Part shown: positions 1 through 64,000 of the stretch, in pieces
Position numbering within the stretch: the stretch's first letter is position 1
Layout: every line of letters starts with the position of its first letter
NCBI GenBank assembly: GCA_963719225.1
Contig: CAVRAY010000001.1
Span: 1,280,001-1,344,000 of the forward strand
DNA from: Thermoanaerobaculia bacterium
GTDB taxonomy: Bacteria; Acidobacteriota; Thermoanaerobaculia; UBA5066
Length of the DNA stretch: 64,000 nt
Direction: 5' to 3'
Translations under genes and position numbers: made by a program
Notes under the pieces: model-generated
Told to the model about the DNA's origin: nothing
Database searches by the model: none
Seen by the model: only the letters and a program-made list of their open reading frames with translations

Positions 1-177
1 GACGATCCGCTCCGCGTGCCGGTCCGCGTGGGAGACTCGCTCGAGGACGTCGAGCGCCGCCTCCTGGAGCGCACGCTCGCCGCGGTGGGCGGCAACAAGA
101 AGAAGGCCGCCGAGATCCTCCGCGTGAGCCTCAAAACCGTCTACAACAAGATCAAGCAATACAAGCTCGAGTCCTGA
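1..177 (+). CDS. C-terminal fragment of a sigma54-dependent Fis-family transcriptional activator (HTH_8)
   Basis: Frame 1 reads ...VGDSLEDVERRLLERTLAAVGGNKKKAAEILRVSLKTVYNKIKQYKLES*, a typical NtrC/Fis HTH tail; the gene runs off the window start. Confidence 0.85.
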   Translation, partial: DDPLRVPVRVGDSLEDVERRLLERTLAAVGGNKKKAAEILRVSLKTVYNKIKQYKLES

Positions 178-195
178 TCCCGGTCCGTTTCCGGA

Positions 196-3100
196 TCAGG
201 GGCCGGATGCGTATTGGCGCGCCACGCGCAGGAGCTCCGCGGGGACGAGGGGCTTCTTGAGAAAGCCCGCGTCGTTTCGCCGGGGAGGCGCGAATCCCGG
301 GGCCGCGATGCCCGACATGACGACGATCGGCAGCGAGGCGAGGGAGGGCTGCTCCTCGATCTTCCGTACGAACGACCAGCCGTTCATCCGCGGCATTTCG
401 AGGTCGACGAGGACGAGGCGCGGGCGGAGTCCGGCGTCGAGGTGCTGCAGAGCCTCGAAGCCGTCCTCGGCCCCGATTCCGCTGAAACCTTCGTCGTCGA
501 GAAGCCGGAGGATGCCGTCGCGCAGCGCGCGGTCGTCGTCCACGACGAGGACGTCCGGCTGGCTTCGCGGCGGAACGCTCTGGCTCCGTCGCCCGGCCCG
601 GCCGGTCGGGCGCCGCACGGTTGCGGCCGCCGCGGCCGTGCTTTCACGCGCCTGCGTCGCCGCGCCGAGGATGCCCTTGACCTCGTGAACACCTCCGTCG
701 TCCACGAGCGCCACGACGTTGCCCGGAATCGGCTTCCCGTCCACGGTGAGATCGCGAACGCCGGTCGTCCTTCCATCCGGATTCTCGATCCGGATCTTCC
801 AGACGGTGGTGCCGATCCGGAGAGAGACGGAATAGAAGGGCCAGGTCCCGGGGATCCGGGGGTTCAGCCTCAGCTCGGCGCCCCTGCGATTCAGGCCGAG
901 AAGGCTCTCCGTGGCGACGCGGTAGAGCCAGCCCGCCGAGCCGGTGTACCAGGTCCATCCCGCCCGACCGAGATGGGCGGGATGTGCCGCGACGTCTCCC
1001 GCCACCACGTACGGCTCCCCTCCGTAGCGGATCGCGGCGGCCTCGGTGCGCGTGTGGTTCACGGGATTCACCATGTGGAAGAGCTCCAGCGCCTCGTCGG
1101 CGGATCCCAGCGCCGCCGCCGCCATGACGACCCATGCGGCGGCGTGCGTGTACTGGCCGCCATTTTCGCGGATGCCCGGGGGATAGCCCTTGATGTAGCC
1201 GGGCTCTTCGGGACCGTGGTCGAACGGAGGGGTGAGAAGCGTGACGATCTCCGCGTCCCGTCTGACGAGCCGCGACCGTACGGCATCCATGGCTCGCTCG
1301 GCGCGGGCTGCCGGTGCCGCGCCGGAGAGCACCGCCCACGACTGGGCGATGGAGTCGATCTGGCCGTCCACGTTCCGGCGTGACCCGAGCGGGGCGCCGT
1401 CGTCGAACGTTCCACGCCGATACCACTCTCCGTCCCACGCGAGGTCGAGCGCGTGACGCAGGCGTTCGGCTTCGCTCCGATAGCGCGCGGCGCGCGCGGA
1501 ATCGCCGCGCGCCTCGCAGAGCGCGGCGAACGGAACGAGGATGGAAAACTGGAAAAAACCGAGCCAGACGCTCTCGCCCCGGCCCTGGGACCCCACCTCG
1601 TTCATGGCGTCGTTCCAGTCCCCCGTGCCGATCAAGGGGAGGCCCTGCGCTCCCGCCGTGAGAGCGGCGTCCATCGCGCGCGCCGCGTGGCCGAAGAGCG
1701 TGTCGCTCTCGGACGAGGTCGCCGGCTCGAGATACGACTCGCGCTCGCCTTCGGCGAGGAGAGGTGCCTCGAGATACGGAGCTCTCTCGTCCCAGACGGA
1801 GGCGTCGCCCGTGACCTCGACGTACCTCATCGCCGCCCACGGAAGCCAGAGGAGGTCGTCCGAGCAGCGCGTTCGCGTGCCGCGCCCGGATGGTTCGTGC
1901 CACCAGTGCTGGACGTCCCCCTCCCGAAACTGGCGGCCGGCGGCCCTGACGAGATGCCCACGTGCGAGATCGGGTCTGATGAGCACGAGCGAGGACACGT
2001 CCTGGAGCTGGTCCCGGAAGCCCCACGCCCCGCCGGGTTGGTAATAGCCCGTACGCGCGAAGACGCGCGAGGCGATCACCTGGCAAGGGAGCCATCGGTT
2101 CACGAGGAGATCGAGAGAGTCGTCGGGAGTCTCGACGACGAGCGCGTCGAGCGTCTCGTCCCAGAAGGATCGGACGCGCTCCCTCTCCCGGGCGGCCTCG
2201 TCCGGCATGGAGAAGCGGGCCGCGAGTCGACGGGCCTCCTCCTCGTCACTTCCCTGGCCGAGGAGGAAAGCGAGCGTCCTGGTTTCGCCCGGCGCGAGAT
2301 TCACGAAGACGTGCAGCGCCGCGCAGGGATCGAAACCGCCGCCCGTGCGGCCGGAAAGTCGGGCGCGGTGCGGACCTTCGGCCGACCGCAGGTTTCTGAG
2401 GGGCCCCAGAAACTCGCGCCGGTCCGCCGTGTAGGAAACGACGGGCTCGCTCGAAGCGAAGAAGGCGACGTGCCCGCTGAAGTCCGCGTTCGCCGGGTTG
2501 CGCGCCAGAATCGCGCGGACGTCCCCCGCGAAAGAGGTGACGACGTGTCGCGGCGCTTCGGGGCGCGGCGGGCCGAGAGCCCACGCGGCGTAGCCGAAGA
2601 TGGAGAGGCGGCGCGCCCGAGCGTTCGTGTTCTCGAGCGTGAGGAGCACGACCTTCACCGGTTCTTCGCGGGCGACGAACGTCTCCAGGGAGTGAGTGAT
2701 TCCCACCGTGGTTCGCCGGAAACGGGTCCGGCCCGCTTCGTGCGTCACGTGCCAGCGCGCCGTCCTATCCCGCGGGAGAGCTCCTGGCGTCGCGCCGAAG
2801 ACGTCGCGCGTCTCGTCGTCGCGCACGAAGACGGCCTCCGGCAGCGGGTCGCTCACCGGGTCGTTCGCGAAAGGCGTCAGGCGGTTTTCCCGGCTGTTTT
2901 CGGCCCAGGTGGTCACGGCGCCGGCTGTCGTCACCAGGGAGCCGAAGCGTGGATTCGCGAGGACGTTCGCCCAGGGGTGCGGCGTCTCGCGTGCCCCGTC
3001 GAGCACGATCTCGTAGGTGCGGCCGCCTTCGCCGAAGCCGCCGAAGCCGTTCGCCATCTTCAGGCCGGCCGGCTCCTCCTCCTCTTCTTCCGGGACGGTT

Positions 3101-6100
3101 CGTGGCCTCTGGGCGGGGGGCGAGGAAGGCTCCACGAGGAAGGGTGCGGCGCGGTCGAGCTGCATCGCGAGGCTCCCGTCGGTTCCGCGGAGAACCGCGC
3201 GCGCGTACGCGAGGAGCGCCCTGTGCTCGTCCGCGCTCAGGAGATCCACGCGCAGGAGGAAGACTCCGCCGCTCTGGCCCGCGCGCGATGCCCAGGGACC
3301 GTGCTCGACGAGAAGCGTGAGGAGGTCGTGCACCTCCTTGCGATAACCCTCCTCGTGCTCGTTCAGGAGGATCAGGTCCGCCGCGAGACCCTTGAGGCGC
3401 CAGTACTCCTGTGCCTCGAGGGCCTGCCGCGCCAGGGCGAGGTCCTGCGCGCGCTCGATGCGCACGGTGAGAAGGGGCAGGTCGCCCGAGATCCCGTGAC
3501 GCCAGAGCGCCGAAACGTCGAGCGTGTTGGCCTCGTGGACCTCGGGTGGCGCGGCGAGCGTCCGATCCGAGCCCACGACCCTCGAGGCCAGCCTCTCGAA
3601 GAGACGCGCTTCCTCGGGCGTCAGGCCGAGATGCCGGACCGCGACCTGCGCATGCGTTCGCGCGAGCGCGAGGGCGCGCACTCCGGCGGAAGGGTCGTGG
3701 TATTTCTGGGCGAAGGCGAGCGCGCCCTCGCGCGTGTCCGCGACGCCCGTCGTGAACGTGAGGCGCGCGATCGCGCCCGGCGCGAGCCGCACACGCTGCC
3801 TCAGGCTGAGAATCGGGTCGAGCACCGTGCCCGTGGTTCCCGTGAGCGCCCGGCTCTCCATCGCCTCCGGATCCGACCCGTCGCGTCCGCGCCCGTAGAA
3901 GCGCGCGCGGTCGGTCTCCCATTCCAGAGGTCCCTGCGGCCGTGCCGCGACCGCGAGGACGTGGACGGCGAAGACCGCCTTCTCGCCGGCCGCCCGCGGG
4001 CGGCGCGCGCAGAGGAGAGCCGAGTCCGAGGAAACCGCTTCCGTCTCGAGGAAGAGCTTGCCGAAGGCGGGATGCGCGACGTCGTCCTGCGCTTTCGCGA
4101 GCGCGATCTCGACGGCGCTCGTCGCCTCGATCTCGCGCGTCGTGCCGCTCAGATTCGTGAGCGTCAGACGGCGGACCTCGACGTCGTCCTCCGGGGAGAC
4201 CGCGATCTCGAGCAGCGACTCGATCTCCGCGTCGCGCCGCCGGAACGACGCGAGCTCCGGAAGAAACGTGACCCGGTAGAGCTCGGGCTCGTGCCGCGTG
4301 GGGGCATACGTGGCAGACCAGACGACGCCGCTGCGCACGTCGCGAAGGTAGAGAGCGTTGGAGACAGGATCGGAAGTGGGATCCTCGCGGTGGCGCGCGA
4401 CCGAGAGGCCGCGCCAGAAGCTCGCGCCTCCGCCCGCCTGTGTGACCGCGGAGACGAGGCTGCCGTTGGAGAGGTACTGGGTGACCGGAAACGGCTGGAG
4501 GGGAGAGCGATGGAGGCGCGGCGCCGCGGCCGGCGAGGTCGGCAGCGGAAGGACCTCCTCTTCCGTGGGGCGCGGCTGGGGCACCGGGGCTTCGCGGGGC
4601 GGACGTTCCTGGAGCAGGAGCTCGGTCGCGCGGACGCGAGGATCGGCATGGAAGCGCCTCACCATCACGTCGTCGAGAAGCACGTTCGCGAACGCGACGA
4701 GGCTCATGCCCTGGTGGTGCGCGAATACCGTGCGGACGACGACGCCGCGACCGTCCGCCGTACGCTGGAGGGCGTGAGGCTCGGCCGGGGCGTCTCCCTC
4801 CGTGTAATCGACCGCATCCCAGAAGCCCCACGGGCCTTCGGCGCCGGCGGCCGAGAATGCGCGCAGGTTCCTCACGGCTTTCACGGGCTGGAAGAGGGCT
4901 GCGAGCGCGGAGGCGTAGGGCGCCACGACGAGGTCCTCGTCGAGGCCCCGGCGAAAGCCGAGCCCGGGGACGCCGAAGGCCCGGTACTGGTGCTCGCCCA
5001 CGAGGTCCGTGACGCGAAACGCGGACTCGGAGGCTCCCCAGGGCACGCCGTGCGCGCGGCCCCACTCCTCCTGACGGCGGATCGCCATCCGGCACGAGGC
5101 GTCGAGGAGAGTCTCCCGATAAGTGCGCGTGAACAGGAGAGGCATCAGATACTCGAACATCGAGCCGCTCCAGGACAGGAGCGTGGGAATCCCGTGCAGG
5201 TTGACGGCGAGGCGCCCGAGCCGGAACCAGTGGCTCTGCGGAACGTCGCCCTTGGCGATGGCGAGGAAGCTCGTGAGCCGCGCCTCCGAGGCGAGAAGGT
5301 CGTAGAACGTCTCGTCGCGTTTCACCGTGTCGTGGATCCCGGGGCGGCAGCCGGTCACGAAGAGTCCCCGCGAGGCGTTGTAGAGGGGGCGAAAGTCCAT
5401 GCCGTCGGCCAGCGCCAGGGCTCGACGGGCGAGGTCCTCCGCGTGAACCCGGTCCTTCTCGGCCGTGAGCTCGCGGAGGCCGTGAGCGAGCACGAGAAGA
5501 CAGGCGGCCAGGTTTCCGCTGTCGACCGTCGAAACATATCGGGGCTCGAGCGGCTCGAGCGTCCGCGTGTCGTACCAGTTCAGGACGTGCCCTCTCCAGC
5601 GCTCGAGACCCTCGACCGTGCGAAGAGTCCGATCGAGTCGCGCGAGGAGGCGGTCCGTCTCGAGCCAGCCGAAGTCGTGGGCGGCGAGGTCCGCGAGCAG
5701 TGCGAGCCCGATGTTCGTGGGGGAAGTCCGCGGCGCGATCAACGGAGGACTCTCGTCCCGTTCGGCGGCGAGATTGTCCGGGACGAGACCGTTCGGGTCC
5801 CCGTGGACGAGCTCCTCGAAGTAGCCCCACGTCTTCCGCGCGGTCTCGAGGAGGAAATCCCGGTCGTCCGACGGAAGCGTCTCGCGGCCGAACGGCGCCG
5901 CGTGGCTGAGCCACCAAGCGAGGACGGGGCTGAATGCCCAGAGGACGAGCAAGGGCGCCGCGAGGGGCAGGGCCGAAGGCCGAATGGCGGCCACCAGGAG
6001 AGCGAGGAGCGTCGCCGAGAGCGGGCTCGAGATCATCTCGCCGAAGAACGAACGCGGTCCCCCCGTGGCGAGGAGCCCGGCGGCGCGCGCCGCGGCCTTG

Positions 6101-8793
6101 GCGAAGGTCTCCCACTCGAGGAGCCGCCGCCCCGTGACGACGAGGCGCACGAGCGTGAGAACGATCGCGTGAACGGATTCGAACGCATAGTGGGGCAGGA
6201 ACGCGAGACCCACGAGCGTCTGGGAGACGGCGGTCTCGAGGTCCCCGGAGAGCTCCCGCGCGAACGCGAAGACCGGTTGCTGCGGGCGCGGGCCCGCGAG
6301 CACGGATCGCAGGACCGCCACGATGGGAAGGGCCAGCACCGACAGCGCGAGGAGCACCCACACGAGGGGATTGCCGGGGAGGACGGTGAGACCGGTGGCG
6401 AAGAGCGCGAGCAGCGCCGGCGGCAGGAGGCTTCGCCTCAGGTTGTCGAGGATCTTCCATTGCGCGATGAGCGGCAGGCGATTGCGTTCCAGCCCGAGCG
6501 GCGTCGGGACGAGCGGAAGGAGCCAGCGCAGGATCTGCCAGTCGCCTCGCACCCAGCGGTGCTGCCGCCGTGCGTGAGCGAGGACGTTGCTCGGGTAATC
6601 GTCGACGACCTCCACGTCCGTCACGAGCGCGGTGCGCGCGTGCAGACCCTCGAACAGGTCGTGCGACAAGAGGGAATTCTCGGGCACGCGGCCCTCGAGG
6701 GCCGTCTGGAAGGCGTCGACGTCGTACAGGCCCTTGCCGGCGAAGACTCCCTCCCCGAAGAGATCCTGGTAGGTATCAGAGACCGCGGTCGTGTACGGGT
6801 CGACGCCCGTGTGGCCCGAGAAGACGCGCGCGAACCGGGACGCCGCCGCGCTCGTCGTCGCGATGCTCACGCGGGGCTGAAGGACGCCGTAGCCCTCCGT
6901 CACGCGGCGGGTCTTGGAATCGACGCGGGGCCGGTTCAGGGGATGCTCGAGGATGCCGACGAGCGTGCGGGCCGTGTCCCGCGGAAGGCGCGTGTCGCTG
7001 TCGAGCGTGAGGACGTAACGCACGGAAGGCAGGAGCGAGAGATTACCCAGCTGAAGCCCGAAGCTCGTGTCGGTCGCGCCGCGCAGCAGGCGATTGAGCT
7101 CCTCGAGCTTTCCTCGCTTCCTCTCCCAGCCCATCCACAGCCCCTCGGACGGGTTCCAGCGCCGTACGCGGTGAAAGAGAAAGAACCGGTCCGCTCCATG
7201 CGTGGCGTTGAGGGCGGCGATTCCGCGCGAGGCGGCTTCGAGGATCGCGTCGTCCTCTGGTTCCGTCGCCTCGACGGCGTCGGCGAAATCGGACAGGATC
7301 GCGAAGTGCACGCGGGGGTCCGGATTGGCGAGAGCCTGGACCTCGAGATGGCGAAGCATGGGCTCGACGGCCGCGACTCCTTCGAACAGCGTCGGAAAGA
7401 CGACGAGCGTCCGGGCGCCTTCGGGGACGCCGTCCCGCACGTCGAGCCGCGGAAGGCGCCGCGGCGGGATCAGCGCGTCGACGCATCTCTGGACGAGGAA
7501 GACGGCGATCTCCGAGACGGGCAGCGCCGCGAGCGCGAAAGCCCACATCTCGACTCCGGGCGCGACGCCGGCCGCGCGCGCGTACGCGGAGACGGCCGCG
7601 AGCCCGGCTGCCGTCAAAGCGAAGATGCTTCCGAGATAGAGCACCGCCGCATGGCGGAAGAACGCACGCCTCAGGCGTGCGATCGGCCCGCGTCGCCCTC
7701 CGACGTCCCTTTCGAACTCGGGGCGGCCGGGTCCGACCAGGAACCATCCGACGTGCGCCTCGCGAGGATCCGTTCCCGGCGAGGTTTCCCGGGCGCGGGC
7801 CGCGGCCCGCCGGGCCACCCGCACCTGATCCTCCCCGCTCGAGGCCGCGAGCTTCTCGATCGCGTGGCGATAGCGGTCGCGCGTCAGGAAGTCCATGCGC
7901 CCGTAGGCGCCGCCCGGGTCGTAACGGAGCGCCTCCTCGACGAGGCTCACGCGCTCCACGAAGGGACCCCAATCGAGCGTTCCGCAGAGCCTCAGAGCGG
8001 AGACCGCGTTCGCGATCGAGACCTGCAGCCCCGCTTGCCGCTGGTTCTCGGCACGGACCGCGTCCTCGAGCGTCTGGCCTCGAGCACGGAGCCGCTCGGC
8101 CACGGCGGAGACGAGCTCGCTGGCGCTCGCGCCGTATTCCCGGGCGCGCTGGAGGAGACGCGCCGCGAACGCCGGCGCCGGCGGGTCGGGGAGGAGGAGC
8201 TCTCGCGTGGAGGGAGCGCGCGCGAGAAGGGCGTCGGCACGGAGCCTGTCCGCGCGGATCGCGAGGAGCTCGTCCGCGAGGCCGCGCAGGTGGTCCACGA
8301 GGGCGGCACGTAGAAGGCTCGGCCAGGCCCAGAGCTCGGCGAGCGTGAGAGGCGTAACCGTCTGGAAAGCCGCGAGAAAACGCTCGAGCCGCTCCGCGTC
8401 GAGCCGGGCGTCGCTCTGCGAAACGATGTCCCAGGCGAGCGCCTCGATCCGAGCCGCGCCACCATGCTCTGCTCCGGCGAGGCGTGGCAGTTTTCGGTTG
8501 TACGCGCGAGGCAGGTCGTGCCGCACGCCGCGCACCTCCGCTTCGAGGAGATGGAAGTTGTCGAGCAGCCACGCGACCGCCGGCGTGACCGCTTCACCGG
8601 CGCGCACGTCGGAGGCGAGGACGCCGTACGCCCGTCGAAGCGCCGGAAGATTCGAGTCGAGGCGCGCCAGCACGTGACGTCCGCCGCCTCGAGGGAGGAC
8701 CGTCCATGCAGCGCCGAGCGAGCGGGCATGTTCCTCGAGGCGGTCGAGGGGCAGAAATTCTCCCAACCCACCGCGCGGGTGCTCTCCGCTCAT
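196..8793 (-). CDS. ndvB: Cyclic beta-1,2-glucan synthase (Cgs/NdvB/ChvB type, GT84 + GH94) with C-terminal response-regulator receiver domain
   Basis: Motifs WMGWERKRGKL, LTLDSDT, GKGLYDV, SHDLFEG, RQHRWVRGDWQ, GFRDQLQD, GDWND and ENGGQYTHAA; REC domain VLVVDDD...VLVDLEMP...FLKKP at the C-terminus. ATG 8793 chosen because a sigma54 promoter overlaps the ORF-track GTG start at 8817. Confidence 0.92.
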   Translation of the reverse strand: MSGEHPRGGLGEFLPLDRLEEHARSLGAAWTVLPRGGGRHVLARLDSNLPALRRAYGVLASDVRAGEAVTPAVAWLLDNFHLLEAEVRGVRHDLPRAYNRKLPRLAGAEHGGAARIEALAWDIVSQSDARLDAERLERFLAAFQTVTPLTLAELWAWPSLLRAALVDHLRGLADELLAIRADRLRADALLARAPSTRELLLPDPPAPAFAARLLQRAREYGASASELVSAVAERLRARGQTLEDAVRAENQRQAGLQVSIANAVSALRLCGTLDWGPFVERVSLVEEALRYDPGGAYGRMDFLTRDRYRHAIEKLAASSGEDQVRVARRAAARARETSPGTDPREAHVGWFLVGPGRPEFERDVGGRRGPIARLRRAFFRHAAVLYLGSIFALTAAGLAAVSAYARAAGVAPGVEMWAFALAALPVSEIAVFLVQRCVDALIPPRRLPRLDVRDGVPEGARTLVVFPTLFEGVAAVEPMLRHLEVQALANPDPRVHFAILSDFADAVEATEPEDDAILEAASRGIAALNATHGADRFFLFHRVRRWNPSEGLWMGWERKRGKLEELNRLLRGATDTSFGLQLGNLSLLPSVRYVLTLDSDTRLPRDTARTLVGILEHPLNRPRVDSKTRRVTEGYGVLQPRVSIATTSAAASRFARVFSGHTGVDPYTTAVSDTYQDLFGEGVFAGKGLYDVDAFQTALEGRVPENSLLSHDLFEGLHARTALVTDVEVVDDYPSNVLAHARRQHRWVRGDWQILRWLLPLVPTPLGLERNRLPLIAQWKILDNLRRSLLPPALLALFATGLTVLPGNPLVWVLLALSVLALPIVAVLRSVLAGPRPQQPVFAFARELSGDLETAVSQTLVGLAFLPHYAFESVHAIVLTLVRLVVTGRRLLEWETFAKAAARAAGLLATGGPRSFFGEMISSPLSATLLALLVAAIRPSALPLAAPLLVLWAFSPVLAWWLSHAAPFGRETLPSDDRDFLLETARKTWGYFEELVHGDPNGLVPDNLAAERDESPPLIAPRTSPTNIGLALLADLAAHDFGWLETDRLLARLDRTLRTVEGLERWRGHVLNWYDTRTLEPLEPRYVSTVDSGNLAACLLVLAHGLRELTAEKDRVHAEDLARRALALADGMDFRPLYNASRGLFVTGCRPGIHDTVKRDETFYDLLASEARLTSFLAIAKGDVPQSHWFRLGRLAVNLHGIPTLLSWSGSMFEYLMPLLFTRTYRETLLDASCRMAIRRQEEWGRAHGVPWGASESAFRVTDLVGEHQYRAFGVPGLGFRRGLDEDLVVAPYASALAALFQPVKAVRNLRAFSAAGAEGPWGFWDAVDYTEGDAPAEPHALQRTADGRGVVVRTVFAHHQGMSLVAFANVLLDDVMVRRFHADPRVRATELLLQERPPREAPVPQPRPTEEEVLPLPTSPAAAPRLHRSPLQPFPVTQYLSNGSLVSAVTQAGGGASFWRGLSVARHREDPTSDPVSNALYLRDVRSGVVWSATYAPTRHEPELYRVTFLPELASFRRRDAEIESLLEIAVSPEDDVEVRRLTLTNLSGTTREIEATSAVEIALAKAQDDVAHPAFGKLFLETEAVSSDSALLCARRPRAAGEKAVFAVHVLAVAARPQGPLEWETDRARFYGRGRDGSDPEAMESRALTGTTGTVLDPILSLRQRVRLAPGAIARLTFTTGVADTREGALAFAQKYHDPSAGVRALALARTHAQVAVRHLGLTPEEARLFERLASRVVGSDRTLAAPPEVHEANTLDVSALWRHGISGDLPLLTVRIERAQDLALARQALEAQEYWRLKGLAADLILLNEHEEGYRKEVHDLLTLLVEHGPWASRAGQSGGVFLLRVDLLSADEHRALLAYARAVLRGTDGSLAMQLDRAAPFLVEPSSPPAQRPRTVPEEEEEEPAGLKMANGFGGFGEGGRTYEIVLDGARETPHPWANVLANPRFGSLVTTAGAVTTWAENSRENRLTPFANDPVSDPLPEAVFVRDDETRDVFGATPGALPRDRTARWHVTHEAGRTRFRRTTVGITHSLETFVAREEPVKVVLLTLENTNARARRLSIFGYAAWALGPPRPEAPRHVVTSFAGDVRAILARNPANADFSGHVAFFASSEPVVSYTADRREFLGPLRNLRSAEGPHRARLSGRTGGGFDPCAALHVFVNLAPGETRTLAFLLGQGSDEEEARRLAARFSMPDEAARERERVRSFWDETLDALVVETPDDSLDLLVNRWLPCQVIASRVFARTGYYQPGGAWGFRDQLQDVSSLVLIRPDLARGHLVRAAGRQFREGDVQHWWHEPSGRGTRTRCSDDLLWLPWAAMRYVEVTGDASVWDERAPYLEAPLLAEGERESYLEPATSSESDTLFGHAARAMDAALTAGAQGLPLIGTGDWNDAMNEVGSQGRGESVWLGFFQFSILVPFAALCEARGDSARAARYRSEAERLRHALDLAWDGEWYRRGTFDDGAPLGSRRNVDGQIDSIAQSWAVLSGAAPAARAERAMDAVRSRLVRRDAEIVTLLTPPFDHGPEEPGYIKGYPPGIRENGGQYTHAAAWVVMAAAALGSADEALELFHMVNPVNHTRTEAAAIRYGGEPYVVAGDVAAHPAHLGRAGWTWYTGSAGWLYRVATESLLGLNRRGAELRLNPRIPGTWPFYSVSLRIGTTVWKIRIENPDGRTTGVRDLTVDGKPIPGNVVALVDDGGVHEVKGILGAATQARESTAAAAATVRRPTGRAGRRSQSVPPRSQPDVLVVDDDRALRDGILRLLDDEGFSGIGAEDGFEALQHLDAGLRPRLVLVDLEMPRMNGWSFVRKIEEQPSLASLPIVVMSGIAAPGFAPPRRNDAGFLKKPLVPAELLRVARQYASGP

Positions 8794-8805
8794 CCCCAAC
8801 GCCGT

Positions 8806-8821
8806 CGCAAGCTCCACGCCA
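8806..8821 (-). promoter_or_regulatory. sigma54 -24/-12 promoter of the glucan synthase gene
   Basis: TGGCGTG-GAGC-TTGCG on the minus strand; predicted +1 lies about 2 nt before ATG 8793. Confidence 0.7.
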
Positions 8822-8889
8822 CGTTTCGGGTCCCGCTTTCGCCTCCGCGTCGAGTGGAATTTGGAAAAGTTTCAACCGGAAAGGAGGCG

Positions 8890-8910
8890 ATTGGCGATAA
8901 TCTCGCCAAT
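8890..8910. promoter_or_regulatory. Palindrome ATTGGCGA-N5-TCGCCAAT, candidate operator or enhancer between divergent genes
   Basis: Perfect 8-bp inverted repeat immediately upstream of the desaturase start. Confidence 0.4.
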
Positions 8911-8912
8911 TC

Positions 8913-9938
8913 GTGGCAACGATTCCGGGAACGACGACGATTCCAGCGACCGCAACGCCGGCGCGGGAGGACTTTCACTTCTCCCGGGAGCGCGAGCCGC
9001 ATGCCCAGCGGGCCCGCGAGATCCTGCGCCGCCATGCCGAGATTCGTTCCTGTGCGGGACGAAACGCGTGGAGTGCTCTTCTCGTGGCCCTTCTCGTCTT
9101 GCTGCAAACTTCGTTGGCCGCGCTAGTGTCCCATCTTCCGATCTGGGCGGCTCTCCTCGTCGCGTTCCTCGTGGGGGCCTTCCTGGATCACACCCTCTGG
9201 GTGCTGATCCACGAGTGCTCTCACAACCTCGTGTTCCGCCGTGCGTCCTGGAATCGCCTGGCCGCCATCCTCGCGAATCTTCCGCACGTCCTGCCGAGCG
9301 CCATCTCGTTCCAGACCTACCACCTGAAGCACCACGCGTATCAGGGCGTCTACGAGCTGGACGCGGACATCCCGAGTCGCTGGGAAGCGCGCCTCGTCGG
9401 CCATTCCGCGCTCATGAAGGCGTTGTGGCTCCTCTTGTTTCCGATCTTCCAGGTCACCCGGCCTCCGCGCCTCCGCGAGATCACCCTTTTCGGTCCGTGG
9501 GTGTTCGCGAACATCGGGGTGCAGGTCGCCTACGACGTCGCGGTGTGGATGGCGCTCGGCCCCAAGGCTCTCCTGTATCTCACCGTCTCGTTCTTCTTCT
9601 CGGTCGGCCTGCATCCGCTCGGAGCGCGCTGGATCCAGGAGCACTACCTCGTCTTCGAGGAGCAGGAGACGTCGAGCTACTACGGCCCGCTGAACGCCGT
9701 CGCGCTGAACGTCGGACATCACAACGAGCACCACGACTTTCCGTCCGTGCCGTGGAACCGGCTTCCGGCGATTCGGCGCGCCGTGCCCGAGGTGTACGAC
9801 GCCCTTCCCTCGCACCGATCGTGGACGCGGCTGCTGCTGCGGTTCGTTTTCGACCGCAAGCTCTCGCTGTTCAGCCGCACGATCCGCTCCGAACGCGGTC
9901 CCAAAGCGCCTCCCCAGGGCGATCCGGCCGCGTCCTGA
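8913..9938 (+). CDS. Fatty acid desaturase, sphingolipid delta-4 desaturase (DEGS/DES1)-like
   Basis: Three His boxes HECSH, HLKHH and HNEHH; N-terminal REDF...EPHAQRAREILRRH motif like DEGS1; GLHPLGARWIQEHY. Confidence 0.85.
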   Translation: MATIPGTTTIPATATPAREDFHFSREREPHAQRAREILRRHAEIRSCAGRNAWSALLVALLVLLQTSLAALVSHLPIWAALLVAFLVGAFLDHTLWVLIHECSHNLVFRRASWNRLAAILANLPHVLPSAISFQTYHLKHHAYQGVYELDADIPSRWEARLVGHSALMKALWLLLFPIFQVTRPPRLREITLFGPWVFANIGVQVAYDVAVWMALGPKALLYLTVSFFFSVGLHPLGARWIQEHYLVFEEQETSSYYGPLNAVALNVGHHNEHHDFPSVPWNRLPAIRRAVPEVYDALPSHRSWTRLLLRFVFDRKLSLFSRTIRSERGPKAPPQGDPAAS

Positions 9939-9947
9939 AATATCTGC

Positions 9948-9963
9948 TGGCACGGGCCCTGCT
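9948..9963 (+). promoter_or_regulatory. sigma54 promoter
   Basis: TGGCACG-GGCC-CTGCT upstream of AGGAG RBS and ATG 9985. Confidence 0.7.
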
Positions 9964-9984
9964 CTGACGAGGCAGGAGGAGACC

Positions 9985-10428
9985 ATGCAGCACCGCAAGG
10001 ATCCGTTTTTCCTGGGCGCGCTGAGTGCGGCGCTTCTCGTTTCTGCTTTCGGGTGCGCCAAGGAGCCGGGAACGATCGAGAAGAAGTCGGAGTCGACGAC
10101 GCAGACCTCGCGCGGCGAGGTGAAGACGACCAGCGAGTCCACTCAGACCGGCAACACCCTCGAGGCAAAGACGGAGACGAAGACCGACACGGCGGGCCCC
10201 AACATCAAGGGCAAGGTCGAAACGTTCGTGGGGACCGTCACGGAGTACGTACCGGGCAAGAAGATCGAAGTCATGACCGGCGAGAAGAAGAAGCACAGTG
10301 TCGCGCTCGACTCCAAGGACACGACCGTGGCGATCGATACCGCGGTCGCCGTCGGCTCCCGGGTGCGCCTGACGGAGCAGACAGGAGACGACCAGTCGCG
10401 CCGCGTGACGGTCAAGATCGAGGGCTGA
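9985..10428 (+). CDS. Hypothetical lipoprotein, paralog of 15506..15850
   Basis: Signal peptide with lipobox-like AFGC; good RBS; similar to the downstream paralog. Confidence 0.75.
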   Translation: MQHRKDPFFLGALSAALLVSAFGCAKEPGTIEKKSESTTQTSRGEVKTTSESTQTGNTLEAKTETKTDTAGPNIKGKVETFVGTVTEYVPGKKIEVMTGEKKKHSVALDSKDTTVAIDTAVAVGSRVRLTEQTGDDQSRRVTVKIEG

Positions 10429-10475
10429 GAGAATCCTCCGGGGGACAGGGTCGATGATCTCGAACCCGGAGGTTT

Positions 10476-12263
10476 ATGTCGCTTGAGACCACAGGAAGTG
10501 GCGCGCGATGGCGGCCGCACGGGATGGACACCCGGCTCGCGGTCGCCATCGGCGTGACGTTCAGCGCGCTTCTGCTTCTCGTTTCCGTGACCTGGGTGAA
10601 CACGTCCCGGCTCATCCAGGACGCCCGGCTCGTGGACCACACCAAAGACGTGATCGGCGAGCTCGAGGGCGCGTTCTCGGCGATCAAGGACGGCGAGACG
10701 AGCCAGCGGGGCTTCCTCCTGACCGGCTCGGACTCCTATCTCGACCCCTACCGGGCCGCCGTCGCCGATCTTCCCCGGCGGCTCGAGCGGATCGCCTCCC
10801 TCACGGCCGACAGTCCCGCCCAGCGGACGCGCGCCACGATGCTCCGGCACCTCACGGAAGAGCGTCTCTCCGAGATGGGCCGCACGATCGAGATGGCCCA
10901 GGGCGGCCGAGAGGATGAGGCGCGGGCTTTCCTGAAGACGGGGGTCGGCAAGAGGACGATGGATGCGATCCGGCAGCTCGTCGTGGAGATGAAGGCGGAA
11001 GAGCGTGCGCTCCTCTCCATCCGGGACCGGCGCTCGAGCGAGACGGCTCGCACCCTGCTCACCACGCTCGGAATCGGCTGCGCGCTCCTCTTCGGCTTTC
11101 TGGTCCTCATCTGGTATCTCATCCGCGCCGACATCACGCGTCGCAACAGCGCCGAATCAGCGATTCGTGAGCGGGAGGCACGCATCCGCCGGCTCATCGA
11201 CGCAAACCTGATCGGCGTTCTCTTCTCGGACGACGGGCACGTGACGGACGCCAACGGGGCGTTCCTCTCGATCATCGGGATCGACCGCGAGAGCTGGAAA
11301 CCGCACACGCACAGCCTTTTCGACTTCACGGCGCCCGAGTTCAAGGAGCTCGACGAAAACTGCGAAAAGGCCCTCCGCGAGACCGGCACGTGCCCCCCCT
11401 ACCAGAAAGAGCTCGTGCGTTTGGACGGGACGCGCGTCCCCGTGCTCTTCGGCGCGACGAACGTGGACCTGGGCGGATCGGGACCGGTCCGTGCGTCGTT
11501 CGTCGTCGATCTCTCGGAGCTCAAGAGGCTCGAGACCGAGCGCAATCGCCTGTACGAGGAAGCTCGTGACGCCGTGAAGGCGCGCGACGCTTTCCTCTCG
11601 GTCGCCGGCCACGAGATCCGGACACCCCTGTCGGCCCTGAACCTGATCGTCTACCAGCTCGCGCGGCAGGTCCGGGCGCTCGGAAACGAAAAGGCGATCG
11701 ACCTCGCGGCGCGGAGCGAAAAACAGGTCGCGCGTCTCATCCGGCTCGCCGACGAGCTGCTCGACGTGTCGCGCATCTCGGCGGGCTCCCTGCACCTCGA
11801 TCCCGAAGAAATGGATCTCTCCCTCCTCGCCCGCGAAGCGGGGGAGAGGCTCGAGGAAAGCGCGCGGCGCGCCGGCTGCGGCCTCACGGTCGAGGCGCCC
11901 GCGGGCGTGACCGGGTTCTGGGATCGCCTCCGGCTGGAGCAGGTCGTCTCGAACCTGCTCACGAACGCCTTGAAGTTCGGGGCCGGCGAGCCCGTGGAAG
12001 TGCGTGTCTCGTCCGTCGGAGACGAGGCGATTCTCCTGGTATGCGACCACGGCATCGGGATCCACGATTCCGACAAGCCGCGGATCTTCGGAAGGTTCGA
12101 GCGAGCCGTCTCACGAGAAACCTACCCCGGCATGGGGCTCGGACTCTGGATCACGCGCGAGATCGTCGAGGCGCACGGGGGAAGGATCGGCGTCGAAAGC
12201 CGTCCCGGCGCCGGAGCCACGTTTCGGGTCACGTTGCCGAGACGAACGGGAGAATTGAAATGA
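10476..12263 (+). CDS. Sensor histidine kinase (CHASE3-PAS-HisKA-HATPase)
   Basis: ETSQRGFLLTG (CHASE3), AGHEIRTPL H-box, NLLTNALKF N-box, DHGIGI, GMGLGL. Confidence 0.92.
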   Translation: MSLETTGSGARWRPHGMDTRLAVAIGVTFSALLLLVSVTWVNTSRLIQDARLVDHTKDVIGELEGAFSAIKDGETSQRGFLLTGSDSYLDPYRAAVADLPRRLERIASLTADSPAQRTRATMLRHLTEERLSEMGRTIEMAQGGREDEARAFLKTGVGKRTMDAIRQLVVEMKAEERALLSIRDRRSSETARTLLTTLGIGCALLFGFLVLIWYLIRADITRRNSAESAIREREARIRRLIDANLIGVLFSDDGHVTDANGAFLSIIGIDRESWKPHTHSLFDFTAPEFKELDENCEKALRETGTCPPYQKELVRLDGTRVPVLFGATNVDLGGSGPVRASFVVDLSELKRLETERNRLYEEARDAVKARDAFLSVAGHEIRTPLSALNLIVYQLARQVRALGNEKAIDLAARSEKQVARLIRLADELLDVSRISAGSLHLDPEEMDLSLLAREAGERLEESARRAGCGLTVEAPAGVTGFWDRLRLEQVVSNLLTNALKFGAGEPVEVRVSSVGDEAILLVCDHGIGIHDSDKPRIFGRFERAVSRETYPGMGLGLWITREIVEAHGGRIGVESRPGAGATFRVTLPRRTGELK

Positions 12264-12313
12264 AGATCCTGACCGTGCAGGACGACGACGCGATCGCGCA
12301 AGCCTCGCGCTGA
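12260..12313 (+). pseudogene. 17-codon remnant of a response regulator (MKILTVQDDDAIAQASR*)
   Basis: ATGA overlap with the kinase stop; resembles the first beta strand and acidic pocket of a REC domain, then stops. Confidence 0.5.
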
Positions 12314-12322
12314 AAGAGCGAG

Positions 12323-12353
12323 AACGCCCCGGCCCCGCGGGCTAAGGGGCGTT
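12323..12353. terminator. Hairpin between convergent genes, possible bidirectional terminator
   Basis: AACGCCCC...GGGGCGTT arms with an inner GCCC/GGGC; no long U tract. Confidence 0.4.
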
Positions 12354-12366
12354 GCGCAGAACCGGG

Positions 12367-12516
12367 TCAGACGACGCGTCGGCCCCCGATGACCTGGATC
12401 AGGACGACGACGATCGCGATGACGAGCAGGACGTGGATGAAACCGCCCATGGTGTACGACGTGACCATCCCGAGGAGCCATAGCACGAGAAGAATGACGA
12501 AAATGGTCCAGAGCAT
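12367..12516 (-). CDS. lmo0937-family (DUF5670) small membrane protein, copy 1
   Basis: MLWTIFVILLVLWLLGMVTSYTMGGFIHVLLVIAIVVVLIQVIGGRRVV with GGAGG RBS. Confidence 0.88.
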   Translation of the reverse strand: MLWTIFVILLVLWLLGMVTSYTMGGFIHVLLVIAIVVVLIQVIGGRRVV

Positions 12517-12543
12517 GTAGGTTCCCTCCCGTCTGATGGATTG

Positions 12544-12559
12544 AGCAACTGCCGTGCCG
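12544..12559 (-). promoter_or_regulatory. sigma54 promoter
   Basis: CGGCACG-GCAG-TTGCT, identical to 14789..14804. Confidence 0.8.
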
Positions 12560-12620
12560 TGCAAAGACGTGCAAGGAATGGATCGTGCGGTGAGGCGGGG
12601 CGTGAGGGCACCGGCGTGCG

Positions 12621-12920
12621 CTGCGCGCCCTGTTGCCCCGGCGTTCGAAAGCCCGAATACGGCTGAGCGAAAGCGTGACCGGTTCCGGACGGGAGTTCTT
12701 CAAAGCCGCCTGCACGAGGGGCCTCGAGGGCATCGTCTCGAAACGCCGCGACGCGCGGTACCGCTCCGGCCGGGGCGACGCGTGGCTGAAGGCGAAGTGC
12801 CATCGGGAGCAGGAGTTCGTAATCGGGGGATTCACGGAGCCCGAGGGCTCGCGTCCCTTTCTCGGCGCTCTCCTCCTCGGCGTCTACGGCACGAGCGGAA
12901 AACTCGAGCGAGAAGGAGCG
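12621..12920 (+). pseudogene. ligD: Fragment of ATP-dependent DNA ligase (LigD ligase domain)
   Basis: GLEGIVSKRRDARYRSGRGDAWLKAKC...QEFVIGGFTEPEGSRPFLGALLLGVY; lacks the N-terminal adenylation motif and degenerates after about 12910; ends approximate. Confidence 0.75.
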
Positions 12921-12945
12921 CGCGTGAGGGCGCGCGGCCCGGGCG

Positions 12946-13947
12946 TCAGGGCTCCTTCGAGGGCGCTTCGAGGAGGCCGAGCAGGCTCTTTTCCGCCACG
13001 TCGAGCCCCGTCCGCGACGCGAGGGCGTCCACGGATTCGACCGGACGCTCCACGGTGATTCCCTTCTCGAAGTTCTCCAGGATGCGCGGGGCGATGTACG
13101 ACGCGCGGGTGACGGCCGGAGTGTTGTGAAGCGCTTCGGAGGTCTCGCGGACCGCCTCGGCCACGACGCGCTTCGTGGGCGCCTCCCCTCGGGCCGCTGC
13201 CCGCGCGAGCGCGCCCGCGCACAGGAGGCTCCCGGCCCAGGTCCGGAAATCCTTGGCTGAGAATTCACCGTCAATCCGGTCGTGGATGTAGGCGTTGAGA
13301 GCTTCGGGCTTCACGGCCACGAGGGTTCCGTCCTCGTTTTCGTGGCGGAACAGAGGATTGCCTTCCCGTGAGAGCAGCTCCGTGAGGACGCGCACCGCCG
13401 CCCGGTCCCGGATGACCATGCGATGCTCCTTCCCGCTTTTTCCCGTGAATTCGAAAACCACGCCTCCCCGTTCGCGGCGCACGTGCCGCCGGCGGAGCGT
13501 CGTCAGTCCATAGCTGCGGTTCTCCCGCTCGTAAGCCGCGCTTCCCGGACGGACGAAGTGGCACATGAGGATGCGGGCCATGCACGCGAGCACGCGCTCC
13601 TGCGACAGTCCCTTCGACGCGAGATCGGCTGCGACGGCCCTTCTGAGCCTGGGAAGCGACTGGATGAAGCGCCCGAGGCGCGCGAATTTTCGACGATCGG
13701 TCCGCCGGACCCATTGCTCGTGGTAGATGTACTGCCAGCGTCCGGCCCGGTCCCGGCCCACGGCCTGCAGCTTGGAAGCTGCCGAGAGCGAGACGTGGAC
13801 GTTCGTCCAGGCGGGAGGGATCCGCAGCGCGGCAATGCGCTTCAGGACCGAAGGAGGCGCCGGAAAGGAACGGGCGTCGGACCATTCCACCTTCGAACCG
13901 GACGAGCGGCGGAAGCCGGTGCGCTCGAGGCGCTCGATCGAAGTCAT
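12946..13947 (-). CDS. DNA topoisomerase IB (bacterial, poxvirus-like)
   Basis: IPPAWTNV, GRDRAGRWQYIYH, SYGLTTL, FTGKSGKEH, FSAKDFRTW, LHNTPAVTRASYI with catalytic Tyr. Confidence 0.92.
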   Translation of the reverse strand: MTSIERLERTGFRRSSGSKVEWSDARSFPAPPSVLKRIAALRIPPAWTNVHVSLSAASKLQAVGRDRAGRWQYIYHEQWVRRTDRRKFARLGRFIQSLPRLRRAVAADLASKGLSQERVLACMARILMCHFVRPGSAAYERENRSYGLTTLRRRHVRRERGGVVFEFTGKSGKEHRMVIRDRAAVRVLTELLSREGNPLFRHENEDGTLVAVKPEALNAYIHDRIDGEFSAKDFRTWAGSLLCAGALARAAARGEAPTKRVVAEAVRETSEALHNTPAVTRASYIAPRILENFEKGITVERPVESVDALASRTGLDVAEKSLLGLLEAPSKEP

Positions 13948-13959
13948 CGTCCCGTCTTC

Positions 13960-13975
13960 CGCAAGGTCCGAGCCA
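13960..13975 (-). promoter_or_regulatory. sigma54 promoter of topoisomerase IB (near-leaderless)
   Basis: TGGCTCG-GACC-TTGCG; predicted +1 about 2 nt before ATG 13947; no SD. Confidence 0.7.
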
Positions 13976-13990
13976 GGCGGGAAGGAATGC

Positions 13991-14614
13991 TCATCGAGAC
14001 TTCCGGTCGAGGCGGGCCGGCCGCGACCCCGTGCGAGGCGCGCCGCCGAGACCTCGGTATTCCAGCTCGACGCCGCTCCGGGCGTGACGCAGCAGGAGCC
14101 CGCCGCGGCTCATGTCGCCGCGTCCGACGAAGGCGGCCGGAAACCGCAGGCCCTCCCCGAACACCTCCGAGAGGACGACGGCATATTTTTCGGTGGCGAT
14201 GCTTGCGAGCAGAACAACCTCGAGATCCGGGGCCTGCGCGCGCAACGCGGCGGCGTCGCGACGGAAGGGCCCGGTGAAGGCCGGATTCGCCGGGTCGATG
14301 CCGTCGCCGCCGAAGGAAAGCACGCGATCGACGCCCATCGGATGCGTCGGCGGCCTGAGTCCCTCGTTGGGCGTGACGACGAGGACGCCGGGAACGCTTT
14401 CAGGCGGCCGTGCGAACGTGCGCGCGTAGGCGAGCTTGCCCCGGAAGTAGAGGCCGCTCAGGAAGGAAAATACGTCTCCGAGCGGGGCTTCACCGCTGCG
14501 AACGGCCTCGGCGAGCGGGAAGCGCGCACGGGGCGAAAGCAGCAGCGACGCGCGCTTCCCCCGGCATGACGCCGGCGAAAGGACGAAGATTCGGTGAGCT
14601 GTCGCGCTGCTCAG
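13991..14614 (-). CDS. Conserved hypothetical protein; start uncertain (CTG overlapping the upstream TGA)
   Basis: Protein-like stretch RIFVLSPA...FSFLSGLYFRGKLAYA...FVGRGDMSRGGLLLR; no ATG or GTG near the apparent N-terminus. Confidence 0.65.
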   Translation of the reverse strand: MSSATAHRIFVLSPASCRGKRASLLLSPRARFPLAEAVRSGEAPLGDVFSFLSGLYFRGKLAYARTFARPPESVPGVLVVTPNEGLRPPTHPMGVDRVLSFGGDGIDPANPAFTGPFRRDAAALRAQAPDLEVVLLASIATEKYAVVLSEVFGEGLRFPAAFVGRGDMSRGGLLLRHARSGVELEYRGLGGAPRTGSRPARLDRKSR

Positions 14615-14763
14615 ACGACGGGACGCCTGCCTTGAATGACGCGGATCAGGACGACGACGATGGCGATGACGAGAAGGACGTGGATGAAACCGCCCATCGT
14701 GTACGAGGTCACCATCCCGAGAAGCCACAGCACAAGGAGAATGACAAAAATGGTCCAGAGCAT
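14611..14763 (-). CDS. lmo0937-family (DUF5670) small membrane protein, copy 2
   Basis: First 40 aa identical to copy 1; AGGAGG RBS. Confidence 0.88.
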   Translation of the reverse strand: MLWTIFVILLVLWLLGMVTSYTMGGFIHVLLVIAIVVVLIRVIQGRRPVV

Positions 14764-14788
14764 GTTGCTTCCTCCTATTCCCGAACAG

Positions 14789-14804
14789 AGCAACTGCCGT
14801 GCCG
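14789..14804 (-). promoter_or_regulatory. sigma54 promoter
   Basis: CGGCACG-GCAG-TTGCT. Confidence 0.8.
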
Positions 14805-14808
14805 CGCA

Positions 14809-14824
14809 TGGAACGGATCGTGCT
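14809..14824 (+). promoter_or_regulatory. sigma54 promoter of sod, back to back with 14789..14804
   Basis: TGGAACG-GATC-GTGCT, then GGAGGA RBS and ATG 14847. Confidence 0.65.
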
Positions 14825-14846
14825 GTCAATCGGGGAGGAGGACGGC

Positions 14847-15464
14847 ATGGCTCTCTATTCGGCACAGGATTTCACGAGGCTCCTTGGAACGCCGGGGTTC
14901 AGCGACGCACTGCTGACGCAGCATTTCGAGCTCTATCGCGGCTATGTGAAGAACGCGAATGCCCTTCACGACGAGCTCGAGGCCGCGTCACCCGGCAAGT
15001 CGCCTGCTCCGTACTGGTCGGAGCTCAAGCGCCGCTTCGGCTGGGAGTGGAATGGAATGCGGCTTCACGAGATGTATTTTGGAAATCTGACAAAGAACCG
15101 GCCGGCGCTGGAAAAGGGTGCCGGTCTCGGGGCGCAGATCAACCGCGACTTCGGCTCGCACGAGGCGTGGGAGAAGGAATTCCGCGCGACCGGTAGCCTC
15201 CGGGGAATCGGATGGGCCGCGCTCGTGTGGGACGCCCAGGTGCGCCGGCTCTTCAACGTCTGGATCGACGAGCACGACCGCGGCCAGCTCGCCGGGTGCC
15301 CGGTGCTTCTTCTCATGGACGTCTTCGAGCACGCGTTCATGACCGACTACGGCACGAAGCGAGCGGATTACATCGAAGCGTTCCTCGCGGCCGCGGATTG
15401 GGACCTCGCGTCCCACCGCTTCGAGCTCGCGAACGCGCAGGTTCACGTCTCGGCGCACGCGTGA
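14847..15464 (+). CDS. sod: Fe/Mn superoxide dismutase
   Basis: HFELYRGYV, NGMRLHEMYF, GIGWAAL, LLMDVFEHAF metal-ligand motifs. Confidence 0.9.
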   Translation: MALYSAQDFTRLLGTPGFSDALLTQHFELYRGYVKNANALHDELEAASPGKSPAPYWSELKRRFGWEWNGMRLHEMYFGNLTKNRPALEKGAGLGAQINRDFGSHEAWEKEFRATGSLRGIGWAALVWDAQVRRLFNVWIDEHDRGQLAGCPVLLLMDVFEHAFMTDYGTKRADYIEAFLAAADWDLASHRFELANAQVHVSAHA

Positions 15465-15466
15465 GC

Positions 15467-15482
15467 TGGCACGCGGGGTGCA
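15467..15482 (+). promoter_or_regulatory. sigma54 promoter
   Basis: TGGCACG-CGGG-GTGCA directly after the sod stop codon. Confidence 0.65.
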
Positions 15483-15505
15483 GCTCAGGATTCGGGAGGT
15501 GTTGT

Positions 15506-15850
15506 ATGAATCGCAAGTTTTTCTCTTCCGCCCTATCCGTCCTTCTCCTCGGAGGAACGGCCGCCTTCGCGGACGACAAGCCGATGGAGAAGAAAGACGA
15601 AACGAAGGTCACGACGACGGAAGGCACGATGAAATCGAAGGATCACATCGTCGTCGGAGTCGTGAAGGAGTATCGGGCCGGCGAAAAGCTCAAGGTTCTC
15701 GTCGGAAAGAAGACGCATTCGTTCGACCTCGACGAGAAGAAGGTGAGCACCACCGTCGATCCGGCGGTCGCGGTCGGCACCAAGGTGAAGGTCATCGAAT
15801 CGAAGGACGCGAACGGGAACAAGACGCTCACCGTGAACCCCACGAGCTGA
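15506..15850 (+). CDS. Hypothetical secreted protein, paralog of 9985..10428
   Basis: Sec signal MNRKFFSSALSVLLLGGTAAFA; GGAGGT RBS. Confidence 0.78.
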   Translation: MNRKFFSSALSVLLLGGTAAFADDKPMEKKDETKVTTTEGTMKSKDHIVVGVVKEYRAGEKLKVLVGKKTHSFDLDEKKVSTTVDPAVAVGTKVKVIESKDANGNKTLTVNPTS

Positions 15851-15877
15851 GAGCCCCTTTCTCGTCGCACCTTCGAC

Positions 15878-15907
15878 GGGGACGTCCTCACGGACGTCCC
15901 CTTTTTT
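15878..15907 (+). terminator. Rho-independent terminator
   Basis: GGGGACGTCC-TCAC-GGACGTCCCC followed by T6. Confidence 0.85.
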
Positions 15908-15940
15908 CCTTGTTCGTCGTGTAACCCGTTGATGATTCCC

Positions 15941-15956
15941 TGGCACATCAGTTGCT
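15941..15956 (+). promoter_or_regulatory. sigma54 promoter
   Basis: TGGCACA-TCAG-TTGCT, near consensus. Confidence 0.82.
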
Positions 15957-15978
15957 CCTTTCCGTGGGGAGGGCCGCC

Positions 15979-16578
15979 ATGAATCACGCCGCGAAGCGAG
16001 CCGAAGGCCTCAAGAAACCAGCGCCGGAGGGCGTTTTCCTCAGCGACGTCGTCGAGCTGCGCCGGCGCGCGCGGCGCGAGATCGAGGAAGGGGCGGTTAC
16101 GCCCGGATATCGCGCGGACCTCGAGAGTGTCGTGAAGATCCTCAACATCGCGCTGGCGACGGAGATCGTCTGCGTGCTGCGCTACAAGAGGCATTACTTC
16201 ATGGCCGACGGCATCCACGCCGACCCGGTGAAGACCGAGTTCCTCGAACATGCAACGGAAGAGCAGGCGCACGCGGACAAGATCGCGGAACGCATCCGGC
16301 AGCTGGGGGGAGAGCCGGACCTCGATCCGGCCAGTCTGCTGTCGAAGAGTCACACCGAGTATCAGGAAGGAACGTCTCTCCTCGAGATGATCCGGGAGGA
16401 TCTCGTGGCGGAGCGCATCGCCATCGAGTCCTACAAGGAGATGATCGCGTTCGTCGGCGAGAACGATCCCACGACGCGCCGGCTGTTCGAGTGGATCCTC
16501 GGCCAGGAAGAGGAGCACGCGGACGACATGGCGCATCTCCTCGTCTCCTTCGACGGAGAGAAAAAAGGGGGCACCTAG
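15979..16578 (+). CDS. Ferritin-like / bacterioferritin-family protein
   Basis: ATEIVCVLRY, EEQAHAD, EDLVAERIAI and EEEHADD di-iron motifs. Confidence 0.88.
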   Translation: MNHAAKRAEGLKKPAPEGVFLSDVVELRRRARREIEEGAVTPGYRADLESVVKILNIALATEIVCVLRYKRHYFMADGIHADPVKTEFLEHATEEQAHADKIAERIRQLGGEPDLDPASLLSKSHTEYQEGTSLLEMIREDLVAERIAIESYKEMIAFVGENDPTTRRLFEWILGQEEEHADDMAHLLVSFDGEKKGGT

Positions 16579-17447
16579 GCCACCCGTCTCTTCCGCGGGG
16601 CCTTTCCCCCGCGGCGGGCGACGCTCGCACGCAACGCGTCCATCAGGTCGATCACACGGCCCTCTTCCTCCGGCTCCCCGGCGGCGGCGGCCGGAGCGGA
16701 GACGGAGGCTCCCTTCCTGGCGAGCAGCTTCTTCAGCGCCGTTCGATAGCGGTCGGGGTATTTCGCCGGATCGAGCGCCTCCTCCGACATCTGGTCGATG
16801 AGGAGGCGCGCCATCTTGATTTCACCGGTGCCCGCGGACAGGGATCCGGCGGCCGGCGGCGAAGCCACCTCCTCGAACGGCCGGAGCAGAATCGCGGCCA
16901 GGCCGTGCGGGATCGCGACGACGGCGGCCAGATGCTCGCGGGTCCTCAGCCTCAAGCGCCCCAGGCCGACGCGGTCCGAAGCCGCCAGGGCGTTGCGGAA
17001 GACCGCGAAGGACCGTGCTCCTCCTTCGTCCGGGATGACGTAGTAAGGCTGGTCATAGGTCAGCGGGTCGATGCGTCCCGCGCCCACGAACGAGAGGATC
17101 TCGAGCGCGTGGGCCTCGGTGCCGGCTCCCGCGTCCTTGCGCGCAGACGCGAGCTCTTCCTTTTCCACGACCGCCCATTTTCCCTTCGACACCTCGTATC
17201 CCTTCACCACGTCGTCGTCCGCGACTTCCACGTCCTCTCTGCTGCAGAACTTCCGGTATCGGATCGGGGCGAGGTCCTTTCGATGAAGAAGGTGGAAGCC
17301 CACGTGCTCGCGGGCGTCTACGGCGGGCACGAGCTCGACGGGAATCCCGACGAGCCCGAACGAAATCCTTCCCTTCCAGACCGCACGCCTAGCCGTGCGC
17401 GGAGAGTTCTTTACGTGAGCTTTCTTCTTCGTGGAGCTCTCGCGCAT
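16575..17447 (-). CDS. ku: Ku protein (NHEJ)
   Basis: RAVWKGRISFGLVGIPV, VVKGYEV, YPDRYR, VIDLMDALRASV; GAGGAGGT RBS before ATG 17447. Confidence 0.92.
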   Translation of the reverse strand: MRESSTKKKAHVKNSPRTARRAVWKGRISFGLVGIPVELVPAVDAREHVGFHLLHRKDLAPIRYRKFCSREDVEVADDDVVKGYEVSKGKWAVVEKEELASARKDAGAGTEAHALEILSFVGAGRIDPLTYDQPYYVIPDEGGARSFAVFRNALAASDRVGLGRLRLRTREHLAAVVAIPHGLAAILLRPFEEVASPPAAGSLSAGTGEIKMARLLIDQMSEEALDPAKYPDRYRTALKKLLARKGASVSAPAAAAGEPEEEGRVIDLMDALRASVARRGGKAPRKRRVA

Positions 17448-17468
17448 CGAAACCTCCTCCCGCGAGCT

Positions 17469-17484
17469 CGCAATGAACGTGCCG
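17469..17484 (-). promoter_or_regulatory. sigma54 promoter of ku
   Basis: CGGCACG-TTCA-TTGCG. Confidence 0.8.
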
Positions 17485-19308
17485 TCAGTTAAGAAGATCT
17501 TTCTTTCTTCCACCGGCTTCCGTGGTGCGTAAGGGAGGCAAGGGCGGAACCCCGCCACCTCGCGCGAGGCCCTCCTCGGCCGACGCGACGGCGCTGGCGA
17601 CCGCGTCGCGCTCGCCGGCCGGGACCGCGTCGAGGAGGCGCGGCTGGATCCAGACCGAGCGTACGAAAAGCCCCTGCGCCTCCCGCTCCCGTCCCAGCGC
17701 CGCCGCGGCGCGGCCGAGGTTCAGGTCACTCTCGGCGCGCTCCTCGAGCCGGAACGACCGCGCGTACAAGGTGTACGCGACCTCTCGTTCGCCCCTCAGG
17801 GACTGGACCGAGCCCCATGCGAGAAGAGCCGTGGCCGAGCGCGGCCTGAGGGCGATCGATTGCGCCAGCCGCTCGTTCGCCGCGGAGAGAAGCTCGGCCT
17901 TCCGGGAAGCCGCCTCCTCGGGGGCGGAGGCGGCCTCGCGCAGCAGATTCTCGCCGTCGGCCTGAGCGAAGGTCGCGAGGGACCGGGCGGCGGCAAGCAC
18001 GACGAGCGAGAGCGCGAACGCGGCGAGGACGGCACGGCCGCTGCGCACGGGGACATCCGGAGCGTCCACGTCGCCCCTGACTCGACGAAGCGCCACGCCG
18101 GCGAAAAAGGCGGCCGGCCCGGAAGCGACGGCGATCCGAAGAGGAAAGTCCGCGAGACCCAGCAGAGCGATGGCCAGGAGAATCGCGAAGAGGCCGTCCA
18201 CCGAGCTCGAGCCGCCCGTCGTCGACGTGCCCTTGCGGCAGCCCAGAAGTCCCAGGAGGACTGCGCAAGAGGCGGCCAGAGCGGCGAACGCCGCCAGCGG
18301 GCCGCTCTCGGCAGCGAGCGTGACGGGCTCGCTGTGCGCATTGTCGAAATGCGCGGAGCCGCTCCTGTGCACGAGACGGCGTCTCGTGCGCTCCTCCGCC
18401 GCGAGCCGGGCCGGGACGAAGCGATTCGAGAAGGCTCCCGGCCCGGCTCCGAAAAAGGGCCGCGCGCGGAGCATCTCGCGGCCCGCGAGGAGTCCGATGT
18501 CGCGCTGCGTCGTCGCGGATGCGAGGTCGCCGCGCCGCAGCTCGTCGAGCTTCACGAGGGCGCGACGCCCGGCTCCGGTGGCGACCGCGAGAAGCGCCGC
18601 AGCCACGAGAGCCGCGAGCGCGAGCGAGCGGCGGCGGAAATCGAGCGCGAGAAAGGCCGCGGCTCCGCCGCCGAACGCGAGCGCCGGCGCGACCGACTCC
18701 GTCGCGAATAGCCCGAGGAGCGTCGCCAGGAGGCCCGCCGCGGCGACGACTCTCGCGGCGGTGCTCTCGCCGGGCGTCGCCGCACGCGTGAAGAGGAGCA
18801 CTGCGGGGATGACGAGCGCCATCCCCACGTCGCCCGCGTTTCCAATGAGGCCGGCCGCGAGAAACCGGGGCTCCGGGGCTTCCAGGGGCAGGCGGAAGAC
18901 GCCGACCCAGCGCTGCAGCGCGGCGAGAGCACCCGTGGCGGCGCCCGCCGCCATCAGCGCGACGGCCGCGGCGCCTGCGACCCGCGCGCCCGGCCGGGAC
19001 GCACCTGCGAAGAGGAGCGCGAGCGGTGAGAGAACCGCGACGGCCGTGAGCGGGTCCACGACGTCCACGTTCGCGAGGGCCGAGAGGAGAGCGAAAGCGA
19101 GTACCGAAAGCAGGCCGAAAGCGGCGACGCGCGCGGCACGCCCTGGTCCGAGAGCCGGAAACGACCCGTGCCGCGCGAGACCGAGCATCGCGAGGGCGGC
19201 TCCGAGAGCCTGAACGAGAAGCTTCGTCTCGCGAAGGGCGTCGCTCGAGGCCGCGGAGAAGAAAAGAAAAGGGGAAACGAGAGCGGCGAGAATCCCGACG
19301 ACGACCAT
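17485..19308 (-). CDS. O-antigen ligase / oligosaccharyltransferase-family membrane protein with C-terminal TPR
   Basis: Many TM segments; GLIGN, RPFFGAGPGAF, AHSEP; TPR-like tail; start approximate. Confidence 0.72.
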   Translation of the reverse strand: MVVVGILAALVSPFLFFSAASSDALRETKLLVQALGAALAMLGLARHGSFPALGPGRAARVAAFGLLSVLAFALLSALANVDVVDPLTAVAVLSPLALLFAGASRPGARVAGAAAVALMAAGAATGALAALQRWVGVFRLPLEAPEPRFLAAGLIGNAGDVGMALVIPAVLLFTRAATPGESTAARVVAAAGLLATLLGLFATESVAPALAFGGGAAAFLALDFRRRSLALAALVAAALLAVATGAGRRALVKLDELRRGDLASATTQRDIGLLAGREMLRARPFFGAGPGAFSNRFVPARLAAEERTRRRLVHRSGSAHFDNAHSEPVTLAAESGPLAAFAALAASCAVLLGLLGCRKGTSTTGGSSSVDGLFAILLAIALLGLADFPLRIAVASGPAAFFAGVALRRVRGDVDAPDVPVRSGRAVLAAFALSLVVLAAARSLATFAQADGENLLREAASAPEEAASRKAELLSAANERLAQSIALRPRSATALLAWGSVQSLRGEREVAYTLYARSFRLEERAESDLNLGRAAAALGREREAQGLFVRSVWIQPRLLDAVPAGERDAVASAVASAEEGLARGGGVPPLPPLRTTEAGGRKKDLLN

Positions 19309-19331
19309 GCGCTGCGAGAATAGCCGAGCGC

Positions 19332-20447
19332 TCAGCGCGGGCGTTCCTGCCACGCCGCGAGCACCTTCAGGAGCAGACCGCCGTGGGCGCGCCGGGAGAT
19401 CTGGCCCGGAGAGAGGAGGGAAATCCTGCTCGGAAGGGGAGGGACCCTCGGGCCTCGCCGTGCCCCTGCGGGCTGGTGGCGAAGCGAAGGCACGGGTGAT
19501 TTTTCTTTGAAGGTGAATAGGGAAACCACATAGCGCCGATCCAATACCGAGTGGCGAAGCGTGGCCACCGGCTCGAGCGCGATGGTTTCTCGGCGCGCGG
19601 TTCGTTTCCACCCCCTTCTAAGAACATTTGCAGGCCGTTCCCCGTGGCGAACCTCGAACATCGGAACGCAAAGGTGACCCTTGACGAGGGTCTTGTCTTC
19701 TACGAGCAAAATCTTCTTTCCCCTCTCGACGATTCCCGCGACGAGATGAATGGATCTGGGCTTCGCCCGTCTCGGGGCCCGCGGGAAGCCTTCCGGCTTC
19801 CCGCTCGCCGCGGCCCTGCAAAGTGTCCGCAGCGGGCAGGCACCGCAGCGCGGCGCGCGAGGCGTGCAGACGAGAGCCCCGAGCTCCATCGAGGCCTGGT
19901 TGTAGCCGCCGGAATCCCTCGCGGGAACCAGAGCCTGCGCGAGAGCGCGCACTTTCGCGAGAGTCCCAGGCGCTTTCGGATCCAGCCTCAGCCCATGCAG
20001 CCGGCAGAGAACGCGCACGACGTTGCCGTCCACGACCGCGGCGCGAGCCCCGAAGGCGATAGACGCCACGGCCGCGCTCGTGTAGGGGCCGACGCCGGGC
20101 AGCTCGTGCCAGCCCTCGACGGTACGCGGAAACGCGCCGGCCGCCGCGATCATCCGTGCGGCGCGATGGAGGTTGCGCGCTCGGGCGTAATAGCCGAGGC
20201 CGCTCCACTCCGCGAGGACCGCGCGCTCGGGTGCCCGGGCGAGCGCATCCACCGTCGGGAAACGCTCCAGGAATCGCGTCCAGCGTCTCTCGACGACCTC
20301 GACGGTCGTTTGCTGGAGCATGATCTCGGAAATCCAGATTCCGTAGGGGTCGCGCGTCCTTCGCCACGGCAGATCGCGGCGCTCGCGCCGGTACCAGCGC
20401 GTGAGGCGCCGGGCGATGGCGCGCGAAGGGAAAGGGATGGAATCCAC
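19332..20447 (-). CDS. mutY: A/G-specific adenine glycosylase MutY
   Basis: DPYGIWISEIMLQQT, GLGYYARARNLH, LPGVGPYT, VDGNVVRV, CTPRAPRCGACPLRTLC Fe-S cluster. Confidence 0.93.
   Translation of the reverse strand: MDSIPFPSRAIARRLTRWYRRERRDLPWRRTRDPYGIWISEIMLQQTTVEVVERRWTRFLERFPTVDALARAPERAVLAEWSGLGYYARARNLHRAARMIAAAGAFPRTVEGWHELPGVGPYTSAAVASIAFGARAAVVDGNVVRVLCRLHGLRLDPKAPGTLAKVRALAQALVPARDSGGYNQASMELGALVCTPRAPRCGACPLRTLCRAAASGKPEGFPRAPRRAKPRSIHLVAGIVERGKKILLVEDKTLVKGHLCVPMFEVRHGERPANVLRRGWKRTARRETIALEPVATLRHSVLDRRYVVSLFTFKEKSPVPSLRHQPAGARRGPRVPPLPSRISLLSPGQISRRAHGGLLLKVLAAWQERPR
19499..19629. repeat. Paired AT-rich motif (convergent copies) inside mutY
   Basis: ATTTTTCTTTGAAGGTGAATAG ... TTCCACCCCCTTCTAAGAACAT. 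Confidence 0.65.
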
Positions 20448-20467
20448 GGAGATACGATACCCGCCCG

Positions 20468-20887
20468 ATGGAGCTCGACTGGGAAGGCCTGGCGGTCGCG
20501 TTCGCGGCCCGCTCGATGCTGATGAACCACTTCCTCGACCGCGCGACGGGCGAAGTGCACGCGCATCTGAACGGCTCGCCCGAGCTCCGCGAGGCGCTGC
20601 TCCACGAAAGGAGCGGGCGTTACCTCCGCATCCCGAAGTCGACGAAGGACGTCGACACCGCCCGGTGCCGCGCGTTCGCTCCGCGGATGGAGAGCGCCGA
20701 AGCCCGCGAAAAGGCGCTTCTCGCGCTCGAGTCGGGCGGCCCCGGCGGCTTCCGCGACGTGCTCCTGACTTTCCCGAACGACGAGAAGGCCTGGTTCGTG
20801 TTCCGCGACCGGCGCGTGCGCGAAGAGCTGAAGGCCTGGCTCGAAGCGGAGGGCATCCGACTCGACGAAGGGCGTTCGGCGAGCTGA
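20468..20887 (+). CDS. UPF0158-family protein
   Basis: HFLDRATGEV...RYLRIP...FRDVL...WFVFR...WLEAEGI pattern. Confidence 0.7.
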   Translation: MELDWEGLAVAFAARSMLMNHFLDRATGEVHAHLNGSPELREALLHERSGRYLRIPKSTKDVDTARCRAFAPRMESAEAREKALLALESGGPGGFRDVLLTFPNDEKAWFVFRDRRVREELKAWLEAEGIRLDEGRSAS

Positions 20888-20909
20888 TCGTCGCGGGCCG
20901 GGGCGGCCG

Positions 20910-21575
20910 TCAGAAGACGAAGCGCGCGAACCGGCTCGGGACGTGGAAGTCCGGCGGATCGGAACGGAGGGTCGGGCACAGAGCGAGGAAATGCGTCTCG
21001 CGTCCGCGCGCGATCCGGTAGGCATTCCCGCGGCGCTCCTCCCCTTCGGCGGGGGCGTGGCCCGAGGGAAGAAACGTCCACGGCACCACCAGCCGGCAGC
21101 TCCATCGCCTCCACTCCGTCGCGGAAAGGGCAGCCGGGTCCCCGCGCACTTCGATCGAGATCGCGGCCGAGGCATGTCCGGGCGAGACCTTCCATGTCTT
21201 CCGGCTCTCATCCGGGTTCACGACGAGGGCGGTGTAGCAGGCGCCCCGCGGATTCACGACGATCTCCTGGTAAGTGCGGGGCTCGAGGGGCGAAGCCAGG
21301 AAGAGCTCCACGCACTCGTCGAGGAAGACTTCCTCGTCGTCGCCCCGCCGGATCGTCAGCGGCGGGTCGGCGGCCGCTTCGAAGAGAACGAGAAGAGCCT
21401 CCCGCGTCGAGGCGAAACGCACGGTTGTCGCGAGCGGCGGCGCCGGCGCCCCGCCCACCTCCGCGAGCGCGTGGAACTGCTGGGACGCGACGTCCTCCGG
21501 CGATGCGACGCGGGCGACGGGGACGATCGCGGGAGCGTCCGAAATCATCGTCGCCCGAGCGCGACGCCCCGCCAC
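20910..21575 (-). CDS. Carbohydrate-binding family 9-like protein
   Basis: DECVELFL, EIVVNPRG, GNAYRI, PDFHVPSRF. Confidence 0.65.
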   Translation of the reverse strand: MAGRRARATMISDAPAIVPVARVASPEDVASQQFHALAEVGGAPAPPLATTVRFASTREALLVLFEAAADPPLTIRRGDDEEVFLDECVELFLASPLEPRTYQEIVVNPRGACYTALVVNPDESRKTWKVSPGHASAAISIEVRGDPAALSATEWRRWSCRLVVPWTFLPSGHAPAEGEERRGNAYRIARGRETHFLALCPTLRSDPPDFHVPSRFARFVF

Positions 21576-21576
21576 G

Positions 21577-22485
21577 TCAGGACCATTCGAGGTCTTTGAG
21601 GTCGAGGCGGCCGAGAAGCCGCCGCGAAGACGCCTGCGCGCGCGCGACCGCGCGCTCTTCGGCCGCGAGCAAGGGAGGGAGAAGGCGGAGCGCTTCGCGG
21701 CGGCCCTTCGCTTGCGCCCTTCCGGCCAGACGCCGGACGAAGGCGGTGAGCTCGGCGAGGTCGTGCGCGTGGCCCGCGGCGTCCTGGAAGTCCGCCAGAA
21801 GCGGGACGAGCTTCCCCGGGGCTCGCATCAGGTCGTCGGCGAACTCGAGGCCGTAGCGCAGGTCCCGGGCGATGATGCGCGCCGGGTGTAGACCCGCCGG
21901 GCCGGGGGTTCCGGCCTTGCGCAGCCCCTTCGCCGCGCGCCGGAGGCGGCGCCGGACCGATTTCGCGAGCTCTTTTTCGGCGAGAGCGTCCGCGGTGCCG
22001 GTGAGCGGATCGTGGAGGCGCGCGAGCACGCGGTCGCGGCGCGTGAAAGCCCGACGGAGCCGGGCGAGAAGCGCGCGTGTCTGCTCCGGCGAGGGGCCGG
22101 AATCGCCTTCCTTCGCGATACGGGCGGCCAGGCGCGTGGCGACGGCGCGGCGGCGGGAGTCCTTCCGAAAGCGCGCGAGGAGGAGCTTTCGCGCGACGTC
22201 CTGCGTTCGCCGAACGGAAAGCGCACGCCGAAGGTCGCGCGCGGCAGCCCTCAGCGCCTTCCCGGCCCCCTTTCGGGGGACGTCGCCCGTCAGGCGCGCG
22301 AGCGCGGCGGTCCTTCGAAGAGCGACGCGCAGGTCGTGGAGCGTCTCACCCTCGGGGGGGCCCGACACGCGCGCGAGGAGCGCGTCCAGCTTGGCGCGCC
22401 GTTCCGAGAGCGCGGCGGACGTTCGCGAGAGGAGGTGCGGGGGCGAGGCCACGTGAGAGCGGGATCGTATCGGCCGCCGGGGCAT
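21577..22485 (-). CDS. CHAD domain protein (polyphosphate-binding)
   Basis: LHDLRVALRR, LHPARI..RDLRYGLE, FQDAAGHAHD; start may be GTG 22453. Confidence 0.8.
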   Translation of the reverse strand: MPRRPIRSRSHVASPPHLLSRTSAALSERRAKLDALLARVSGPPEGETLHDLRVALRRTAALARLTGDVPRKGAGKALRAAARDLRRALSVRRTQDVARKLLLARFRKDSRRRAVATRLAARIAKEGDSGPSPEQTRALLARLRRAFTRRDRVLARLHDPLTGTADALAEKELAKSVRRRLRRAAKGLRKAGTPGPAGLHPARIIARDLRYGLEFADDLMRAPGKLVPLLADFQDAAGHAHDLAELTAFVRRLAGRAQAKGRREALRLLPPLLAAEERAVARAQASSRRLLGRLDLKDLEWS

Positions 22486-22503
22486 ACGGGCAGGCCGGAC
22501 GGA

Positions 22504-24279
22504 TCAGGGCCGCGGCCTCCGGGGAAGGATCAGGCTCGCGCCAGCCGCGGCTTCGACGACCGGGAGGTCCGGAGAGGGATAGCCCACGTGCCACCCCTGG
22601 GCGCGGTCCACCCCGAGCTCGGGCAGGAGGTCCATGACCTCCTCCGATTCCACGCCTTCGGCCACGGTCTTGACGCCGAGGCCCCGGCAGATCCCCGCCA
22701 TGCCCCGCACGAAGACGCGGTTCGCCTTCTCCTTCGGGAGGTCTCTCACGTAGCTGATGTCGAGCTTGAGGGTGGACACGGGCAGCTCTCGGAGGTAGCG
22801 GAACGACGAGAAGCCCATACCGAAGTCGTCGAGAGCGAAGTGGAAGCCTTCCCCGACGAGCGCCCGCGTGAAGTCCTGGACGCGGTCGAAGTCCCGCACG
22901 GCGGCGGTCTCGGTGATCTCGAACGTGACGCGCTCGGGGCGGATGCCCTTGGCTCGCGCCATGCGCGAGATGTCGGCGACGAGCGTGTCGTCGTCGAAGT
23001 CCAGGCCCGAGAGGTTGATCCCGATCTCGAGCTCGGGGCTGATGCGCTTTCTGGCGGCCGCGAGGTTGTCGAACGCGGCGGCGATGATGGCGCGATCGAT
23101 CGCGGTGACGATGCCGAAGCGTTCGGCGGCTCCGAGGAACTCTGCGGGAAGCGCGATGCGTCCATCGGGCTCGCGCATGCGGGCGAGGGTCTCGACGGCC
23201 ACGATGCGTCCGGTTCCGACCTCGGCGACGGGTTGGAAGTAGGGGACGAAGCGCGACTCGGCCAGAGACGAACGGATGCGATTCGACTGCTCCCGCAGCC
23301 GGCCGGTCCGATCCCGCTCGCGGTCCGAAGGGTCGTGGAGCCGTACGCGGCCTCCGCCGCGGCGCTTGGCCTGGTGCATGGCGAGGTCGGCCGCGAGGAA
23401 AAGGTCCGCGGCGCCGCCGGCATGTTCGGGAAACACGGCTACACCCGCGCTGGCGGTCAGGGTCAGCGCGTTCCCCTCCCAGATCGGCGCCATCCGGCGA
23501 ATGAGCGCGATGACCGTCTCGGCGCGCGGCGCCGCCTCGGCCGCGGAGGCGCCGGGGAGCAGGATCGCGATCTCGTCGCCGCCCACGCGGCCCGCGGTCT
23601 CTCCGCCGAGGAGGGTGACCCGAAGAGTCTCGGCCATGGAACGGAGGTAATCGTCTCCCGCGAGGAGGCCGTGGGTGTCGTTCAGGGTCTTGAAGTTGTC
23701 GAGGCCGATGACGACGAGCGACAGCGGCCGTCCGAACAGGTCGGCACGGGCGATCTCGCGCTCGAGCTCGAAATGAAACTGCTCGCGGTTCGCGAAGCCG
23801 GTGAGCGCATCGGCGGGTTCGGCCACGGTGTCGGCGGAGTCGGAGCGGAGCTTCTCACCGGCGGCTCCCGTCACCTCACGCGCCGCGGCGAGAAAGCCCC
23901 CTTCTGCGGCCTGCGCGGAGATGCGCGTCGTCACCCAGAACACGCGCTCGATCGTCTCGGGGCCTGCCGGAATCCGCACCTCGAAGTTCGTCGCGCCGCC
24001 GGGATGCGCCGTCGCTTCGATGAGGCTGTCACGCCCCGGCGGCGAGAGCCAGAACGGCGGCGAGCTCCCGGGCGCCTCGTCGAGACTGCCGGGGCCGGGC
24101 GTTCCCTCGGCGAGCGCGGCGTCGTTCGCGAGAAGGACGCGGCCCGTGCGGTCGAAGAGAGCCGTCGGGTCCGGCGAATCGATGAGCAGCGATACCGGTC
24201 GCCGGACGACGCCCGAGCCCTTCCGCCCCTCTCGAACGCGGATGGGTTGCGTGTCCGTCTGTGATCGGCTCTTCTGCAC
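22504..24279 (-). CDS. PAS-GGDEF-EAL diguanylate cyclase / phosphodiesterase
   Basis: DALTGFANR, RVGGDEI, FQPV..VETLARM, FEITET, ALDDFGMGFSS, VAEGVE; start uncertain. Confidence 0.88.
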   Translation of the reverse strand: MQKSRSQTDTQPIRVREGRKGSGVVRRPVSLLIDSPDPTALFDRTGRVLLANDAALAEGTPGPGSLDEAPGSSPPFWLSPPGRDSLIEATAHPGGATNFEVRIPAGPETIERVFWVTTRISAQAAEGGFLAAAREVTGAAGEKLRSDSADTVAEPADALTGFANREQFHFELEREIARADLFGRPLSLVVIGLDNFKTLNDTHGLLAGDDYLRSMAETLRVTLLGGETAGRVGGDEIAILLPGASAAEAAPRAETVIALIRRMAPIWEGNALTLTASAGVAVFPEHAGGAADLFLAADLAMHQAKRRGGGRVRLHDPSDRERDRTGRLREQSNRIRSSLAESRFVPYFQPVAEVGTGRIVAVETLARMREPDGRIALPAEFLGAAERFGIVTAIDRAIIAAAFDNLAAARKRISPELEIGINLSGLDFDDDTLVADISRMARAKGIRPERVTFEITETAAVRDFDRVQDFTRALVGEGFHFALDDFGMGFSSFRYLRELPVSTLKLDISYVRDLPKEKANRVFVRGMAGICRGLGVKTVAEGVESEEVMDLLPELGVDRAQGWHVGYPSPDLPVVEAAAGASLILPRRPRP

Positions 24280-24302
24280 TTTTTTCCCCGGAGTCTGGCT
24301 GA

Positions 24303-24788
24303 TTATCGCCCGAGTCGGGTCAAGGCGTCTCCTGTGAGCCTGTAGACCTGCCAGCCGTCCATCGGAACGGCCCCCAGCCGGAGGTAGAAGCGGATCGCGG
24401 GCTCGTTCCAGGTGAGCACGCTCCATTCCATCCGTCCGCAGCCGCGGGCGACGGCGAGGCGCGCGAGATGCGTCAGGAGGGCCTCGCCGATGCCGAGCCC
24501 CCGCCGCGCGGGAATCACGAAGAGGTCCTCGAGATAGAGGCCGGGCCGCGTCAGCCAGGTCGAGTAGTTGTGGAAGAAAAGCGCGAAGCCCACGATCTCG
24601 CCGCCCATTTCCGCGAGGACGACCTCCGCGAAGCGCTTCTCTCCGAACAGGTGCTCGCCGAGGAGCTTCGCGTCGGCATGGCAATCCTGCGGCTGCTTTT
24701 CGTATTCGGCGAGGGCTTCGATCAAAGAGACGATCGCGTTCACGTCCTCTGGCCGCGCATCGCGAAGGGTGAATCGTGCTTCGTCCAT
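24303..24788 (-). CDS. GNAT-family N-acetyltransferase (SSAT-like)
   Basis: YSTWLTRPGLYLEDLFV, RRGLGIG, WSVLTWNEPAIRFY. Confidence 0.9.
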   Translation of the reverse strand: MDEARFTLRDARPEDVNAIVSLIEALAEYEKQPQDCHADAKLLGEHLFGEKRFAEVVLAEMGGEIVGFALFFHNYSTWLTRPGLYLEDLFVIPARRGLGIGEALLTHLARLAVARGCGRMEWSVLTWNEPAIRFYLRLGAVPMDGWQVYRLTGDALTRLGR

Positions 24789-24830
24789 GGCGCCGGCGAT
24801 CTTACGCGGGGAGGGTGTAAAACACGTCGC

Positions 24831-25409
24831 GTGCCGCTCGGCTCGTCCTTCTACGGTCTCCTCACGAAGCGCGTCGGGCGGGCGCGCCTTTCCGCGGCGC
24901 TCCCGCACGTGCCTCCCGGGGCGCGCGTCCTCGACGTCGGATGCGGCCTGACCGACCTCCCCGACCGGATCGCGGACTACGTCGGCTGCGACCGCAACGC
25001 CGAAGTGCTGGCGTCCCGGAGGGGGAGATGGCCGAAGAAGGATTTTTTCGAATGGGACATCGGCCGAGGCCCGGCTCCGCCCGAGCTCGAGGCGAGGGCG
25101 CCTTTCGAAGGGATTCTCCTTCTCGCCGTCCTCGAACACGTCGCGGACCCGGCGGCGATCCTGTCCCGCCTCTCTTCTCTTCTTTCTCGCGGCGGATGTC
25201 TGATCGTCACCACCCCGCACCCGGCGGGTCGCTGGGCGCTCGAGGCCGGGGCCGCGCTCCGCCTCCTCTCCACGCACGCCCGGGACGAGCACGAGAGCCT
25301 CCTCGGGCGCACGGCCCTCGAGGAGGCAGGCCGGTCGGCCGGAATCTCCCTCGTCCTCTACCGGCGTTTCCTCTTCGGCCTGAACCAGCTGGCGGTGTTC
25401 TCCCGGTGA
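24831..25409 (+). CDS. Class I SAM-dependent methyltransferase
   Basis: [22 protein letters not shown]. Confidence 0.82.
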
Positions 25410-28342
25410 GCCGGGCGCGTCCCGTTTCGCGCGCCGCGTCCGCGATCACGGTCGTGAACGCGCGCACCCACAACCTCAAGAACGTGACGTGCGCTTTTCC
25501 GGTCGGCGCGCTCACGGTCGTGACCGGTCCTTCCGGCTCGGGGAAGTCGTCGCTCGCGTTCGACACGCTCTACGCCGAGGGCCAGCGCCGGTTCGTGGAG
25601 TCGATGTCCACGTACGCTCGGCAGTACCTCGAAAGGCTCGAGCGCCCGGACGTGGACCTCATCGAGCACGTCCTGCCCGCGCTCGCGATCGAGCAGAAGG
25701 CTCCCGCGCGATCGGCGCGTTCCACGGTCGGGACGGCGACCGAGATCCACGACGTCCTGCGGCTCCTCTTCGCGGCCGCCGGCACGCTGCGGTGCGCCGA
25801 CGACGGGACACTCGTTCGCCGCCACACCGTCGAAGGGATAAGGGACATTCTGCTTTCGGAGTGGGGCGAGGGCGCGCGGGTGCTCGTGATCGCGCCGCGA
25901 AAAGTCCAGTCGTTCGAGGCCGAGAGCGCAGAGTGGAGAAGACTCGGTTTTTTCCGCTATGTCTCCGCTTCGGGGGACGTTCTGGAAATTTCTTCGAATG
26001 GAAAAGAGACGGAGAAAGCGGCCGCGCCGCTTGCGGCCTTCCCGCTGCTCGTGGGGCGCCACGTGCTTGCGGCCTCCGATCCGGAAATCCTCTCTTCACT
26101 TTCAATGGCATTCGACGCCGGAGACGGTGAGCTTCTTGTGCTGAAATTCGGAGGGGGTCTTGCCTCGGCCCGCCGCTTCCGCCGCGGCCTCGTGTGCGAC
26201 GTGTGCGGGCGGCGCTTCACTGATCCGGTTCCCGCGCTCTTCTCCTTCAACTCGCCTCGAGGCGCGTGCGAGACGTGCCAGGGTTTCGGTCGTGTGACGG
26301 GCATCGACGCGGCACGCGTCATCCCCGACCCGGCGAAGTCGCTCCGAGAGCGGCCGATCGCGCCGTTCAACTCGCCGGCCTACGAGAGCGCCTACGACGA
26401 CCTGAAGGTGGTCTCGCGGCGCCACAAGCTGCGCTGGGACGTGCCGTGGAACGAGCTGACGCCGCGCGAGCGGGACGTCGTCTGGAAGGGTTCGGGCGAC
26501 TGGTATGGGGTCGAAGGTCTCTTCAAGTACCTCGAAAAGAAGCGGTACAAGGTGCACGTGAGGGTCCTCCTGTCGCGCTATCGCGGCTATACGCCGTGTC
26601 CCTCCTGCGGCGGGGCGCGCCTGAGAAGCGAGGCGCTCGCGGTGACGCTCTCCGGCAAGACGATCGCCCAGGTCGCAGCCCTCACGCTCGACGAGCTCCT
26701 CGTCTTTCTGGCCGGCGCTCTTCCCGGCGGCGAGGAGCGCGCGCGGGGAGCGTCGCTCGTCGAGGACCTCCGGCGTCGCGTCGGAACGCTCGTCGAGATC
26801 GGCCTCGGGTACCTCACGCTTTCGCGGACGATGCGGACGCTCTCGGGCGGTGAGGCCCAGCGGATCCAGCTCGGCGCGGCGATCGGGAACGCTCTCACCG
26901 GCACTCTCTACGTGCTCGACGAGCCCACGGTCGGCCTCCATCCGCGCGACACGCACCGGCTCCTCGGCGTCCTCGAGCGCCTCGCGGCCGGCGGAAACGC
27001 CGTCGTCGCCGTCGAGCACGACACGGACGTCATCCGCGCGGCCGACCACGTCATCGACCTCGGGCCGGGCGCGGGAGCACGCGGCGGGCGCCTCGTGTTC
27101 GAGGGGACGCCGGGGGAGCTGGAGAAGGCGGACACGCTCACGGGGAGGTCGCTGAGGAGGGAGACCGAAGAAAGAGAAGAAATTTTTGCTTCGGAAAGGG
27201 AAAGAGACGGCAAGCCGTATCGGCCAGGCGCTCCGAGCGAACTCATCGCAGCCGAAACGTCGCGCGCCTTCGGCGCTTTCTTAGAAGGGGGTATGAGGTC
27301 TGCGGCGCTCGAGCCGGGCACCGAAGCGATCCGTGTCCTCGGCGCGCGAGCAAACAATCTTCAAAATATTTCCGTCGACTTTCCCCTTCACCAGCTCGTC
27401 GCGGTGTCCGGAGTGTCGGGCTCGGGGAAGTCGTCGCTCGTCGTGGACGTGCTCGCGGCGGGTGCCCGGCAGCGCATGGGGAAGGGGCTTCTCCCCGGCG
27501 TGGACGAGGTGGGCGCCCACGACGCGATCGAGGGGCTCGACCGCGTCGCCGAGGTCATTCTCGTCGACCAGTCTCCGCTCGGGCGCTCGTCCCGCTCGAA
27601 CGCGGCGACGTACACGAAAGCCTGGGACGAGATCCGGACGCTCCTCGCCCGCGCGGGCTCCGCGAAGGCGCGCGGCCTCGAAAAGGGCGCGTTCAGCTTC
27701 AACGCTCCCGGCGGGAGGTGCGAGCGCTGCGAGGGGGCGGGCGTCGTCACCGTGGACATGCAGTTCCTCGCCGACGTGACGGTCGTGTGCGACGTGTGCG
27801 ACGGGCGCAGGTTCAAGCCCGAGGTGCTCGAGGTGAGGCTCAGAGGGCGGAACGTCGACGAGCTCCTCGCCACCACCGTCGACGAAGCGCGCGAGCTCTT
27901 CGCCGACGTACGGGTGATCTCGGACCGGCTCCAGCCGCTCGCGGAAGCCGGGCTCTCCTACCTGACCCTCGGTCAGTCCACCGGAACGCTCTCGGGCGGC
28001 GAAGCCCAGCGGCTGAAGATCGCGTCGTTCCTCAGGGGCGGGGGGCCCGACGAGCCGGTTCTGTTCATCTTCGACGAGCCGACGACCGGACTGGCGCCTT
28101 CCGACGTGGACGTGCTCCTCGCGGTCTTCCGGCGCCTCCTCGCGGCGGGTCATTCGATCGTTGCCGTGGAGCACCACACGGGTTTTCTCGCCCGCGCCGA
28201 CACCCTGATCGAGCTCGGGCCCGGTGGCGGCCCCGCGGGCGGCCGCATCCTGTTTTCAGGCCCTCCGGCGGCTCTCGCGGCTCTCGGCGGAACTCCGACG
28301 GCCGACGCGCTCCGGGGCCGGGTACAATTTCCGTCACGGTGA
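25406..28342 (+). CDS. uvrA: Excinuclease ABC subunit A (UvrA-family paralog)
   Basis: Two ABC modules (GPSGSGKSS and GVSGSGKSS; LSGGEAQR twice), Zn fingers, [10 protein letters not shown]. Confidence 0.92.
25986..26105. repeat. AT-rich motif plus partial inverted copy inside uvrA
   Basis: AAATTTCTTCGAATGGAAAAGAG ... CTCTTCACTTTCAA. Confidence 0.55.
27172..27298 (+). repeat. Two direct copies of the AT-rich motif in the uvrA inter-ABC linker
   Basis: AGAAATTTTTGCTTCGGAAAGGGAAAGAG and TTTCTTAGAAGGGGGTATGAGG. Confidence 0.55.
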
Positions 28343-29556
28343 CGAACGAGGTCTTCCGGTATGTGCTCTCGGCGGAGGGCCGTGAAATCGACCTTCTGGA
28401 CGGCGAGGCGACGCTGGGCCGCAGCCGGACCTCGACGGTGCGCCTCGAGCACGAGTCCGTTTCGCGCTCGCACGCGCTCCTCACGCTGAACCGCGGAGAG
28501 GCGATCGTCAAGGACCTCAACTCCTCCAACGGTACCTACGTGGGAGGGAAGAGGATCTCGCGCGAGACACGGCTTCAGAGCGGCGACCGCGTCCAGCTGG
28601 GCGCTGCGGTCATCGATCTCAAGATCATTGCGCCGAGCGTGCCCTCGGAGCGCACGGCGATGCTCGGGGCCGACGCGCTCCCGTCCCAGGCGCCCGCGCC
28701 GGCGCCGGACCCGCCTTCGGGCATAGCCTTCGACCAGGCTCCCGGCGTCACAAACCCGGGCGCGGTCGCCGCGCCGCCTGCCGCTGGCGCGCCGGATCCG
28801 ATGTCGGCCTCGGAGCTTTTCCGGGAGGTGGACAAGAAAGGTGTCGCGCCCCCGCGCGCGGGTTCGGGCTTCCGGGAGGCTTTCCCCGCGGCGCTTCGGC
28901 CACCAGACGACGTGTCGACTGTTGCTCCTCCGCCCGGCTCCGTCCCCGACCTCGAGGCGCCCTTCGTCTCGGCGGTCGCCCCCCGGGAGCTGGCGGACCT
29001 TTCCATCCAGATGAGCGCGACGCAGGCTCCTCCCCGCCCGCCGTCTCTCGAGCGGGTGGTCGCCTTTCGGGAAAGGCGGGCTCCGTCGCTCAACGAAGCC
29101 CCCCGCAATGCCGCGAATCCCTTCGCGCGCCTCCTCGCGGCGCTCGTCGACGCCGTGATCCTCACGGCCATCAACCTCCTCCTGTTCGCGCCCGTCTTCC
29201 TCATCGATTATTTCCGCACCGAGCTCCAGACCCGCGACGCCGCGCCCGACTGGGCGTTCCGCGGCGTCACGGCTCTCTCGATCCTGCTCGCCGCTCTCGC
29301 GAACGCGCTCTACGTCGTCGGCGGCTGGGCCTGGCGCGGGCGCACGCCGGGCAAGTCCCTGCTCGGCCTCACCGTGGTCAAGCGCGGCGAGATCGGCGGG
29401 AGGGGCATCGGCTGGAAGGCGGCTCTCATCCGCGCGGTGGTCCTCGTGCTCGCGGGGATTCCGCTCGGCCTCGGATGGGTGTGGGCCTTCTTCGAGAAGG
29501 AGAAGCGCGCCTTCCAGGACCTCGCGGCCGGAACGTGGGTCGTGAGATCGCGCTGA
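28339..29556 (+). CDS. FHA domain + Pro-rich linker + RDD-family membrane protein
   Basis: LGRS...SVSRSHA...DLNSSNGTYV (FHA); RLLAALVD...GRTPGK...QDLAAGTWVV (RDD). Confidence 0.85.
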   Translation: MTNEVFRYVLSAEGREIDLLDGEATLGRSRTSTVRLEHESVSRSHALLTLNRGEAIVKDLNSSNGTYVGGKRISRETRLQSGDRVQLGAAVIDLKIIAPSVPSERTAMLGADALPSQAPAPAPDPPSGIAFDQAPGVTNPGAVAAPPAAGAPDPMSASELFREVDKKGVAPPRAGSGFREAFPAALRPPDDVSTVAPPPGSVPDLEAPFVSAVAPRELADLSIQMSATQAPPRPPSLERVVAFRERRAPSLNEAPRNAANPFARLLAALVDAVILTAINLLLFAPVFLIDYFRTELQTRDAAPDWAFRGVTALSILLAALANALYVVGGWAWRGRTPGKSLLGLTVVKRGEIGGRGIGWKAALIRAVVLVLAGIPLGLGWVWAFFEKEKRAFQDLAAGTWVVRSR

Positions 29557-29560
29557 AGCG

Positions 29561-30415
29561 TCAGGTTCCGCCCAGGGTCGCGAGGAGGGACGGGGAGAGA
29601 AGGGCTTCTTCCGAGCGGCGGCTGCCACCGCGTTTGCGCCAGGTTGAAAGAGACTTCCTCGCGCGGGCGAGGAGCGAGGGATCGGCGCGACCTTCGAGGA
29701 CGTAACGCGTGCCCAGGACGAGCGTCGCGAGGAGGTCCGCCTCCTTCGCTTCCGGACGGGCGAGGCGGAAGCTCTCGATGGCAGCCTCGGCTCCGGCGAA
29801 GTCACCGGCCGAGAAGAGAGTCAGGATGCGCTCGGGATCGGCGGCAGCGCCGTCCTTCGGCGCGGGGGTCGCGTCCGTCGGAAGCACGGCTGTCGCCGTC
29901 GGAGTCGCGGACGGAGCCGCGGCGGCCGCTGGTTCCGGAGTGGGAGAGGAGGTGGGCGTCGGGAGGGAAGCCGCCTGCTGGGCCTCCCGGCGCTCCAGCT
30001 GACCGAGCCTCCCTAGGAGATCGGCGGATTCCGGGAAGCCGTCGATGACCCCTTCGCTCCGGGACCGGAGGAGGTTGCGCTTCGCCTCCAGGACCTCTCC
30101 CAGCTCCATGTGGGCGACGCCCAGCCAGTAGTAGGGATCGTAGAGGTCCACGAAATTTCGTGTCGTACCGAAGCCCTTTTGCGCCTGGGTGTGTCCCGTC
30201 GCGAGGGCGTCGTTCATTTTTCGCACCACGAGCGGCCAGTCTTTCCTCTGGGCCGCGGCCTGACCCGCCTGATACGCCTTCACGGCGGCGTCGGGGGGTA
30301 GAATCGCCTGTGCCCGGAGCGGGCCCGCGAAGGCGATGAACGCCACGGCGATGATCCCGACGGACCCGGGCGCCCGTGGGATGGAGCGCGCGCCGTGACA
30401 CTTCCGAGTGCGCAT
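29561..30415 (-). CDS. Secreted TPR-like hypothetical protein
   Basis: Signal peptide; AYQAG, YDPYYWLGVAHMELG TPR-like helices; Pro/Thr linker. Confidence 0.65.
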   Translation of the reverse strand: MRTRKCHGARSIPRAPGSVGIIAVAFIAFAGPLRAQAILPPDAAVKAYQAGQAAAQRKDWPLVVRKMNDALATGHTQAQKGFGTTRNFVDLYDPYYWLGVAHMELGEVLEAKRNLLRSRSEGVIDGFPESADLLGRLGQLERREAQQAASLPTPTSSPTPEPAAAAAPSATPTATAVLPTDATPAPKDGAAADPERILTLFSAGDFAGAEAAIESFRLARPEAKEADLLATLVLGTRYVLEGRADPSLLARARKSLSTWRKRGGSRRSEEALLSPSLLATLGGT

Positions 30416-30436
30416 AGAGAGGGATTCTAGAGAAGG

Positions 30437-33400
30437 ATGGGTTTCACGCCCCGGCTTTCACGGTCGATCGTCCGGGTGGCGATGCTCGCCGCCCTGGCAG
30501 GCGCGTGGGCGGCCGCCGCACGGGCCGCATGCCCGGCCGCGCCCGTCCTGACGGGACCCTCCGGAATCCAGGCGGGCGACTCGTACGCGCTCTCCTGGAC
30601 GAACGTCTTCACCGACGTGGCGGCCTCGAACGTCAATTACTACGTCGTCGAGCGGGCCCTCGACTCCTCGTTCTCGTCGTCGCTCGACCAGACCACGACG
30701 CAGCGCTCCGCGATCACGCTTCCGCCCGCGCCGGCGAGCGCCAGGATCCTGTACCACCGCATCGTCGTCCGATCCTCGTGTCCCACCGCCTCGTTCGCGG
30801 CGATCGTGTCGAACGTCGTCGCCGTCCCGGTGAAGAGCGTCTGCGACGTGCCGCCCTCCGTGGGAGAGCTCCACGCGAACCCCCCGAACCCGCCGGCATT
30901 CTCGACGTGGGTCGTCACGTGGGACACGCTCGGCACGGGCGCGGGGCCGGGCGGCGGGCTCACGGGGCTCAAGTTCCGGATCCGGCGCACGTCGGTCTTC
31001 GAGCCCGACGGGCGCGAGTGGGTCGTGGAAGGGGGCGCCGACTCGTTCACGGGCGCGCCCGGCGAATACGTTTTCCAGGTCCGGGCCGAAGCCTCCTGCG
31101 GCTCCGTCGGCCCGTGGTCCCCGGCGTTGCGCGTGACGGTGGGCAACGTCCTGAGGCCCGCGCTCCTCCTCGTCTCGGAGCCGGCCCCGATCGCCTCGCT
31201 CGTCCCTCCGGCGGGGACACACCCGACCACGGCGTTCGTCGTGCGTAACGGCGGAACCGATCCCATCCTCGTGCGCGCGAAGCCGGACGACAGCGGCTTC
31301 GTGGTCGCGCCGGAGTCCTTCACGCTCGGTCCGAACGTGGCGCAGACGGTCGTCGTGACGTCCCTCTACGTGACGGCGCTTCTGCGTCCCGTGCACGCGT
31401 CGGTCGCGCTCACGGCCGGCGACACGACGCTCACCGTTCCGCTCGACGCCATGATCACGGCCGCGCCGTCGACGGGAAAGGTCGTGTGGAGCGACGCGAC
31501 CGCCGACGTCGACCGCGACGGGGACCCGGTGCTCCGCTCGATCGTGAATCCGTCGAGCAGCGTCGCGTCGTTCGTCGCGTCGGTCCGCGCCTCCTGGCTC
31601 TCCGTCGTGTCGCTGGACGGCCAGCCCTGGGATCGTCCGCTCGCCGCGCACGAATCGCGGACGGTGCAACTCGTCGTGGACCGGGCGAAGCGCCGCTCGG
31701 GCACCGGCACGGAGGTCGGCGCGGTGGCGCTCGGCACGGTCGGATTCGCGGACAGCCCCGAGACGCTCCTCGTCACCGACGACGGGCCGCCGGTCCTGCC
31801 GGCCGCGACCGGGGCCGGCGCGCAGCCCGCCACGGCGCCGCACACGCGCCTCCTGTACGCGGCGTTTCCGAACGCCGTCGACGCGCGACGCGTGGGGCGA
31901 TTCGCGGCGGACCTCTGGCTCACGAACACCGACGCCGTGAATCCCGTGGCGGTCTCGATCCTCTTCAATCCGGTCGGCGCTCCGGGCGACGGCTCTCTCC
32001 TCCGCCGGTTCGACCTGACTCTCGCGGCGGGAGAGACGCGCCGGTACCGCAACGTCGTGGGGACGCTCCTCGGCCTCGAGGGCGCCTTCACCGGCGAAGT
32101 GCGGTCGGCCGCGCCCACCGTGACCGCCACGGCTCTCGTCAACAACCGGCCGCTGCCGGCGACGGTCGCCCTCCGAAACGCCTCCCGCCGCGCGCTCGCC
32201 GGCACGACGCCGCCCATCGGACAGTACGGTTTCGAGCTCAGGCCCACGATCCCGGGCGAGGGCGTCAAGCAGAGCGACCCGCTCCACGTCACCTCAGGCC
32301 TCGCACACGACGCAAACCGGCGGTCGAATCTGCTCCTACTCGAGACGTCGGGGTACGACACGACCGTTACGGTGGCGCTGTTCGACGCCGCGGGTTTCCC
32401 TGTGACGAAGAACGGTGCGTCCGTGCAGTTCGAGAAAACCGTACCGGCCAATGGGACGCTACAGATCAACGACGCCGACGAGCTTTTCGACAGCGCGCCG
32501 CTCCCCGGAGGCTATGCGTACGCGACCCTAACCTGGAAAACGAGCGCGAGCGACGCGTTCGGAGCGACGAAAGGGTCCGTCGTCGGGATGGCGACGGTTA
32601 TCGACAACCGCACCCAGGACTCTTCGCTTCACGTGGGCGTGTCCACTCTGGCTTTGAATCCCTCATACGTGCCCGGGTCGAACCTCAGCGCATCGCGCCG
32701 CGCCCTTTCATCCCTGCCGTTTGCGGGCTCTCCAGCTCCACTCCTTTTCCCGGTGGCCCACTCGGCGGGCGCGCCCCTCACGACCGGCGAAAGGCCTTTC
32801 TGGCGCACCCGCGTGACGCTTACGAACACCGGCACGACGGCGGCGGACCAGCGCCAGGCAACCCTCGAGTATCTCGAGACGACCGGTACCGGCCTGATCC
32901 GGCAAGCCACCGTCAGCCTCCCCCCAAGGGCCGTCGCGCACTTCGAGGACGTTCTCGAGGAGCTGCCAAGTCTCGGAATCCTCCCTGGCCAGAACACCTA
33001 TGGCGCAATCCGAATTCAAGCCGCCCAGAACAGCGACAAGAGCTGGGGCGGCGTGGACGTCCAGACCGAGACCTATACCGTGGACCCGTCGCAGGGAGTC
33101 GGCGACTTCAAGACCGGCATGGAAGCCTATGCGTACTTCCACGGCTACTCGTCCTTCCAGTCGAACCTCGGGACGATGTCGTTCGACGGCGCCGAGAACA
33201 GCACGAGCTACCGCACGAACCTCATCCTGAGCGAGGTCGGGGGCGATTACTGCGACGTCGTCGTCGCGGCGTATCTGCCCGGATCGTTCGTGCCGATCGC
33301 GTCGGTCACGAAGCGCATCCCGGCGATGGGCTATCTCTCGGACGAGCTCTTCCGCAACATCCTCGGCCTGAACCTCTCGGAGCTCACCGACGTGCGCGTC

Positions 33401-33520
33401 GTCGTGCGGCAGGTGGGCGGCGGCGGCGTCTTCCTCGCTTTCGCCTCGAAGATCGACCGCGTGTCGGGCGACCCGGCCAACATCTTCCTGCGTCCGGCGG
33501 CGGCCGGCACGGGACGGTGA
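30437..33520 (+). CDS. Large secreted multidomain protein (Fn3/Ig-like N-terminal part, duplicated C-terminal modules)
   Basis: Signal peptide; YVFQVRAE...GPWS Fn3-like motif; two modules ending MATVIDNRTQD and FASKIDRVSGD. Confidence 0.8.
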   Translation: MGFTPRLSRSIVRVAMLAALAGAWAAAARAACPAAPVLTGPSGIQAGDSYALSWTNVFTDVAASNVNYYVVERALDSSFSSSLDQTTTQRSAITLPPAPASARILYHRIVVRSSCPTASFAAIVSNVVAVPVKSVCDVPPSVGELHANPPNPPAFSTWVVTWDTLGTGAGPGGGLTGLKFRIRRTSVFEPDGREWVVEGGADSFTGAPGEYVFQVRAEASCGSVGPWSPALRVTVGNVLRPALLLVSEPAPIASLVPPAGTHPTTAFVVRNGGTDPILVRAKPDDSGFVVAPESFTLGPNVAQTVVVTSLYVTALLRPVHASVALTAGDTTLTVPLDAMITAAPSTGKVVWSDATADVDRDGDPVLRSIVNPSSSVASFVASVRASWLSVVSLDGQPWDRPLAAHESRTVQLVVDRAKRRSGTGTEVGAVALGTVGFADSPETLLVTDDGPPVLPAATGAGAQPATAPHTRLLYAAFPNAVDARRVGRFAADLWLTNTDAVNPVAVSILFNPVGAPGDGSLLRRFDLTLAAGETRRYRNVVGTLLGLEGAFTGEVRSAAPTVTATALVNNRPLPATVALRNASRRALAGTTPPIGQYGFELRPTIPGEGVKQSDPLHVTSGLAHDANRRSNLLLLETSGYDTTVTVALFDAAGFPVTKNGASVQFEKTVPANGTLQINDADELFDSAPLPGGYAYATLTWKTSASDAFGATKGSVVGMATVIDNRTQDSSLHVGVSTLALNPSYVPGSNLSASRRALSSLPFAGSPAPLLFPVAHSAGAPLTTGERPFWRTRVTLTNTGTTAADQRQATLEYLETTGTGLIRQATVSLPPRAVAHFEDVLEELPSLGILPGQNTYGAIRIQAAQNSDKSWGGVDVQTETYTVDPSQGVGDFKTGMEAYAYFHGYSSFQSNLGTMSFDGAENSTSYRTNLILSEVGGDYCDVVVAAYLPGSFVPIASVTKRIPAMGYLSDELFRNILGLNLSELTDVRVVVRQVGGGGVFLAFASKIDRVSGDPANIFLRPAAAGTGR

Positions 33521-33524
33521 CGGG

Positions 33525-35012
33525 TTGGCCGGCGCCGTCGAGCGCATCGCCCATTACCGCATCCTGAAGCGGATCGGCCGCGGCGGCATGGGCATCGTGT
33601 ACCAGGCCGTCGACGAGCGCGACGAGCGCATGGTCGCGCTGAAGGTCATCCGCGAGGCGGAGGGTCCCGGCGACGAGTCGCACGCGCACCTCAAGGAAGC
33701 GCGCGTGCGCTTCGACCGCGAGGCCGCGATCCTCAAGAGCCTCCTCCACGTGAACGTCGTGGCGTTCTTCGAGATCGGCGAGGAGGACGGAACGCCGTGG
33801 CTCTCGATGGAGTATCTCGACGGCACGCCGCTGACGTCGTTCGCGGGGCGCCCGTGGACGGAGACCGTGCCGCTCCTGGTGCAGGCCGCGCACGGGCTCG
33901 AGTACCTGTCCTCGCGCGGGATCGTCCACCGCGACCTCTCCCCGGACAACATCCTCGTCATCGAGCGCGGCGGGGACCGGCTCGTGAAGCTCCTCGACTT
34001 CGGGGTCGCGAAGCTCTTCGAGACGGGGACCGGCCTCGAGTCGCTGACGGCCACGGGGTTCTTCCTCGGCAAGGTCGCATACGGCTCCCCGGAGCAGCTC
34101 GGCTCGCTCGGGCACGGCGCGCCGCTGGACTGGCGCAGCGACGTCTACAGCCTGGGCGTCATCTTCTATCAAGTGCTCTCGGGCCGACGGCCGTTCGAGG
34201 GCAAGGCTCCCGTCGAGTACATCGCCGCGCATCTGAACGCCGTGGCTCCTCCGGTCGCGGCACCGTCCGACGGGCCTTCGCTGCCCGTGCCTCTCGTGCG
34301 TCTCGTGGGACAGATGCTGGAGAAGCGGCGCGAGAGCCGCCCCGCCAGCTGGCGCGAGATCGTGGACCGGCTCGTCGCCGTGCTCCGGGACGCCGGCGGC
34401 ATGCGGCTTCCTCCCGGGATCGACGTGTCTTCCGGAAATGCGACGCCGCTCGATCTGACGAGCGGCACCGAGCTCGTGGGCGTGGCGCGCGGAAACGGCT
34501 CGGGCACTCTTCCTCTCGGCAAGCACTCCCTCCACGAGGCGCGCCTCCTCCTGTGGCTCGCGGCGGCCGGAATCGTGCTCGTCCTCGCGGCTTCCTGGTG
34601 GGCGGCCCGCAGCCGCACGCCGTCGCGCACCGTGGAGAGATCCACGCCGGCGGCCGTCCCCACGGCCGCGCTCGCCTCCCGGACCGCAACGGCGCCGCCA
34701 CCGGCGCCCGCGGCCGTCCCGCCTGCCGCCGGCCGCCTGCAGGTCGTCGCCCTGCCCTACGCGCGCGTCGTCTCGATCGTGGACGCGCGCACCGGCCACT
34801 CGGTGGCGGTGCCTTCGAACGCGACGACGCCCCTCCTCGTCACGGATCTCGCTCCCGGCTCGTATCGCGTGGTCCTCACGGGGCCCGGCCCCGCCGGGCG
34901 TACGGTCGAGCGCGCCGTTTCGGTAGCCGGCGGCGCGACGGTGTTGCTCTCCGAGCCCTTCGAGACGCCCGGCGCGCTCGCTGACCTTCTGACGAGGGGA
35001 GACGCGCAGTGA
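33525..35012 (+). CDS. Hanks-type Ser/Thr protein kinase with TM helix and extracytoplasmic PEGA-like domain
   Basis: IGRGGMGIVY, VALK, HRDLSPDN, DFG, SPEQ, SDVYSLG. Confidence 0.92.
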   Translation: MAGAVERIAHYRILKRIGRGGMGIVYQAVDERDERMVALKVIREAEGPGDESHAHLKEARVRFDREAAILKSLLHVNVVAFFEIGEEDGTPWLSMEYLDGTPLTSFAGRPWTETVPLLVQAAHGLEYLSSRGIVHRDLSPDNILVIERGGDRLVKLLDFGVAKLFETGTGLESLTATGFFLGKVAYGSPEQLGSLGHGAPLDWRSDVYSLGVIFYQVLSGRRPFEGKAPVEYIAAHLNAVAPPVAAPSDGPSLPVPLVRLVGQMLEKRRESRPASWREIVDRLVAVLRDAGGMRLPPGIDVSSGNATPLDLTSGTELVGVARGNGSGTLPLGKHSLHEARLLLWLAAAGIVLVLAASWWAARSRTPSRTVERSTPAAVPTAALASRTATAPPPAPAAVPPAAGRLQVVALPYARVVSIVDARTGHSVAVPSNATTPLLVTDLAPGSYRVVLTGPGPAGRTVERAVSVAGGATVLLSEPFETPGALADLLTRGDAQ

Positions 35013-36454
35013 CGACAGGACGGTTCCGGAACGCGGCGCTGCCGCTCTTCCTCAGCGCCCTCGCGGCCTCGTCCGTTCGCGCCCAGACCGATTCGGCGCT
35101 CCTCTCGAAGGTCAGCTTCAACCTCACGAACCCGGGAGGAAAGTCGCTCGCCATGGGGGGCGCGTTCACGGCGATCGCCGACGACGCGACGGCCGCGCTC
35201 GCGAACCCCGCGGGGCTCGGGCTCATCTCCTCGATGGAGTTCGCGATCTCCGGCAAGCGCTCGGACGAGACGCTGGGCCTCGTGACGGCGCGCTCCACGG
35301 CCATCGGCCAGCTCGCGACGCCCTATCCGGGAATCGAGACGACGAACGTGGATCGCGACGCGCGCGCCACGTCCGTCGACTTCGCGGGCGTCGTCCTGCC
35401 ACTCACGCGCCGTCTCGTCGCGGCCCTCACGTACGCCGAGAACCTGCGATTCGAGGGCGACGCCGGGAGCGGCGGCTACCAGTACGTCGAGCTGCGCGAC
35501 AACCGCTCGGGGGGCGGCGCGCGCCAGGATTTCCTCTACTCCTATCGCGAGTTCGGCTCGGTGAGCCTGAGGAACAGGCTGCTCGGGATGTCTCTCGCGT
35601 ATCGCGTGACGGAAAGCGTGCGGGTGGGCGCGGGCGTCACCCTGAACCGCGCGTCGTTCGACCTGGGGGGCGACACGGACGGGCCGCACCGCATCACGCA
35701 TCGGACGTTCCTCTCGCCCACGTCCGACGAGATCCGCACCGTTACGATGCGCGTGGATGGCGTCTCGGGCACGAAGGTGGGCTTCCTCGTGGGGATCCAC
35801 GTCGACCTTCTGTCCGGTGGCGCCCTGACGCTGGGAGCCGACTATCGCTCCTCGCCGCGCAACGACGCCACGCTCGTGCTCGGCGGCGACGTGCCGCCGG
35901 CGCTCGCATCCCAGACGTCGCGGCCGTTCACGTTTCGAGTGCCGCGGGACGCCGCGATCGGTCTCGCGTGGCATCCGATGCCGGGTCTGACGGTCGCGGC
36001 CGAGGCGCAGTGGGTCGCCTACGGCGACATCTTCGACCGATCGCTCCCGGTCGTGTCGTACGCCGGGCTCGTTGGGCCCCTGGGTTTTCCGATCACCGAT
36101 GTCCTCGCCGACGTCTCTCCGGCGCCGAACGTCTGGGTGCCCCGCATCGGGCTCGAATACGTGGCGGGCGGGAACGACGCGCGCCTCGCGTTCCGGGTCG
36201 GCTACCACCGCGAGCCGGCGCACGGCGTCACGGCGAGCCTCGCGGCGAAGGAGCCGTCGTCCGGCCAGCCGTTTCCGATCACGGACCCGCCCTTCTCGGA
36301 GAGCGTCGCGGCGGTATTCGACGGGGGCCGCGCGGACGACCGGTTCACGGGCGGGCTCGGCTTGACCATCGCGAAGTCGCTCTCGGTCGACTTCGGCTTC
36401 GACGTCGGCCGCGCCTCGCGGCAGCTCGCCGCCAGCCTCTTCTATCGCTTCTGA
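35009..36454 (+). CDS. Outer-membrane beta-barrel, FadL/OmpP1/TodX family
   Basis: NPGGKSLAMGGAFTAIADDATAALANPAGL hatch motif; C-terminal YRF. Confidence 0.85.
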   Translation: MTTGRFRNAALPLFLSALAASSVRAQTDSALLSKVSFNLTNPGGKSLAMGGAFTAIADDATAALANPAGLGLISSMEFAISGKRSDETLGLVTARSTAIGQLATPYPGIETTNVDRDARATSVDFAGVVLPLTRRLVAALTYAENLRFEGDAGSGGYQYVELRDNRSGGGARQDFLYSYREFGSVSLRNRLLGMSLAYRVTESVRVGAGVTLNRASFDLGGDTDGPHRITHRTFLSPTSDEIRTVTMRVDGVSGTKVGFLVGIHVDLLSGGALTLGADYRSSPRNDATLVLGGDVPPALASQTSRPFTFRVPRDAAIGLAWHPMPGLTVAAEAQWVAYGDIFDRSLPVVSYAGLVGPLGFPITDVLADVSPAPNVWVPRIGLEYVAGGNDARLAFRVGYHREPAHGVTASLAAKEPSSGQPFPITDPPFSESVAAVFDGGRADDRFTGGLGLTIAKSLSVDFGFDVGRASRQLAASLFYRF

Positions 36455-36504
36455 TATGGAGTGACCCGTCAAGTTCCGGATCGAGAGTTCTTTGAAAGAT
36501 CGAT

Positions 36505-36690
36505 GGCCAGCGGTCCTGAGGCTTAGATCGACGGCTGATCAGTCTGATATTCGAGGATCGAGCCGAAGCTCGCCTTCATGGTCAGGAACCGTCGGGAGCT
36601 GCCTCGGACTAGAGTCGCGGATCTGGGTTTGAGCCCTGCCGCATAGAAGTGTCGAGGGTTCTCCTTTCCGTCGCCCGTGGACCGCTGGCC
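36505..36690 (-). ncRNA. Putative bridge RNA / seekRNA of the IS1111-type element
   Basis: 12-bp closing stem GGCCAGCGGTCC/GGACCGCTGGCC enclosing two stem-internal-loop domains, one capped by a CGAGC-UUCG-GCUCG hairpin; loop segments match the target and donor junctions. Confidence 0.72.
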
Positions 36691-36721
36691 GTTCGAATTC
36701 ATTCGAGTTGTTGGTCTGCGA

Positions 36722-37866
36722 TTACGCGCAGGCCGCCGCGACTGTGTTCTTTTCGTGGAATTGCTTTTCGACCTCGAGTCCGACAGCCCATACGAACCCT
36801 GCGAGCTCTCGGGACACCGCACAGACCACCTTCTGACTGGGCTTACCCTTGCCGAGCAATCGCCAGTAGATGGAATGCAGCCGGTGCTGCGCTTTCCAGG
36901 AGATCTCGAGGATCTTTTCGCTCTGGCCGGCCTGGCGTCGGCGCAGCTCGGCTCCGATCGAAGGCCGTGCCCGATACGTCCAGGCCGCTTCGGTCAGGAC
37001 ACGCCGCAGATGGGCGTTACCCGTCTTCGTGATCGCTCCGCGGCGTGTTCTGGTGCCGCTGGAGTTTTCGCTCGGGACAAGGCCGCTGTAGCCCATGAGC
37101 TGGCGCGGATGACGGAAACGCGAGAGGTCTCCGAGCTCGGAGACGAGCGTCACGGCGGTGATCTTGGCCACGCCACGCAGCGCCTGAAGCCCCTCGATGA
37201 GGGCGCGCATCGTGCCGGGCACGTGGCGAGCGGCCTCGTCGATGGCACTCTCCAGGCGCTGAATCCTCGCGGCCGCGTGATCGACTTCGGCCACGTAATC
37301 CAGGAGTGCCGCTTCCTGCGCCCGGTGCTCGAATCGCACCTGCCCTTTGACCCATGCCAGATGCTTCAGCGTCCACGCCTTGATCCCCGAAGGGGCTCTT
37401 TGGCCGCGCCGCAGCAGGAATTTCTGCAGCCGGTGCCGCGCTCGAAGCTGGTCCTTCTTGGCCGCCTCGCGGGCTCTCACCAGATCCCGCAGCGCCTCGT
37501 GCTCGGCATCCGGCACCCACACGGCCGTCAGCTCGCCACTGCGATTGAGCCGGGCCAGCTTTTCGGCGTCCCGTCGGTCCGTCTTGACCCGATCTCCGGC
37601 CTTCACCGGCACCAGCGTCGGTGCCACTACGTCGCACCTCACGCCCAAGCTCGTCAGGAGCCAGTACAACACGAAGCCTGTCGGCCCGGCCTCGTAGCAG
37701 GTCCGGAGACTCTCCGGATCCCCAGCTTCCTCACGAGCGCTCGCACCGCTTCGGGACGATTCGCGATCGTCCCCAGAGAACGAACCTCATCGCCCCCTTC
37801 GGCCACCGCCACCGCGATCGTCTCGGCGTGCACGTCCAGACCCACCCAGCGGGTATCCTTCTTCAT
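36722..37866 (-). pseudogene. IS110 transposase with a 1-nt frameshift in a G4 run (about 37720-37723)
   Basis: WVGLDVH; restoring one G gives KLG-DPESLRTCYEAGPTGF; KTDRRDA; GLVPSENSSG; could be a sequencing indel. Confidence 0.88.
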
Positions 37867-37949
37867 CGACCGGCCCTCCTTCGCGTGTAGCTCTGCGTCT
37901 CACGACGCAACCTACGATCCCGCGAACTGGGCCGGTCACTCCATCTTGA

Positions 37950-39101
37950 CTAGGCGCCCGCGGTCTGCGGACTCGGCGGCGCGCTGGCAGGAGGCTCTTC
38001 GAGCAGGATCCGGTTGCCGCCGGCGGCGCGAGCGTGGGCCAGGGTCCTTTCGGCGCGCTCGAGGAGCGCGTCGCAAAGCGTCTTGTCCCGCCTGCCGTGC
38101 ACGGCGATGCCGGCCGAGAGCGTCATGGTGCGACCCTCGACGGCGGGAAAACCGTTCCGGATGCGCTCCACGGCGATCGTCGCGTTCGTTTCGTCCGCTT
38201 CGACCAGAAGCACGAGGAACTCGGAACGGGGACGGCGGGCGGCCAGGTCGATTCCGCGGATCATCCGCGCGATCGCCTGCCCGAAGGAGGCCAGAACCTC
38301 GTCCGCGGCGTCGCGCCCCTTCTCCTTCTCGAAAGCGTCGAATCCGTCGATCGCGAAGACGACGAGCGCCGCCGAGCGCCGAGTCCGCTCGGCGCGCACG
38401 AGCTCCTCGGCGGTGCGGCCGAGGAAGAGGGAGCGCGTGAGGAGCCCGGTGAGCGCATCCGTGGTCGCGCGCGCGAAGAGCCGGCGCTCTTCGTCGGCGA
38501 CCGTGGGAAGGAGGAGTGCGGAAAAGACGAGGAACGCGAATCCGAAGAAGACGCCCGAGAAAGCCCCGGAGCCGGCCACCCAGCGCGAGCCCGTCTCGAG
38601 CGTCGCGCCCGCGAGCAGGAAGGCCGTCGCGACGAAGGCGAGCGTCGTGTCGCGCCGTCTGTTCTCCTTCCGCGAGAAGATGACCAGAAAGCCGATCGAG
38701 ATGAGCCCGACCGAGACGACGGACAGCCCGCCGACGAGCGGGCTCGCCGCCGGCAGGAAGAGCGCGAGGAACGTTCCGACGAGCGGAAAGGCGAGGAGAC
38801 CTCCCAGGGCCGGCGTCAGCCGGACGTTCAGGAAGCGCAGCAGGAAGAGAAAGCCGACGGCGGGAAGGACGAAGGAAAGCGCCCTCACGAGGCGTCCCAG
38901 GATCTCGCGCGAGACGGGGACCGGAACCGGAGTGAGGAGCGGCGTCGCGAGCCAGAACGAGATCGCGAACGCAAGCGTCGCGTAGAGCACGAGCTCCGTG
39001 CGGGCGCGGTTCCAGCGCAGGAGAAGCAGCGCGAGGACGCCGAAGGACGACGCCGCAAGCGCGCAGAAGAGCACGAGGACCTGAGGAAGGGTGAATGTCA
39101 C
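37950..39101 (-). CDS. Membrane protein with degenerate GGDEF domain
   Basis: About 7 TM helices; ATTDALTGL; active site reads RPRSEF instead of GGDEF. Confidence 0.78.
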   Translation of the reverse strand: MTFTLPQVLVLFCALAASSFGVLALLLLRWNRARTELVLYATLAFAISFWLATPLLTPVPVPVSREILGRLVRALSFVLPAVGFLFLLRFLNVRLTPALGGLLAFPLVGTFLALFLPAASPLVGGLSVVSVGLISIGFLVIFSRKENRRRDTTLAFVATAFLLAGATLETGSRWVAGSGAFSGVFFGFAFLVFSALLLPTVADEERRLFARATTDALTGLLTRSLFLGRTAEELVRAERTRRSAALVVFAIDGFDAFEKEKGRDAADEVLASFGQAIARMIRGIDLAARRPRSEFLVLLVEADETNATIAVERIRNGFPAVEGRTMTLSAGIAVHGRRDKTLCDALLERAERTLAHARAAGGNRILLEEPPASAPPSPQTAGA

Positions 39102-39116
39102 GCTGCTGCGTACATT

Positions 39117-40073
<957 letters not shown>

Positions 40074-40125
40074 GAAACCGCGATTGTAAGGGGTGCGAGC
40101 GCGCGGCGCGTCCGCGCGAGCCGTC

Positions 40126-40368
40126 TCAGGCGTGGAGCTGGGCGTAGCGGGCTTCGAGAACCTCGCGCGGCTCGGCCGGCTCGGTCACGATGCAGCCCTC
40201 GATCGGGCAGATCTCTACGCACTTCGGCGCATCGAACGCTCCGACGCACTCGGTGCAGCGCACCGCGTCGACGACGTAGGTCGGATCGCCCGCCGCGATC
40301 GCCTGGTTCGGGCAATCCGGCTCGCACGAGCCGCAGTTGATGCAGGTGTCCTGAATCTTCATGGCCAT
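40126..40368 (-). CDS. YfhL-family 2[4Fe-4S] ferredoxin
   Basis: [13 protein letters not shown]...CTECVG...CVEICP. Confidence 0.9.
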
Positions 40369-40430
40369 GAGGCACCTCCGATGTGCGGAGGGTGCCACCG
40401 GCAGCGGCCGGCAGCCATGATGCACGCGCT

Positions 40431-41729
40431 TCAGGTCCGACCCAAACCCGCGTAATTCCAGCCGGCCTTCCTCATTTCCTTCGGCTCGTAGAGGTTCCTC
40501 AGATCGACGAAGTTCTTGGCTTTCATCGTCTTTTCGAGGCGGCCGAGGTCGAGCTTGCGGAACTGGTTCCAGTCGGTCGCCAGGACGAGGACGTCCGCCC
40601 CGGCGGCGCAGGAGTAGACGTCGTCGGCGAGCTTCAGGGAGGGCATTTCCCTCCGCGCGTTGTCCATCGCGGCCGGGTCGTAGGCCACGACGTCGGCGCC
40701 GCGCGCCTGGAGGTCGGCCGCGAGCCTGAGGCAGGCGCTTTCGCGGATGTCGTCGGTCTCCGGCTTGAAGGCGATCCCGAGCATGGCGACGCGCTTGCCC
40801 GCGAGGTCCGGGCACAAGGCGGCGACCTTCTCGACCATTCGCGCCTTGACGTGATCGTTGACGGAGAGGACGGCCTCCATGATCTCGAACGTGTATCCGT
40901 TCTTCCGCGCGAGGTCGACGACGGCGGAGGAGTCCTTCGGGAAGCACGAGCCGCCGTAGCCCGGTCCCGGGTTCAGGAAATGCGGGGCGATGCGCTTGTC
41001 GAGGCCCATCCCGCGCGCCACGTCCTTGACGTCGGCACCCATCCTCTCGCACATGGCCGCCACCTCGTTGATGAAGGAGATCTTCAGCGCGAGGAAGCCG
41101 TTCGAGGCGTACTTGATGAGCTCGGCCGACTCGACGTCGGTCACGACGAACGGCACGCCGCCGATCGAAAGAGGAGAGTAGACGTCCTTGACGATCGCGA
41201 TCGCCTCTTCGTCGCGCGATCCGATGACCACGCGGTCGGGATGCATGAAGTCCTCGATGGCCGATCCTTCACGCAGGAACTCGGGGTTCGAGACGACGGA
41301 GAACTTGTAACGGCCGTTCTTCGTGCGCAGGATCTCCTCGATCTGCGCGCCCGTTCCGGTCGGCACCGTGGACTTCGTGACGACGACCTTGTACCCGTTC
41401 ATGTGCGTCGCGATCGACTCGGCGACCTGGAAGATGAACGAGAGGTCCGGCGAGCCGTCTTCCTGGGGAGGTGTCCCCACGGCGATGAAGATGACGAGGC
41501 TGCGCTCGATGGCCTCGACGATGTTCGTGGAAAAGCGCAGCCGGCCGGCTTTCTCGTTCTTGTGGATCAGCTCCTCGAGGCCGGGCTCGTAGATGGGCGA
41601 GACGCCTTTCCTGAGCAGGGCGATCTTGGCCTCGTCCTTGTCGACGCACGTCACGTCCATTCCGAAGTCGGCGAGGCAGGCGCCGGTCACGAGGCCGACG
41701 TAGCCCGTTCCGACCATGCAGATGTTCAT
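40431..41729 (-). CDS. ugd: UDP-glucose 6-dehydrogenase
   Basis: GTGYVG, SNPEFLREG, GPGYGGSCFPKD, FKPETDDIRES. Confidence 0.94.
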   Translation of the reverse strand: MNICMVGTGYVGLVTGACLADFGMDVTCVDKDEAKIALLRKGVSPIYEPGLEELIHKNEKAGRLRFSTNIVEAIERSLVIFIAVGTPPQEDGSPDLSFIFQVAESIATHMNGYKVVVTKSTVPTGTGAQIEEILRTKNGRYKFSVVSNPEFLREGSAIEDFMHPDRVVIGSRDEEAIAIVKDVYSPLSIGGVPFVVTDVESAELIKYASNGFLALKISFINEVAAMCERMGADVKDVARGMGLDKRIAPHFLNPGPGYGGSCFPKDSSAVVDLARKNGYTFEIMEAVLSVNDHVKARMVEKVAALCPDLAGKRVAMLGIAFKPETDDIRESACLRLAADLQARGADVVAYDPAAMDNARREMPSLKLADDVYSCAAGADVLVLATDWNQFRKLDLGRLEKTMKAKNFVDLRNLYEPKEMRKAGWNYAGLGRT

Positions 41730-41800
41730 CGGGGAGGAGCCTCCGAAGGTGGGATTCCGGGGAGGGCGATTCTACCCTTCAAGTCCGTCGAGATCGGGTC

Positions 41801-42699
41801 TCAGGGCTTCAGGAGGACCTTCAGGACTCCCGGTCGCGACGCCTCGTTCAGGGCGCGGACCGCGGAGGCGAGCGGAAAGACGGAGGACACGAGGGGTTTG
41901 ACGTCGACGCGGCGGGATGCGAGGAGTTCGAGCGCGGGCTCGAAGCGCCCGCAACGCGACCCGACGACGGTGACCTCGTTCACGACGAGAGGGGCGGCGT
42001 CGAACCGCGCCGGTCCGTGATGGGTCGACTTCCAGACGATCGTCCCGCGCGGGCGGACGAGGGAGAGCGCCCGTCCGATCCCGTCGGGTGAGCCCGTGGC
42101 CTCCACGACGAAGTCGAAAGAGCCCGCCCTCGCCCGTGATCTCCGCCCGAGGAGCGCGACGTCGGCCCCGGCGTTCCGGAGGACCGCGGCGGCGAGCCGG
42201 CCGAGCTTGCCGGGACCGAGGACCGCGGCGTGCGTGCCCGGAGGAACCGCGACCTGGTCGAGGATCTCGCAGGCCGCCGCGAGGGGTTCAACGAATACGG
42301 CTTCCTCGTCCGGAACGTTCTCCGGAATCGCGTGCAGATTCGCGTCGGGCAGGGTCAGCCATTCGGCGTGCGCGCCCGCGTGGCCGCGAATGCCGAGGAC
42401 GGTGCGCTTCGGGCAGTGCCGCCCGAGCCCTCGGGCGCACTAGTCGCATCGGCGGCACGCGAGGTTGATCTCGCCGGCGACGCGGCGGCCGAGAAGAGAG
42501 GATGACCGTGGCCCTCGACGACTCCGACGAACTCGTGACCCGGGATTCCCGAAAAGGCGTGGTACCCGCGCCTCAGCTCGAGGTCCGTGTTGCAGATGCC
42601 CGAGAGAAGAACCCGGATCAGGGCGAAGCCCCTGCGAGGCGCGGGCCGCCGCGCCTCGTGGACCGCGGCGCGGCCCGAATGGAAGAAGAGGGCGCGCAC
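41801..42699 (-). pseudogene. Zn-dependent alcohol dehydrogenase (MDR), disrupted
   Basis: GICNTD, GHEFVG; frameshift near 42510; in-frame TAG at 42440-42442 within CRRCD*CARG; then continuous through EPLAAA, EATGS and GSRCG. Confidence 0.82.
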
Positions 42700-42785
42700 G
42701 GACCGATGCTACGCGAGACGCCGGCGCCCCCGCCGGCGCGAGCCACAACGAAGTCCGATTGCGCTTAGGTGCTGGGAGGTGACAC

Positions 42786-43685
42786 ATGTCCGGAAGGCGA
42801 ATGTTCGTCGGCGCCGCTGCCGGTCTGGCCGCCCTCCTGGGGGCGCGCGTCGCGGCCGGAGCGCTCACCGTGACGGTCCTGGACGGGAACGCCGCCGTCC
42901 CGGGCGCCCAGGTCTGTGTCGGTTCGCTCTCGAACCGCAGGGCGATCGGGACGGCGCTCACGAATGCCGCGGGGGTCGCGGCCTTCGCCCAGGTGCCGTC
43001 GAGCGCGATCTTCGTGACCGCGAGCCATCTCGGGCGGGGAGCCGAGGCGTCGGTCGTCCCGAGCGGCTCCAATGCGGCCGTGACGCTTCGACTTTCTTCG
43101 GGCGGCCCGACCTGCGCCGGCACTCTCACGATCCAGCCTCTCCCGACGGGGGCGGCGGTTCCAGGCGGCGGGACGGTCGTCGTGCCGTCGCCGTTCGTTC
43201 TGCAGTCGACTCCGGCCCCGAAGACTCTCCCGTCGCTCTCGCCCGTCCTGTTCCGCAAGACGGAGTTCTGCTTCGGCGCGCTCGGCGCCGGATGCGGCGG
43301 TGCCCAGTTCGACATTCCCATCGCGGCCCTGTGCTCGTTCGGAAGCTGCTCGATCAACGGCGGGAGCTGGCGGCACGACGAGTGCTGCTCGGCCCACCCT
43401 CACGGAATGGCCTGCCGATACGGGCCCGCCGACTCGATCACCGGACACGACGGCAACTGTGTGACGCAATGGAACGCGGCCCTGGCCAAGCTCTCCTATG
43501 CCTGGAGGCGCGACGTGGACTTCGCCAGGCCGAACGCGACGGGCATCGTCGTCTTCACCGAATACTGTGCGCGTCCGGGGAGCCGCGTGCACCAGGACGA
43601 CGTCCCGTTCTGCTGCTCGGCACGCGCTCACGCCGAAAACGTCGCGAGCAAGTTCGCGGACCCCGTCGTGCGGGTCTGCGACTAG
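42786..43685 (+). CDS. Secreted Cys-rich hypothetical protein
   Basis: GGAGGT RBS; signal peptide; beta-sandwich-like N-terminal domain; 12-Cys C-terminal domain. Confidence 0.72.
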   Translation: MSGRRMFVGAAAGLAALLGARVAAGALTVTVLDGNAAVPGAQVCVGSLSNRRAIGTALTNAAGVAAFAQVPSSAIFVTASHLGRGAEASVVPSGSNAAVTLRLSSGGPTCAGTLTIQPLPTGAAVPGGGTVVVPSPFVLQSTPAPKTLPSLSPVLFRKTEFCFGALGAGCGGAQFDIPIAALCSFGSCSINGGSWRHDECCSAHPHGMACRYGPADSITGHDGNCVTQWNAALAKLSYAWRRDVDFARPNATGIVVFTEYCARPGSRVHQDDVPFCCSARAHAENVASKFADPVVRVCD

Positions 43686-44704
43686 CGTTTCTTCGTGGCG
43701 GCGTCGAACGGCCGGCGAAAGATCCCGAATAGCTCCCGCCGCGAGACCGGCCGCGGGGGCTCCGCCTGTTCGCGCAGAGCCGTTCCGGCGAAAGGCACGG
43801 CGCGTCCGGCCTCTTCGGGATACCGCCGGGCGCGGACGATCTCCCAGGCGATCTCCCCGACGCCGAACTGAGGGGAGTAGCCCAGGAGCTGCCAGGCTTT
43901 CTCGAGGTCGGCGATGCGCGGGGGGCGCGGCGATTCCCCCGAGACCGAGATGCGGGCTTCGCGGGACGCGCGCAGCGCGAGCGCACGCACGAGCTCGGAC
44001 GGTCGCACGGCACTCCCCGTTCCGAGATTCACGGTTTCGCCGAGCGGCCTCCGTGCGATCGAGAAGAGCACGCCTATGACGACGTCTTCGGTATGGACGA
44101 AGTCGCGGGGCGCGTCGTCCTGGAGGAAGATCTCCTCGTCTGAAAGGAGCGCCTCCAGCGCGTCGAGAGGAAAACGAGCAGGCGCGACGCCCGGGCCGAC
44201 GGCGGAGAAGACGCGAAGGTTGACGAAGGGCACTCCCGACGCGAAGAGCGCTTCCTCTTCGGCGGCTTTCGCGACGAGATCGACGTCGTCGCCGGGCTCG
44301 GGCGCCTCGTCCTCCTTGGCCCGCCGTCCCGCCTCGTCGCGAGGTCCGTAAAGCCTCCCGTCCGAAAGGTGGACGAAGGCTCCGAGCCCCGCGCCGCGGA
44401 CGCTTTCGAGGAGCGGCCCCAGCCCGGGGCCGTCCGGCGGAAGGAGCATCGCGTTCACGAGGGAAGAGGGACGATGCTCGCCGAGCACGCCGGTGAGGAA
44501 CACGGGATCGGCCGCGTCCCCCCGCACGACCGCGGCACGCGGATGCCGGGCGAACGACCGGACGCGCTCTTCCTTCACGGCTCGCCCGTCTCCGGCGTCG
44601 TCGAACGTGTCCACGAGGACGACGCCCTCGCCGGTGCCGAGCAGCCTCCGGACGACGGCGGACCCGAGGAAGCCGGCTCCTCCGGCGACGAGGGCGAGGC
44701 TCAC
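43682..44704 (-). CDS. NAD-dependent epimerase/dehydratase family protein (divergent)
   Basis: GGAGFLG, RDFVHTED, NLGTG; canonical YxxxK not evident. Confidence 0.78.
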   Translation of the reverse strand: MSLALVAGGAGFLGSAVVRRLLGTGEGVVLVDTFDDAGDGRAVKEERVRSFARHPRAAVVRGDAADPVFLTGVLGEHRPSSLVNAMLLPPDGPGLGPLLESVRGAGLGAFVHLSDGRLYGPRDEAGRRAKEDEAPEPGDDVDLVAKAAEEEALFASGVPFVNLRVFSAVGPGVAPARFPLDALEALLSDEEIFLQDDAPRDFVHTEDVVIGVLFSIARRPLGETVNLGTGSAVRPSELVRALALRASREARISVSGESPRPPRIADLEKAWQLLGYSPQFGVGEIAWEIVRARRYPEEAGRAVPFAGTALREQAEPPRPVSRRELFGIFRRPFDAATKKR

Positions 44705-45876
44705 GGAGTGGGTTGAGGCGTGGGCGCGAGCTGCTTCCGGGCCTCGTCGTAGCGCTTCTGGATGCCCGACCTCTGCCGGTCGCGGATGAGCCAGCGCAGG
44801 AGCTTGCTCTGGTTGATCCCCACGAGGATGTCGTCGATCGCTTCGGCGACGGCCGGATCCGCGATGAGCTTTCCGGCCGTCCCCTGCCTGGAGTCGAGCT
44901 TCGAGGCGACGTTCGCGAGATGGGACGAGAGCTTCTTGAGGTCGCCGAGGAATTCCTTCGAGAACTCGCTGTCGGAAACGAGCTGCCCGAGGAGGCCGTT
45001 CCCCGCCTTCAGGTCCTTGGAGAAGGCCGCGAGACCCTCCGCCGTGACCTCCAGCGAGTCGACCATCGCGAAGAACTTCCTCTTCCCTTCCGGGTCGGAA
45101 AGAAGAGCGGGCAAGAGGCCCTCGCCGGTTTCCGTGCCCTTCTCGACGGTCGCGAGAATCCTGTGGAGGGAAGCGGACGCGGAGCTCAGCTCTCCCAGCA
45201 CGGTATCGGCCGCTTTCTCGTCGGTTAGGAGCCGCCCCACGAGGCCCTTGCCCTGCCGCACGTCCTTCATGAGGGCGTTCAGGCTGTCGAGGGTCTGCCG
45301 GAGGGAGCGCGACAAAGCCTGCCCGTTCTCCGACTCCGAGGTGATCTCCCCGAGAAAGCCTTCGCCCTTCTCGGTTCGGCCGAGAATGTTCTTGAGCGAC
45401 TTCGAGATCGCGACGACGTTGTCGACGAGGTCCCCCGAGCCGGCGAGGATCTTCTCGAGCTCGGCGCCGCGGAACGCCATGATCTCGTGGTCGGGCTGGA
45501 GGTCCGGCTTGTCGGCGGAGCCCACCGTCACCTCGAGGTACTTGTCTCCCAGGAGCCCGATCGTCTTGATCTCGGCGCGGCTGTCGGTCTTGACGAGATG
45601 CTGGTACTTCCGCTCGATGTCGAAGTGAATCGTGACGTCCTGGCCCGGTACGCGAGGCACCTCGATGGCTCGCACGGCACCGACGATCACGCCCGCGAGG
45701 CGCACCTGGTTTCCGCCCACGATGCCCTGCGTGTTCGGGAAACGGGCGAAATAGGACGTGCGGCTCACGAAGAATCCCTTCGTGCCGCCGATGAACAGGA
45801 TGGCGCCCGCGAGCAGCACGAAAGAGGCGAAGAGGATGACCCCGACGCGCGTCTTGGTCCTGATGTCGGCTCTCAA
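44701..45876 (-). CDS. mlaD: MlaD/MCE-family lipid transport protein
   Basis: N-terminal TM; VRLAGVIVGAV, IGLLGDKYLEV; helical tail. Confidence 0.87.
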   Translation of the reverse strand: MRADIRTKTRVGVILFASFVLLAGAILFIGGTKGFFVSRTSYFARFPNTQGIVGGNQVRLAGVIVGAVRAIEVPRVPGQDVTIHFDIERKYQHLVKTDSRAEIKTIGLLGDKYLEVTVGSADKPDLQPDHEIMAFRGAELEKILAGSGDLVDNVVAISKSLKNILGRTEKGEGFLGEITSESENGQALSRSLRQTLDSLNALMKDVRQGKGLVGRLLTDEKAADTVLGELSSASASLHRILATVEKGTETGEGLLPALLSDPEGKRKFFAMVDSLEVTAEGLAAFSKDLKAGNGLLGQLVSDSEFSKEFLGDLKKLSSHLANVASKLDSRQGTAGKLIADPAVAEAIDDILVGINQSKLLRWLIRDRQRSGIQKRYDEARKQLAPTPQPTP

Positions 45877-46700
45877 GGCGGCCCTCCCTTCGGCGTGCTC
45901 ACGTCCTGTGATTCTCCCGCGACGAGGAAGGCGTGCAGGTCGGGGATCTCGGAAGCACGCGCCTCCTCCGGAGTCCCGATGAAATCGAAGCGGCCGTTCT
46001 TCAGGAAGGCGATGCGATCGGCCACGAAGAGCGCCGAGACGATGTCGTGAGTCACGACGACGGACGTCGTCGCGAGGCGCTCGTTCAAGTCGACGATGAG
46101 GCGGTTGATCGTCATCGACGTGACCGGGTCAAGCCCCGTCGTGGGCTCGTCGTAGAGAAGGATTTCGGGCTTGAGCGCCACGGTGCGGGCCAGGGAGACG
46201 CGCTTTTTCATCCCGCCCGAGAGCGAGGAGGGGAGGAGGCGCTCGACGTCGCGCCCCAGGTTCACGAATCCCAGCACTTCGCCCACCCGCGCGGTGATCT
46301 GCTCCTCGGACCAGCGCGTGTGCTCGCGCAGCGCGAAGGCGATGTTCTCGAAGACCGTCATCGAGTCGAACAGCGCCCCGCCCTGGAAGAGCATCCCGAT
46401 CTTCTTGCGCACCGGCACGAGCTGCTCTTCGGGAAGCCGCGAGATCTCCACGCCCTCCACCCAGACCTCTCCCGAGTCGGGTTGCTCGAGGCCGTTCATG
46501 TGCCGGAGCGAGACGGACTTCCCGGTCCCGGAGCCTCCCAGGATCACGAGAACCTCTCCGCGCTGGACGGTGAGGTCGACCTCGTCGAGGACGCGGCGCG
46601 AGCTGTATTTCTTGAGAACGCGCTTGAACTCGATGATGGGGCCTCCCGCAGGGCGGTCGGCCTTCACGAACCTCATGACCGCCGTCTCGCTGATCGTCAT
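45873..46700 (-). CDS. mlaF: MlaF-type ABC transporter ATPase
   Basis: GGSGTGKS, FQGGALFDS, LSGGMKKRV, YDEPTTGLDP. Confidence 0.9.
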   Translation of the reverse strand: MTISETAVMRFVKADRPAGGPIIEFKRVLKKYSSRRVLDEVDLTVQRGEVLVILGGSGTGKSVSLRHMNGLEQPDSGEVWVEGVEISRLPEEQLVPVRKKIGMLFQGGALFDSMTVFENIAFALREHTRWSEEQITARVGEVLGFVNLGRDVERLLPSSLSGGMKKRVSLARTVALKPEILLYDEPTTGLDPVTSMTINRLIVDLNERLATTSVVVTHDIVSALFVADRIAFLKNGRFDFIGTPEEARASEIPDLHAFLVAGESQDVSTPKGGPP

Positions 46701-47542
46701 TGGAACCCCAGATGGAGAACGATGAAGAGCTTCGTGAGGAAGAAGTCGGACATGAGCACGGCGATCGAGGCCACGACCACCGCGATCGTCGTGGCGCGGC
46801 CGACGCCGTCCGCCCCGCCCGAGGCGTTCAGGCCGTTGTAACAGCCGATCATCGCGATCTCGAACCCGAAAAAGGGAGTCTTCAAGAGCCCGTGCAGGAC
46901 GTCGTTGAGATGCACGGACTGCTGGACGGTCGACAGGTAGAACGATGCGCCGACGTTCACCTCCACGACCGCGATGAAGAGGCCGCCCACCATTCCGAGA
47001 AAGTCCGCGAGCAGCGTCAGGACCGGCAACATGATCGTCACGGCCACCACGCGCGGCAGGACGAGCTTCCGGATCGGCGAGGCTCCGAGGGCCCGCATGG
47101 CATCCACCTGCTCGGTGACCGACATCGTGCCGAGCTCCGCCGTGATCCCCGCTCCGACGCGGGCGGCCACCATGAGGGCGGTGAGCGTCGGCCCGAGCTC
47201 GCGGCAGATCGAAAGGACCACGACCCGGCCCACGAACGTCTTGCCGCCGAACTGCGCCAGGGCATAGGCCGTCTGGAGTGCGAGGACCATGCCGGTGAAG
47301 AGGGCGGTGAGGTTCGTGATGGAGATCGACTGGACGCCGAGCGAGTCCATCTGCCGGATGATCTCGGAGGTCTCCCACCGGCCCCGCGCCTGGCGGGCGA
47401 GCTGGACCGTCATCTCCGCGACGCCGCCGAGGTGAAACGAGACGTTCTGAATCCAGCGCCGCACGCGCGCGAGCTTCCAGAGCGGCTCCTTCAGGACGGC
47501 GACGTACTGCGTCGTGGAGTCGAACTGCGCCACGAGTCCCAT
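46697..47542 (-). CDS. mlaE: MlaE-type ABC transporter permease
   Basis: RELGPTLTALMVAARVGAGITAELGTM..EQVDAM; GVGRATT. Confidence 0.9.
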   Translation of the reverse strand: MGLVAQFDSTTQYVAVLKEPLWKLARVRRWIQNVSFHLGGVAEMTVQLARQARGRWETSEIIRQMDSLGVQSISITNLTALFTGMVLALQTAYALAQFGGKTFVGRVVVLSICRELGPTLTALMVAARVGAGITAELGTMSVTEQVDAMRALGASPIRKLVLPRVVAVTIMLPVLTLLADFLGMVGGLFIAVVEVNVGASFYLSTVQQSVHLNDVLHGLLKTPFFGFEIAMIGCYNGLNASGGADGVGRATTIAVVVASIAVLMSDFFLTKLFIVLHLGFQ

Positions 47543-47579
47543 TCTACGGGCCTCCCCCCGCTCGCTAGACTCCGTCCGC

Positions 47580-48296
47580 ATGAAGCTCCTCAGAGACCTC
47601 GTCGTGTCCCTGTGGAGCTGGTCGGTGATCGCGTTTTCGGCGGCGGTCTTCGGCTCCCTGGCGATCCTGACGGCCTGGATCCCGCCCCGAGGCCGCACGT
47701 ACCTCTTCTGGGCGCGCGCGTGGGCCCGGTCCATCCTGTTCTTCACGGGCGTTCCCGCCACGATCGAGATCTCGGACGACGCGGCGGCCCTCCCGCAGGC
47801 GATCTACATGTCGAATCACGAATCCGGGATCGACATTCTTCTCCTGCTGCTGGTGATTCCTCAGGACGTGCGCTTTCTCGCGAAGAGGTCGCTCTTCTGG
47901 GTGCCCTTCATGGGCTGGTCGATGTGGCTCGCGGGCTTCGTGCCGGTCGACCGGAGGCGGACCGACAGGGCCAAAGAGGTCCTCTCGGAGCTCGACGAGC
48001 GCCTCGCGAAGGGCACGTCGATCCTCGTCTTCCCCGAGGGCACGCGGTCCCGCGACGGAACCCTGGGCCCGTTCAAGAAGTCCGGCTTCCTGACGGCGCT
48101 CAAGTCCGGGGTGCCGATCGTGCCCGTGGGCGTCTCCGGCGCCCGGGCCGTTCTCGGAGCGCAGGGGATGGTCGTCCGCCGGGGTCCCGTTCGGGTGCGC
48201 GCCGGGCATCCGATCCCGACGGCGGGTCTGTCCGTGCACGTGCGGCAGGAGCTCATGGACGAGGTGCGGCGGGAGATCCTCGCGCTTCGCGGGTGA
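47580..48296 (+). CDS. plsC: 1-acyl-sn-glycerol-3-phosphate acyltransferase
   Basis: NHESGID, FPEGTRS, PIVPV. Confidence 0.9.
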   Translation: MKLLRDLVVSLWSWSVIAFSAAVFGSLAILTAWIPPRGRTYLFWARAWARSILFFTGVPATIEISDDAAALPQAIYMSNHESGIDILLLLLVIPQDVRFLAKRSLFWVPFMGWSMWLAGFVPVDRRRTDRAKEVLSELDERLAKGTSILVFPEGTRSRDGTLGPFKKSGFLTALKSGVPIVPVGVSGARAVLGAQGMVVRRGPVRVRAGHPIPTAGLSVHVRQELMDEVRREILALRG

Positions 48297-48379
48297 CCGT
48301 CCGCCGCTTGTACCATTGAGTCACTTGCATCAGGGCAGGGCGCGCCCGAGGGTCCGACGTTCAATGGGGAGATCTTTCG

Positions 48380-49858
48380 ATGAAAGCGCACGCCCATGCC
48401 GCCAAAGAGCCTTTCTCGTTCCTCCACATCGATTTCCACGCGCACCCCGCGATCTGGAAGGGCCTTCTCGCCGTCCTGTTCGGCGTGATCGTCGCCCTGC
48501 TGCCGGTCCCGGCGGGCCTCAAGCCGGCAGCGTGGTACTTCTTCGCGCTGTTCTGCGCGGTCGTCGTCGGACTCGTTCTCGAGCCGATTCCCGCCGCCGC
48601 CGTGGGGCTGACCGGCGTCGCCTTCGCGACGGTGACCGGGCTCGTGGAAGCGAAGCCGGCTGATTCCATCCGGTGGGCCCTGTCGGGCTTCTCGAACACG
48701 ACGGTGTGGCTCATCTTCGCCGCGTTCATGTTCGCTCTCGGGTACGAGAAGTCCGGCCTCGGCCGGCGCCTCGCCCTATCGCTCGTGAAGAAAATGGGAA
48801 AGTCGACGCTGGGGCTGGGCTACGCGACCGCCTTCTCCGACGTCATCCTGGCGCCTTTCACCCCCTCGAACACGGCGCGATCCGGCGGGACGATCTTCCC
48901 GGTCATCCGGAACATTCCGGGTCTCTACGGCTCGGAGCCAGGTGAGACCTCGCGGCGCCTCGGCGGACCGCTCATGTGGACCGCTCTCGCGACGACCTGC
49001 GTCACGAGCTCGATGTTCATGACGGGCCTCGCGCCGAACCTTCTCGCGCTCGAGATCGTCAAGAAAACCGCGAAGGTGGACGTCTCGTGGTCCGCGTGGC
49101 TGATCGGCTTCCTCCCGGTCGGCATTCTCCTCGTCGCCGTTCTGCCGTACCTCGTCTCCAAGATCTATCCCCCGGAGGTGAAGCGGAGCCTCGACGTGCC
49201 GGACTGGGCCGGCCGAGAGCTCGGCACGATGGGGCGGGTCTCGAGGAACGAGGTCGTGATGGCCCTCCTCGCCTTGGGCGCACTGGGCTTCTGGATCTTC
49301 GGCGGCAAGCTCGTCGACGCGACGGCCGTCGCTTTCGCGGCGATCGCCGTCATGGTGATCGCGGGAATCGTCAAGTGGGACGACGTCGTGGCGAACAAGA
49401 GCGCGTGGAACGTCCTCGTGTGGTTCGCGACCCTCGTCGCGCTCGCGGACGGTCTGAACCGGGTCGGCTTCGTGACGTGGTTCGCGAAGCGCGCCGCCGC
49501 GCCGCTCGCGGGCTACGCGCCGCTCACGGTCACGATCCTCCTGACGATCCTGTTCTTCGTGACGCACTACATGTTCGCGAGCATCACGGCCCACGTGACG
49601 GCGATGCTCCCCGTCATGCTCGCCGCCGGCGCGGCGGTGCCGGGGATCGACGTGCGGCTCTTCGCGCTACTCCTGTGCTACACGCTCGGGATCATGGGCA
49701 TCCTGACGCCCTACGCGACCGGGCCCTCCCCCGTGTACTTCGGAAGCGGCTACGTCCCGCGCAAGGACTTCTGGCGCCTCGGCGCGATCTTCGGATTCAT
49801 CTACCTCGTCGCGCTCCTCGCGATCGGCGTCCCCTGGATGCTGTACGTCAAGCCCTGA
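48380..49858 (+). CDS. DASS-family anion transporter (CitT/TtdT-like)
   Basis: PSNTARSGG, HYMFASITAH, TPYATGPSPVYFGSGY. Confidence 0.9.
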   Translation: MKAHAHAAKEPFSFLHIDFHAHPAIWKGLLAVLFGVIVALLPVPAGLKPAAWYFFALFCAVVVGLVLEPIPAAAVGLTGVAFATVTGLVEAKPADSIRWALSGFSNTTVWLIFAAFMFALGYEKSGLGRRLALSLVKKMGKSTLGLGYATAFSDVILAPFTPSNTARSGGTIFPVIRNIPGLYGSEPGETSRRLGGPLMWTALATTCVTSSMFMTGLAPNLLALEIVKKTAKVDVSWSAWLIGFLPVGILLVAVLPYLVSKIYPPEVKRSLDVPDWAGRELGTMGRVSRNEVVMALLALGALGFWIFGGKLVDATAVAFAAIAVMVIAGIVKWDDVVANKSAWNVLVWFATLVALADGLNRVGFVTWFAKRAAAPLAGYAPLTVTILLTILFFVTHYMFASITAHVTAMLPVMLAAGAAVPGIDVRLFALLLCYTLGIMGILTPYATGPSPVYFGSGYVPRKDFWRLGAIFGFIYLVALLAIGVPWMLYVKP

Positions 49859-49871
49859 TAGAGGAAGAGAA

Positions 49872-49896
49872 GAATTTCTTAGAAGGGTAAGTAAGG
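49872..49896 (+). repeat. AT-rich motif, intergenic
   Basis: GAATTTCTTAGAAGGGTAAGTAAGG. Confidence 0.65.
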
Positions 49897-50016
49897 CGGG
49901 GGCGGCAGGAGACGCCCCGGCGATTCCAGCGGCTGCGCCCGCAAGAAAAGCACCCTTTCCCGAACCGGAGCAAAGCAGGTTTGTGAGATCCTGTCTCTTC
50001 GAGAGGGAAGCAGACA

Positions 50017-51075
50017 TTGTCCACGACCATGCTCAACGAACAGACCGTTCTCGACGCGCTCAGGCAGGTCAAGTACCCCGGCTTCTCGCGCGACATCGTG
50101 TCCTTCGGTTTCGTCAAGGACCTCGCGGTCGGGGGCGGAAACGTCTCGTTCCGGCTGGCGCTGACGACGGACGCGCCCGCGGCCGCCGAGGCCATCAAAC
50201 AAGAGTGCGAGGCGGTTCTGCGCGGGCTCGAAGGCGTCCGGGCCGTCACGATCGCGGTGCAGGCCGCCCCGCCCCAGTCTCCCGTGATGGCCGGCGCCGT
50301 CGCCCGCAAGGACATCCTCAAGGACACGCGGTTTGTCGTGGCCATCGCCTCGGGCAAGGGCGGCGTCGGCAAGTCCACGGTCTCCGCGAATCTCGCGCTC
50401 GCCCTCAAGAAGCTCGGCTACGAAGTCGGGCTCATGGACTCGGACATCTACGGCCCGTCGCAGCAGATGATGATGGGCATCACGACGAAGCCGTTCGTGA
50501 ACGAGGAGGAGAAGATCCTCCCGATCGAGCGCTTCGGCGTGCGCGTCATGTCCATCGGCTTCCTGATGGACGTCGACACGCCGGTCATCTGGCGCGGCCC
50601 GATGATCTTCAAGGCCGTCGAGCAGTTCCTCGGCGACGTGGCGTGGGGGAAGCAGGACTTCCTCCTCGTGGACCTGCCCCCCGGAACGGGCGACGCGCAG
50701 CTCACGCTGACGCAGAAGGTCGCTCTTTCGGGCGCGGTCATCGTGACGACTCCCCAGGACGTCGCGCTCATCGACGCGCGCAAGGGCCTCGCGATGTTCC
50801 AGAAGGTGAACGTGCCCGTCCTCGGCATCATCGAGAACATGAGCTACTACGAGTGCCCGAAGTGCGGGAACCGCGACGAGATCTTCAAGCACGGGGGCGG
50901 GAAACGGACGGCGGAGCACCTCGGCGTGCCGTTCCTCGGGGAGGTCCCCATCGATCCGCGTGTCGCGATTCAGGGCGACGCCGGCACGCCGATCATGGTG
51001 GCCGAGCCGGAATCGACGGTGTCGAAGGCGTTCCTGAGACTCGCCGAGCAGGTGGCCAAGGCGGTAGGCGCCTGA
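50017..51075 (+). CDS. mrp: Mrp/NBP35 (ApbC) Fe-S cluster carrier ATPase
   Basis: GKGGVGKST, DLPPGTGD, ENMSYYECPKC; start may be ATG 50029. Confidence 0.92.
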   Translation: MSTTMLNEQTVLDALRQVKYPGFSRDIVSFGFVKDLAVGGGNVSFRLALTTDAPAAAEAIKQECEAVLRGLEGVRAVTIAVQAAPPQSPVMAGAVARKDILKDTRFVVAIASGKGGVGKSTVSANLALALKKLGYEVGLMDSDIYGPSQQMMMGITTKPFVNEEEKILPIERFGVRVMSIGFLMDVDTPVIWRGPMIFKAVEQFLGDVAWGKQDFLLVDLPPGTGDAQLTLTQKVALSGAVIVTTPQDVALIDARKGLAMFQKVNVPVLGIIENMSYYECPKCGNRDEIFKHGGGKRTAEHLGVPFLGEVPIDPRVAIQGDAGTPIMVAEPESTVSKAFLRLAEQVAKAVGA

Positions 51076-51159
51076 CGGCGCGGGCGGTCGGAGCCTGACC
51101 TCTCGCGGTACGTTTTTCCGGCGTTGCTAAGATCCGGTCCCAATCAAAAGGAGGACGTC

Positions 51160-51918
51160 ATGGACGGCATGAACCTTTTCGAGTCGCTGTTCCGGTGGGG
51201 ACACGTCGTCGCGGGTGTTCTGTGGATCGGCCTTCTGTGGTTCTTCAATTTCGTGAACTCGAACTTCGCGCCCACGATGGACGGCGACACGAAGAAGAAG
51301 GTCATCCCCGAGCTGATGCCGCGCGCCCTGTGGGCGTTCCGCTGGGGCGCCGCCTGGACGTGGATCACCGGCCTCGTGCTCCTCGGCGTCGTCTACTACA
51401 GCACGGGCCTCGTGTTCAAGGACCCGGCGGTGAAGACGTGGGGGACTGGCGGCATCGCCGTCCTCGTCGCGATCCTCTTCTTCGTCGTGTACGACCCGCT
51501 CGCGAAGGCGATCGCGAAGACCGAGATCCACTTCTGGCTCGGCCTCGTCGTCGCGACGGCCGCCGTTCTGTTCTTCTCGCACGTCGGAGGCTTCGGCTTC
51601 CGCGGCACCGCGATCCACGTCGGCGGCATGTTCGGGACGATCATGGCGGCGAACGTCTGGATGCGGATCTGGCCGGCGCAGAAGAAGATCATCGCGGCTA
51701 CGAAGAACGGCGAGAAGCCGGATCCGGCCCTCGTCGCCATGGCGGGCCTGCGAAGCAAGCACAACACGTACATGTCCGTGCCGTTGATTTTCATGATGCT
51801 GAACGCGCACGCCACGTGGGCCGCAAGCTACGAGTGGGCCTTGCCGCTCGTCGTCCTTCTGGGCTGGGCTTTCACCTACTGGATGTACAAGAAGGCAGCG
51901 ACCGTCAAGGGATTCTGA
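51160..51918 (+). CDS. PuuD-like (urate hydroxylase N-terminal domain) membrane protein
   Basis: RWGHVVAGVLWIG, FRWGAAWTWITG, GTIMAANVW, RSKHNTY. Confidence 0.75.
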   Translation: MDGMNLFESLFRWGHVVAGVLWIGLLWFFNFVNSNFAPTMDGDTKKKVIPELMPRALWAFRWGAAWTWITGLVLLGVVYYSTGLVFKDPAVKTWGTGGIAVLVAILFFVVYDPLAKAIAKTEIHFWLGLVVATAAVLFFSHVGGFGFRGTAIHVGGMFGTIMAANVWMRIWPAQKKIIAATKNGEKPDPALVAMAGLRSKHNTYMSVPLIFMMLNAHATWAASYEWALPLVVLLGWAFTYWMYKKAATVKGF

Positions 51919-51940
51919 GAGGACCGGGAAAGACCAAAGA

Positions 51941-52030
51941 GTTTTTCTTAGAAGAGTGAGGAGGCTTCAGCGCGTTTCGTGCGCTCCGGCCGCGCCTCGC
52001 CGCAAATCCACTTTCTAAGAAATCTTTCTC
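51941..52030. repeat. Paired AT-rich motif, intergenic
   Basis: GTTTTTCTTAGAAGAGTGAGG ... TCCACTTTCTAAGAAATCTTTCTC. Confidence 0.72.
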
Positions 52031-52042
52031 GGCTTTTTCTTC

Positions 52043-52058
52043 TGGCCTGCGCCTTGCT
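52043..52058 (+). promoter_or_regulatory. sigma54 promoter of the CBS gene
   Basis: TGGCCTG-CGCC-TTGCT. Confidence 0.6.
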
Positions 52059-52066
52059 GCGAATAG

Positions 52067-52105
52067 CCTCCACGGGGAGTCCGCGAAGCCCCGTGGAGGT
52101 TTTTT
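52067..52105 (+). terminator. Terminator-like hairpin containing the RBS of the CBS gene
   Basis: CCTCCACGGGG / CCCCGTGGAGG 11-bp stem plus T6, immediately before ATG 52107. Confidence 0.55.
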
Positions 52106-52106
52106 C

Positions 52107-52580
52107 ATGAAGGCCAAGGACATCATGACGGAGAACATCGCGACCGCCACTCCCGAGACGCGCCTGGAAGACATCGCGAAAATGCTCGTCGCGCACGATT
52201 GCGGCGCGATTCCAATCCTGAAGAGTGAGAACTCGAAAAAGCCGGTCGGGATCGTCACCGATCGCGACATCGTCTGCCGCGTCTTCGCGGCCGGGAAGGA
52301 CCCGCGCGAGGCGACCGCGGGCGACTGCATGTCGAGCCCCTGTGTCACGGTGACGCCGGGGACGAAGCTGGACGCGTGCTGCACGACGATGGAGGAGAAC
52401 CGGATCCGCCGCCTCGTCGTCGTGGATCATGACGGCTTCTGCTGCGGGATCGTCTCCCAGGCCGACGTTGCGCGTCGCATCGCGGACAAGGCGGGAGAGA
52501 TCGTGAAGGAAGTCTCGCAGCCGACGGGCTCGGCCTCGGCCGTCACGCCGCGCGAGCAACCGGCGGAGGTCCATCACTAG
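52107..52580 (+). CDS. CBS domain pair protein
   Basis: KDIMT, VGIVTDRDI, IRRLVVVD, GIVSQADV. Confidence 0.9.
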   Translation: MKAKDIMTENIATATPETRLEDIAKMLVAHDCGAIPILKSENSKKPVGIVTDRDIVCRVFAAGKDPREATAGDCMSSPCVTVTPGTKLDACCTTMEENRIRRLVVVDHDGFCCGIVSQADVARRIADKAGEIVKEVSQPTGSASAVTPREQPAEVHH

Positions 52581-52629
52581 GACGGGGTAGGATCGCCTCC
52601 GAGCCACTGGGAACGGCGAGGAGGCTTCG

Positions 52630-54576
52630 TTGACAAGTTCGGGCCGGTCACTCCCGATTGTCGTCACCGTCGTCGCGCTCTCCGGCGTTGTTGGGCTGCC
52701 TTCCCGAGCGGCCACGAACAAGCCGCCGCTTCACGCGAAGAAGTGGCTCGCGATCACGGGCAAGCCGCTGGCCGCGACCGCGGGCGCGATGATCTTCCAG
52801 AAAGGCGGGAACGCCGTGGACGCGGCGGCCGCCATGATCGCCGCGACCGCCACGATGTGGGACACGCTGTCGTGGGGCGGCGAGACGCAGGCGCTGATCT
52901 ACAACCCGAAGACGGGCAAGGTCCTCGGCCTCAACGCGCTCGGCGTCGCGCCGACGGGAGCGACGCTGGAGTTCTTCAAGTCGAAGGGCATGCCGTATCC
53001 GCCCGAATACGGCCCGCTCGCCGCCGTCACACCCGGCACACCCGGGGGAATCATGGTCATGCTCGCCGAGTTCGGGAAGCTTTCGCTCGCCGAGGTCCTG
53101 GGGCCCGCGATCGAGATGGCCGACGGCTATCCCGTCGAGCAGCAGCACGTCTCGACGGCGTCGAGGCAGCGCGACTGGCTCCTGAAGTGGCCCGAGTCGC
53201 GGCGCGTCCTCCTGCCGCGTCCGGGCGACCAGCCGCCGCGGGCGGGGGAGATCTTCCGGCAGCCCGATCTCGCCGCGACGTTGCGGAAGCTCGTCGACGC
53301 CGAGAAGGAGGCGCTCGCGAAACGCAAGAGCCGGAAGGACGCGATCCTCGCGGCGTACGACCGCTTCTACAAGGGCGACATCGCGCAGGAGTTCGTGCGC
53401 GGCTCGCGCGAGGTCGGCGGCCTCCACACACTCGAGGACCTCGCGAAGTGGAAGGTCCGCATCGAGGAACCGGTGAAGACGACCTACAAGGGCATCGACG
53501 TCTACAAGCTCGACGTGTGGACGCAGGGTCCCGCGATGCTCCAGGCCCTGAACGTCCTCGAGGGCGTCGACCTCAAGGGAATGGGCTACAACAGTGCGCG
53601 CTACATCCACGCCCTCTATCAGGCGATGAGCCTCGCATTCGCGGACCGCGACTTCTACTACGGCGACCCATACTTCCCGCCCGCCGAACCCACGAAGGGC
53701 CTTCTCTCGAAGGAGTACGCGAAGAAGCGGGCAGCCACGATCGACTGGGCGAAGAACGATCCGAACGTGAAGCCCGGCGATCCGTACCCGTTCCAAGGAG
53801 AAGAGAATCCGTTCAAGATTTTCTTAGAAAGGTGGAAGACGACCCCGGCGCGCCGCGACGTCGCACCGGAATCCGCGACGCACCTCTCGCGCCACGAGGC
53901 TGGCCCGGCAGCGGCGGCCCAACTCTCGCGCCGCGACGCCGCCGCTTCCTCTTACCCATTCGAAGAATCTTCTTTTCCCTCCGACTCTTTCTTCGCCGGG
54001 ACGACCTCTGTCGAGGCGGCGGACGCGGAGGGATGGGTCGTCTCCGTCACTCCGTCGGGCGGCTGGCTGCCGGCGGTCATCGCAGGGAAGACCGGCATCG
54101 GCATGAGCCAGCGCATGCAGAGCTTCGTCCTTGACGGCGCGGACGGCCCCTTCAACGTTCTCGAGCCCGGCAAGCACCCGCGCGTGACGCTCACGCCGAC
54201 GCTCGCGCTGAAGGACGGCAGGCCGTACCTCTGCTTTTCGGTCCAGGGCGGCGACTCGCAGGATCAGAACCTCCTCCAGTTCTTCCTGAACGTCGTGGAG
54301 TTCGGAATGACGGTCCAGGAAGCCACCGAGGCGGCGAACGTCAACAGCTACCAGATGAGGAGCTCGTTCGGCGCGCACGAGTCGCGCCCGGGCGCGATGA
54401 TGATCCACGCCTCTCTTCCCGCCTGGGTGCGCGGCGAGCTCACGCGGATGGGCTACAAGCTCGAGCCCCACGCGAAGACCTCCGGGCCCATCAACGCGAT
54501 CTATCTCGACCGCGAGCACGGCACGATGTGGGGCGGGTCGAGCGACCACGGGGAGGACTACGGGATCGGGTGGTGA
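52630..54576 (+). CDS. ggt: Gamma-glutamyltransferase family protein
   Basis: GGNAVDAA, FYKGDIA, FADRD, autocleavage GTTSV, PGKHPRVTLTP. Confidence 0.9.
   Translation: MTSSGRSLPIVVTVVALSGVVGLPSRAATNKPPLHAKKWLAITGKPLAATAGAMIFQKGGNAVDAAAAMIAATATMWDTLSWGGETQALIYNPKTGKVLGLNALGVAPTGATLEFFKSKGMPYPPEYGPLAAVTPGTPGGIMVMLAEFGKLSLAEVLGPAIEMADGYPVEQQHVSTASRQRDWLLKWPESRRVLLPRPGDQPPRAGEIFRQPDLAATLRKLVDAEKEALAKRKSRKDAILAAYDRFYKGDIAQEFVRGSREVGGLHTLEDLAKWKVRIEEPVKTTYKGIDVYKLDVWTQGPAMLQALNVLEGVDLKGMGYNSARYIHALYQAMSLAFADRDFYYGDPYFPPAEPTKGLLSKEYAKKRAATIDWAKNDPNVKPGDPYPFQGEENPFKIFLERWKTTPARRDVAPESATHLSRHEAGPAAAAQLSRRDAAASSYPFEESSFPSDSFFAGTTSVEAADAEGWVVSVTPSGGWLPAVIAGKTGIGMSQRMQSFVLDGADGPFNVLEPGKHPRVTLTPTLALKDGRPYLCFSVQGGDSQDQNLLQFFLNVVEFGMTVQEATEAANVNSYQMRSSFGAHESRPGAMMIHASLPAWVRGELTRMGYKLEPHAKTSGPINAIYLDREHGTMWGGSSDHGEDYGIGW
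53817..53980. repeat. Paired AT-rich motif inside ggt
   Basis: GATTTTCTTAGAAAGGTGGAAG ... CCTCTTACCCATTCGAAGAATCTTC. Confidence 0.72.
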
Positions 54577-54905
54577 GGTTGCGGCCTCGGCCGCCAGCGG
54601 AAGGCCTCTAGGTTGATGACGCCCTTTCGGTCGAATCGAACGCCTTCGCGCTTCAGGATCAGCCGCTGGAGGACGTCGTGACCGGAACCATTTCTCCTGA
54701 GGCTGATCGTGCCCTTTGCGTTCACGACGCGCTGCCACGGCACGCGGCTCCCTTCGTGGAGCGCGTTGAGGGCGTAGCCGACGAGGCGCGCGTGGCTTGG
54801 AAGGCCCGCGAGGCGCGCAACCTGGCCGTACGTTGCGACGCGGCCGCGCGGAATCCGCAAGACGACGGCGTAGATCGCGGGGTAGGAGCTCGCAGCAGGC
54901 GTCAT
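54558..54905 (-). CDS. Alkyltransferase-like (ATL/YbaZ) MGMT-family protein
   Basis: IPRGRVATYGQVA, ARLVG, PWQRVV (Trp replaces the catalytic Cys). Confidence 0.88.
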   Translation of the reverse strand: MTPAASSYPAIYAVVLRIPRGRVATYGQVARLAGLPSHARLVGYALNALHEGSRVPWQRVVNAKGTISLRRNGSGHDVLQRLILKREGVRFDRKGVINLEAFRWRPRPQPHHPIP

Positions 54906-55363
54906 CAGTCTCCTCCCTCGAGGCGGGACCAGGACGCCCACACGATCTTCCATCCTCCTTTTCCCGCCTCGAGGCGCACGTCGAAGATCCAGTTCGACGT
55001 GCGCGGGAGAAAGCCCTCGAGTCCGCCGACGGCGCGCGGCCTGCCCGACATCCGCACCTTGAACTTCGCCTGCGCTGCGGCGGGTCCGCGCTGGATTGCG
55101 ACGTCCGAGAGCGTCAGGGAGAGCGACTCGTAGGCGGCGAGGCTCCGGCGCACGAGCGCAGCTGAGTCCGCTTTCCCACCACCTTCCGCATCGCGGAAGC
55201 TCTCCGCCAACCTGCTCAGGACGCCGTCGGCGTCACGCACCTCGGCGGCTGCGATGGCGCCGGTCAGGCACGTCATCGCCGGATCCCGCGGAGCACGGCG
55301 GCAGGCGGAAGCGAAAGAAAGGACGAGGGAGAGAAAAAGAGCGACCTGGAGACGGCAGATCAC
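54905..55363 (-). CDS. Hypothetical lipoprotein (NTF2-like fold possible)
   Basis: GTG overlapping the upstream stop; lipobox ASAC; C-terminal GWKIVWASW. Confidence 0.65.
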   Translation of the reverse strand: MICRLQVALFLSLVLSFASACRRAPRDPAMTCLTGAIAAAEVRDADGVLSRLAESFRDAEGGGKADSAALVRRSLAAYESLSLTLSDVAIQRGPAAAQAKFKVRMSGRPRAVGGLEGFLPRTSNWIFDVRLEAGKGGWKIVWASWSRLEGGD

Positions 55364-57411
55364 CAGATGCTCGGTCTCTCCCCTTCCGCGCGGCGCATCG
55401 GCGTCCCCTCGGCGCACCCGAACGCGTCGTAGAACTCCGGCAGGTTGGAGGTCGGGCCGATCGCCCGCCACTTGCCGGGGCTGTGCGGATTCGTGTTGAG
55501 CTGGACGCGAAGCGCCTCTTCGCGCGACTGGTTGCGCCAGATCGTCGCGAACGAGAGGAAGAAGCGCTGCTCGGGCGTAAAGCCGTCGATCGCGGTGCGC
55601 GGTTTTCCCTCGAGGGCCTTCTGGAGCGCCGCGTAGGCGATCTTGATGCCGCCGAGATCGCCGATGTTCTCGCCGAGCGTGAGCTTCCCGTTGATGGCCT
55701 GGTCGGCGAGCGGCTTGTATCCGTCGAACTGCTTCACGACGAGCGCCGTGCGGGAGTCGTAGGCTTTCCGGTCCTCGGCCGTCCACCAGTTCTTGAGGTT
55801 GCCGTCCGCGTCGTACTGGCTGCCTGAGTCGTCGAACCCGTGGGACATCTCGTGGCCGATGACGACGCCGATGCCGCCGTAGTTCACCGCGTCGTCGGCG
55901 TCCTCGGAGAAGAAAGGAGGCTGGAGGATGCCCGCCGGGAAGACGATCTCGTTCATCGTGGAGCTGTAGTACGCGTTGACCGTCGGGGGCGACATGTTCC
56001 ACTCCGTCCGGTCGATGGGCTTGCCGAGCTTCGCGAGGTTGCGTTTCGTCTCGAAGGTGCGGGCGTTCCTCACGTTCTCGGCGTACGACGCACGGGAGAT
56101 CGCGAGGGACGAGTAGTCCTTCCACTTGTCGGGATAACCGATCTTCACGTTGAAGGCGGCGAGCTTTCTCTGTGCCTGCTTCTTCGTTTCGGCGCTCATC
56201 CACGGCAGCGCGTCGATCCGCTCCTCGAGCGCGGCGCGCAGGTTCTCGACGAGGACGCGCATCCTCTCCTTCGCACGCGGGCTGAAAGCGCGCGCCACGT
56301 AGAGAGGCCCCAGAGCCTCGCCGAGCGCCTGGTCCGTCGCGGCCTGGACGCGCCTCCAACGCGGCTCCTGCTCCGGGACGCCCATCAGAGTCTTGCCGCT
56401 GAACGCGAAGGCCTCCTCCTGGAAGGCCTTCGAAAGGTACGGCGCCGCCTGGCGGAGGACGTGCCACCTCAGGTATGTCCGCCAGGTCTCCGCGGGAACG
56501 GTGCGCGAAAGCTCTCCGAACGCGACGAAGAAGCGCGGTTGCCGGACGTTGACCTCCGTGGCAGAGGAGGTGCCGAGGTCCGTGAAGAAGCGCGGAAAGT
56601 CGAAGCCGGGGGCTTCGGAGGCCAGCGCCGCGAGCGTCCTCTTGTTGTAGGTCTTCTGGGGGTCGCGATTCTCGACGCGCGTGAGCGCGGGCTCCGCGAG
56701 CTTGGTCTCGAGCGCCATGACGACGTCGGCGGACGCTTTCGCCTTTTCGGGAGAGGCGCCGGAGAGCTCGAACATCTTCGCGACGTGGACCCGATAGGCG
56801 TCGCGGAGGCCTTTCGACTTCGGATCTTCCTTCGTGTAGTAATCGCGGTCGGGAAGGCCGAGGCCGCCCTGGCCGAGGATGCCGATGTACCGCGTGCTCT
56901 CGCGGGCGTCCTGGCCGACGCGGAAGTTGAATCCGACCTCGAGACCCCGGGCGTGGAGGTCCGCGAGCACCACGGGAAGGTCGGCAGGGGTTTTCAGCTT
57001 GTCGATCTCGGCGAAAAGGGGCGCGAGGGGCTTCGTCCCCGCTTTCTCGATCGCAGCCTCGTCCATCCCGGCGGCGTAGAAGTCGCCGACTTTCTGCTCG
57101 TTCGATCCCTTCGGCCAATCGGTCTTCGCCGAAGTCTTCTCGAGGATCTTCTTCAGGATCTCGCGATTGCGGTCCGAGAGCTCCTGGAATCCGCCGTAGC
57201 TGGCGCGGTCGGCCGGGATGGGATGTGCTTTCAGCCAGGAGCCGTTCGCGTATTGGTAGAAGTCGTCGCACGGCTTGACGGACGTATCGAAGTTCGCGGA
57301 ATCGATCGGCTTCGGCTTCGCGGGCGCGGCGGGCTGGGCGTTCGCGGCGGCCGGGACGGCGAGAAGGGCGAGGGCGAGCACGGCTCTACGAATGGACACG
57401 GGGACCTCCAT
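55360..57411 (-). CDS. M13-family metallopeptidase (PepO/neprilysin-like)
   Basis: PCDDFYQYANG, VNAYY, HEMSH, GENIGD, PHSP. Confidence 0.94.
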   Translation of the reverse strand: MEVPVSIRRAVLALALLAVPAAANAQPAAPAKPKPIDSANFDTSVKPCDDFYQYANGSWLKAHPIPADRASYGGFQELSDRNREILKKILEKTSAKTDWPKGSNEQKVGDFYAAGMDEAAIEKAGTKPLAPLFAEIDKLKTPADLPVVLADLHARGLEVGFNFRVGQDARESTRYIGILGQGGLGLPDRDYYTKEDPKSKGLRDAYRVHVAKMFELSGASPEKAKASADVVMALETKLAEPALTRVENRDPQKTYNKRTLAALASEAPGFDFPRFFTDLGTSSATEVNVRQPRFFVAFGELSRTVPAETWRTYLRWHVLRQAAPYLSKAFQEEAFAFSGKTLMGVPEQEPRWRRVQAATDQALGEALGPLYVARAFSPRAKERMRVLVENLRAALEERIDALPWMSAETKKQAQRKLAAFNVKIGYPDKWKDYSSLAISRASYAENVRNARTFETKRNLAKLGKPIDRTEWNMSPPTVNAYYSSTMNEIVFPAGILQPPFFSEDADDAVNYGGIGVVIGHEMSHGFDDSGSQYDADGNLKNWWTAEDRKAYDSRTALVVKQFDGYKPLADQAINGKLTLGENIGDLGGIKIAYAALQKALEGKPRTAIDGFTPEQRFFLSFATIWRNQSREEALRVQLNTNPHSPGKWRAIGPTSNLPEFYDAFGCAEGTPMRRAEGERPSIW

Positions 57412-57452
57412 GAGCGGATCTTACGAATTTCGGGGCAAGACGAACGCCCGGG

Positions 57453-59918
57453 CTATGCCAGCGAAGCCTGACGCGAGTCGCGCGCGCGGCGCACGAGGGC
57501 CACGAGGCCGCCCGCCATCATCACGTAGAAGCCTCCCCACACGAGGGAGATGAGGGGCTTCGTCGTCAGGTCGACGGAGAGCGTCTCGCCGGTCGCGGGC
57601 TTGAGGTCTCCTCCCGGCGCGACGCCGAGGAGCTCGATCTCGCAGATGCCTTCGTTCGGCGACACCTTGAGGAGCTTCAGGCGGCCCTTTCCGGGGAGGG
57701 CCGTCTCGGGCGACTCCGAGGCCGATTCCGCATTCGCCCCGCCGAAGTACATCACGAGCCGGGCGGTCTTCTCCTCGGAAGCCTCTGCGGTCGTCACGAG
57801 GAAATTGCCGGTCACGGTGACGTGCGGCCGCGCCGACGCGACCTGCGAGCGGTCGGCGGAAAAGTCGAGGAACTTCACCTTCACGCCCTCGACGGTCTTC
57901 GACTCGCCCTTCTTCAGGGCGAGCGTCGTGCCCTCGATGCGCGCGGACCGGCCCGGATCGTAGGCCTGGGGCGAGACGTAGAGGTCCATCAGCGGCGACG
58001 ACTTCACGTCGGGATTCGCCATCATCTGGTTCGTGCGCGTGTTCGTGTAGAGCTTCGGATATGCCTTCCAGACGCTCCGTCCGGGAGACGACACCTCGAC
58101 CTCCATGGCCTGCTTGGCGCGGCGGTCGGAGAGGTCCAACGAGTTGAGCTCTTCGAAGCGCTTCACGTCGCCGCTGTCCGTGACGAACACGGTGCGCGTG
58201 AACGTCAGGGTGTTGCGACCGACGCTGACGGGCTGGTTCCTGAGGAGGTTCACGGTCGTCCTCTTCTCGTAGACGCCCGAGATGAGGATGCCCACGAGCA
58301 TGATCGACATGCCGATGTGCGCGAGGTACCCGCCCATGGTCTTGACGGCCTTGCGCCTCACGAAGAGGACCGCGGTCTCGACGTTCGCGACGAAGCCGGC
58401 CACGGCGAGACCGAGGATCAGAAGGTCCCCCGTACCGCGTACGCCGGCCGCGAAGAAGACCCCGATGCCGAGGAGGCCCACGACGCCCGGGACGAGCGCC
58501 TTCCTGAGGACACCCTTGCCGCTCTCGCCGCGCCAGGATAGATACGGAACGAGAAGGAGGAGCAGGGCCATGAGCCCCGCGATCGGGCGATGCGTGACGT
58601 TGTAGAAGCTCGTGGCGACCTGCGAGGGCTTGCCCGCGATGCGCGTCAGGATCGGGGCCGAGGTCCCGAGCAGGATGACGAGGCCGGAGGCGCAAAAGAG
58701 CGTGACGGAGAGGATGAAGAGGACCGACCGCGACAGGAACGGCTCCTCTTTCTCCTTGCCGGTCGCCGCGTCCAAGTCGGAAACGACCGGGATCTCCTTC
58801 CAGCGCCACGCGAGGAGGCCGAGGCCGCCCACGAGGAAGACGAGGATGATCCCGACGAGCCAGCCCGTGATTCCGAGATCGATGAAGGAGTGGACGGAGA
58901 AGTCCGCGAGCACGCCGGAGCGCGTCAGGAACGTTCCGTAGAGGATGCAGCAGAAGGCGAGGATCGCGAGGATGATGTTGATCTTGCGGTGCTTTGCCCG
59001 CATCTTCTGAAGGAACATGCCGTGCACGAGCGCGACGGTCGCGAGCCACGGCACGAGCGACGTGTTCTCCACCGGGTCCCAGCCCCAGTAACCGCCCCAG
59101 CCGAGCGTCTTGTAGGCCCAGTACCCGCCCATGAGGATCGCGGTGCCGAGCGTGACGAACGTGAAGAGCGCCCAGGGCATCGCGCGGACGACCCACCCGT
59201 CCCAGCGCTTCATCCACAGAGCGCCGATCGCGAACGCGAACGGCACGGAGAGGGACGCGAAGCCGGAGAACATGACCGGCGGGTGGATGACCATCCACGG
59301 GTCCTGCAGGAGAGGGTTCAGTCCCTGGCCGTCGGCCGGGATCTGCGCGAGGAACCGGAACGGTGACTGCTTCACGAGGATCGCGACGATCCCGATGAAC
59401 GACGCGATGTAGACGATCATGACGGGAGCTTCCTGCTCCTTGGCGGATCTGAGGACGAAGAGCCCGATGAGGGAGCCCCAGAACAGCCACAGCAGGAACG
59501 AGCCTTCCTGCCCGGCCCAGAACGTGGAGAAGAGATAGTAGAAGGGAAGGTCACGCCCCGAATACGACGCCACGTACGAGATGCGGAAGTCATGCACGAG
59601 GAGGCGCGAGAGGAGCAGCACGGACGCGAGGACGATCGAGAACGTGAACGCGTAGTAGAGCCGCCGCGCGAAGAGGAGATTCTGAGAGAGAAGACTCGGA
59701 AGAGGACTTTCTTCGAATGGTAATAGGGCTGGGCCACCAGCCGTCGCGACTGCAGCGCCGGAGCTCCTCTTACCCTTTCTAAGAAAATCCCCGGCCGCGA
59801 ATCCCATACTGGGCATCGTTCGCAGGTACGCGAGCATGCACGTGAGTCCGAAGAGCAGCGCCGCCCAGATCGCGAGCGTGCCTGGCGCGAAGCCAAGAAG
59901 GCCGGGGAGATTGTTCAT
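57453..59918 (-). CDS. ccmF: Cytochrome c biogenesis protein CcmF
   Basis: WAGQEGS, GLNPLLQ, IHPP, WGGYWGWDPVEN, LTRSG..SVHSF. Confidence 0.92.
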   Translation of the reverse strand: MNNLPGLLGFAPGTLAIWAALLFGLTCMLAYLRTMPSMGFAAGDFLRKGKRSSGAAVATAGGPALLPFEESPLPSLLSQNLLFARRLYYAFTFSIVLASVLLLSRLLVHDFRISYVASYSGRDLPFYYLFSTFWAGQEGSFLLWLFWGSLIGLFVLRSAKEQEAPVMIVYIASFIGIVAILVKQSPFRFLAQIPADGQGLNPLLQDPWMVIHPPVMFSGFASLSVPFAFAIGALWMKRWDGWVVRAMPWALFTFVTLGTAILMGGYWAYKTLGWGGYWGWDPVENTSLVPWLATVALVHGMFLQKMRAKHRKINIILAILAFCCILYGTFLTRSGVLADFSVHSFIDLGITGWLVGIILVFLVGGLGLLAWRWKEIPVVSDLDAATGKEKEEPFLSRSVLFILSVTLFCASGLVILLGTSAPILTRIAGKPSQVATSFYNVTHRPIAGLMALLLLLVPYLSWRGESGKGVLRKALVPGVVGLLGIGVFFAAGVRGTGDLLILGLAVAGFVANVETAVLFVRRKAVKTMGGYLAHIGMSIMLVGILISGVYEKRTTVNLLRNQPVSVGRNTLTFTRTVFVTDSGDVKRFEELNSLDLSDRRAKQAMEVEVSSPGRSVWKAYPKLYTNTRTNQMMANPDVKSSPLMDLYVSPQAYDPGRSARIEGTTLALKKGESKTVEGVKVKFLDFSADRSQVASARPHVTVTGNFLVTTAEASEEKTARLVMYFGGANAESASESPETALPGKGRLKLLKVSPNEGICEIELLGVAPGGDLKPATGETLSVDLTTKPLISLVWGGFYVMMAGGLVALVRRARDSRQASLA
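59705..59789. repeat. Paired AT-rich motif inside ccmF
   Basis: ACTTTCTTCGAATGGTAATAGG ... CTCTTACCCTTTCTAAGAAAATC. Confidence 0.75.
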
Positions 59919-59927
59919 GGGGTGACC

Positions 59928-60326
59928 TCAGGCCTTCTTGGCGCCGTACTGTTTTTCGATTTCCTCGCCCTGGTACTTGGACGGACACTTGACGAGAAGC
60001 TTCTCGGCGGCGAAGACCCCGGCGTCGTAACGGCCGATGGCCACGATCGACACGGCGTCCTCGAAATTCGCGGGCTTCACGTCGGTGTAGGAGACGGGGA
60101 TCGACTCCTTGGTCTTCTCGTCGTAGAGCGTGAAGAAGAGCGTCTTCGTGCTCGTTTCGTAGCGCGTCGAGCCCTTTTGGAGAGCGCCCATCACCTGCAC
60201 GGTGCGCGGCGCGGCTTTCGCCTCGGCGAAGGAGACGTAAGGCGTCATCGAGCGGGTGAACGTCGAAAGGCCAAGGGCGAGGAAGCCGAGGACGAGGATG
60301 GCGCCGGCCCAGTACGCGCGTTTCAT
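59928..60326 (-). CDS. ccmE: Heme chaperone CcmE, CxxxY variant
   Basis: N-terminal TM; LLVKCPSKY. Confidence 0.88.
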   Translation of the reverse strand: MKRAYWAGAILVLGFLALGLSTFTRSMTPYVSFAEAKAAPRTVQVMGALQKGSTRYETSTKTLFFTLYDEKTKESIPVSYTDVKPANFEDAVSIVAIGRYDAGVFAAEKLLVKCPSKYQGEEIEKQYGAKKA

Positions 60327-60451
60327 CGGGGTTTCTCCTGCCCGGGCCCGGAGGCCGCCCGGACCTTGCGGTCGAGGTAGACGAGATAGCCGAAGATTCC
60401 GGCCCAGATCACGATGTTGACCGCCGCGACGTAGCCGAGAGCCCCGCTCAT
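60323..60451 (-). CDS. ccmD: CcmD-like small membrane protein
   Basis: MSGALGYVAAVNIVIWAGIFGYLVYLDRKVR..., coupled by ATGA overlaps to ccmC and ccmE; absent from the ORF track. Confidence 0.8.
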   Translation of the reverse strand: MSGALGYVAAVNIVIWAGIFGYLVYLDRKVRAASGPGQEKPR

Positions 60452-61119
60452 GCCGCCCTTTCACGGACGATGCGGGACACGCGCCGATCGAGATTCCACA
60501 TCCAGAAGAACAAGATCATGAATGCCACCATGGAGGAGAAGAAAACGGCTCGGATGTCCGCGGACATTTCGACCTTGCCGCGGACGTTGAGGACGGTGTC
60601 GGGGTGGAGCGACTGGTACATGCGGGGGACGGCGAAGGTCAGGAACGGCACGGTCACGACTGCGACGAGAGCGTACGCCGCCGAGAGCGTCGCGCGCCGC
60701 TCGGGGTCCTCGAGCGCGCCGCGCAGCCCGAGGTACGCGCCGTAGACGAGGAGAAGAAGCACGATGGACGTCTCGCGCGGGTCCCAGTTCCAGTACGAGT
60801 TCCACATCACGCGGGCGAAGATCGAGCCGGTGACCGTGGCCAGGACGCAGAACACGAAGCCGAGGCGCGCCGCGCCTGCCGCGGCGTCGTCGCTCTCGAT
60901 CCGGCGCTTCCTCAGATAGACGGCCGAGTGCCATGCGGCGAGGAAAAACGCGAGGGTCGAGACCCAGGCCATGGGCACGTGGAAAAAGACGATCCGAGAG
61001 GACTCGCCGACGAAGCTCTGGGCGGGGCGGGCCCACAGAAAAGCGGCCCAGCAAATGACGGCCATCCCAAGTCCCAGGAGTGCTTTGAGGAAGAAACCAA
61101 GGCCCTTCACGTGAGGCAT
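60448..61119 (-). CDS. ccmC: Heme exporter CcmC
   Basis: FFHVPMAW, WNSYWNWDPRET, SLHP. Confidence 0.9.
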   Translation of the reverse strand: MPHVKGLGFFLKALLGLGMAVICWAAFLWARPAQSFVGESSRIVFFHVPMAWVSTLAFFLAAWHSAVYLRKRRIESDDAAAGAARLGFVFCVLATVTGSIFARVMWNSYWNWDPRETSIVLLLLVYGAYLGLRGALEDPERRATLSAAYALVAVVTVPFLTFAVPRMYQSLHPDTVLNVRGKVEMSADIRAVFFSSMVAFMILFFWMWNLDRRVSRIVRERAA

Positions 61120-61199
61120 GATACTGCCGAGTCGAGAATCGTTCTCTAAAGCAGGCGAATCAGGTTTCGTCCGGTCGAAAAGAGGTCCCGAGGGCCGAT

Positions 61200-61901
61200 T
61201 CACTCCCGCCAGACGGCGTCGAAGAGCAGGAACGCGGCCGTCGTGACGACGCCGTCGTAGGCCACGAGGAGGCGCACGAAGTCGACTCCGGCCGAGAATT
61301 CCGGCTGCGTGGCGGCGACCCGTGTCGCGAGCACGGCGCCGACGAGTGGCGGCAGGAGGAGCGGGATCGCCAGAACGGCGAAGAGCGCTCCCTTGGCGCT
61401 CGCCTTCGAGACGAGCGCGGCCGTGAACGTGGAGGCCGAGGCGAGGCCGAACGTTCCGAGCACGAGAAGGACCACGAAGAGCGCCGGATCCTTGATCTCG
61501 AACCCCATGAGGACGACGAAGAGCGGCACGATGAAGATCGTCACGGCGCCGAGGAGCGCCACGTTCGCGAGCAGCTTTCCGAGGAGGACGCCGGGCGGCG
61601 GCGCCGACAGCCGGAGAGCCGCGGCCGTCCCCGCGTCCTCTTCGTGGACGAATGTGCGCGAAAGGCCCGTCATCGCCGAGAAGAACAGGACGATCCAGAG
61701 AAGGACGGCGTTCACGGTGGGCCGGTCTTCCGGGGAGAGGCGTGTCGGGCCCACCGCGTAGGCGACGAGGACGAGGACGGCGAAGGCGAAGAGGAAGAGC
61801 GAGTTCACGGCCACGCGCGTCCGCCACTCCGCGAGGAGCTCCCGCCGGAACACGGCGAGGGCCGCCGGGAGGACGGCCGCGGATTTGTGCGGCGCGCTCA
61901 C
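61200..61901 (-). CDS. ccmB: Heme exporter CcmB
   Basis: FRRELLAEWR, FVHEEDAGT, GKLLAN, IPLLLP. Confidence 0.87.
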   Translation of the reverse strand: MSAPHKSAAVLPAALAVFRRELLAEWRTRVAVNSLFLFAFAVLVLVAYAVGPTRLSPEDRPTVNAVLLWIVLFFSAMTGLSRTFVHEEDAGTAAALRLSAPPPGVLLGKLLANVALLGAVTIFIVPLFVVLMGFEIKDPALFVVLLVLGTFGLASASTFTAALVSKASAKGALFAVLAIPLLLPPLVGAVLATRVAATQPEFSAGVDFVRLLVAYDGVVTTAAFLLFDAVWRE

Positions 61902-62524
61902 GAGAGCGTCACGCGTTCGTCCGAGAGCGCCAGGTCTCGCGGGTCGTTCGATGCGATCACGGTGATTCCCCGGAGCCGCTGGGAGGTCACGACCTTCTCC
62001 ACGATGGAGCGGCCCGCCTCGTCCAGGTTCGCGCCCGGCTCGTCGAGGAGCAGCAGGTCGGGCTCGTGCAGCGTCGCGAACGCGAGCTTGACGCGCTGGC
62101 GCTGGCCCGTGGAGAGAGAGGAAAGAGATTTCTTCGAGTATGAAGATTCGGGCAGGCCGACCTCCGCGAGAAGCGCCTTCGCGATGGCCGGCCCGCCCAC
62201 CCGACCTCTTACTTTTTCGAAGAAAATCAGGTTCTCTTCGGCCGTCAACTCGCCATACAGAGAAAGATCGGGGGCGCACCACCCGATGCTGGGCATCACG
62301 TCGCGCGGCTCGTGCCCGCCGGCAGACTCTTCACCTTCCAAGAAAATCTTCGTGCTTCCTCCGCTCGGTCGCAGCAACCCCGCCAGGACCTTGAGGAGCG
62401 TCGTCTTTCCGCTCCCGTTCTCTCCCGCGACGCCGAGGACGTGTCCCTTCTCGACGCGGAACGAGACCGGCCCGAAGGCGCGGCGCCCGAAGGATCGCGA
62501 GAGGTTCTCGGCGACGAGGCGCAT
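61898..62524 (-). CDS. ccmA: Heme ABC exporter ATPase CcmA
   Basis: GENGSGKT, LTAEENL, LSTGQRQR, LLDEP; operon context. Confidence 0.87.
   Translation of the reverse strand: MRLVAENLSRSFGRRAFGPVSFRVEKGHVLGVAGENGSGKTTLLKVLAGLLRPSGGSTKIFLEGEESAGGHEPRDVMPSIGWCAPDLSLYGELTAEENLIFFEKVRGRVGGPAIAKALLAEVGLPESSYSKKSLSSLSTGQRQRVKLAFATLHEPDLLLLDEPGANLDEAGRSIVEKVVTSQRLRGITVIASNDPRDLALSDERVTLS
62127..62351. repeat. Three copies of the AT-rich motif inside ccmA
   Basis: GATTTCTTCGAGTATGAAG; CCTCTTACTTTTTCGAAGAAAATC; CTCTTCACCTTCCAAGAAAATC. Confidence 0.72.
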
Positions 62525-62548
62525 CGCGACAGCATAATCGGTCCCGAC

Positions 62549-63211
62549 GTGCGCTCGCGCATCCTCGGTTTTCTCGTTTTTCTCGCGGTCGTGCTCTACC
62601 GCCTGACGCTGCGCCTCACGATCGTCGGCGAGGAGCATCGGCAGGCCGTTCGCTCTCGCGGGAAAAAGCCTCTGCACGCGATCTGGCACCAGCGGATGGT
62701 CGGCGGGATCCTCGCGCACCGCGGGCTGGGCTATGTGACGATGGCGTCCCGAAGCGCGGACGGCGAGATCATCGCCACGTTCCTCGCGCTCTGGGGCTTC
62801 AAGGCCGCGCGCGGCTCGTCCTCGAAAGGCGGCGATCTCGCCATCCTGGAATTCCTCGTAGCCCTGAAGGACGCGCCCGGCGGTGCGCTCACTCCCGACG
62901 GGCCGCGCGGTCCCGCGCGAAGATGCAAACGCGGGATCCTCACGCTCGCCGAGCAGGGCGAGGCTCTCGTGCTGCCTTCCTCCTCGTCCTCGAGCCGTCC
63001 GAAGTTCCTGAATTCGTGGGACCGTCTTCTCCTGCCGATGCCGTTTTCGAGGTGTGTCGTCGTCTTCTCGCCCGCGCTCGAGCGGGCTCCCGGCGAGATC
63101 GAGGAGGCGTTCCTGGCGCGCGCGGACGCTGCGCTCGACTCCGCGACGGCAGAGGCGGACCGTCTCTGCGGCGTGAAGGACGGCCCCCGTGAGAAGGGAA
63201 AAGCGGCATGA
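62549..63211 (+). CDS. DUF374 / lysophospholipid acyltransferase family protein
   Basis: AIWH, SRSADGE, RGSSSKGG, TPDGPRGP, SWDRLLLPMPF. Confidence 0.85.
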   Translation: MRSRILGFLVFLAVVLYRLTLRLTIVGEEHRQAVRSRGKKPLHAIWHQRMVGGILAHRGLGYVTMASRSADGEIIATFLALWGFKAARGSSSKGGDLAILEFLVALKDAPGGALTPDGPRGPARRCKRGILTLAEQGEALVLPSSSSSSRPKFLNSWDRLLLPMPFSRCVVVFSPALERAPGEIEEAFLARADAALDSATAEADRLCGVKDGPREKGKAA

Positions 63212-64000
63212 CTCTTCCCGTAACGCTCGACGACGTGAAGGCCGCCCGCGAACGGATTTCCTCTCACGTTCACCGGACGCCGGTGATGACCTCGCGCCGC
63301 CTCGACGCGCGCGCGGGCTGCCGCCTGTTCTTCAAGTGCGAGACGTTCCAGCGCGTGGGCGCGTTCAAGGCGCGAGGCGCGTTCTCGAGGCTCTCGCTCC
63401 TGGCGCCGGAGGAAAGGAAGCGCGGTGTCGTGGCGTTCTCCTCCGGCAATCACGCTCAGGCCGTCGCGCTCGCGGCCCGGGAGCTCGGCGTCTCGGCCGT
63501 CATCGTCATGCCGCGCGATGCCCCTGCGCTCAAGCTCGCCGCGACGCGCGGATACGGGGCCGAGGTGCGGCTCTACGAGCGCGCCGAGGAAAGCCGCGAG
63601 AAGATCGCCGGCGGGATCGTGGCCGACGAAGGCCGAATCCTCGTGCCGCCGTTCGACGACGTGGCCGTCATCGCGGGACAGGGCACGGCGGGGCTCGAGC
63701 TCCTCGAAGACGTGCCGGACCTCGATGCTGTTGTCACGCCGCTCGGCGGCGGCGGTCTCCTCTCCGGCGTGGCGGTCGCCATCAAGGCGCTCCGGCCCTC
63801 GATCCGCGTCTTCGGGGTCGAACCCGAGGCGGGAGACGATTTCGTGCGCTCGCTCGCCGAAGGACACCCCGTGTCCATCCCCGTGCCCGCCACGATCGCG
63901 GACTGCCTACAGACGACGAAGCCCGGCGTTCACACGTTCGCGCTCGTATCCGCTCTGGTCGAGCGGGTCGTCACCGTGAGCGACCTCGAGCTCAGGCACG
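63208..64000 (+). CDS. PLP-dependent Thr/Ser dehydratase family protein (partial, runs off the window)
   Basis: HRTPV, FKCETFQRVGAFKARGA, SSGNHAQ, AGQGT, PLGGGGL. Confidence 0.9.
   Translation, partial: MTLPVTLDDVKAARERISSHVHRTPVMTSRRLDARAGCRLFFKCETFQRVGAFKARGAFSRLSLLAPEERKRGVVAFSSGNHAQAVALAARELGVSAVIVMPRDAPALKLAATRGYGAEVRLYERAEESREKIAGGIVADEGRILVPPFDDVAVIAGQGTAGLELLEDVPDLDAVVTPLGGGGLLSGVAVAIKALRPSIRVFGVEPEAGDDFVRSLAEGHPVSIPVPATIADCLQTTKPGVHTFALVSALVERVVTVSDLELRH

Follow-up and report, generated by a model that had tools for sequence, protein, structure and literature searches.

A putative sigma-54 stress regulon in a member of the Thermoanaerobaculia, and an activator clade that may need no enhancer

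General stress responses are run by EcfG/PhyR/NepR in Alphaproteobacteria, by SigB in Bacillota, and by RpoS in Gammaproteobacteria, and all of these sigma factors belong to the sigma-70 family. What controls the stress-type gene island at the start of this window (the whole 64-kb stretch of DNA that was analysed), which comes from a member of the Thermoanaerobaculia (Acidobacteriota)? The initial annotation proposed that RpoN (sigma-54) does, from -24/-12 promoters. The genes and boxes are:

1..177, + strand: C-terminal HTH_8 of a REC-AAA+-HTH sigma-54 activator (whole protein 487 aa, gene start G000:C1:1278714)
196..8793, - strand: cyclic glucan synthase-type protein, GH94/glucoamylase-like, with a receiver domain at its C-terminus (Pfam/NCBIfam)
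8807..8821, - strand: box for the glucan synthase, 13 nt before the ATG, predicted leaderless
9948..9962, + strand: box for a secreted/lipoprotein-like gene, 9 nt past the desaturase stop and 22 nt before the ATG
9985..10428, + strand: secreted/lipoprotein-like protein, no Pfam family
10476..12263, + strand: CHASE3-PAS histidine kinase, boxless
12367..12516, - strand: lmo0937-family (DUF5670) membrane peptide, copy a
12545..12559, - strand: box for lmo0937 copy a, 28 nt before the ATG
12946..13947, - strand: DNA topoisomerase IB
13961..13975, - strand: box for topoisomerase IB, 13 nt before the ATG, predicted leaderless; 15 nt past the upstream stop
14611..14763, - strand: lmo0937-family peptide, copy b
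14790..14804, - strand: box for lmo0937 copy b, 26 nt before the ATG, 4 nt from the divergent sod box
14809..14823, + strand: box for sod, 23 nt before the ATG
14847..15464, + strand: Fe/Mn superoxide dismutase-like protein (C-terminal domain), below NCBIfam cut-offs
15467..15481, + strand: box for the second secreted gene, 2 nt past the sod stop
15506..15850, + strand: secreted protein related to the 9985 product
15941..15955, + strand: box for the ferritin-like gene, 23 nt before the ATG
15979..16578, + strand: ferritin-like protein
16575..17447, - strand: Ku, second paralogue (the genome's other ku is boxless)
17470..17484, - strand: box for ku, 0 nt past the upstream stop and 22 nt before the ATG
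52043..52057, + strand: box for the CBS gene, 49 nt before the gene
52107..52580, + strand: tandem CBS-domain protein, outside the island

All nine GG-N10-GC boxes that had been reported for the island are present, at positions that were right to within 1 nt, and the CBS gene has its box too. All ten differ from TGGCACG-N4-TTGC at 1-2 positions, and they score 12.0-17.6 bits with a matrix that was trained solely on 46 sites from outside the window. Some do lie close to the preceding stop codon (gaps of 0 nt for ku, 2 nt at 15467, 9 nt at 9948, and 15 nt for topoisomerase IB), and the boxes of lmo0937 and sod are separated by just 4 nt. The desaturase and the CHASE3 kinase, both inside the island, have no box of their own. 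Shuffles, controls with wrong spacers, and genome tiles led us to reject a chance origin of the boxes: TGGCA-N7-TGC was observed 4 times (0.66 ± 0.74 in shuffles), and positions 8701-17600 hold 9 sites of at least 12 bits, as against a mean of 0.36 across 532 genome tiles.

The gene identities were upheld by Pfam and NCBIfam. Of ligD, the island holds only a ligD-like fragment (about 12633-12920). We set the start of the glucan synthase at 8793 instead of the gene caller's 8673, and its orthologue in a relative (L113) likewise starts 13 nt after its box. The two secreted proteins (9985 and 15506) match no known family, yet they cluster together, and the family of the former has 11 members with boxes across relatives.

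RpoN and the genome-wide promoter set

An intact rpoN gene is present in the host genome, which also encodes 28 sigma-54 activators of the GAFTGA type. The usual general-stress regulators are unsupported by sigma cut-offs, by a NepR search, and by a motif search. We found no sigma factor at the level of SigB or RpoS, with 19 ECF-sized sigmas left outside this classification; the sole second sigma factor with region 3, a 295-aa RpoD/RpoS-like protein, scores 198 against a cut-off of 379 for RpoS and 117 against 234 for SigB/F/G. Two relatives, G036 and G068, have one region-3 sigma each. NepR was found in 0 of 5 genomes (a Caulobacter control was positive), and neither the EcfG motif (GGAAC-N16-CGTT) nor the SigB motif occurs in the 10 upstream regions from the window or in 77 orthologous ones.

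A genome-wide scan with the motif matrix, which the initial annotation had proposed as a check, shows that the promoter set reaches beyond the island. Across the genome, we count 54 sites at 10-35 nt upstream of starts, as compared to 3-7 for wrong spacings, and 65 of 4,038 called genes reach 12 bits with a site 8-60 nt upstream. The distance from site to start is bimodal, with an empty zone at 0-9 nt, a peak at 12-15 nt that mostly lacks a Shine-Dalgarno sequence, and a peak at 20-32 nt that mostly has one. Indirectly, this pattern is consistent with true promoters. The genome has two further islands of boxes. The island in the window is not a lone one: it is where a set that spans the genome is most dense.

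More than 20 of the boxed genes are of kinds that are likely to protect against stress. The lmo0937, BON, ferritin-like, CBS, YihY, and DUF421 families are linked to stress, and the boxed targets include CsbD, BON (three), DUF6496, hemerythrin, AI-2E (two), BrkB (two), SodC, DUF421, CBS, UDG, and DoxX. The families of these targets suggest that the boxed genes are induced by stress. RpoN also serves non-stress genes: amtB-glnK has a box, beside a NifA-like protein, and many other boxes adjoin other activators.

Within the host's order, which belongs to uncultured Acidobacteria, boxes are kept upstream of orthologues. For csbD they precede 22 of 29 orthologues in the order, against a background of 153/4,038 or 4%. 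The second ku paralogue is boxed directly in 8 of 11 cases, or in 10 of 11 if the gene just upstream is counted. Conservation is lower for other genes: among 29 orthologues of the ferritin-like gene, only 8 are boxed directly and 13 if operons are included, and for DUF1328, only 8 of 19 reach 10 bits. Outside the order, lmo0937 is boxed in 9 of 28 cases and ku in 0 of 11 (families f5, f13, f14, and f15), and the promoter set is patchy across the phylum. The orthologous -24/-12 cores are kept while the upstream genes and sequence vary. Two of the conditions that the initial annotation named as refuting, a genome without rpoN and motifs that are not conserved upstream of orthologues, do not hold here, and the proposal that RpoN runs a stress regulon is supported.

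The activator clade and the search for enhancers

The Fis-type activator tail that had been noticed at the window's start is the HTH_8 end of a full receiver-AAA+ protein. This activator had been placed next to the island. It is a neighbour, but the two are not adjacent: its end is 8.6 kb from the first box. It has a receiver domain with the Asp, Walker A and B motifs, GAFTGA, an R-finger, sensor II, and a C-terminal HTH, which are features of group 1 bEBPs (NtrC-like). It is not a group 5 bEBP, as the HTH_8 is there and is well conserved. Directly before it, in an operon with its own -24/-12 box, lies the gene for a 226-aa sensor-less DHp-CA protein. ChpT/Spo0B-like phosphotransferases combine a DHp domain that has a conserved His with a degenerate ATP-binding domain, and they lack a sensor. 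In the small protein the His is invariant (9 of 9), the predicted model is DHp-CA-like (pLDDT 84.7), and Pfam's HATPase models do not match in family f1 and match weakly in f2 and f3.

Of the order's 41 genomes, 37 gave a member of this activator clade, mostly as a single copy, and 4 gave none. All 20 clade neighbourhoods that were examined, from three families, carry boxes (on average 3.7 per 19 kb, versus 0.49), and 16 of the 20 have an lmo0937-type gene. A paralogue of the activator lies in the host genome's second island. In G088, a long distance separates the activator from the island. A related activator from f5 and f13 sits between atpC-like and topA-like genes, with 0 stress genes within 1.5 kb.

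Some orthologues have lost the HTH. All 10 orthologues from the sister family f2 lack it and, separately, so does the one in the genome G330, which leaves REC-AAA+ proteins without a DNA-binding domain, a feature of group 5 bEBPs. The HTH is also missing from all 120 of the nearest homologues of one f2 protein. Two separate losses are indicated (AU p = 0.002, from quick trees), and assembly error was rejected as the cause. A Lys/Arg-rich stretch takes the place of the tail. The HTH-less genomes retain boxes, and a search of them for a second clade member found none. Each f2 genome has at least 10-15 activators. In the f2 proteins the GESG of Walker A is changed to G[AQP]SG, so their activity as activators is uncertain.

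We also searched for a shared enhancer. No palindrome of 14-18 nt was above random within 200 nt upstream (scores of 15-41, versus 21-57 for random sets and 162 for a planted control, which was recovered). A GGAA..TTCC pattern was slightly above three controls in a first EM run and was gone after Shine-Dalgarno masking and with set-matched backgrounds. Counting of dyads gave only weak, codon-like, or redundant matches. For boxes so near to upstream genes, the initial annotation had offered two options, enhancers in coding DNA or an activator that works without them. We favour the latter, because orthologues have lost the HTH and the upstream regions have no common motif.

It is also conceivable, but we think unlikely, that the promoters are stress-linked and activation is conventional, with an HTH-bearing activator on enhancers that are degenerate, distant, downstream, or intragenic, a situation known from the targets of Nla28 in Myxococcus, and with HTH-less forms acting via a partner DNA-binding protein or in hetero-hexamers. 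This would fit the recognition helix, SLKT[VI]YNK/R, which is conserved in f1 and in Burkholderiaceae, and the host's four HU/IHF-family genes. Intragenic sigma-54 promoter regions are described for Myxococcus xanthus in the available text of bioRxiv 10.1101/2021.11.28.470282. However, besides the negative motif searches, the upstream neighbours change freely, some boxes are back to back, and the search of the HTH-less genomes gave no second clade member.

A proposed regulon and its alternatives

We propose that a genome-wide, sigma-54-dependent set of stress-type genes is likely co-activated by one receiver-AAA+ clade that probably needs no enhancer, and we would put the probability of this at about 60%. 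Hybrid sensor kinases would pass phosphate to the sensor-less His protein and from there to the receiver Asp of the activator; the CHASE3-PAS kinase is a candidate input. The activated hexamer would then remodel the sigma-54 holoenzyme that waits at bare -24/-12 cores, acting from solution or by non-specific contact with DNA through its HTH, or through the basic tail where the HTH was lost. From the spacing, transcription would start about 12-13 nt past the GC, the mRNAs of topoisomerase IB and the glucan synthase would be leaderless, and other leaders would be 10-16 nt. The box before the activator operon could provide positive feedback. Such a module would fill the role that is held elsewhere by SigB, RpoS, or EcfG. 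The activator's role, transcription from the boxes, and induction by stress are predictions from sequence.

Some points speak against the proposal. The genomes hold 28 activators (the host) or at least 10-15 (f2), and an enhancer-free activator should also fire the promoters of these others, a matter of specificity for which the proposal does not account. The window's own activator, moreover, keeps its HTH. The promoters might instead be real without forming one regulon, if several of the 28 activators divide the genes among themselves and only co-transfer of stress islands links the neighbouring activator to them. Many other boxes do lie beside other activators (as with amtB-glnK), island and activator are separated in G088, and conservation is uneven from gene to gene. 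But a mostly single-copy clade with boxes in all 20 neighbourhoods from three families makes this quite improbable, and so do Ralstonia wenshanensis and Burkholderia arboris, where the clade again accompanies boxes, rpoN2, and DUF1328.

We see very little chance that the sigma-54 holoenzyme is a repressor or insulator, or that the genes are part of a developmental or dormancy programme, with an ECF or group-2-like sigma transcribing them: such sigmas exist in the host (the 295-aa protein and the ECF-sized ones), and an antagonistic role for Ralstonia RpoN2 is proposed in the available part of the literature on it, but the boxes are on the gene strand at promoter distance with the 0-9 nt zone empty, G036 and G068 have a single region-3 sigma, and the EcfG and SigB motifs are absent from the upstream regions searched.

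Returning to the proposed sigma-54 regulon, a broader claim is more tentative, and we would put it slightly below even odds: that sigma-54 with an AAA+ activator turned enhancer-free, acting like an alternative sigma factor on dozens of bare and partly leaderless promoters, is a fourth general-stress architecture. The orphan RpoN2 locus of Burkholderiaceae would then be accounted for by the same activator clade with an rpoN2 of its own. In the literature we searched, the main text of mainly open papers, we found no sigma-54 general stress regulon and no general-stress regulator assigned for Acidobacteriota. A TSS paper on Cupriavidus gives no RpoN motifs.

Comparison with known systems

The proposed regulon is like the EcfG, SigB, and RpoS responses in its overlapping kinds of targets, its input from multiple kinases, and its autoregulation, the last two being proposals here. 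For example, csbD and ku-ligD are described as direct targets of EcfG in Sphingopyxis in the available sections of PMC7083833. Unlike in those responses, the promoters here are of the -24/-12 type rather than sigma-70 type, and in place of an anti-sigma or a dedicated sigma factor, an ATP-driven activator would act as the switch.

FlgR of Helicobacter and CtcC of Chlamydia are group 5 activators, REC-AAA+ without an HTH, according to the available text of PMC7175178 and PMC3162934. The orthologues from f2 and G330 resemble them, and also FleT of Rhodobacter, in that the DNA-binding domain is absent. They differ in that the HTH was lost twice inside a clade that otherwise bears it, in their Lys/Arg-rich tail, and in their stress-type target genes. 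Also, Chlamydia and the epsilon-proteobacteria are said in the latter source to have one activator each, whereas the HTH-less genomes here hold at least 10-15. Rrp2 of Borrelia bears an HTH, activates without an enhancer, and has a kinase gene just upstream (from the part of PMC1976401 available). Rrp2, FlgR, and CtcC are precedents for enhancer-free activation. Rrp2 acts at one promoter, that of rpoS, a second sigma factor; here, the boxes are directly before effector genes. Nla28 of M. xanthus, also a sigma-54 activator, controls a large regulon that is associated with stress (bioRxiv 10.1101/2021.11.28.470282, available text), but its named targets are developmental genes with regulatory, metabolic, and envelope functions. 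The likeness meant here is one between regulons.

A further comparison is with Ralstonia. The R. wenshanensis homologues fall in the same activator clade (in a quick tree) and adjoin rpoN2, DUF1328, YihY, and AI-2E genes with boxes. By gene order, they probably correspond to RSp1667/RSp1668 of strain GMI1000, with RpoN2 being RSp1671. In a Paraburkholderia locus, only 1 of 16 genes has a box. In the available sections of PMC4676750, no role was found for Ralstonia rpoN2 in metabolism or virulence. The Ralstonia locus differs from the host's in having a second sigma-54 of its own.

If our proposal is true, then the second rpoN of Burkholderiaceae and its neighbouring activators gain a testable function, and leaderless sigma-54 transcripts are predicted. 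The series of intact, degenerate, and lost HTHs within one order would test the rule that the specificity of sigma-54 activation comes from enhancers. And the sigma-54 version would stand as a fourth general-stress design, beside the three that use sigma-70-family factors.

Promoter boxes, sigma factors and transcription starts

The initial annotation placed nine -24/-12 promoter sequences of the sigma-54 type (TGGCACG-N4-TTGC, or boxes) in an island at 1-17484 of the window, and a tenth before the CBS gene at 52043. All ten are there, to within 1 nt. In the genome-wide RpoN matrix scan that it had proposed, these sites scored 12.0-17.6 bits with a matrix built from 46 sites, all outside the window. 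Chance is excluded, because shuffles, wrong spacers and genome tiles all fall far below the observed counts. The shuffle test gave 4 sites against 0.66 expected. With the right spacer, 54 sites (≤2 mismatches, genome-wide) lie 10-35 nt upstream of starts in our gene set (4038 genes from a home-made caller), versus 6, 3, 7 and 6 for spacers that were 2 shorter, 1 shorter, 1 longer and 2 longer. Finally, window 8701-17600 holds 9 sites, compared with a genome mean of 0.36 over 532 tiles; the next densest tiles belong to two further such islands, on contig C1 at 2.32 Mb and 2.49 Mb. We conclude, with a probability of roughly 0.9, that the boxes are real sigma-54 promoters.

The genome encodes one rpoN, which an RpoN-run regulon requires, and 28 full activator AAA+ domains. 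Its other sigma factors are RpoD, 19 ECF-sized sigmas, and a 295-aa RpoD/RpoS-like sigma that scores under both the RpoS and the SigB cut-offs; two relatives (G036 and G068) have a single region-3 sigma each. NepR was found in none of five genomes. Neither the SigB motif nor the EcfG motif given in PMC7083833 occurs in the 10 window or 77 orthologous upstream regions.

We surveyed the 109 genome sites of at least 11 bits that lie between -30 and +100 nt around a start. None is 0-9 nt before the start, and there are peaks at 12-15 nt (18 sites) and 20-32 nt (34 sites) upstream. A Shine-Dalgarno word is present for 2/18 of the nearer class versus 26/34 of the farther class, where the share is partly circular as our caller favors such words; in relatives, the shares are 1/9 and 43/49. 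These classes and shares fit a transcription start about 12-13 nt past the GC. If transcription does start there, then the 12-15 nt class, including topoisomerase IB and the glucan synthase (whose start codon we placed by hand), would have leaderless mRNAs.

Genes with boxes and their conservation

Candidate boxes precede about 100 genes. We ran Pfam on 52 proteins from 20 selected regions, and the boxed genes include BON (three), DUF6496, hemerythrin, AI-2E (two), BrkB (two), SodC, DUF421, CBS, UDG, DoxX, holin-X and DUF4136; csbD is also boxed. Besides csbD and ku-ligD, the other families are linked to stress. For csbD and ku-ligD, direct control by the general stress response is documented in Sphingopyxis (PMC7083833). 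A general-stress function is the likely role of the boxed set. Many of the remaining boxes stand next to other activators and probably form local circuits of the usual sort. For instance, amtB-glnK, a classic sigma-54 target, carries a box. Its locus (G000:C1:118400-123500) adjoins a NifA-like activator, and some 90 nt upstream there is an AT-rich palindrome that could serve as a conventional enhancer.

The initial annotation called for a check of conservation in related genomes, and within the order the boxes are kept upstream of orthologues, with the caveat that related genomes are not independent. A box of at least 10 bits precedes csbD in 22/29 orthologues and DUF1328 in 8/19 (18/19 at 7 bits or more, where most sites are a TTCGC variant and the distance is unchanged). 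The ferritin-like gene has a direct box in 8/29, or 13/29 if the gene just upstream is counted. The background is 153 boxed genes of 4038. The second ku paralogue, which is the island copy, is boxed directly in 8/11 loci and in 10/11 counting a small gene just upstream. The other ku paralogue is mostly without a box: among the 30 ku loci of the class with the highest scores, 6 are boxed (one locus is from the unpublished genome G004, and no conclusion depends on it). Outside the order the link fades, with lmo0937 (a DUF5670 membrane peptide) boxed in 9/28 across the phylum and ku in 0/11 across f5, f13, f14 and f15, four further families within the class. The nearest database records to Ku are from Thermoanaerobaculia (79% identical).

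A sigma-70-like TA-N3-T word often stands some 7 nt upstream of the ATG of the more widespread ku (L031, L016-L038); this suggests that one ku copy is leaderless and serves housekeeping, next to another under sigma-54. In another genome of the genus (G088, L042), the island breaks off after sod, and a different contig carries the activator operon; the boxes are still kept. The window's island has these other features:

196-600, - strand: receiver domain at the C-terminus of the GH94 glucan-synthase-type protein (2865 aa)
about 12633-12920: ligD-like ligase fragment between lmo0937a and topoisomerase IB
13991-14630, - strand: ORF of about 200 aa after lmo0937b, with no box of its own and no Pfam or NCBIfam match

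The receiver fusion recurs in the L113 orthologue, and therefore the GH94 enzyme may be under phosphorylation control. Within 12560-12920, the DNA just upstream of the ligase fragment resembles a degraded version of the divergent promoters between lmo0937b and sod.

The activator, with or without an enhancer

We inspected the full activator whose tail opens the window, as the initial annotation had advised, and it is REC-AAA+-HTH with every motif intact. Its closest paralogue (53%) is in the second island. The clade to which it belongs is present in 37/41 genomes of the order, mostly in single copy (the tally takes in this genome and the unpublished G004, one row each). All 20 of the activator neighborhoods that we read have boxes, with a mean of 3.7 per locus versus 0.49 per 19-kb tile of this genome, and 16/20 have an lmo0937-type gene. 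The activator operon has a box of its own in three genomes of family f1. Directly upstream of that box, GTAAG[AG]AT-like letters are kept in three genomes (G000:C1:1277960-1277990, L097); they may be a sigma-70 -10 element that gives basal expression. Overall, the clade is probably the master activator of the boxed set, although we hold this less firmly than the stress function.

The gene ahead of the activator encodes a short protein that lacks a sensor and whose histidine is invariant (9/9 aligned). Its predicted model is DHp plus CA and resembles PDB kinases; weak Pfam HATPase matches appear in families f2 and f3 and none in f1, and in two genomes it is shortened to 75-84 aa. Hybrid kinases are often close to the locus. 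We infer that the locus is a phosphorelay hub. In families f5 and f13, a related activator and the small protein lie between atpC-like and topA-like genes (L137, L138, L139, L141, L142, L145).

Enhancer-free action is, by a small margin, the better supported mode for this activator. In 10/10 orthologues examined from f2 (the sister family of f1) and in G330 (f3), the protein stops 15-35 residues past the AAA+ lid, with a tail of 28-47% Lys+Arg. For one f2 protein, the best 120 homologues run to 408-432 aa, with HTH_8 listed in none. A quick tree rejects a single HTH loss (AU p 0.0019, for a group set by the HTH trait itself after a first tree had been viewed), and the recognition helix is degenerate in G080. 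Five HTH-less genomes each have one clade member and 9-14 other activators (E 1e-60 or better), and in HTH-less genomes ku, csbD and lmo0937 are still boxed. A search of 51 (HTH+) and 30 (HTH-) non-redundant upstream regions, for palindromes of 14-18 nt within 200 nt, gave none that was shared; it did recover a planted motif. Orthologous box cores stay although the upstream genes differ. Against enhancer-free action, the HTH is well conserved in f1, Walker A is altered in f2, the boxes lie no closer to the upstream gene than other sigma-54 sites do (median gap 45 vs 65 nt), and specificity among many activators lacks an explanation.

In the G022 copy of the related f5/f13 activator, the HTH is degenerate and the basic tail is long. 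The window's genome has one other activator without an HTH match (C2:709336-710445 / C1:3817093 region), possibly due to a frameshift. Near C2:819-821 kb, that genome's sequence resembles DNA of other origin (stated contamination 6.2%).

Burkholderiaceae and known systems

Burkholderiaceae proteins fall within the clade. In R. wenshanensis, two clade members flank rpoN2, along with DUF1328, YihY and AI-2E genes, and 6/17 genes checked, including rpoN2, have boxes of at least 10 bits. B. arboris has a clade activator, a boxed second rpoN, and two more boxed genes, which we take to be YciE-like and PfpI-like. A Paraburkholderia locus has 1 box in 16 genes. The authors of PMC4676750 saw no role for rpoN2 and listed RSp1667/1668 with no function.

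We searched the main texts of the literature for a general stress regulon run by sigma-54. None came up, nor did anything for Acidobacteria, a word absent from the available parts of two comparative sigma-54 studies (PMC3162934, PMC12316311). Sigma-54 regulons (bioRxiv 10.1101/2021.11.28.470282), enhancer-free activators (PMC7175178, PMC1976401) and stress gene sets each have precedents; what is new is their combination.

Follow-up and report, generated by a model that had tools for sequence, protein, structure and literature searches.

The window analysed here is a stretch of 64,000 nucleotides from the genome of a Thermoanaerobaculia bacterium (GCA_963719225.1, CAVRAY010000001.1:1280001-1344000). 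Its gene names, as given in a preliminary description made from the sequence alone, agree with the Pfam domains that we found (HhH-GPD/4Fe-4S in mutY, methyltransferase, UvrA, GGT, CcmF, and an ABC ATPase, CcmA, beside CcmB). A recurrent word is overprinted on these genes and on the DNA between them. Its core (A) reads R-rich-ATTTCTT[A/C]GAAG-(G)TGAAG/GTAAGAGG, and many cores are accompanied by a weaker box (B) some 35 or 70 bp to their outside, giving the arrangement B>A..<A<B. The sites, numbered from the first letter of the window, are the following:

19412..19435, plus strand: outer box B, 79 bp outside the core, in mutY (21.9 bits)
19495..19523, plus strand: core A, left arm, in mutY (19332-20447, minus strand) (34.5 bits)
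19604..19632, minus strand: core A, right arm, in mutY; arm centres 113 bp apart (23.4 bits)
19700..19723, minus strand: outer box B, 87 bp outside, completing B>A..<A<B in mutY (23.6 bits)
25036..25064, plus strand: core A in the methyltransferase gene, common to 5/5 aligned relatives (16.4 bits)
25836..25859, plus strand: possible outer box B in uvrA, 142 bp outside the core (18.3 bits)
25982..26010, plus strand: core A in uvrA (25406-28342, plus strand) (34.8 bits)
26089..26117, minus strand: decayed right arm in uvrA (3.4 bits)
27172..27195, plus strand: outer box B in uvrA, 94 bp outside the core (33.5 bits as B)
27270..27298, plus strand: core A in uvrA (17.7 bits)
29480..29508, plus strand: weak core in an FHA/RDD gene (11.6 bits)
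36480..36508, plus strand: weak core, intergenic (15.8 bits)
49868..49896, plus strand: core, intergenic (39.0 bits)
49939..49962, minus strand: decayed partner of the 49868 core (12.1 bits, B matrix)
51937..51965, plus strand, and 52001..52029, minus strand: convergent pair, intergenic, centres 68 bp apart
53813..53841, plus strand, and 53947..53975, minus strand: convergent pair in ggt, 138 bp
59672..59700, plus strand: weak outer copy in ccmF (11.6-15.8 bits)
59701..59729, plus strand, and 59765..59793, minus strand: convergent pair in ccmF, 68 bp
62122..62150, plus strand, 62204..62232 and 62324..62352, both minus strand: three cores in ccmA, forming pairs of 86 and 206 bp with one arm in common
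62100..62420, minus strand: rough extent of the exchanged tract within ccmA, a gene spanning 61898-62524; the tract is no longer nearest to the clade of its flanks

All 17 places named in the preliminary description hold the sequence described. Thirteen of these copies score 23.4-39.0 bits (19499, 19627, 25988, 49874, 51941, 52024, 53817, 53970, 59707, 59789, 62127, 62229 and 62351) and those at 25041 and 27277 score 16-18 bits; the copy at 27178 fits better as an outer box B (33.5 bits, against 17.7 as a core), and that at 26105 is a decayed core (3.4 bits). With at most one mismatch, TTTCTTMGAA was found 20 times in the window, a count in which palindromic cores can score on both strands, relative to 3.35 ± 1.91 in 100 shuffles, none of which reached 20. 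The recurrence is thus real. Copies lie between genes (49874 and 51941/52024) as well as inside them, and the stretch from 1 to 17 kb is empty as reported, with no core above 3 bits before 19419. This emptiness is weak by itself, because site-free gaps of 45-150 kb exist elsewhere in the genome.

The sites of the window differ among relatives. In uvrA, G013 and G019 possess an intact minus-strand site 88 columns from the left arm at 25982 (the counterpart of the decayed arm at 26089-26117), and the partner of the 27270 core, 92 columns further, is intact in G003, G013, G017 and G019. Contigs from sequencing runs X1 and X2 present 111 other letters in place of 49863-49963. The pair at 51937..52029 is missing from G017 and G019 and is replaced by 20 letters in the X1/X2 contigs, while the ggt pair (53813..53975) varies in length in 4/4 aligned relatives and is skipped in an X1 contig. 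The ccmF pair (59672..59793) is an in-frame insertion relative to the outgroup G032, and 59700-59783 is absent from an X1 contig. Over positions 44001-64000, which the contig comparison with a close relative (91-97%) covered, four site-bearing segments were absent or replaced.

Across the genome, the core is present in 833 copies where about 4-13 are expected. A genome-trained matrix yielded 835 matches above 16 bits, relative to 4 after triplet shuffling and 13 after hexamer shuffling; shuffles were used because the motif is nearly mirror-symmetric, which makes the reversed genome unfit as a control. The convergent pairing noticed in the window holds genome-wide: 269/296 adjacent plus-minus neighbours lie less than 300 bp apart, as opposed to 7/296 minus-plus neighbours, and 586 of the 833 copies (70%) have a partner 25-300 bp on their inner side, whereas only 12/833 have one on the outer side. 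A single plus-minus couple (1/296) lies less than 30 bp apart. Paired spacings, mostly 65-200 bp, present a sharp floor near 65-70 bp, and modulo 3 they split only as 96/84/75. No helical phase was detected (Rayleigh statistic ≤1.1 at 10-11 bp).

The word had been thought to be conserved at the DNA or RNA level rather than in the protein. The first part of this alternative stands: copies fall in all six frames and are shared equally between the replichore strands (409 vs 424). Most are in called genes (554/833), and the 279/833 that are intergenic compare with about 10% of non-coding DNA. The positions they occupy are tolerant (identity to the outgroup of 0.31 vs 0.66). As claimed, rare codons concentrate in the motif footprints, which cover 0.37% of codons and hold 71/251 (28%) of all TTA codons in called genes, a 106-fold enrichment; AGA (19-fold), ATT (8-fold), AAA (7-fold) and GTA (4-fold) follow. 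The RNA part is not supported. The arms do not co-vary (inner arm identity of 0.405 vs 0.404 when permuted), the energy of the arm duplex shows no excess (−17.15 vs −16.99 ± 0.22) and Rfam gave no match to the motif, so that we rejected selection for an RNA hairpin or structured RNA.

Motif pairs were found in 29/29 genomes of this genus, which groups uncultured Acidobacteria from soil, and in 0/32 other genomes. A class-wide scan identified them in 13/161 genomes and 2/68 genera (this genus and, thinly, a sister genus), and in 0/148 of the remaining genomes of the class; four outgroups presented 0-1 matrix matches in 800 kb. Among the GTDB loci listed, 77/80 belong to Acidobacteriota, and the sequencing runs contained at most 18% of the words. 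Within the genus the sites are old and common, 75-100% being shared in most genome pairs. A search for dialects in sister genera, by k-mers and by inverted pairs over 400 kb from G032/G029, revealed no comparable motif; TTGTGGCA repeats, considered as a dialect, occur in one orientation at codon-multiple spacings and were read as CxxCH cytochrome coding. We found no description of the motif in the literature covered, mostly open-access papers.

We observed that DNA around the pairs has moved between species roughly ten times more often than DNA elsewhere. This comparison is based on 262 codon alignments from six genomes, all from C1 1.0-1.8 Mb. In the first quartet, the discordant share of informative sites was 0.16 far from sites and 0.29-0.50 in the zone that begins 120 bp outside them and ends 250 bp inside. 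With motif columns masked, tree-swapping windows represented 25/98 windows near sites vs 36/1564 far from them, and 18/75 vs 4/137 when limited to the same genes; the excess persists in every variability class having enough windows. Four other quartets gave near and far counts of 3/27 vs 25/780 (a weak quartet), 8/25 vs 10/726, 14/47 vs 25/666 and 18/39 vs 106/532, although P values are overstated because windows overlap and the genomes are kin. The excess is also present at sites carried by all four genomes (14/41, 5/18 and 7/12), and the pairs therefore constitute a hot spot rather than reflecting only selection for gaining a site. Hidden Markov models placed tracts in 15/27 site-bearing genes vs 12/132 site-free genes. 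These tracts, one of which adjoins the core at 25036-25064 (g1127), are mostly 100-450 bp long, with variable ends and centred on sites; they reach 50-180 bp outside the cores and some lie wholly outside. That pairs mark short cross-species recombination tracts is new.

The ccmA locus, the one place analysed with more than six genomes, indicates the direction of this exchange. Among 44 sequences, eight without the motif are nested in one clade by their flanks and lie next to the outgroups by their middle, so that the motif allele was spread, not lost. The motif-bearing middle is found across three clades, the nested group retaining an outgroup-like allele, and for the window's own copy the middle clusters with L263 (100) and another clade. 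An AU test gave 628 log units for the ccmA middle, but it does not discriminate because the control, two halves of ccmB, also rejected each other's trees by 159-221.

Since the DNA around the pairs is swapped more often than the rest, the word may well be an uptake or recombination-favouring signal. We propose, at roughly even confidence, that it represents a clade-specific, two-armed DNA signal, acting in uptake or retention during natural transformation and spreading itself. Import and recombination would favour short fragments with a convergent pair, which would spread the signal. Transformation would be the route of exchange, and the advantage would belong to the incoming DNA (a drive) rather than result from a break in resident DNA. 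A sequence-specific reader would bind both arms of a duplex plausibly bent into a U, with inverted arms and B boxes side by side; such bending would explain the sharp floor in spacing together with the missing helical phase. New sites may arise from partly illegitimate recombination and point changes at tolerant places. The tracts in the 12 site-free genes speak against such a drive.

The genome does encode competence functions (T4P pilins, PilT-like, ComEA, ComEC and DprA), but this machinery is also found in motif-free genomes, and ComEC is present in 58/61 relatives with or without the motif. As a candidate reader we considered a ComEA-like protein of two domains, secreted, which is called at G000 C1:1007283-1007921 and has a signal peptide predicted upstream of that call. 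It is present in 24/29 genomes of the genus, was not found in the motif-rich G009, G016 and G026 (96-99% complete) and has homologues in the motif-free G030, G035 and G039. Synteny gaps relative to outgroups, covering about 185 genes, did not reveal a convincing reader.

Other explanations account for parts of these data. The preliminary description had suggested the termini of a decayed, RPE-like non-autonomous element. A mobile non-autonomous unit of 70-140 bp (MITE, REP dimer or RPE-like) that inserted and has since decayed, the arms being its ends, would fit the net insertion relative to outgroups at 26/52 coding sites (13/415 in controls), the indels of 69-140 bp by which several pairs are present or absent, and the occasional copying of pairs or arms to unrelated loci (9 vs 2 matches; 17-23 vs 2-6 in a second test, some of these being leftover paralogues). 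However, 23/52 coding sites are same-length overwrites, in kinases and ccmA the spacers are the genes' own coding sequence, in frame, and the spacers of 284 pairs form 255 distinct clusters with no shared motif beyond control (EM score of 145 vs 155 in flanks). In addition, cores remain near consensus while spacers diverge, and the lack of arm co-variation also counts against such an element. RAYT/Y1 fails as a mobiliser (0/25 genus genomes at E ≤ 1e-12, although present in 9/16 others), as does an extra genus-wide tyrosine recombinase, only two XerC/D-like ones being found in some genus genomes. We consider a mobile origin highly improbable. A looping or chromosome-organising site, also suggested earlier, is in line with the position of the sites, whose density rises about three-fold towards dif (225 vs 60-83 sites/Mb, lowest on the origin side), with one pair on each side of dif; uptake alone does not predict this rise, which is a gradient and not a matS-like confinement to the terminus region. 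A nucleoid or terminus-organising protein might then bind the pairs, kept by ordinary selection, and exchange, deletion and mutation would be by-products of breakage, nicking or blocked repair. The age of the sites across the genus agrees with this, as do the deletions and tandem arm growth seen at pairs and the four-fold sites in spacers, which are more AT-rich (0.18 vs 0.11) and more diverged (0.33-0.43 vs 0.30), indicating extra mutation as well. Yet a break in resident DNA should erode sites, whereas the ccmA motif allele entered three clades; a 10.5-bp phase is missing, site-free gaps reach 100-150 kb, and the dif-linked second ParA/ParB, considered as a candidate, is present across the order (two ParB matches in most of 61 genomes, motif-free ones included). 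We find an organiser of this kind unlikely.

The same drive might also operate at a different step, if the pairs acted on DNA once released or taken in, protecting or processing it, instead of at the uptake pore; we judge this to be rather doubtful. A nuclease-helicase coming from either end could be stopped by the outward arm in a Chi-like manner, the pair guarding both ends; indeed, two properly oriented Chi copies can guard both ends of a linear fragment. Alternatively, a tightly wrapping protein could shield 150-400 bp, so that only such pieces survive to recombine. Neither variant seems probable to us. The convergent-only geometry without helical phase, the short tracts centred on pairs, the GC-alternating spacers and the units near 70 bp (box B at −61 to −90; spacing peaks at 75-79 and 135-144) are consistent with protection. 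Leading-strand bias, which Chi displays, is missing here, tracts extend beyond the cores or lie wholly outside them, and the archaeal-type histone fold PF00808 was found in 0/41 genomes.

The uptake or retention signal that we favour can be compared to known systems. matS/MatP, NBS/Noc and parS/ParB sites are single palindromes in tens of copies; the motif resembles them as a dispersed site with a chromosome-position bias but is not of this form. The genome has a perfect parS apart from the motif, at C2:333826 next to the main parAB. Like the Chi sites of RecBCD/AddAB, which show a leading-strand bias, our motif is a polar one marking recombination hot spots, but it is much longer, bipartite, in close convergent pairs, free of replichore bias and associated with tracts well outside the core. 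Rickettsia palindromic elements and cyanobacterial small dispersed repeats are tolerated inside proteins, often as in-frame insertions, whereas our motif lacks a conserved internal sequence or hairpin and half of its sites overwrite rather than insert. REP dimers are inverted, 20-100 bp apart and sometimes inside ORFs (PMC3733652); our pairs share this inversion and location, but they lack a GTAG/CGTC-tagged hairpin and a RAYT/Y1 partner, two thirds of the sites fall in coding DNA, and in many cases the spacer is the gene's own sequence.

The closest resemblance to the favoured signal is found in the DUS of Neisseriaceae and the USS of Pasteurellaceae, the only two families for which the literature covered describes sequence-selective uptake (PMC2397512; 10.1101/2025.10.24.684340; PMC7811141). 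These are lineage-specific signals of hundreds of copies with a directional core and weaker flanks; they fall in any frame where change is tolerated, are enriched in intergenic DNA, are associated with recombination tracts and can themselves be brought in by recombination (PMC2397512; 10.1101/2025.10.24.684340), all of which our motif shares. DUS in particular are reported to occupy permissive sites, to be linked to conversion fragments averaging 1.1-1.7 kb, to arise by recombination in many cases, and to form terminators when inverted within 21 nt (PMC2397512). The uptake sequences known so far function as single copies, and uptake does not rise when another USS lies within 100 bp (PMC7811141). 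In contrast, our motif is unrelated in sequence and phylum, 70% of its copies form convergent pairs 25-300 bp apart within genes rather than terminator hairpins, it has a second outer box and a density of about one site per 5.7 kb with a gradient towards the terminus, its tracts are shorter, and our search yielded no ComP-like reader, its one candidate failing as an obligate reader.

More tentatively, and with some doubt, the word might represent a self-DNA signal that evolved independently, the third of its kind and the first to require a convergent pair and outer helper boxes, whose reader would grip a U-bent duplex or guard both ends so that only cassettes of 100-450 bp cross species. If true, a signal would have been driven across the core proteins of an entire genus of soil bacteria, and several hundred gene segments would constitute a shared, fast-turning allele pool. 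An uptake signal with another geometry in Acidobacteriota would show that such drive evolves repeatedly, also in soil with its short free DNA, and the question of drive versus selection for uptake sequences becomes testable by population genomics. The motif pairs can serve as exact baits in a search for the reader. A further consequence is that trees of genes from this genus, and its protein variants, carry distortions at positions that can be predicted. Whatever the reader, it is rare to see gene flow between species concentrate on a few hundred marked spots and rewrite conserved proteins there.

The window spans C1:1280001-1344000 of the source genome (G000; 4.75 Mb, two contigs, 68% GC), which carries a short dispersed motif. 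The core of this motif was found 20 times in the window against 3.35 expected. Every copy listed in the preliminary description was found in place. Three points require correction: the copy at 27178 represents a different box rather than a core copy, the one at 26105 has decayed, and another three, all weak, had been overlooked. The genome-wide check confirmed the enrichment: a matrix trained on the source genome itself yielded 835 hits above a threshold of 16 bits, relative to 4 and 13 hits in block shuffles (triplet and hexamer, respectively). After merging palindromic double counts, 833 sites were retained. The logo presents a purine-rich, C-poor lead-in of ~40 bp, the centre (A/T)TTTCTT[A/C]GAA(G/A/T)G and ~12 purine-rich bases at the 3' side (GTGAAG, GTAAGAGG).

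The convergent pairing previously proposed was also observed. A facing partner (opposite strand, >16 bits, 25-300 bp) was detected on the inner side of 586 of the 833 sites and on the outer side of 12. Centre-to-centre spacing rises steeply at 65-70 bp, peaks at 75-79 bp and presents a second hump at 135-144 bp with a tail beyond 200 bp; no 10.5-bp phase was found and the mod-3 bias is weak. The spacers of 284 pairs formed 255 clusters and are thus unrelated, the biggest cluster consisting of 15 Ser/Thr kinase paralogues in which a 93-bp pair overwrites native sequence. Likeness or pairing between the two arms of a pair was not above that of arms from different pairs, and an Rfam search of the window returned zero matches. 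A second and weaker motif, box B (R-rich-ATT[T/C]TTGCT-TCGGA/CCCTC), lies outside the core in the same orientation, where 94 hits fall between -90 and -61 and 30 between -40 and -31 (about one per 10-bp bin expected). The complete arrangement is seen in the window:

Window 19412-19723: full B>A..<A<B layout (A, core site; B, box B), in mutY

The exact 13-mer was present in 29/29 genomes of the genus and in 0/32 other genomes of the family and order; one of the motif-negative genomes, G037, is unpublished, and our conclusions are independent of it. Across the class, the pair pattern was detected in 13/161 genomes, i.e., 11/11 of the genus, 2/2 of its sister genus g18 and 0/148 others. The two g18 genomes (G101 and G183) present few sites, with 5 and 1 pairs, respectively, and a single-site pattern search was again positive for G183 and not for G101. 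It is possible that g18 represents an early or decaying stage of the motif, which would make it helpful in tracing the reader. GTDB contigs contained at least 121 loci; among the 80 listed, 77 have Acidobacteriota or Thermoanaerobaculia in their titles. Another facing-arms element, in which 7-bp tandem repeats form convergent arrays between genes, was observed in other families of the order (GTGAGGC/GTAAGGC type in genome G041, loci L289-L298; GTTGCGA type in genome G040, loci L299-L308); no triple heptamer arrays were found in the source genome.

Coding sites (554/833) occupy all six frames and are spread evenly along genes. The other 279 lie outside the genes called for this analysis (~4070 genes, 90% coding), a share that is an upper bound because the caller missed genes such as mutY. 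No replichore bias was observed (409 vs. 424). Among genes of native composition, site density is 225 per Mb up to 400 kb from dif (C1:2037584) and drops to 60-83 per Mb in the half that holds the origin, assuming that contig C2 joins the ends of contig C1, as suggested by GC skew and by parS/parAB on C2. The dif site is flanked by motif pairs on both sides and adjoins a second parA/parB operon (C1:2037451-2039524). Since most of 61 relatives present two ParB matches, a ParAB2 linked to dif may be a general trait of the order. A tandem array of ~10 Ser/Thr kinase paralogues (C1:2293328-2319751) contains the 93-bp pair in the N-lobe of each, and the outer flank of the pair has expanded into poly-Ser tracts. 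The early island of the window proved free of sites, as noted before, and a weak copy lies near a transposase farther along:

Window 196-17558: no sites; 2873-aa GT2/GH94 cyclic glucan synthase, sphingolipid desaturase-like gene, bacterial topoisomerase IB, SOD, ferritin-like protein and Ku
Window 36722-37672 (-): IS110-family transposase, with a weak motif copy ~230 bp from its 3' end

We compared coding sites with four outgroup genomes over 800 kb, leaving the kinases out. Of 52 sites (10 more fell beyond the aligned part), 26 correspond to a net insertion, 23 to the same length and 3 to a shorter sequence, relative to net insertions in 13/415 control positions. Local identity to the outgroups was 0.31 at sites and 0.66 in controls. 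Genus members have most sites in common (39/47, 18/20, 17/22, 32/38 and 37/46 for the source genome). Pair regions nevertheless vary in length within the genus through presence/absence indels of whole pairs (69-140 bp) and tandem growth of arms. Copies of a few pairs and B-to-A linkers occur at unrelated loci, in small excess over controls. In the second ggt copy (C2:124274-124367), the pair is homologous to that of window 53825-53963 and shorter (93 vs. 138 bp).

Our new result is that pairs coincide with cross-species exchange. We aligned 262 genes (C1 1.0-1.8 Mb) in six genus members (G000, G003, G013, G017, G019 and G020). In the first four-genome comparison, the discordant share of informative sites was 0.16 far from the motif, as against 0.29-0.50 in the interval between 120 bp outside and 250 bp inside it. 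Scoring the best topology in 150-bp windows with motif columns masked, we found swapped topologies in 25/98 windows near sites and 36/1564 far from them, these windows being overlapping and the genomes related. The excess persisted at matched variability (3/16 vs. 5/569, 14/42 vs. 8/376 and 8/39 vs. 10/190), inside the same genes (18/75 vs. 4/137) and in four more quartets (weakly in one, 3/27 vs. 25/780). It was also observed when the site is common to all four genomes (14/41, 5/18 and 7/12 vs. 36/1567, 25/661 and 11/732). The AU test did not discriminate, its control being rejected as well. An HMM inferred exchange tracts in 15/27 site-bearing genes and 12/132 site-free genes; tracts span 34-742 bp, mostly 100-450, and end at no fixed offset. 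In independent data, contigs of a relative whose flanks match at ~91-97% skip or replace window 49863-49963, 51928-52041, 53813-53979 and 59700-59783, where a skip at 90% likeness possibly reflects a diverged allele. The three contig joints with the longest support among 15 listed of 80 are all at sites. Finally, both AT at four-fold sites and divergence are raised in spacers, indicating that extra mutation goes along with exchange at pairs.

The gene ccmA illustrates such an exchange. The 5' and 3' portions of the gene place the source genome with L123-126 (98/98, 100/99) and the middle places it with L136-138 (99/99), with switch points near nt 115-135 and 400-450 by sliding identity. In a tree of 44 sequences (2/46 dropped, one gene missing), eight motif-less ccmA are nested in one clade by their flanks and ccmB and fall beside the outgroups by their middle, which resembles the outgroup protein. 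The motif-bearing middle is common to all other genus sequences, drawn from three clades. Judging from these trees, the simplest reading would be a single origin of this middle followed by lateral spread.

The literature searched contained no account of this motif. The motif lacks a tested feature of each of Chi, RPE and matS. It likewise lacks a tested feature of REP dimers as described in PMC3733652. With the uptake sequences DUS and USS, as presented in PMC2397512 and 10.1101/2025.10.24.684340, it shares confinement to a lineage, placement and an association with conversion tracts. Unlike them, it does not follow the single-copy rule, and with its uptake role putative we keep it apart from DUS/USS.

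The variable tract ends indicate that recombination at pairs is homologous rather than site-specific; neither a RAYT (in 25 genus genomes) nor a third shared tyrosine recombinase was found. The interpretation in the preliminary description is supported in part, its observation being confirmed, and its option of decayed element ends appears improbable. The density gradient falling away from dif and the pairs on both sides of dif would suit an organiser site biased towards the terminus, recombination being its by-product; we nonetheless consider this reading unlikely. We give a similarly low weight to protection or Chi-like processing of DNA after release or entry. Cutting of the resident copy would make a hot spot lose its motif; the motif allele spread instead, which favours an advantage of incoming DNA. 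An uptake-sequence-like drive is the reading that we favour, with, in our estimation, about an even chance of being correct. Transformation is available to the source genome, which has genes for type IV pilins, PilT-like ATPases, two ComEA-like proteins, ComEC and DprA, though equally to motif-free kin.

Under an uptake-like drive, the pair rule would be explained if the reader grips a duplex bent back on itself. The account of Haemophilus in PMC7811141 proposes kinking of DNA at uptake and reports no gain from a second USS. A categorically new paired mechanism is conceivable, if somewhat doubtful. As candidate readers, a histone fold, ParB2 and the two-domain ComEA-like protein were set aside after testing. 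The latter (L309:220-920; C1:1007222-1007921) has a predicted signal peptide, and a Ser/Lys/Ala linker of variable length connects its two HhH domains (domain starts 92-157 aa apart). In the seven copies inspected from the genus, the gene itself bears three or four sites. A motif pair lies directly upstream of a single-domain comEA and a FimT-like pilin gene (C2:230144-231488), and the comEC region (C1:1874297-1877226) contains eight sites.

The swapping of short core-gene fragments across species is described as common in bacteria (PMC12615716). What is unusual in this genus is that exchange is concentrated on a marked motif.
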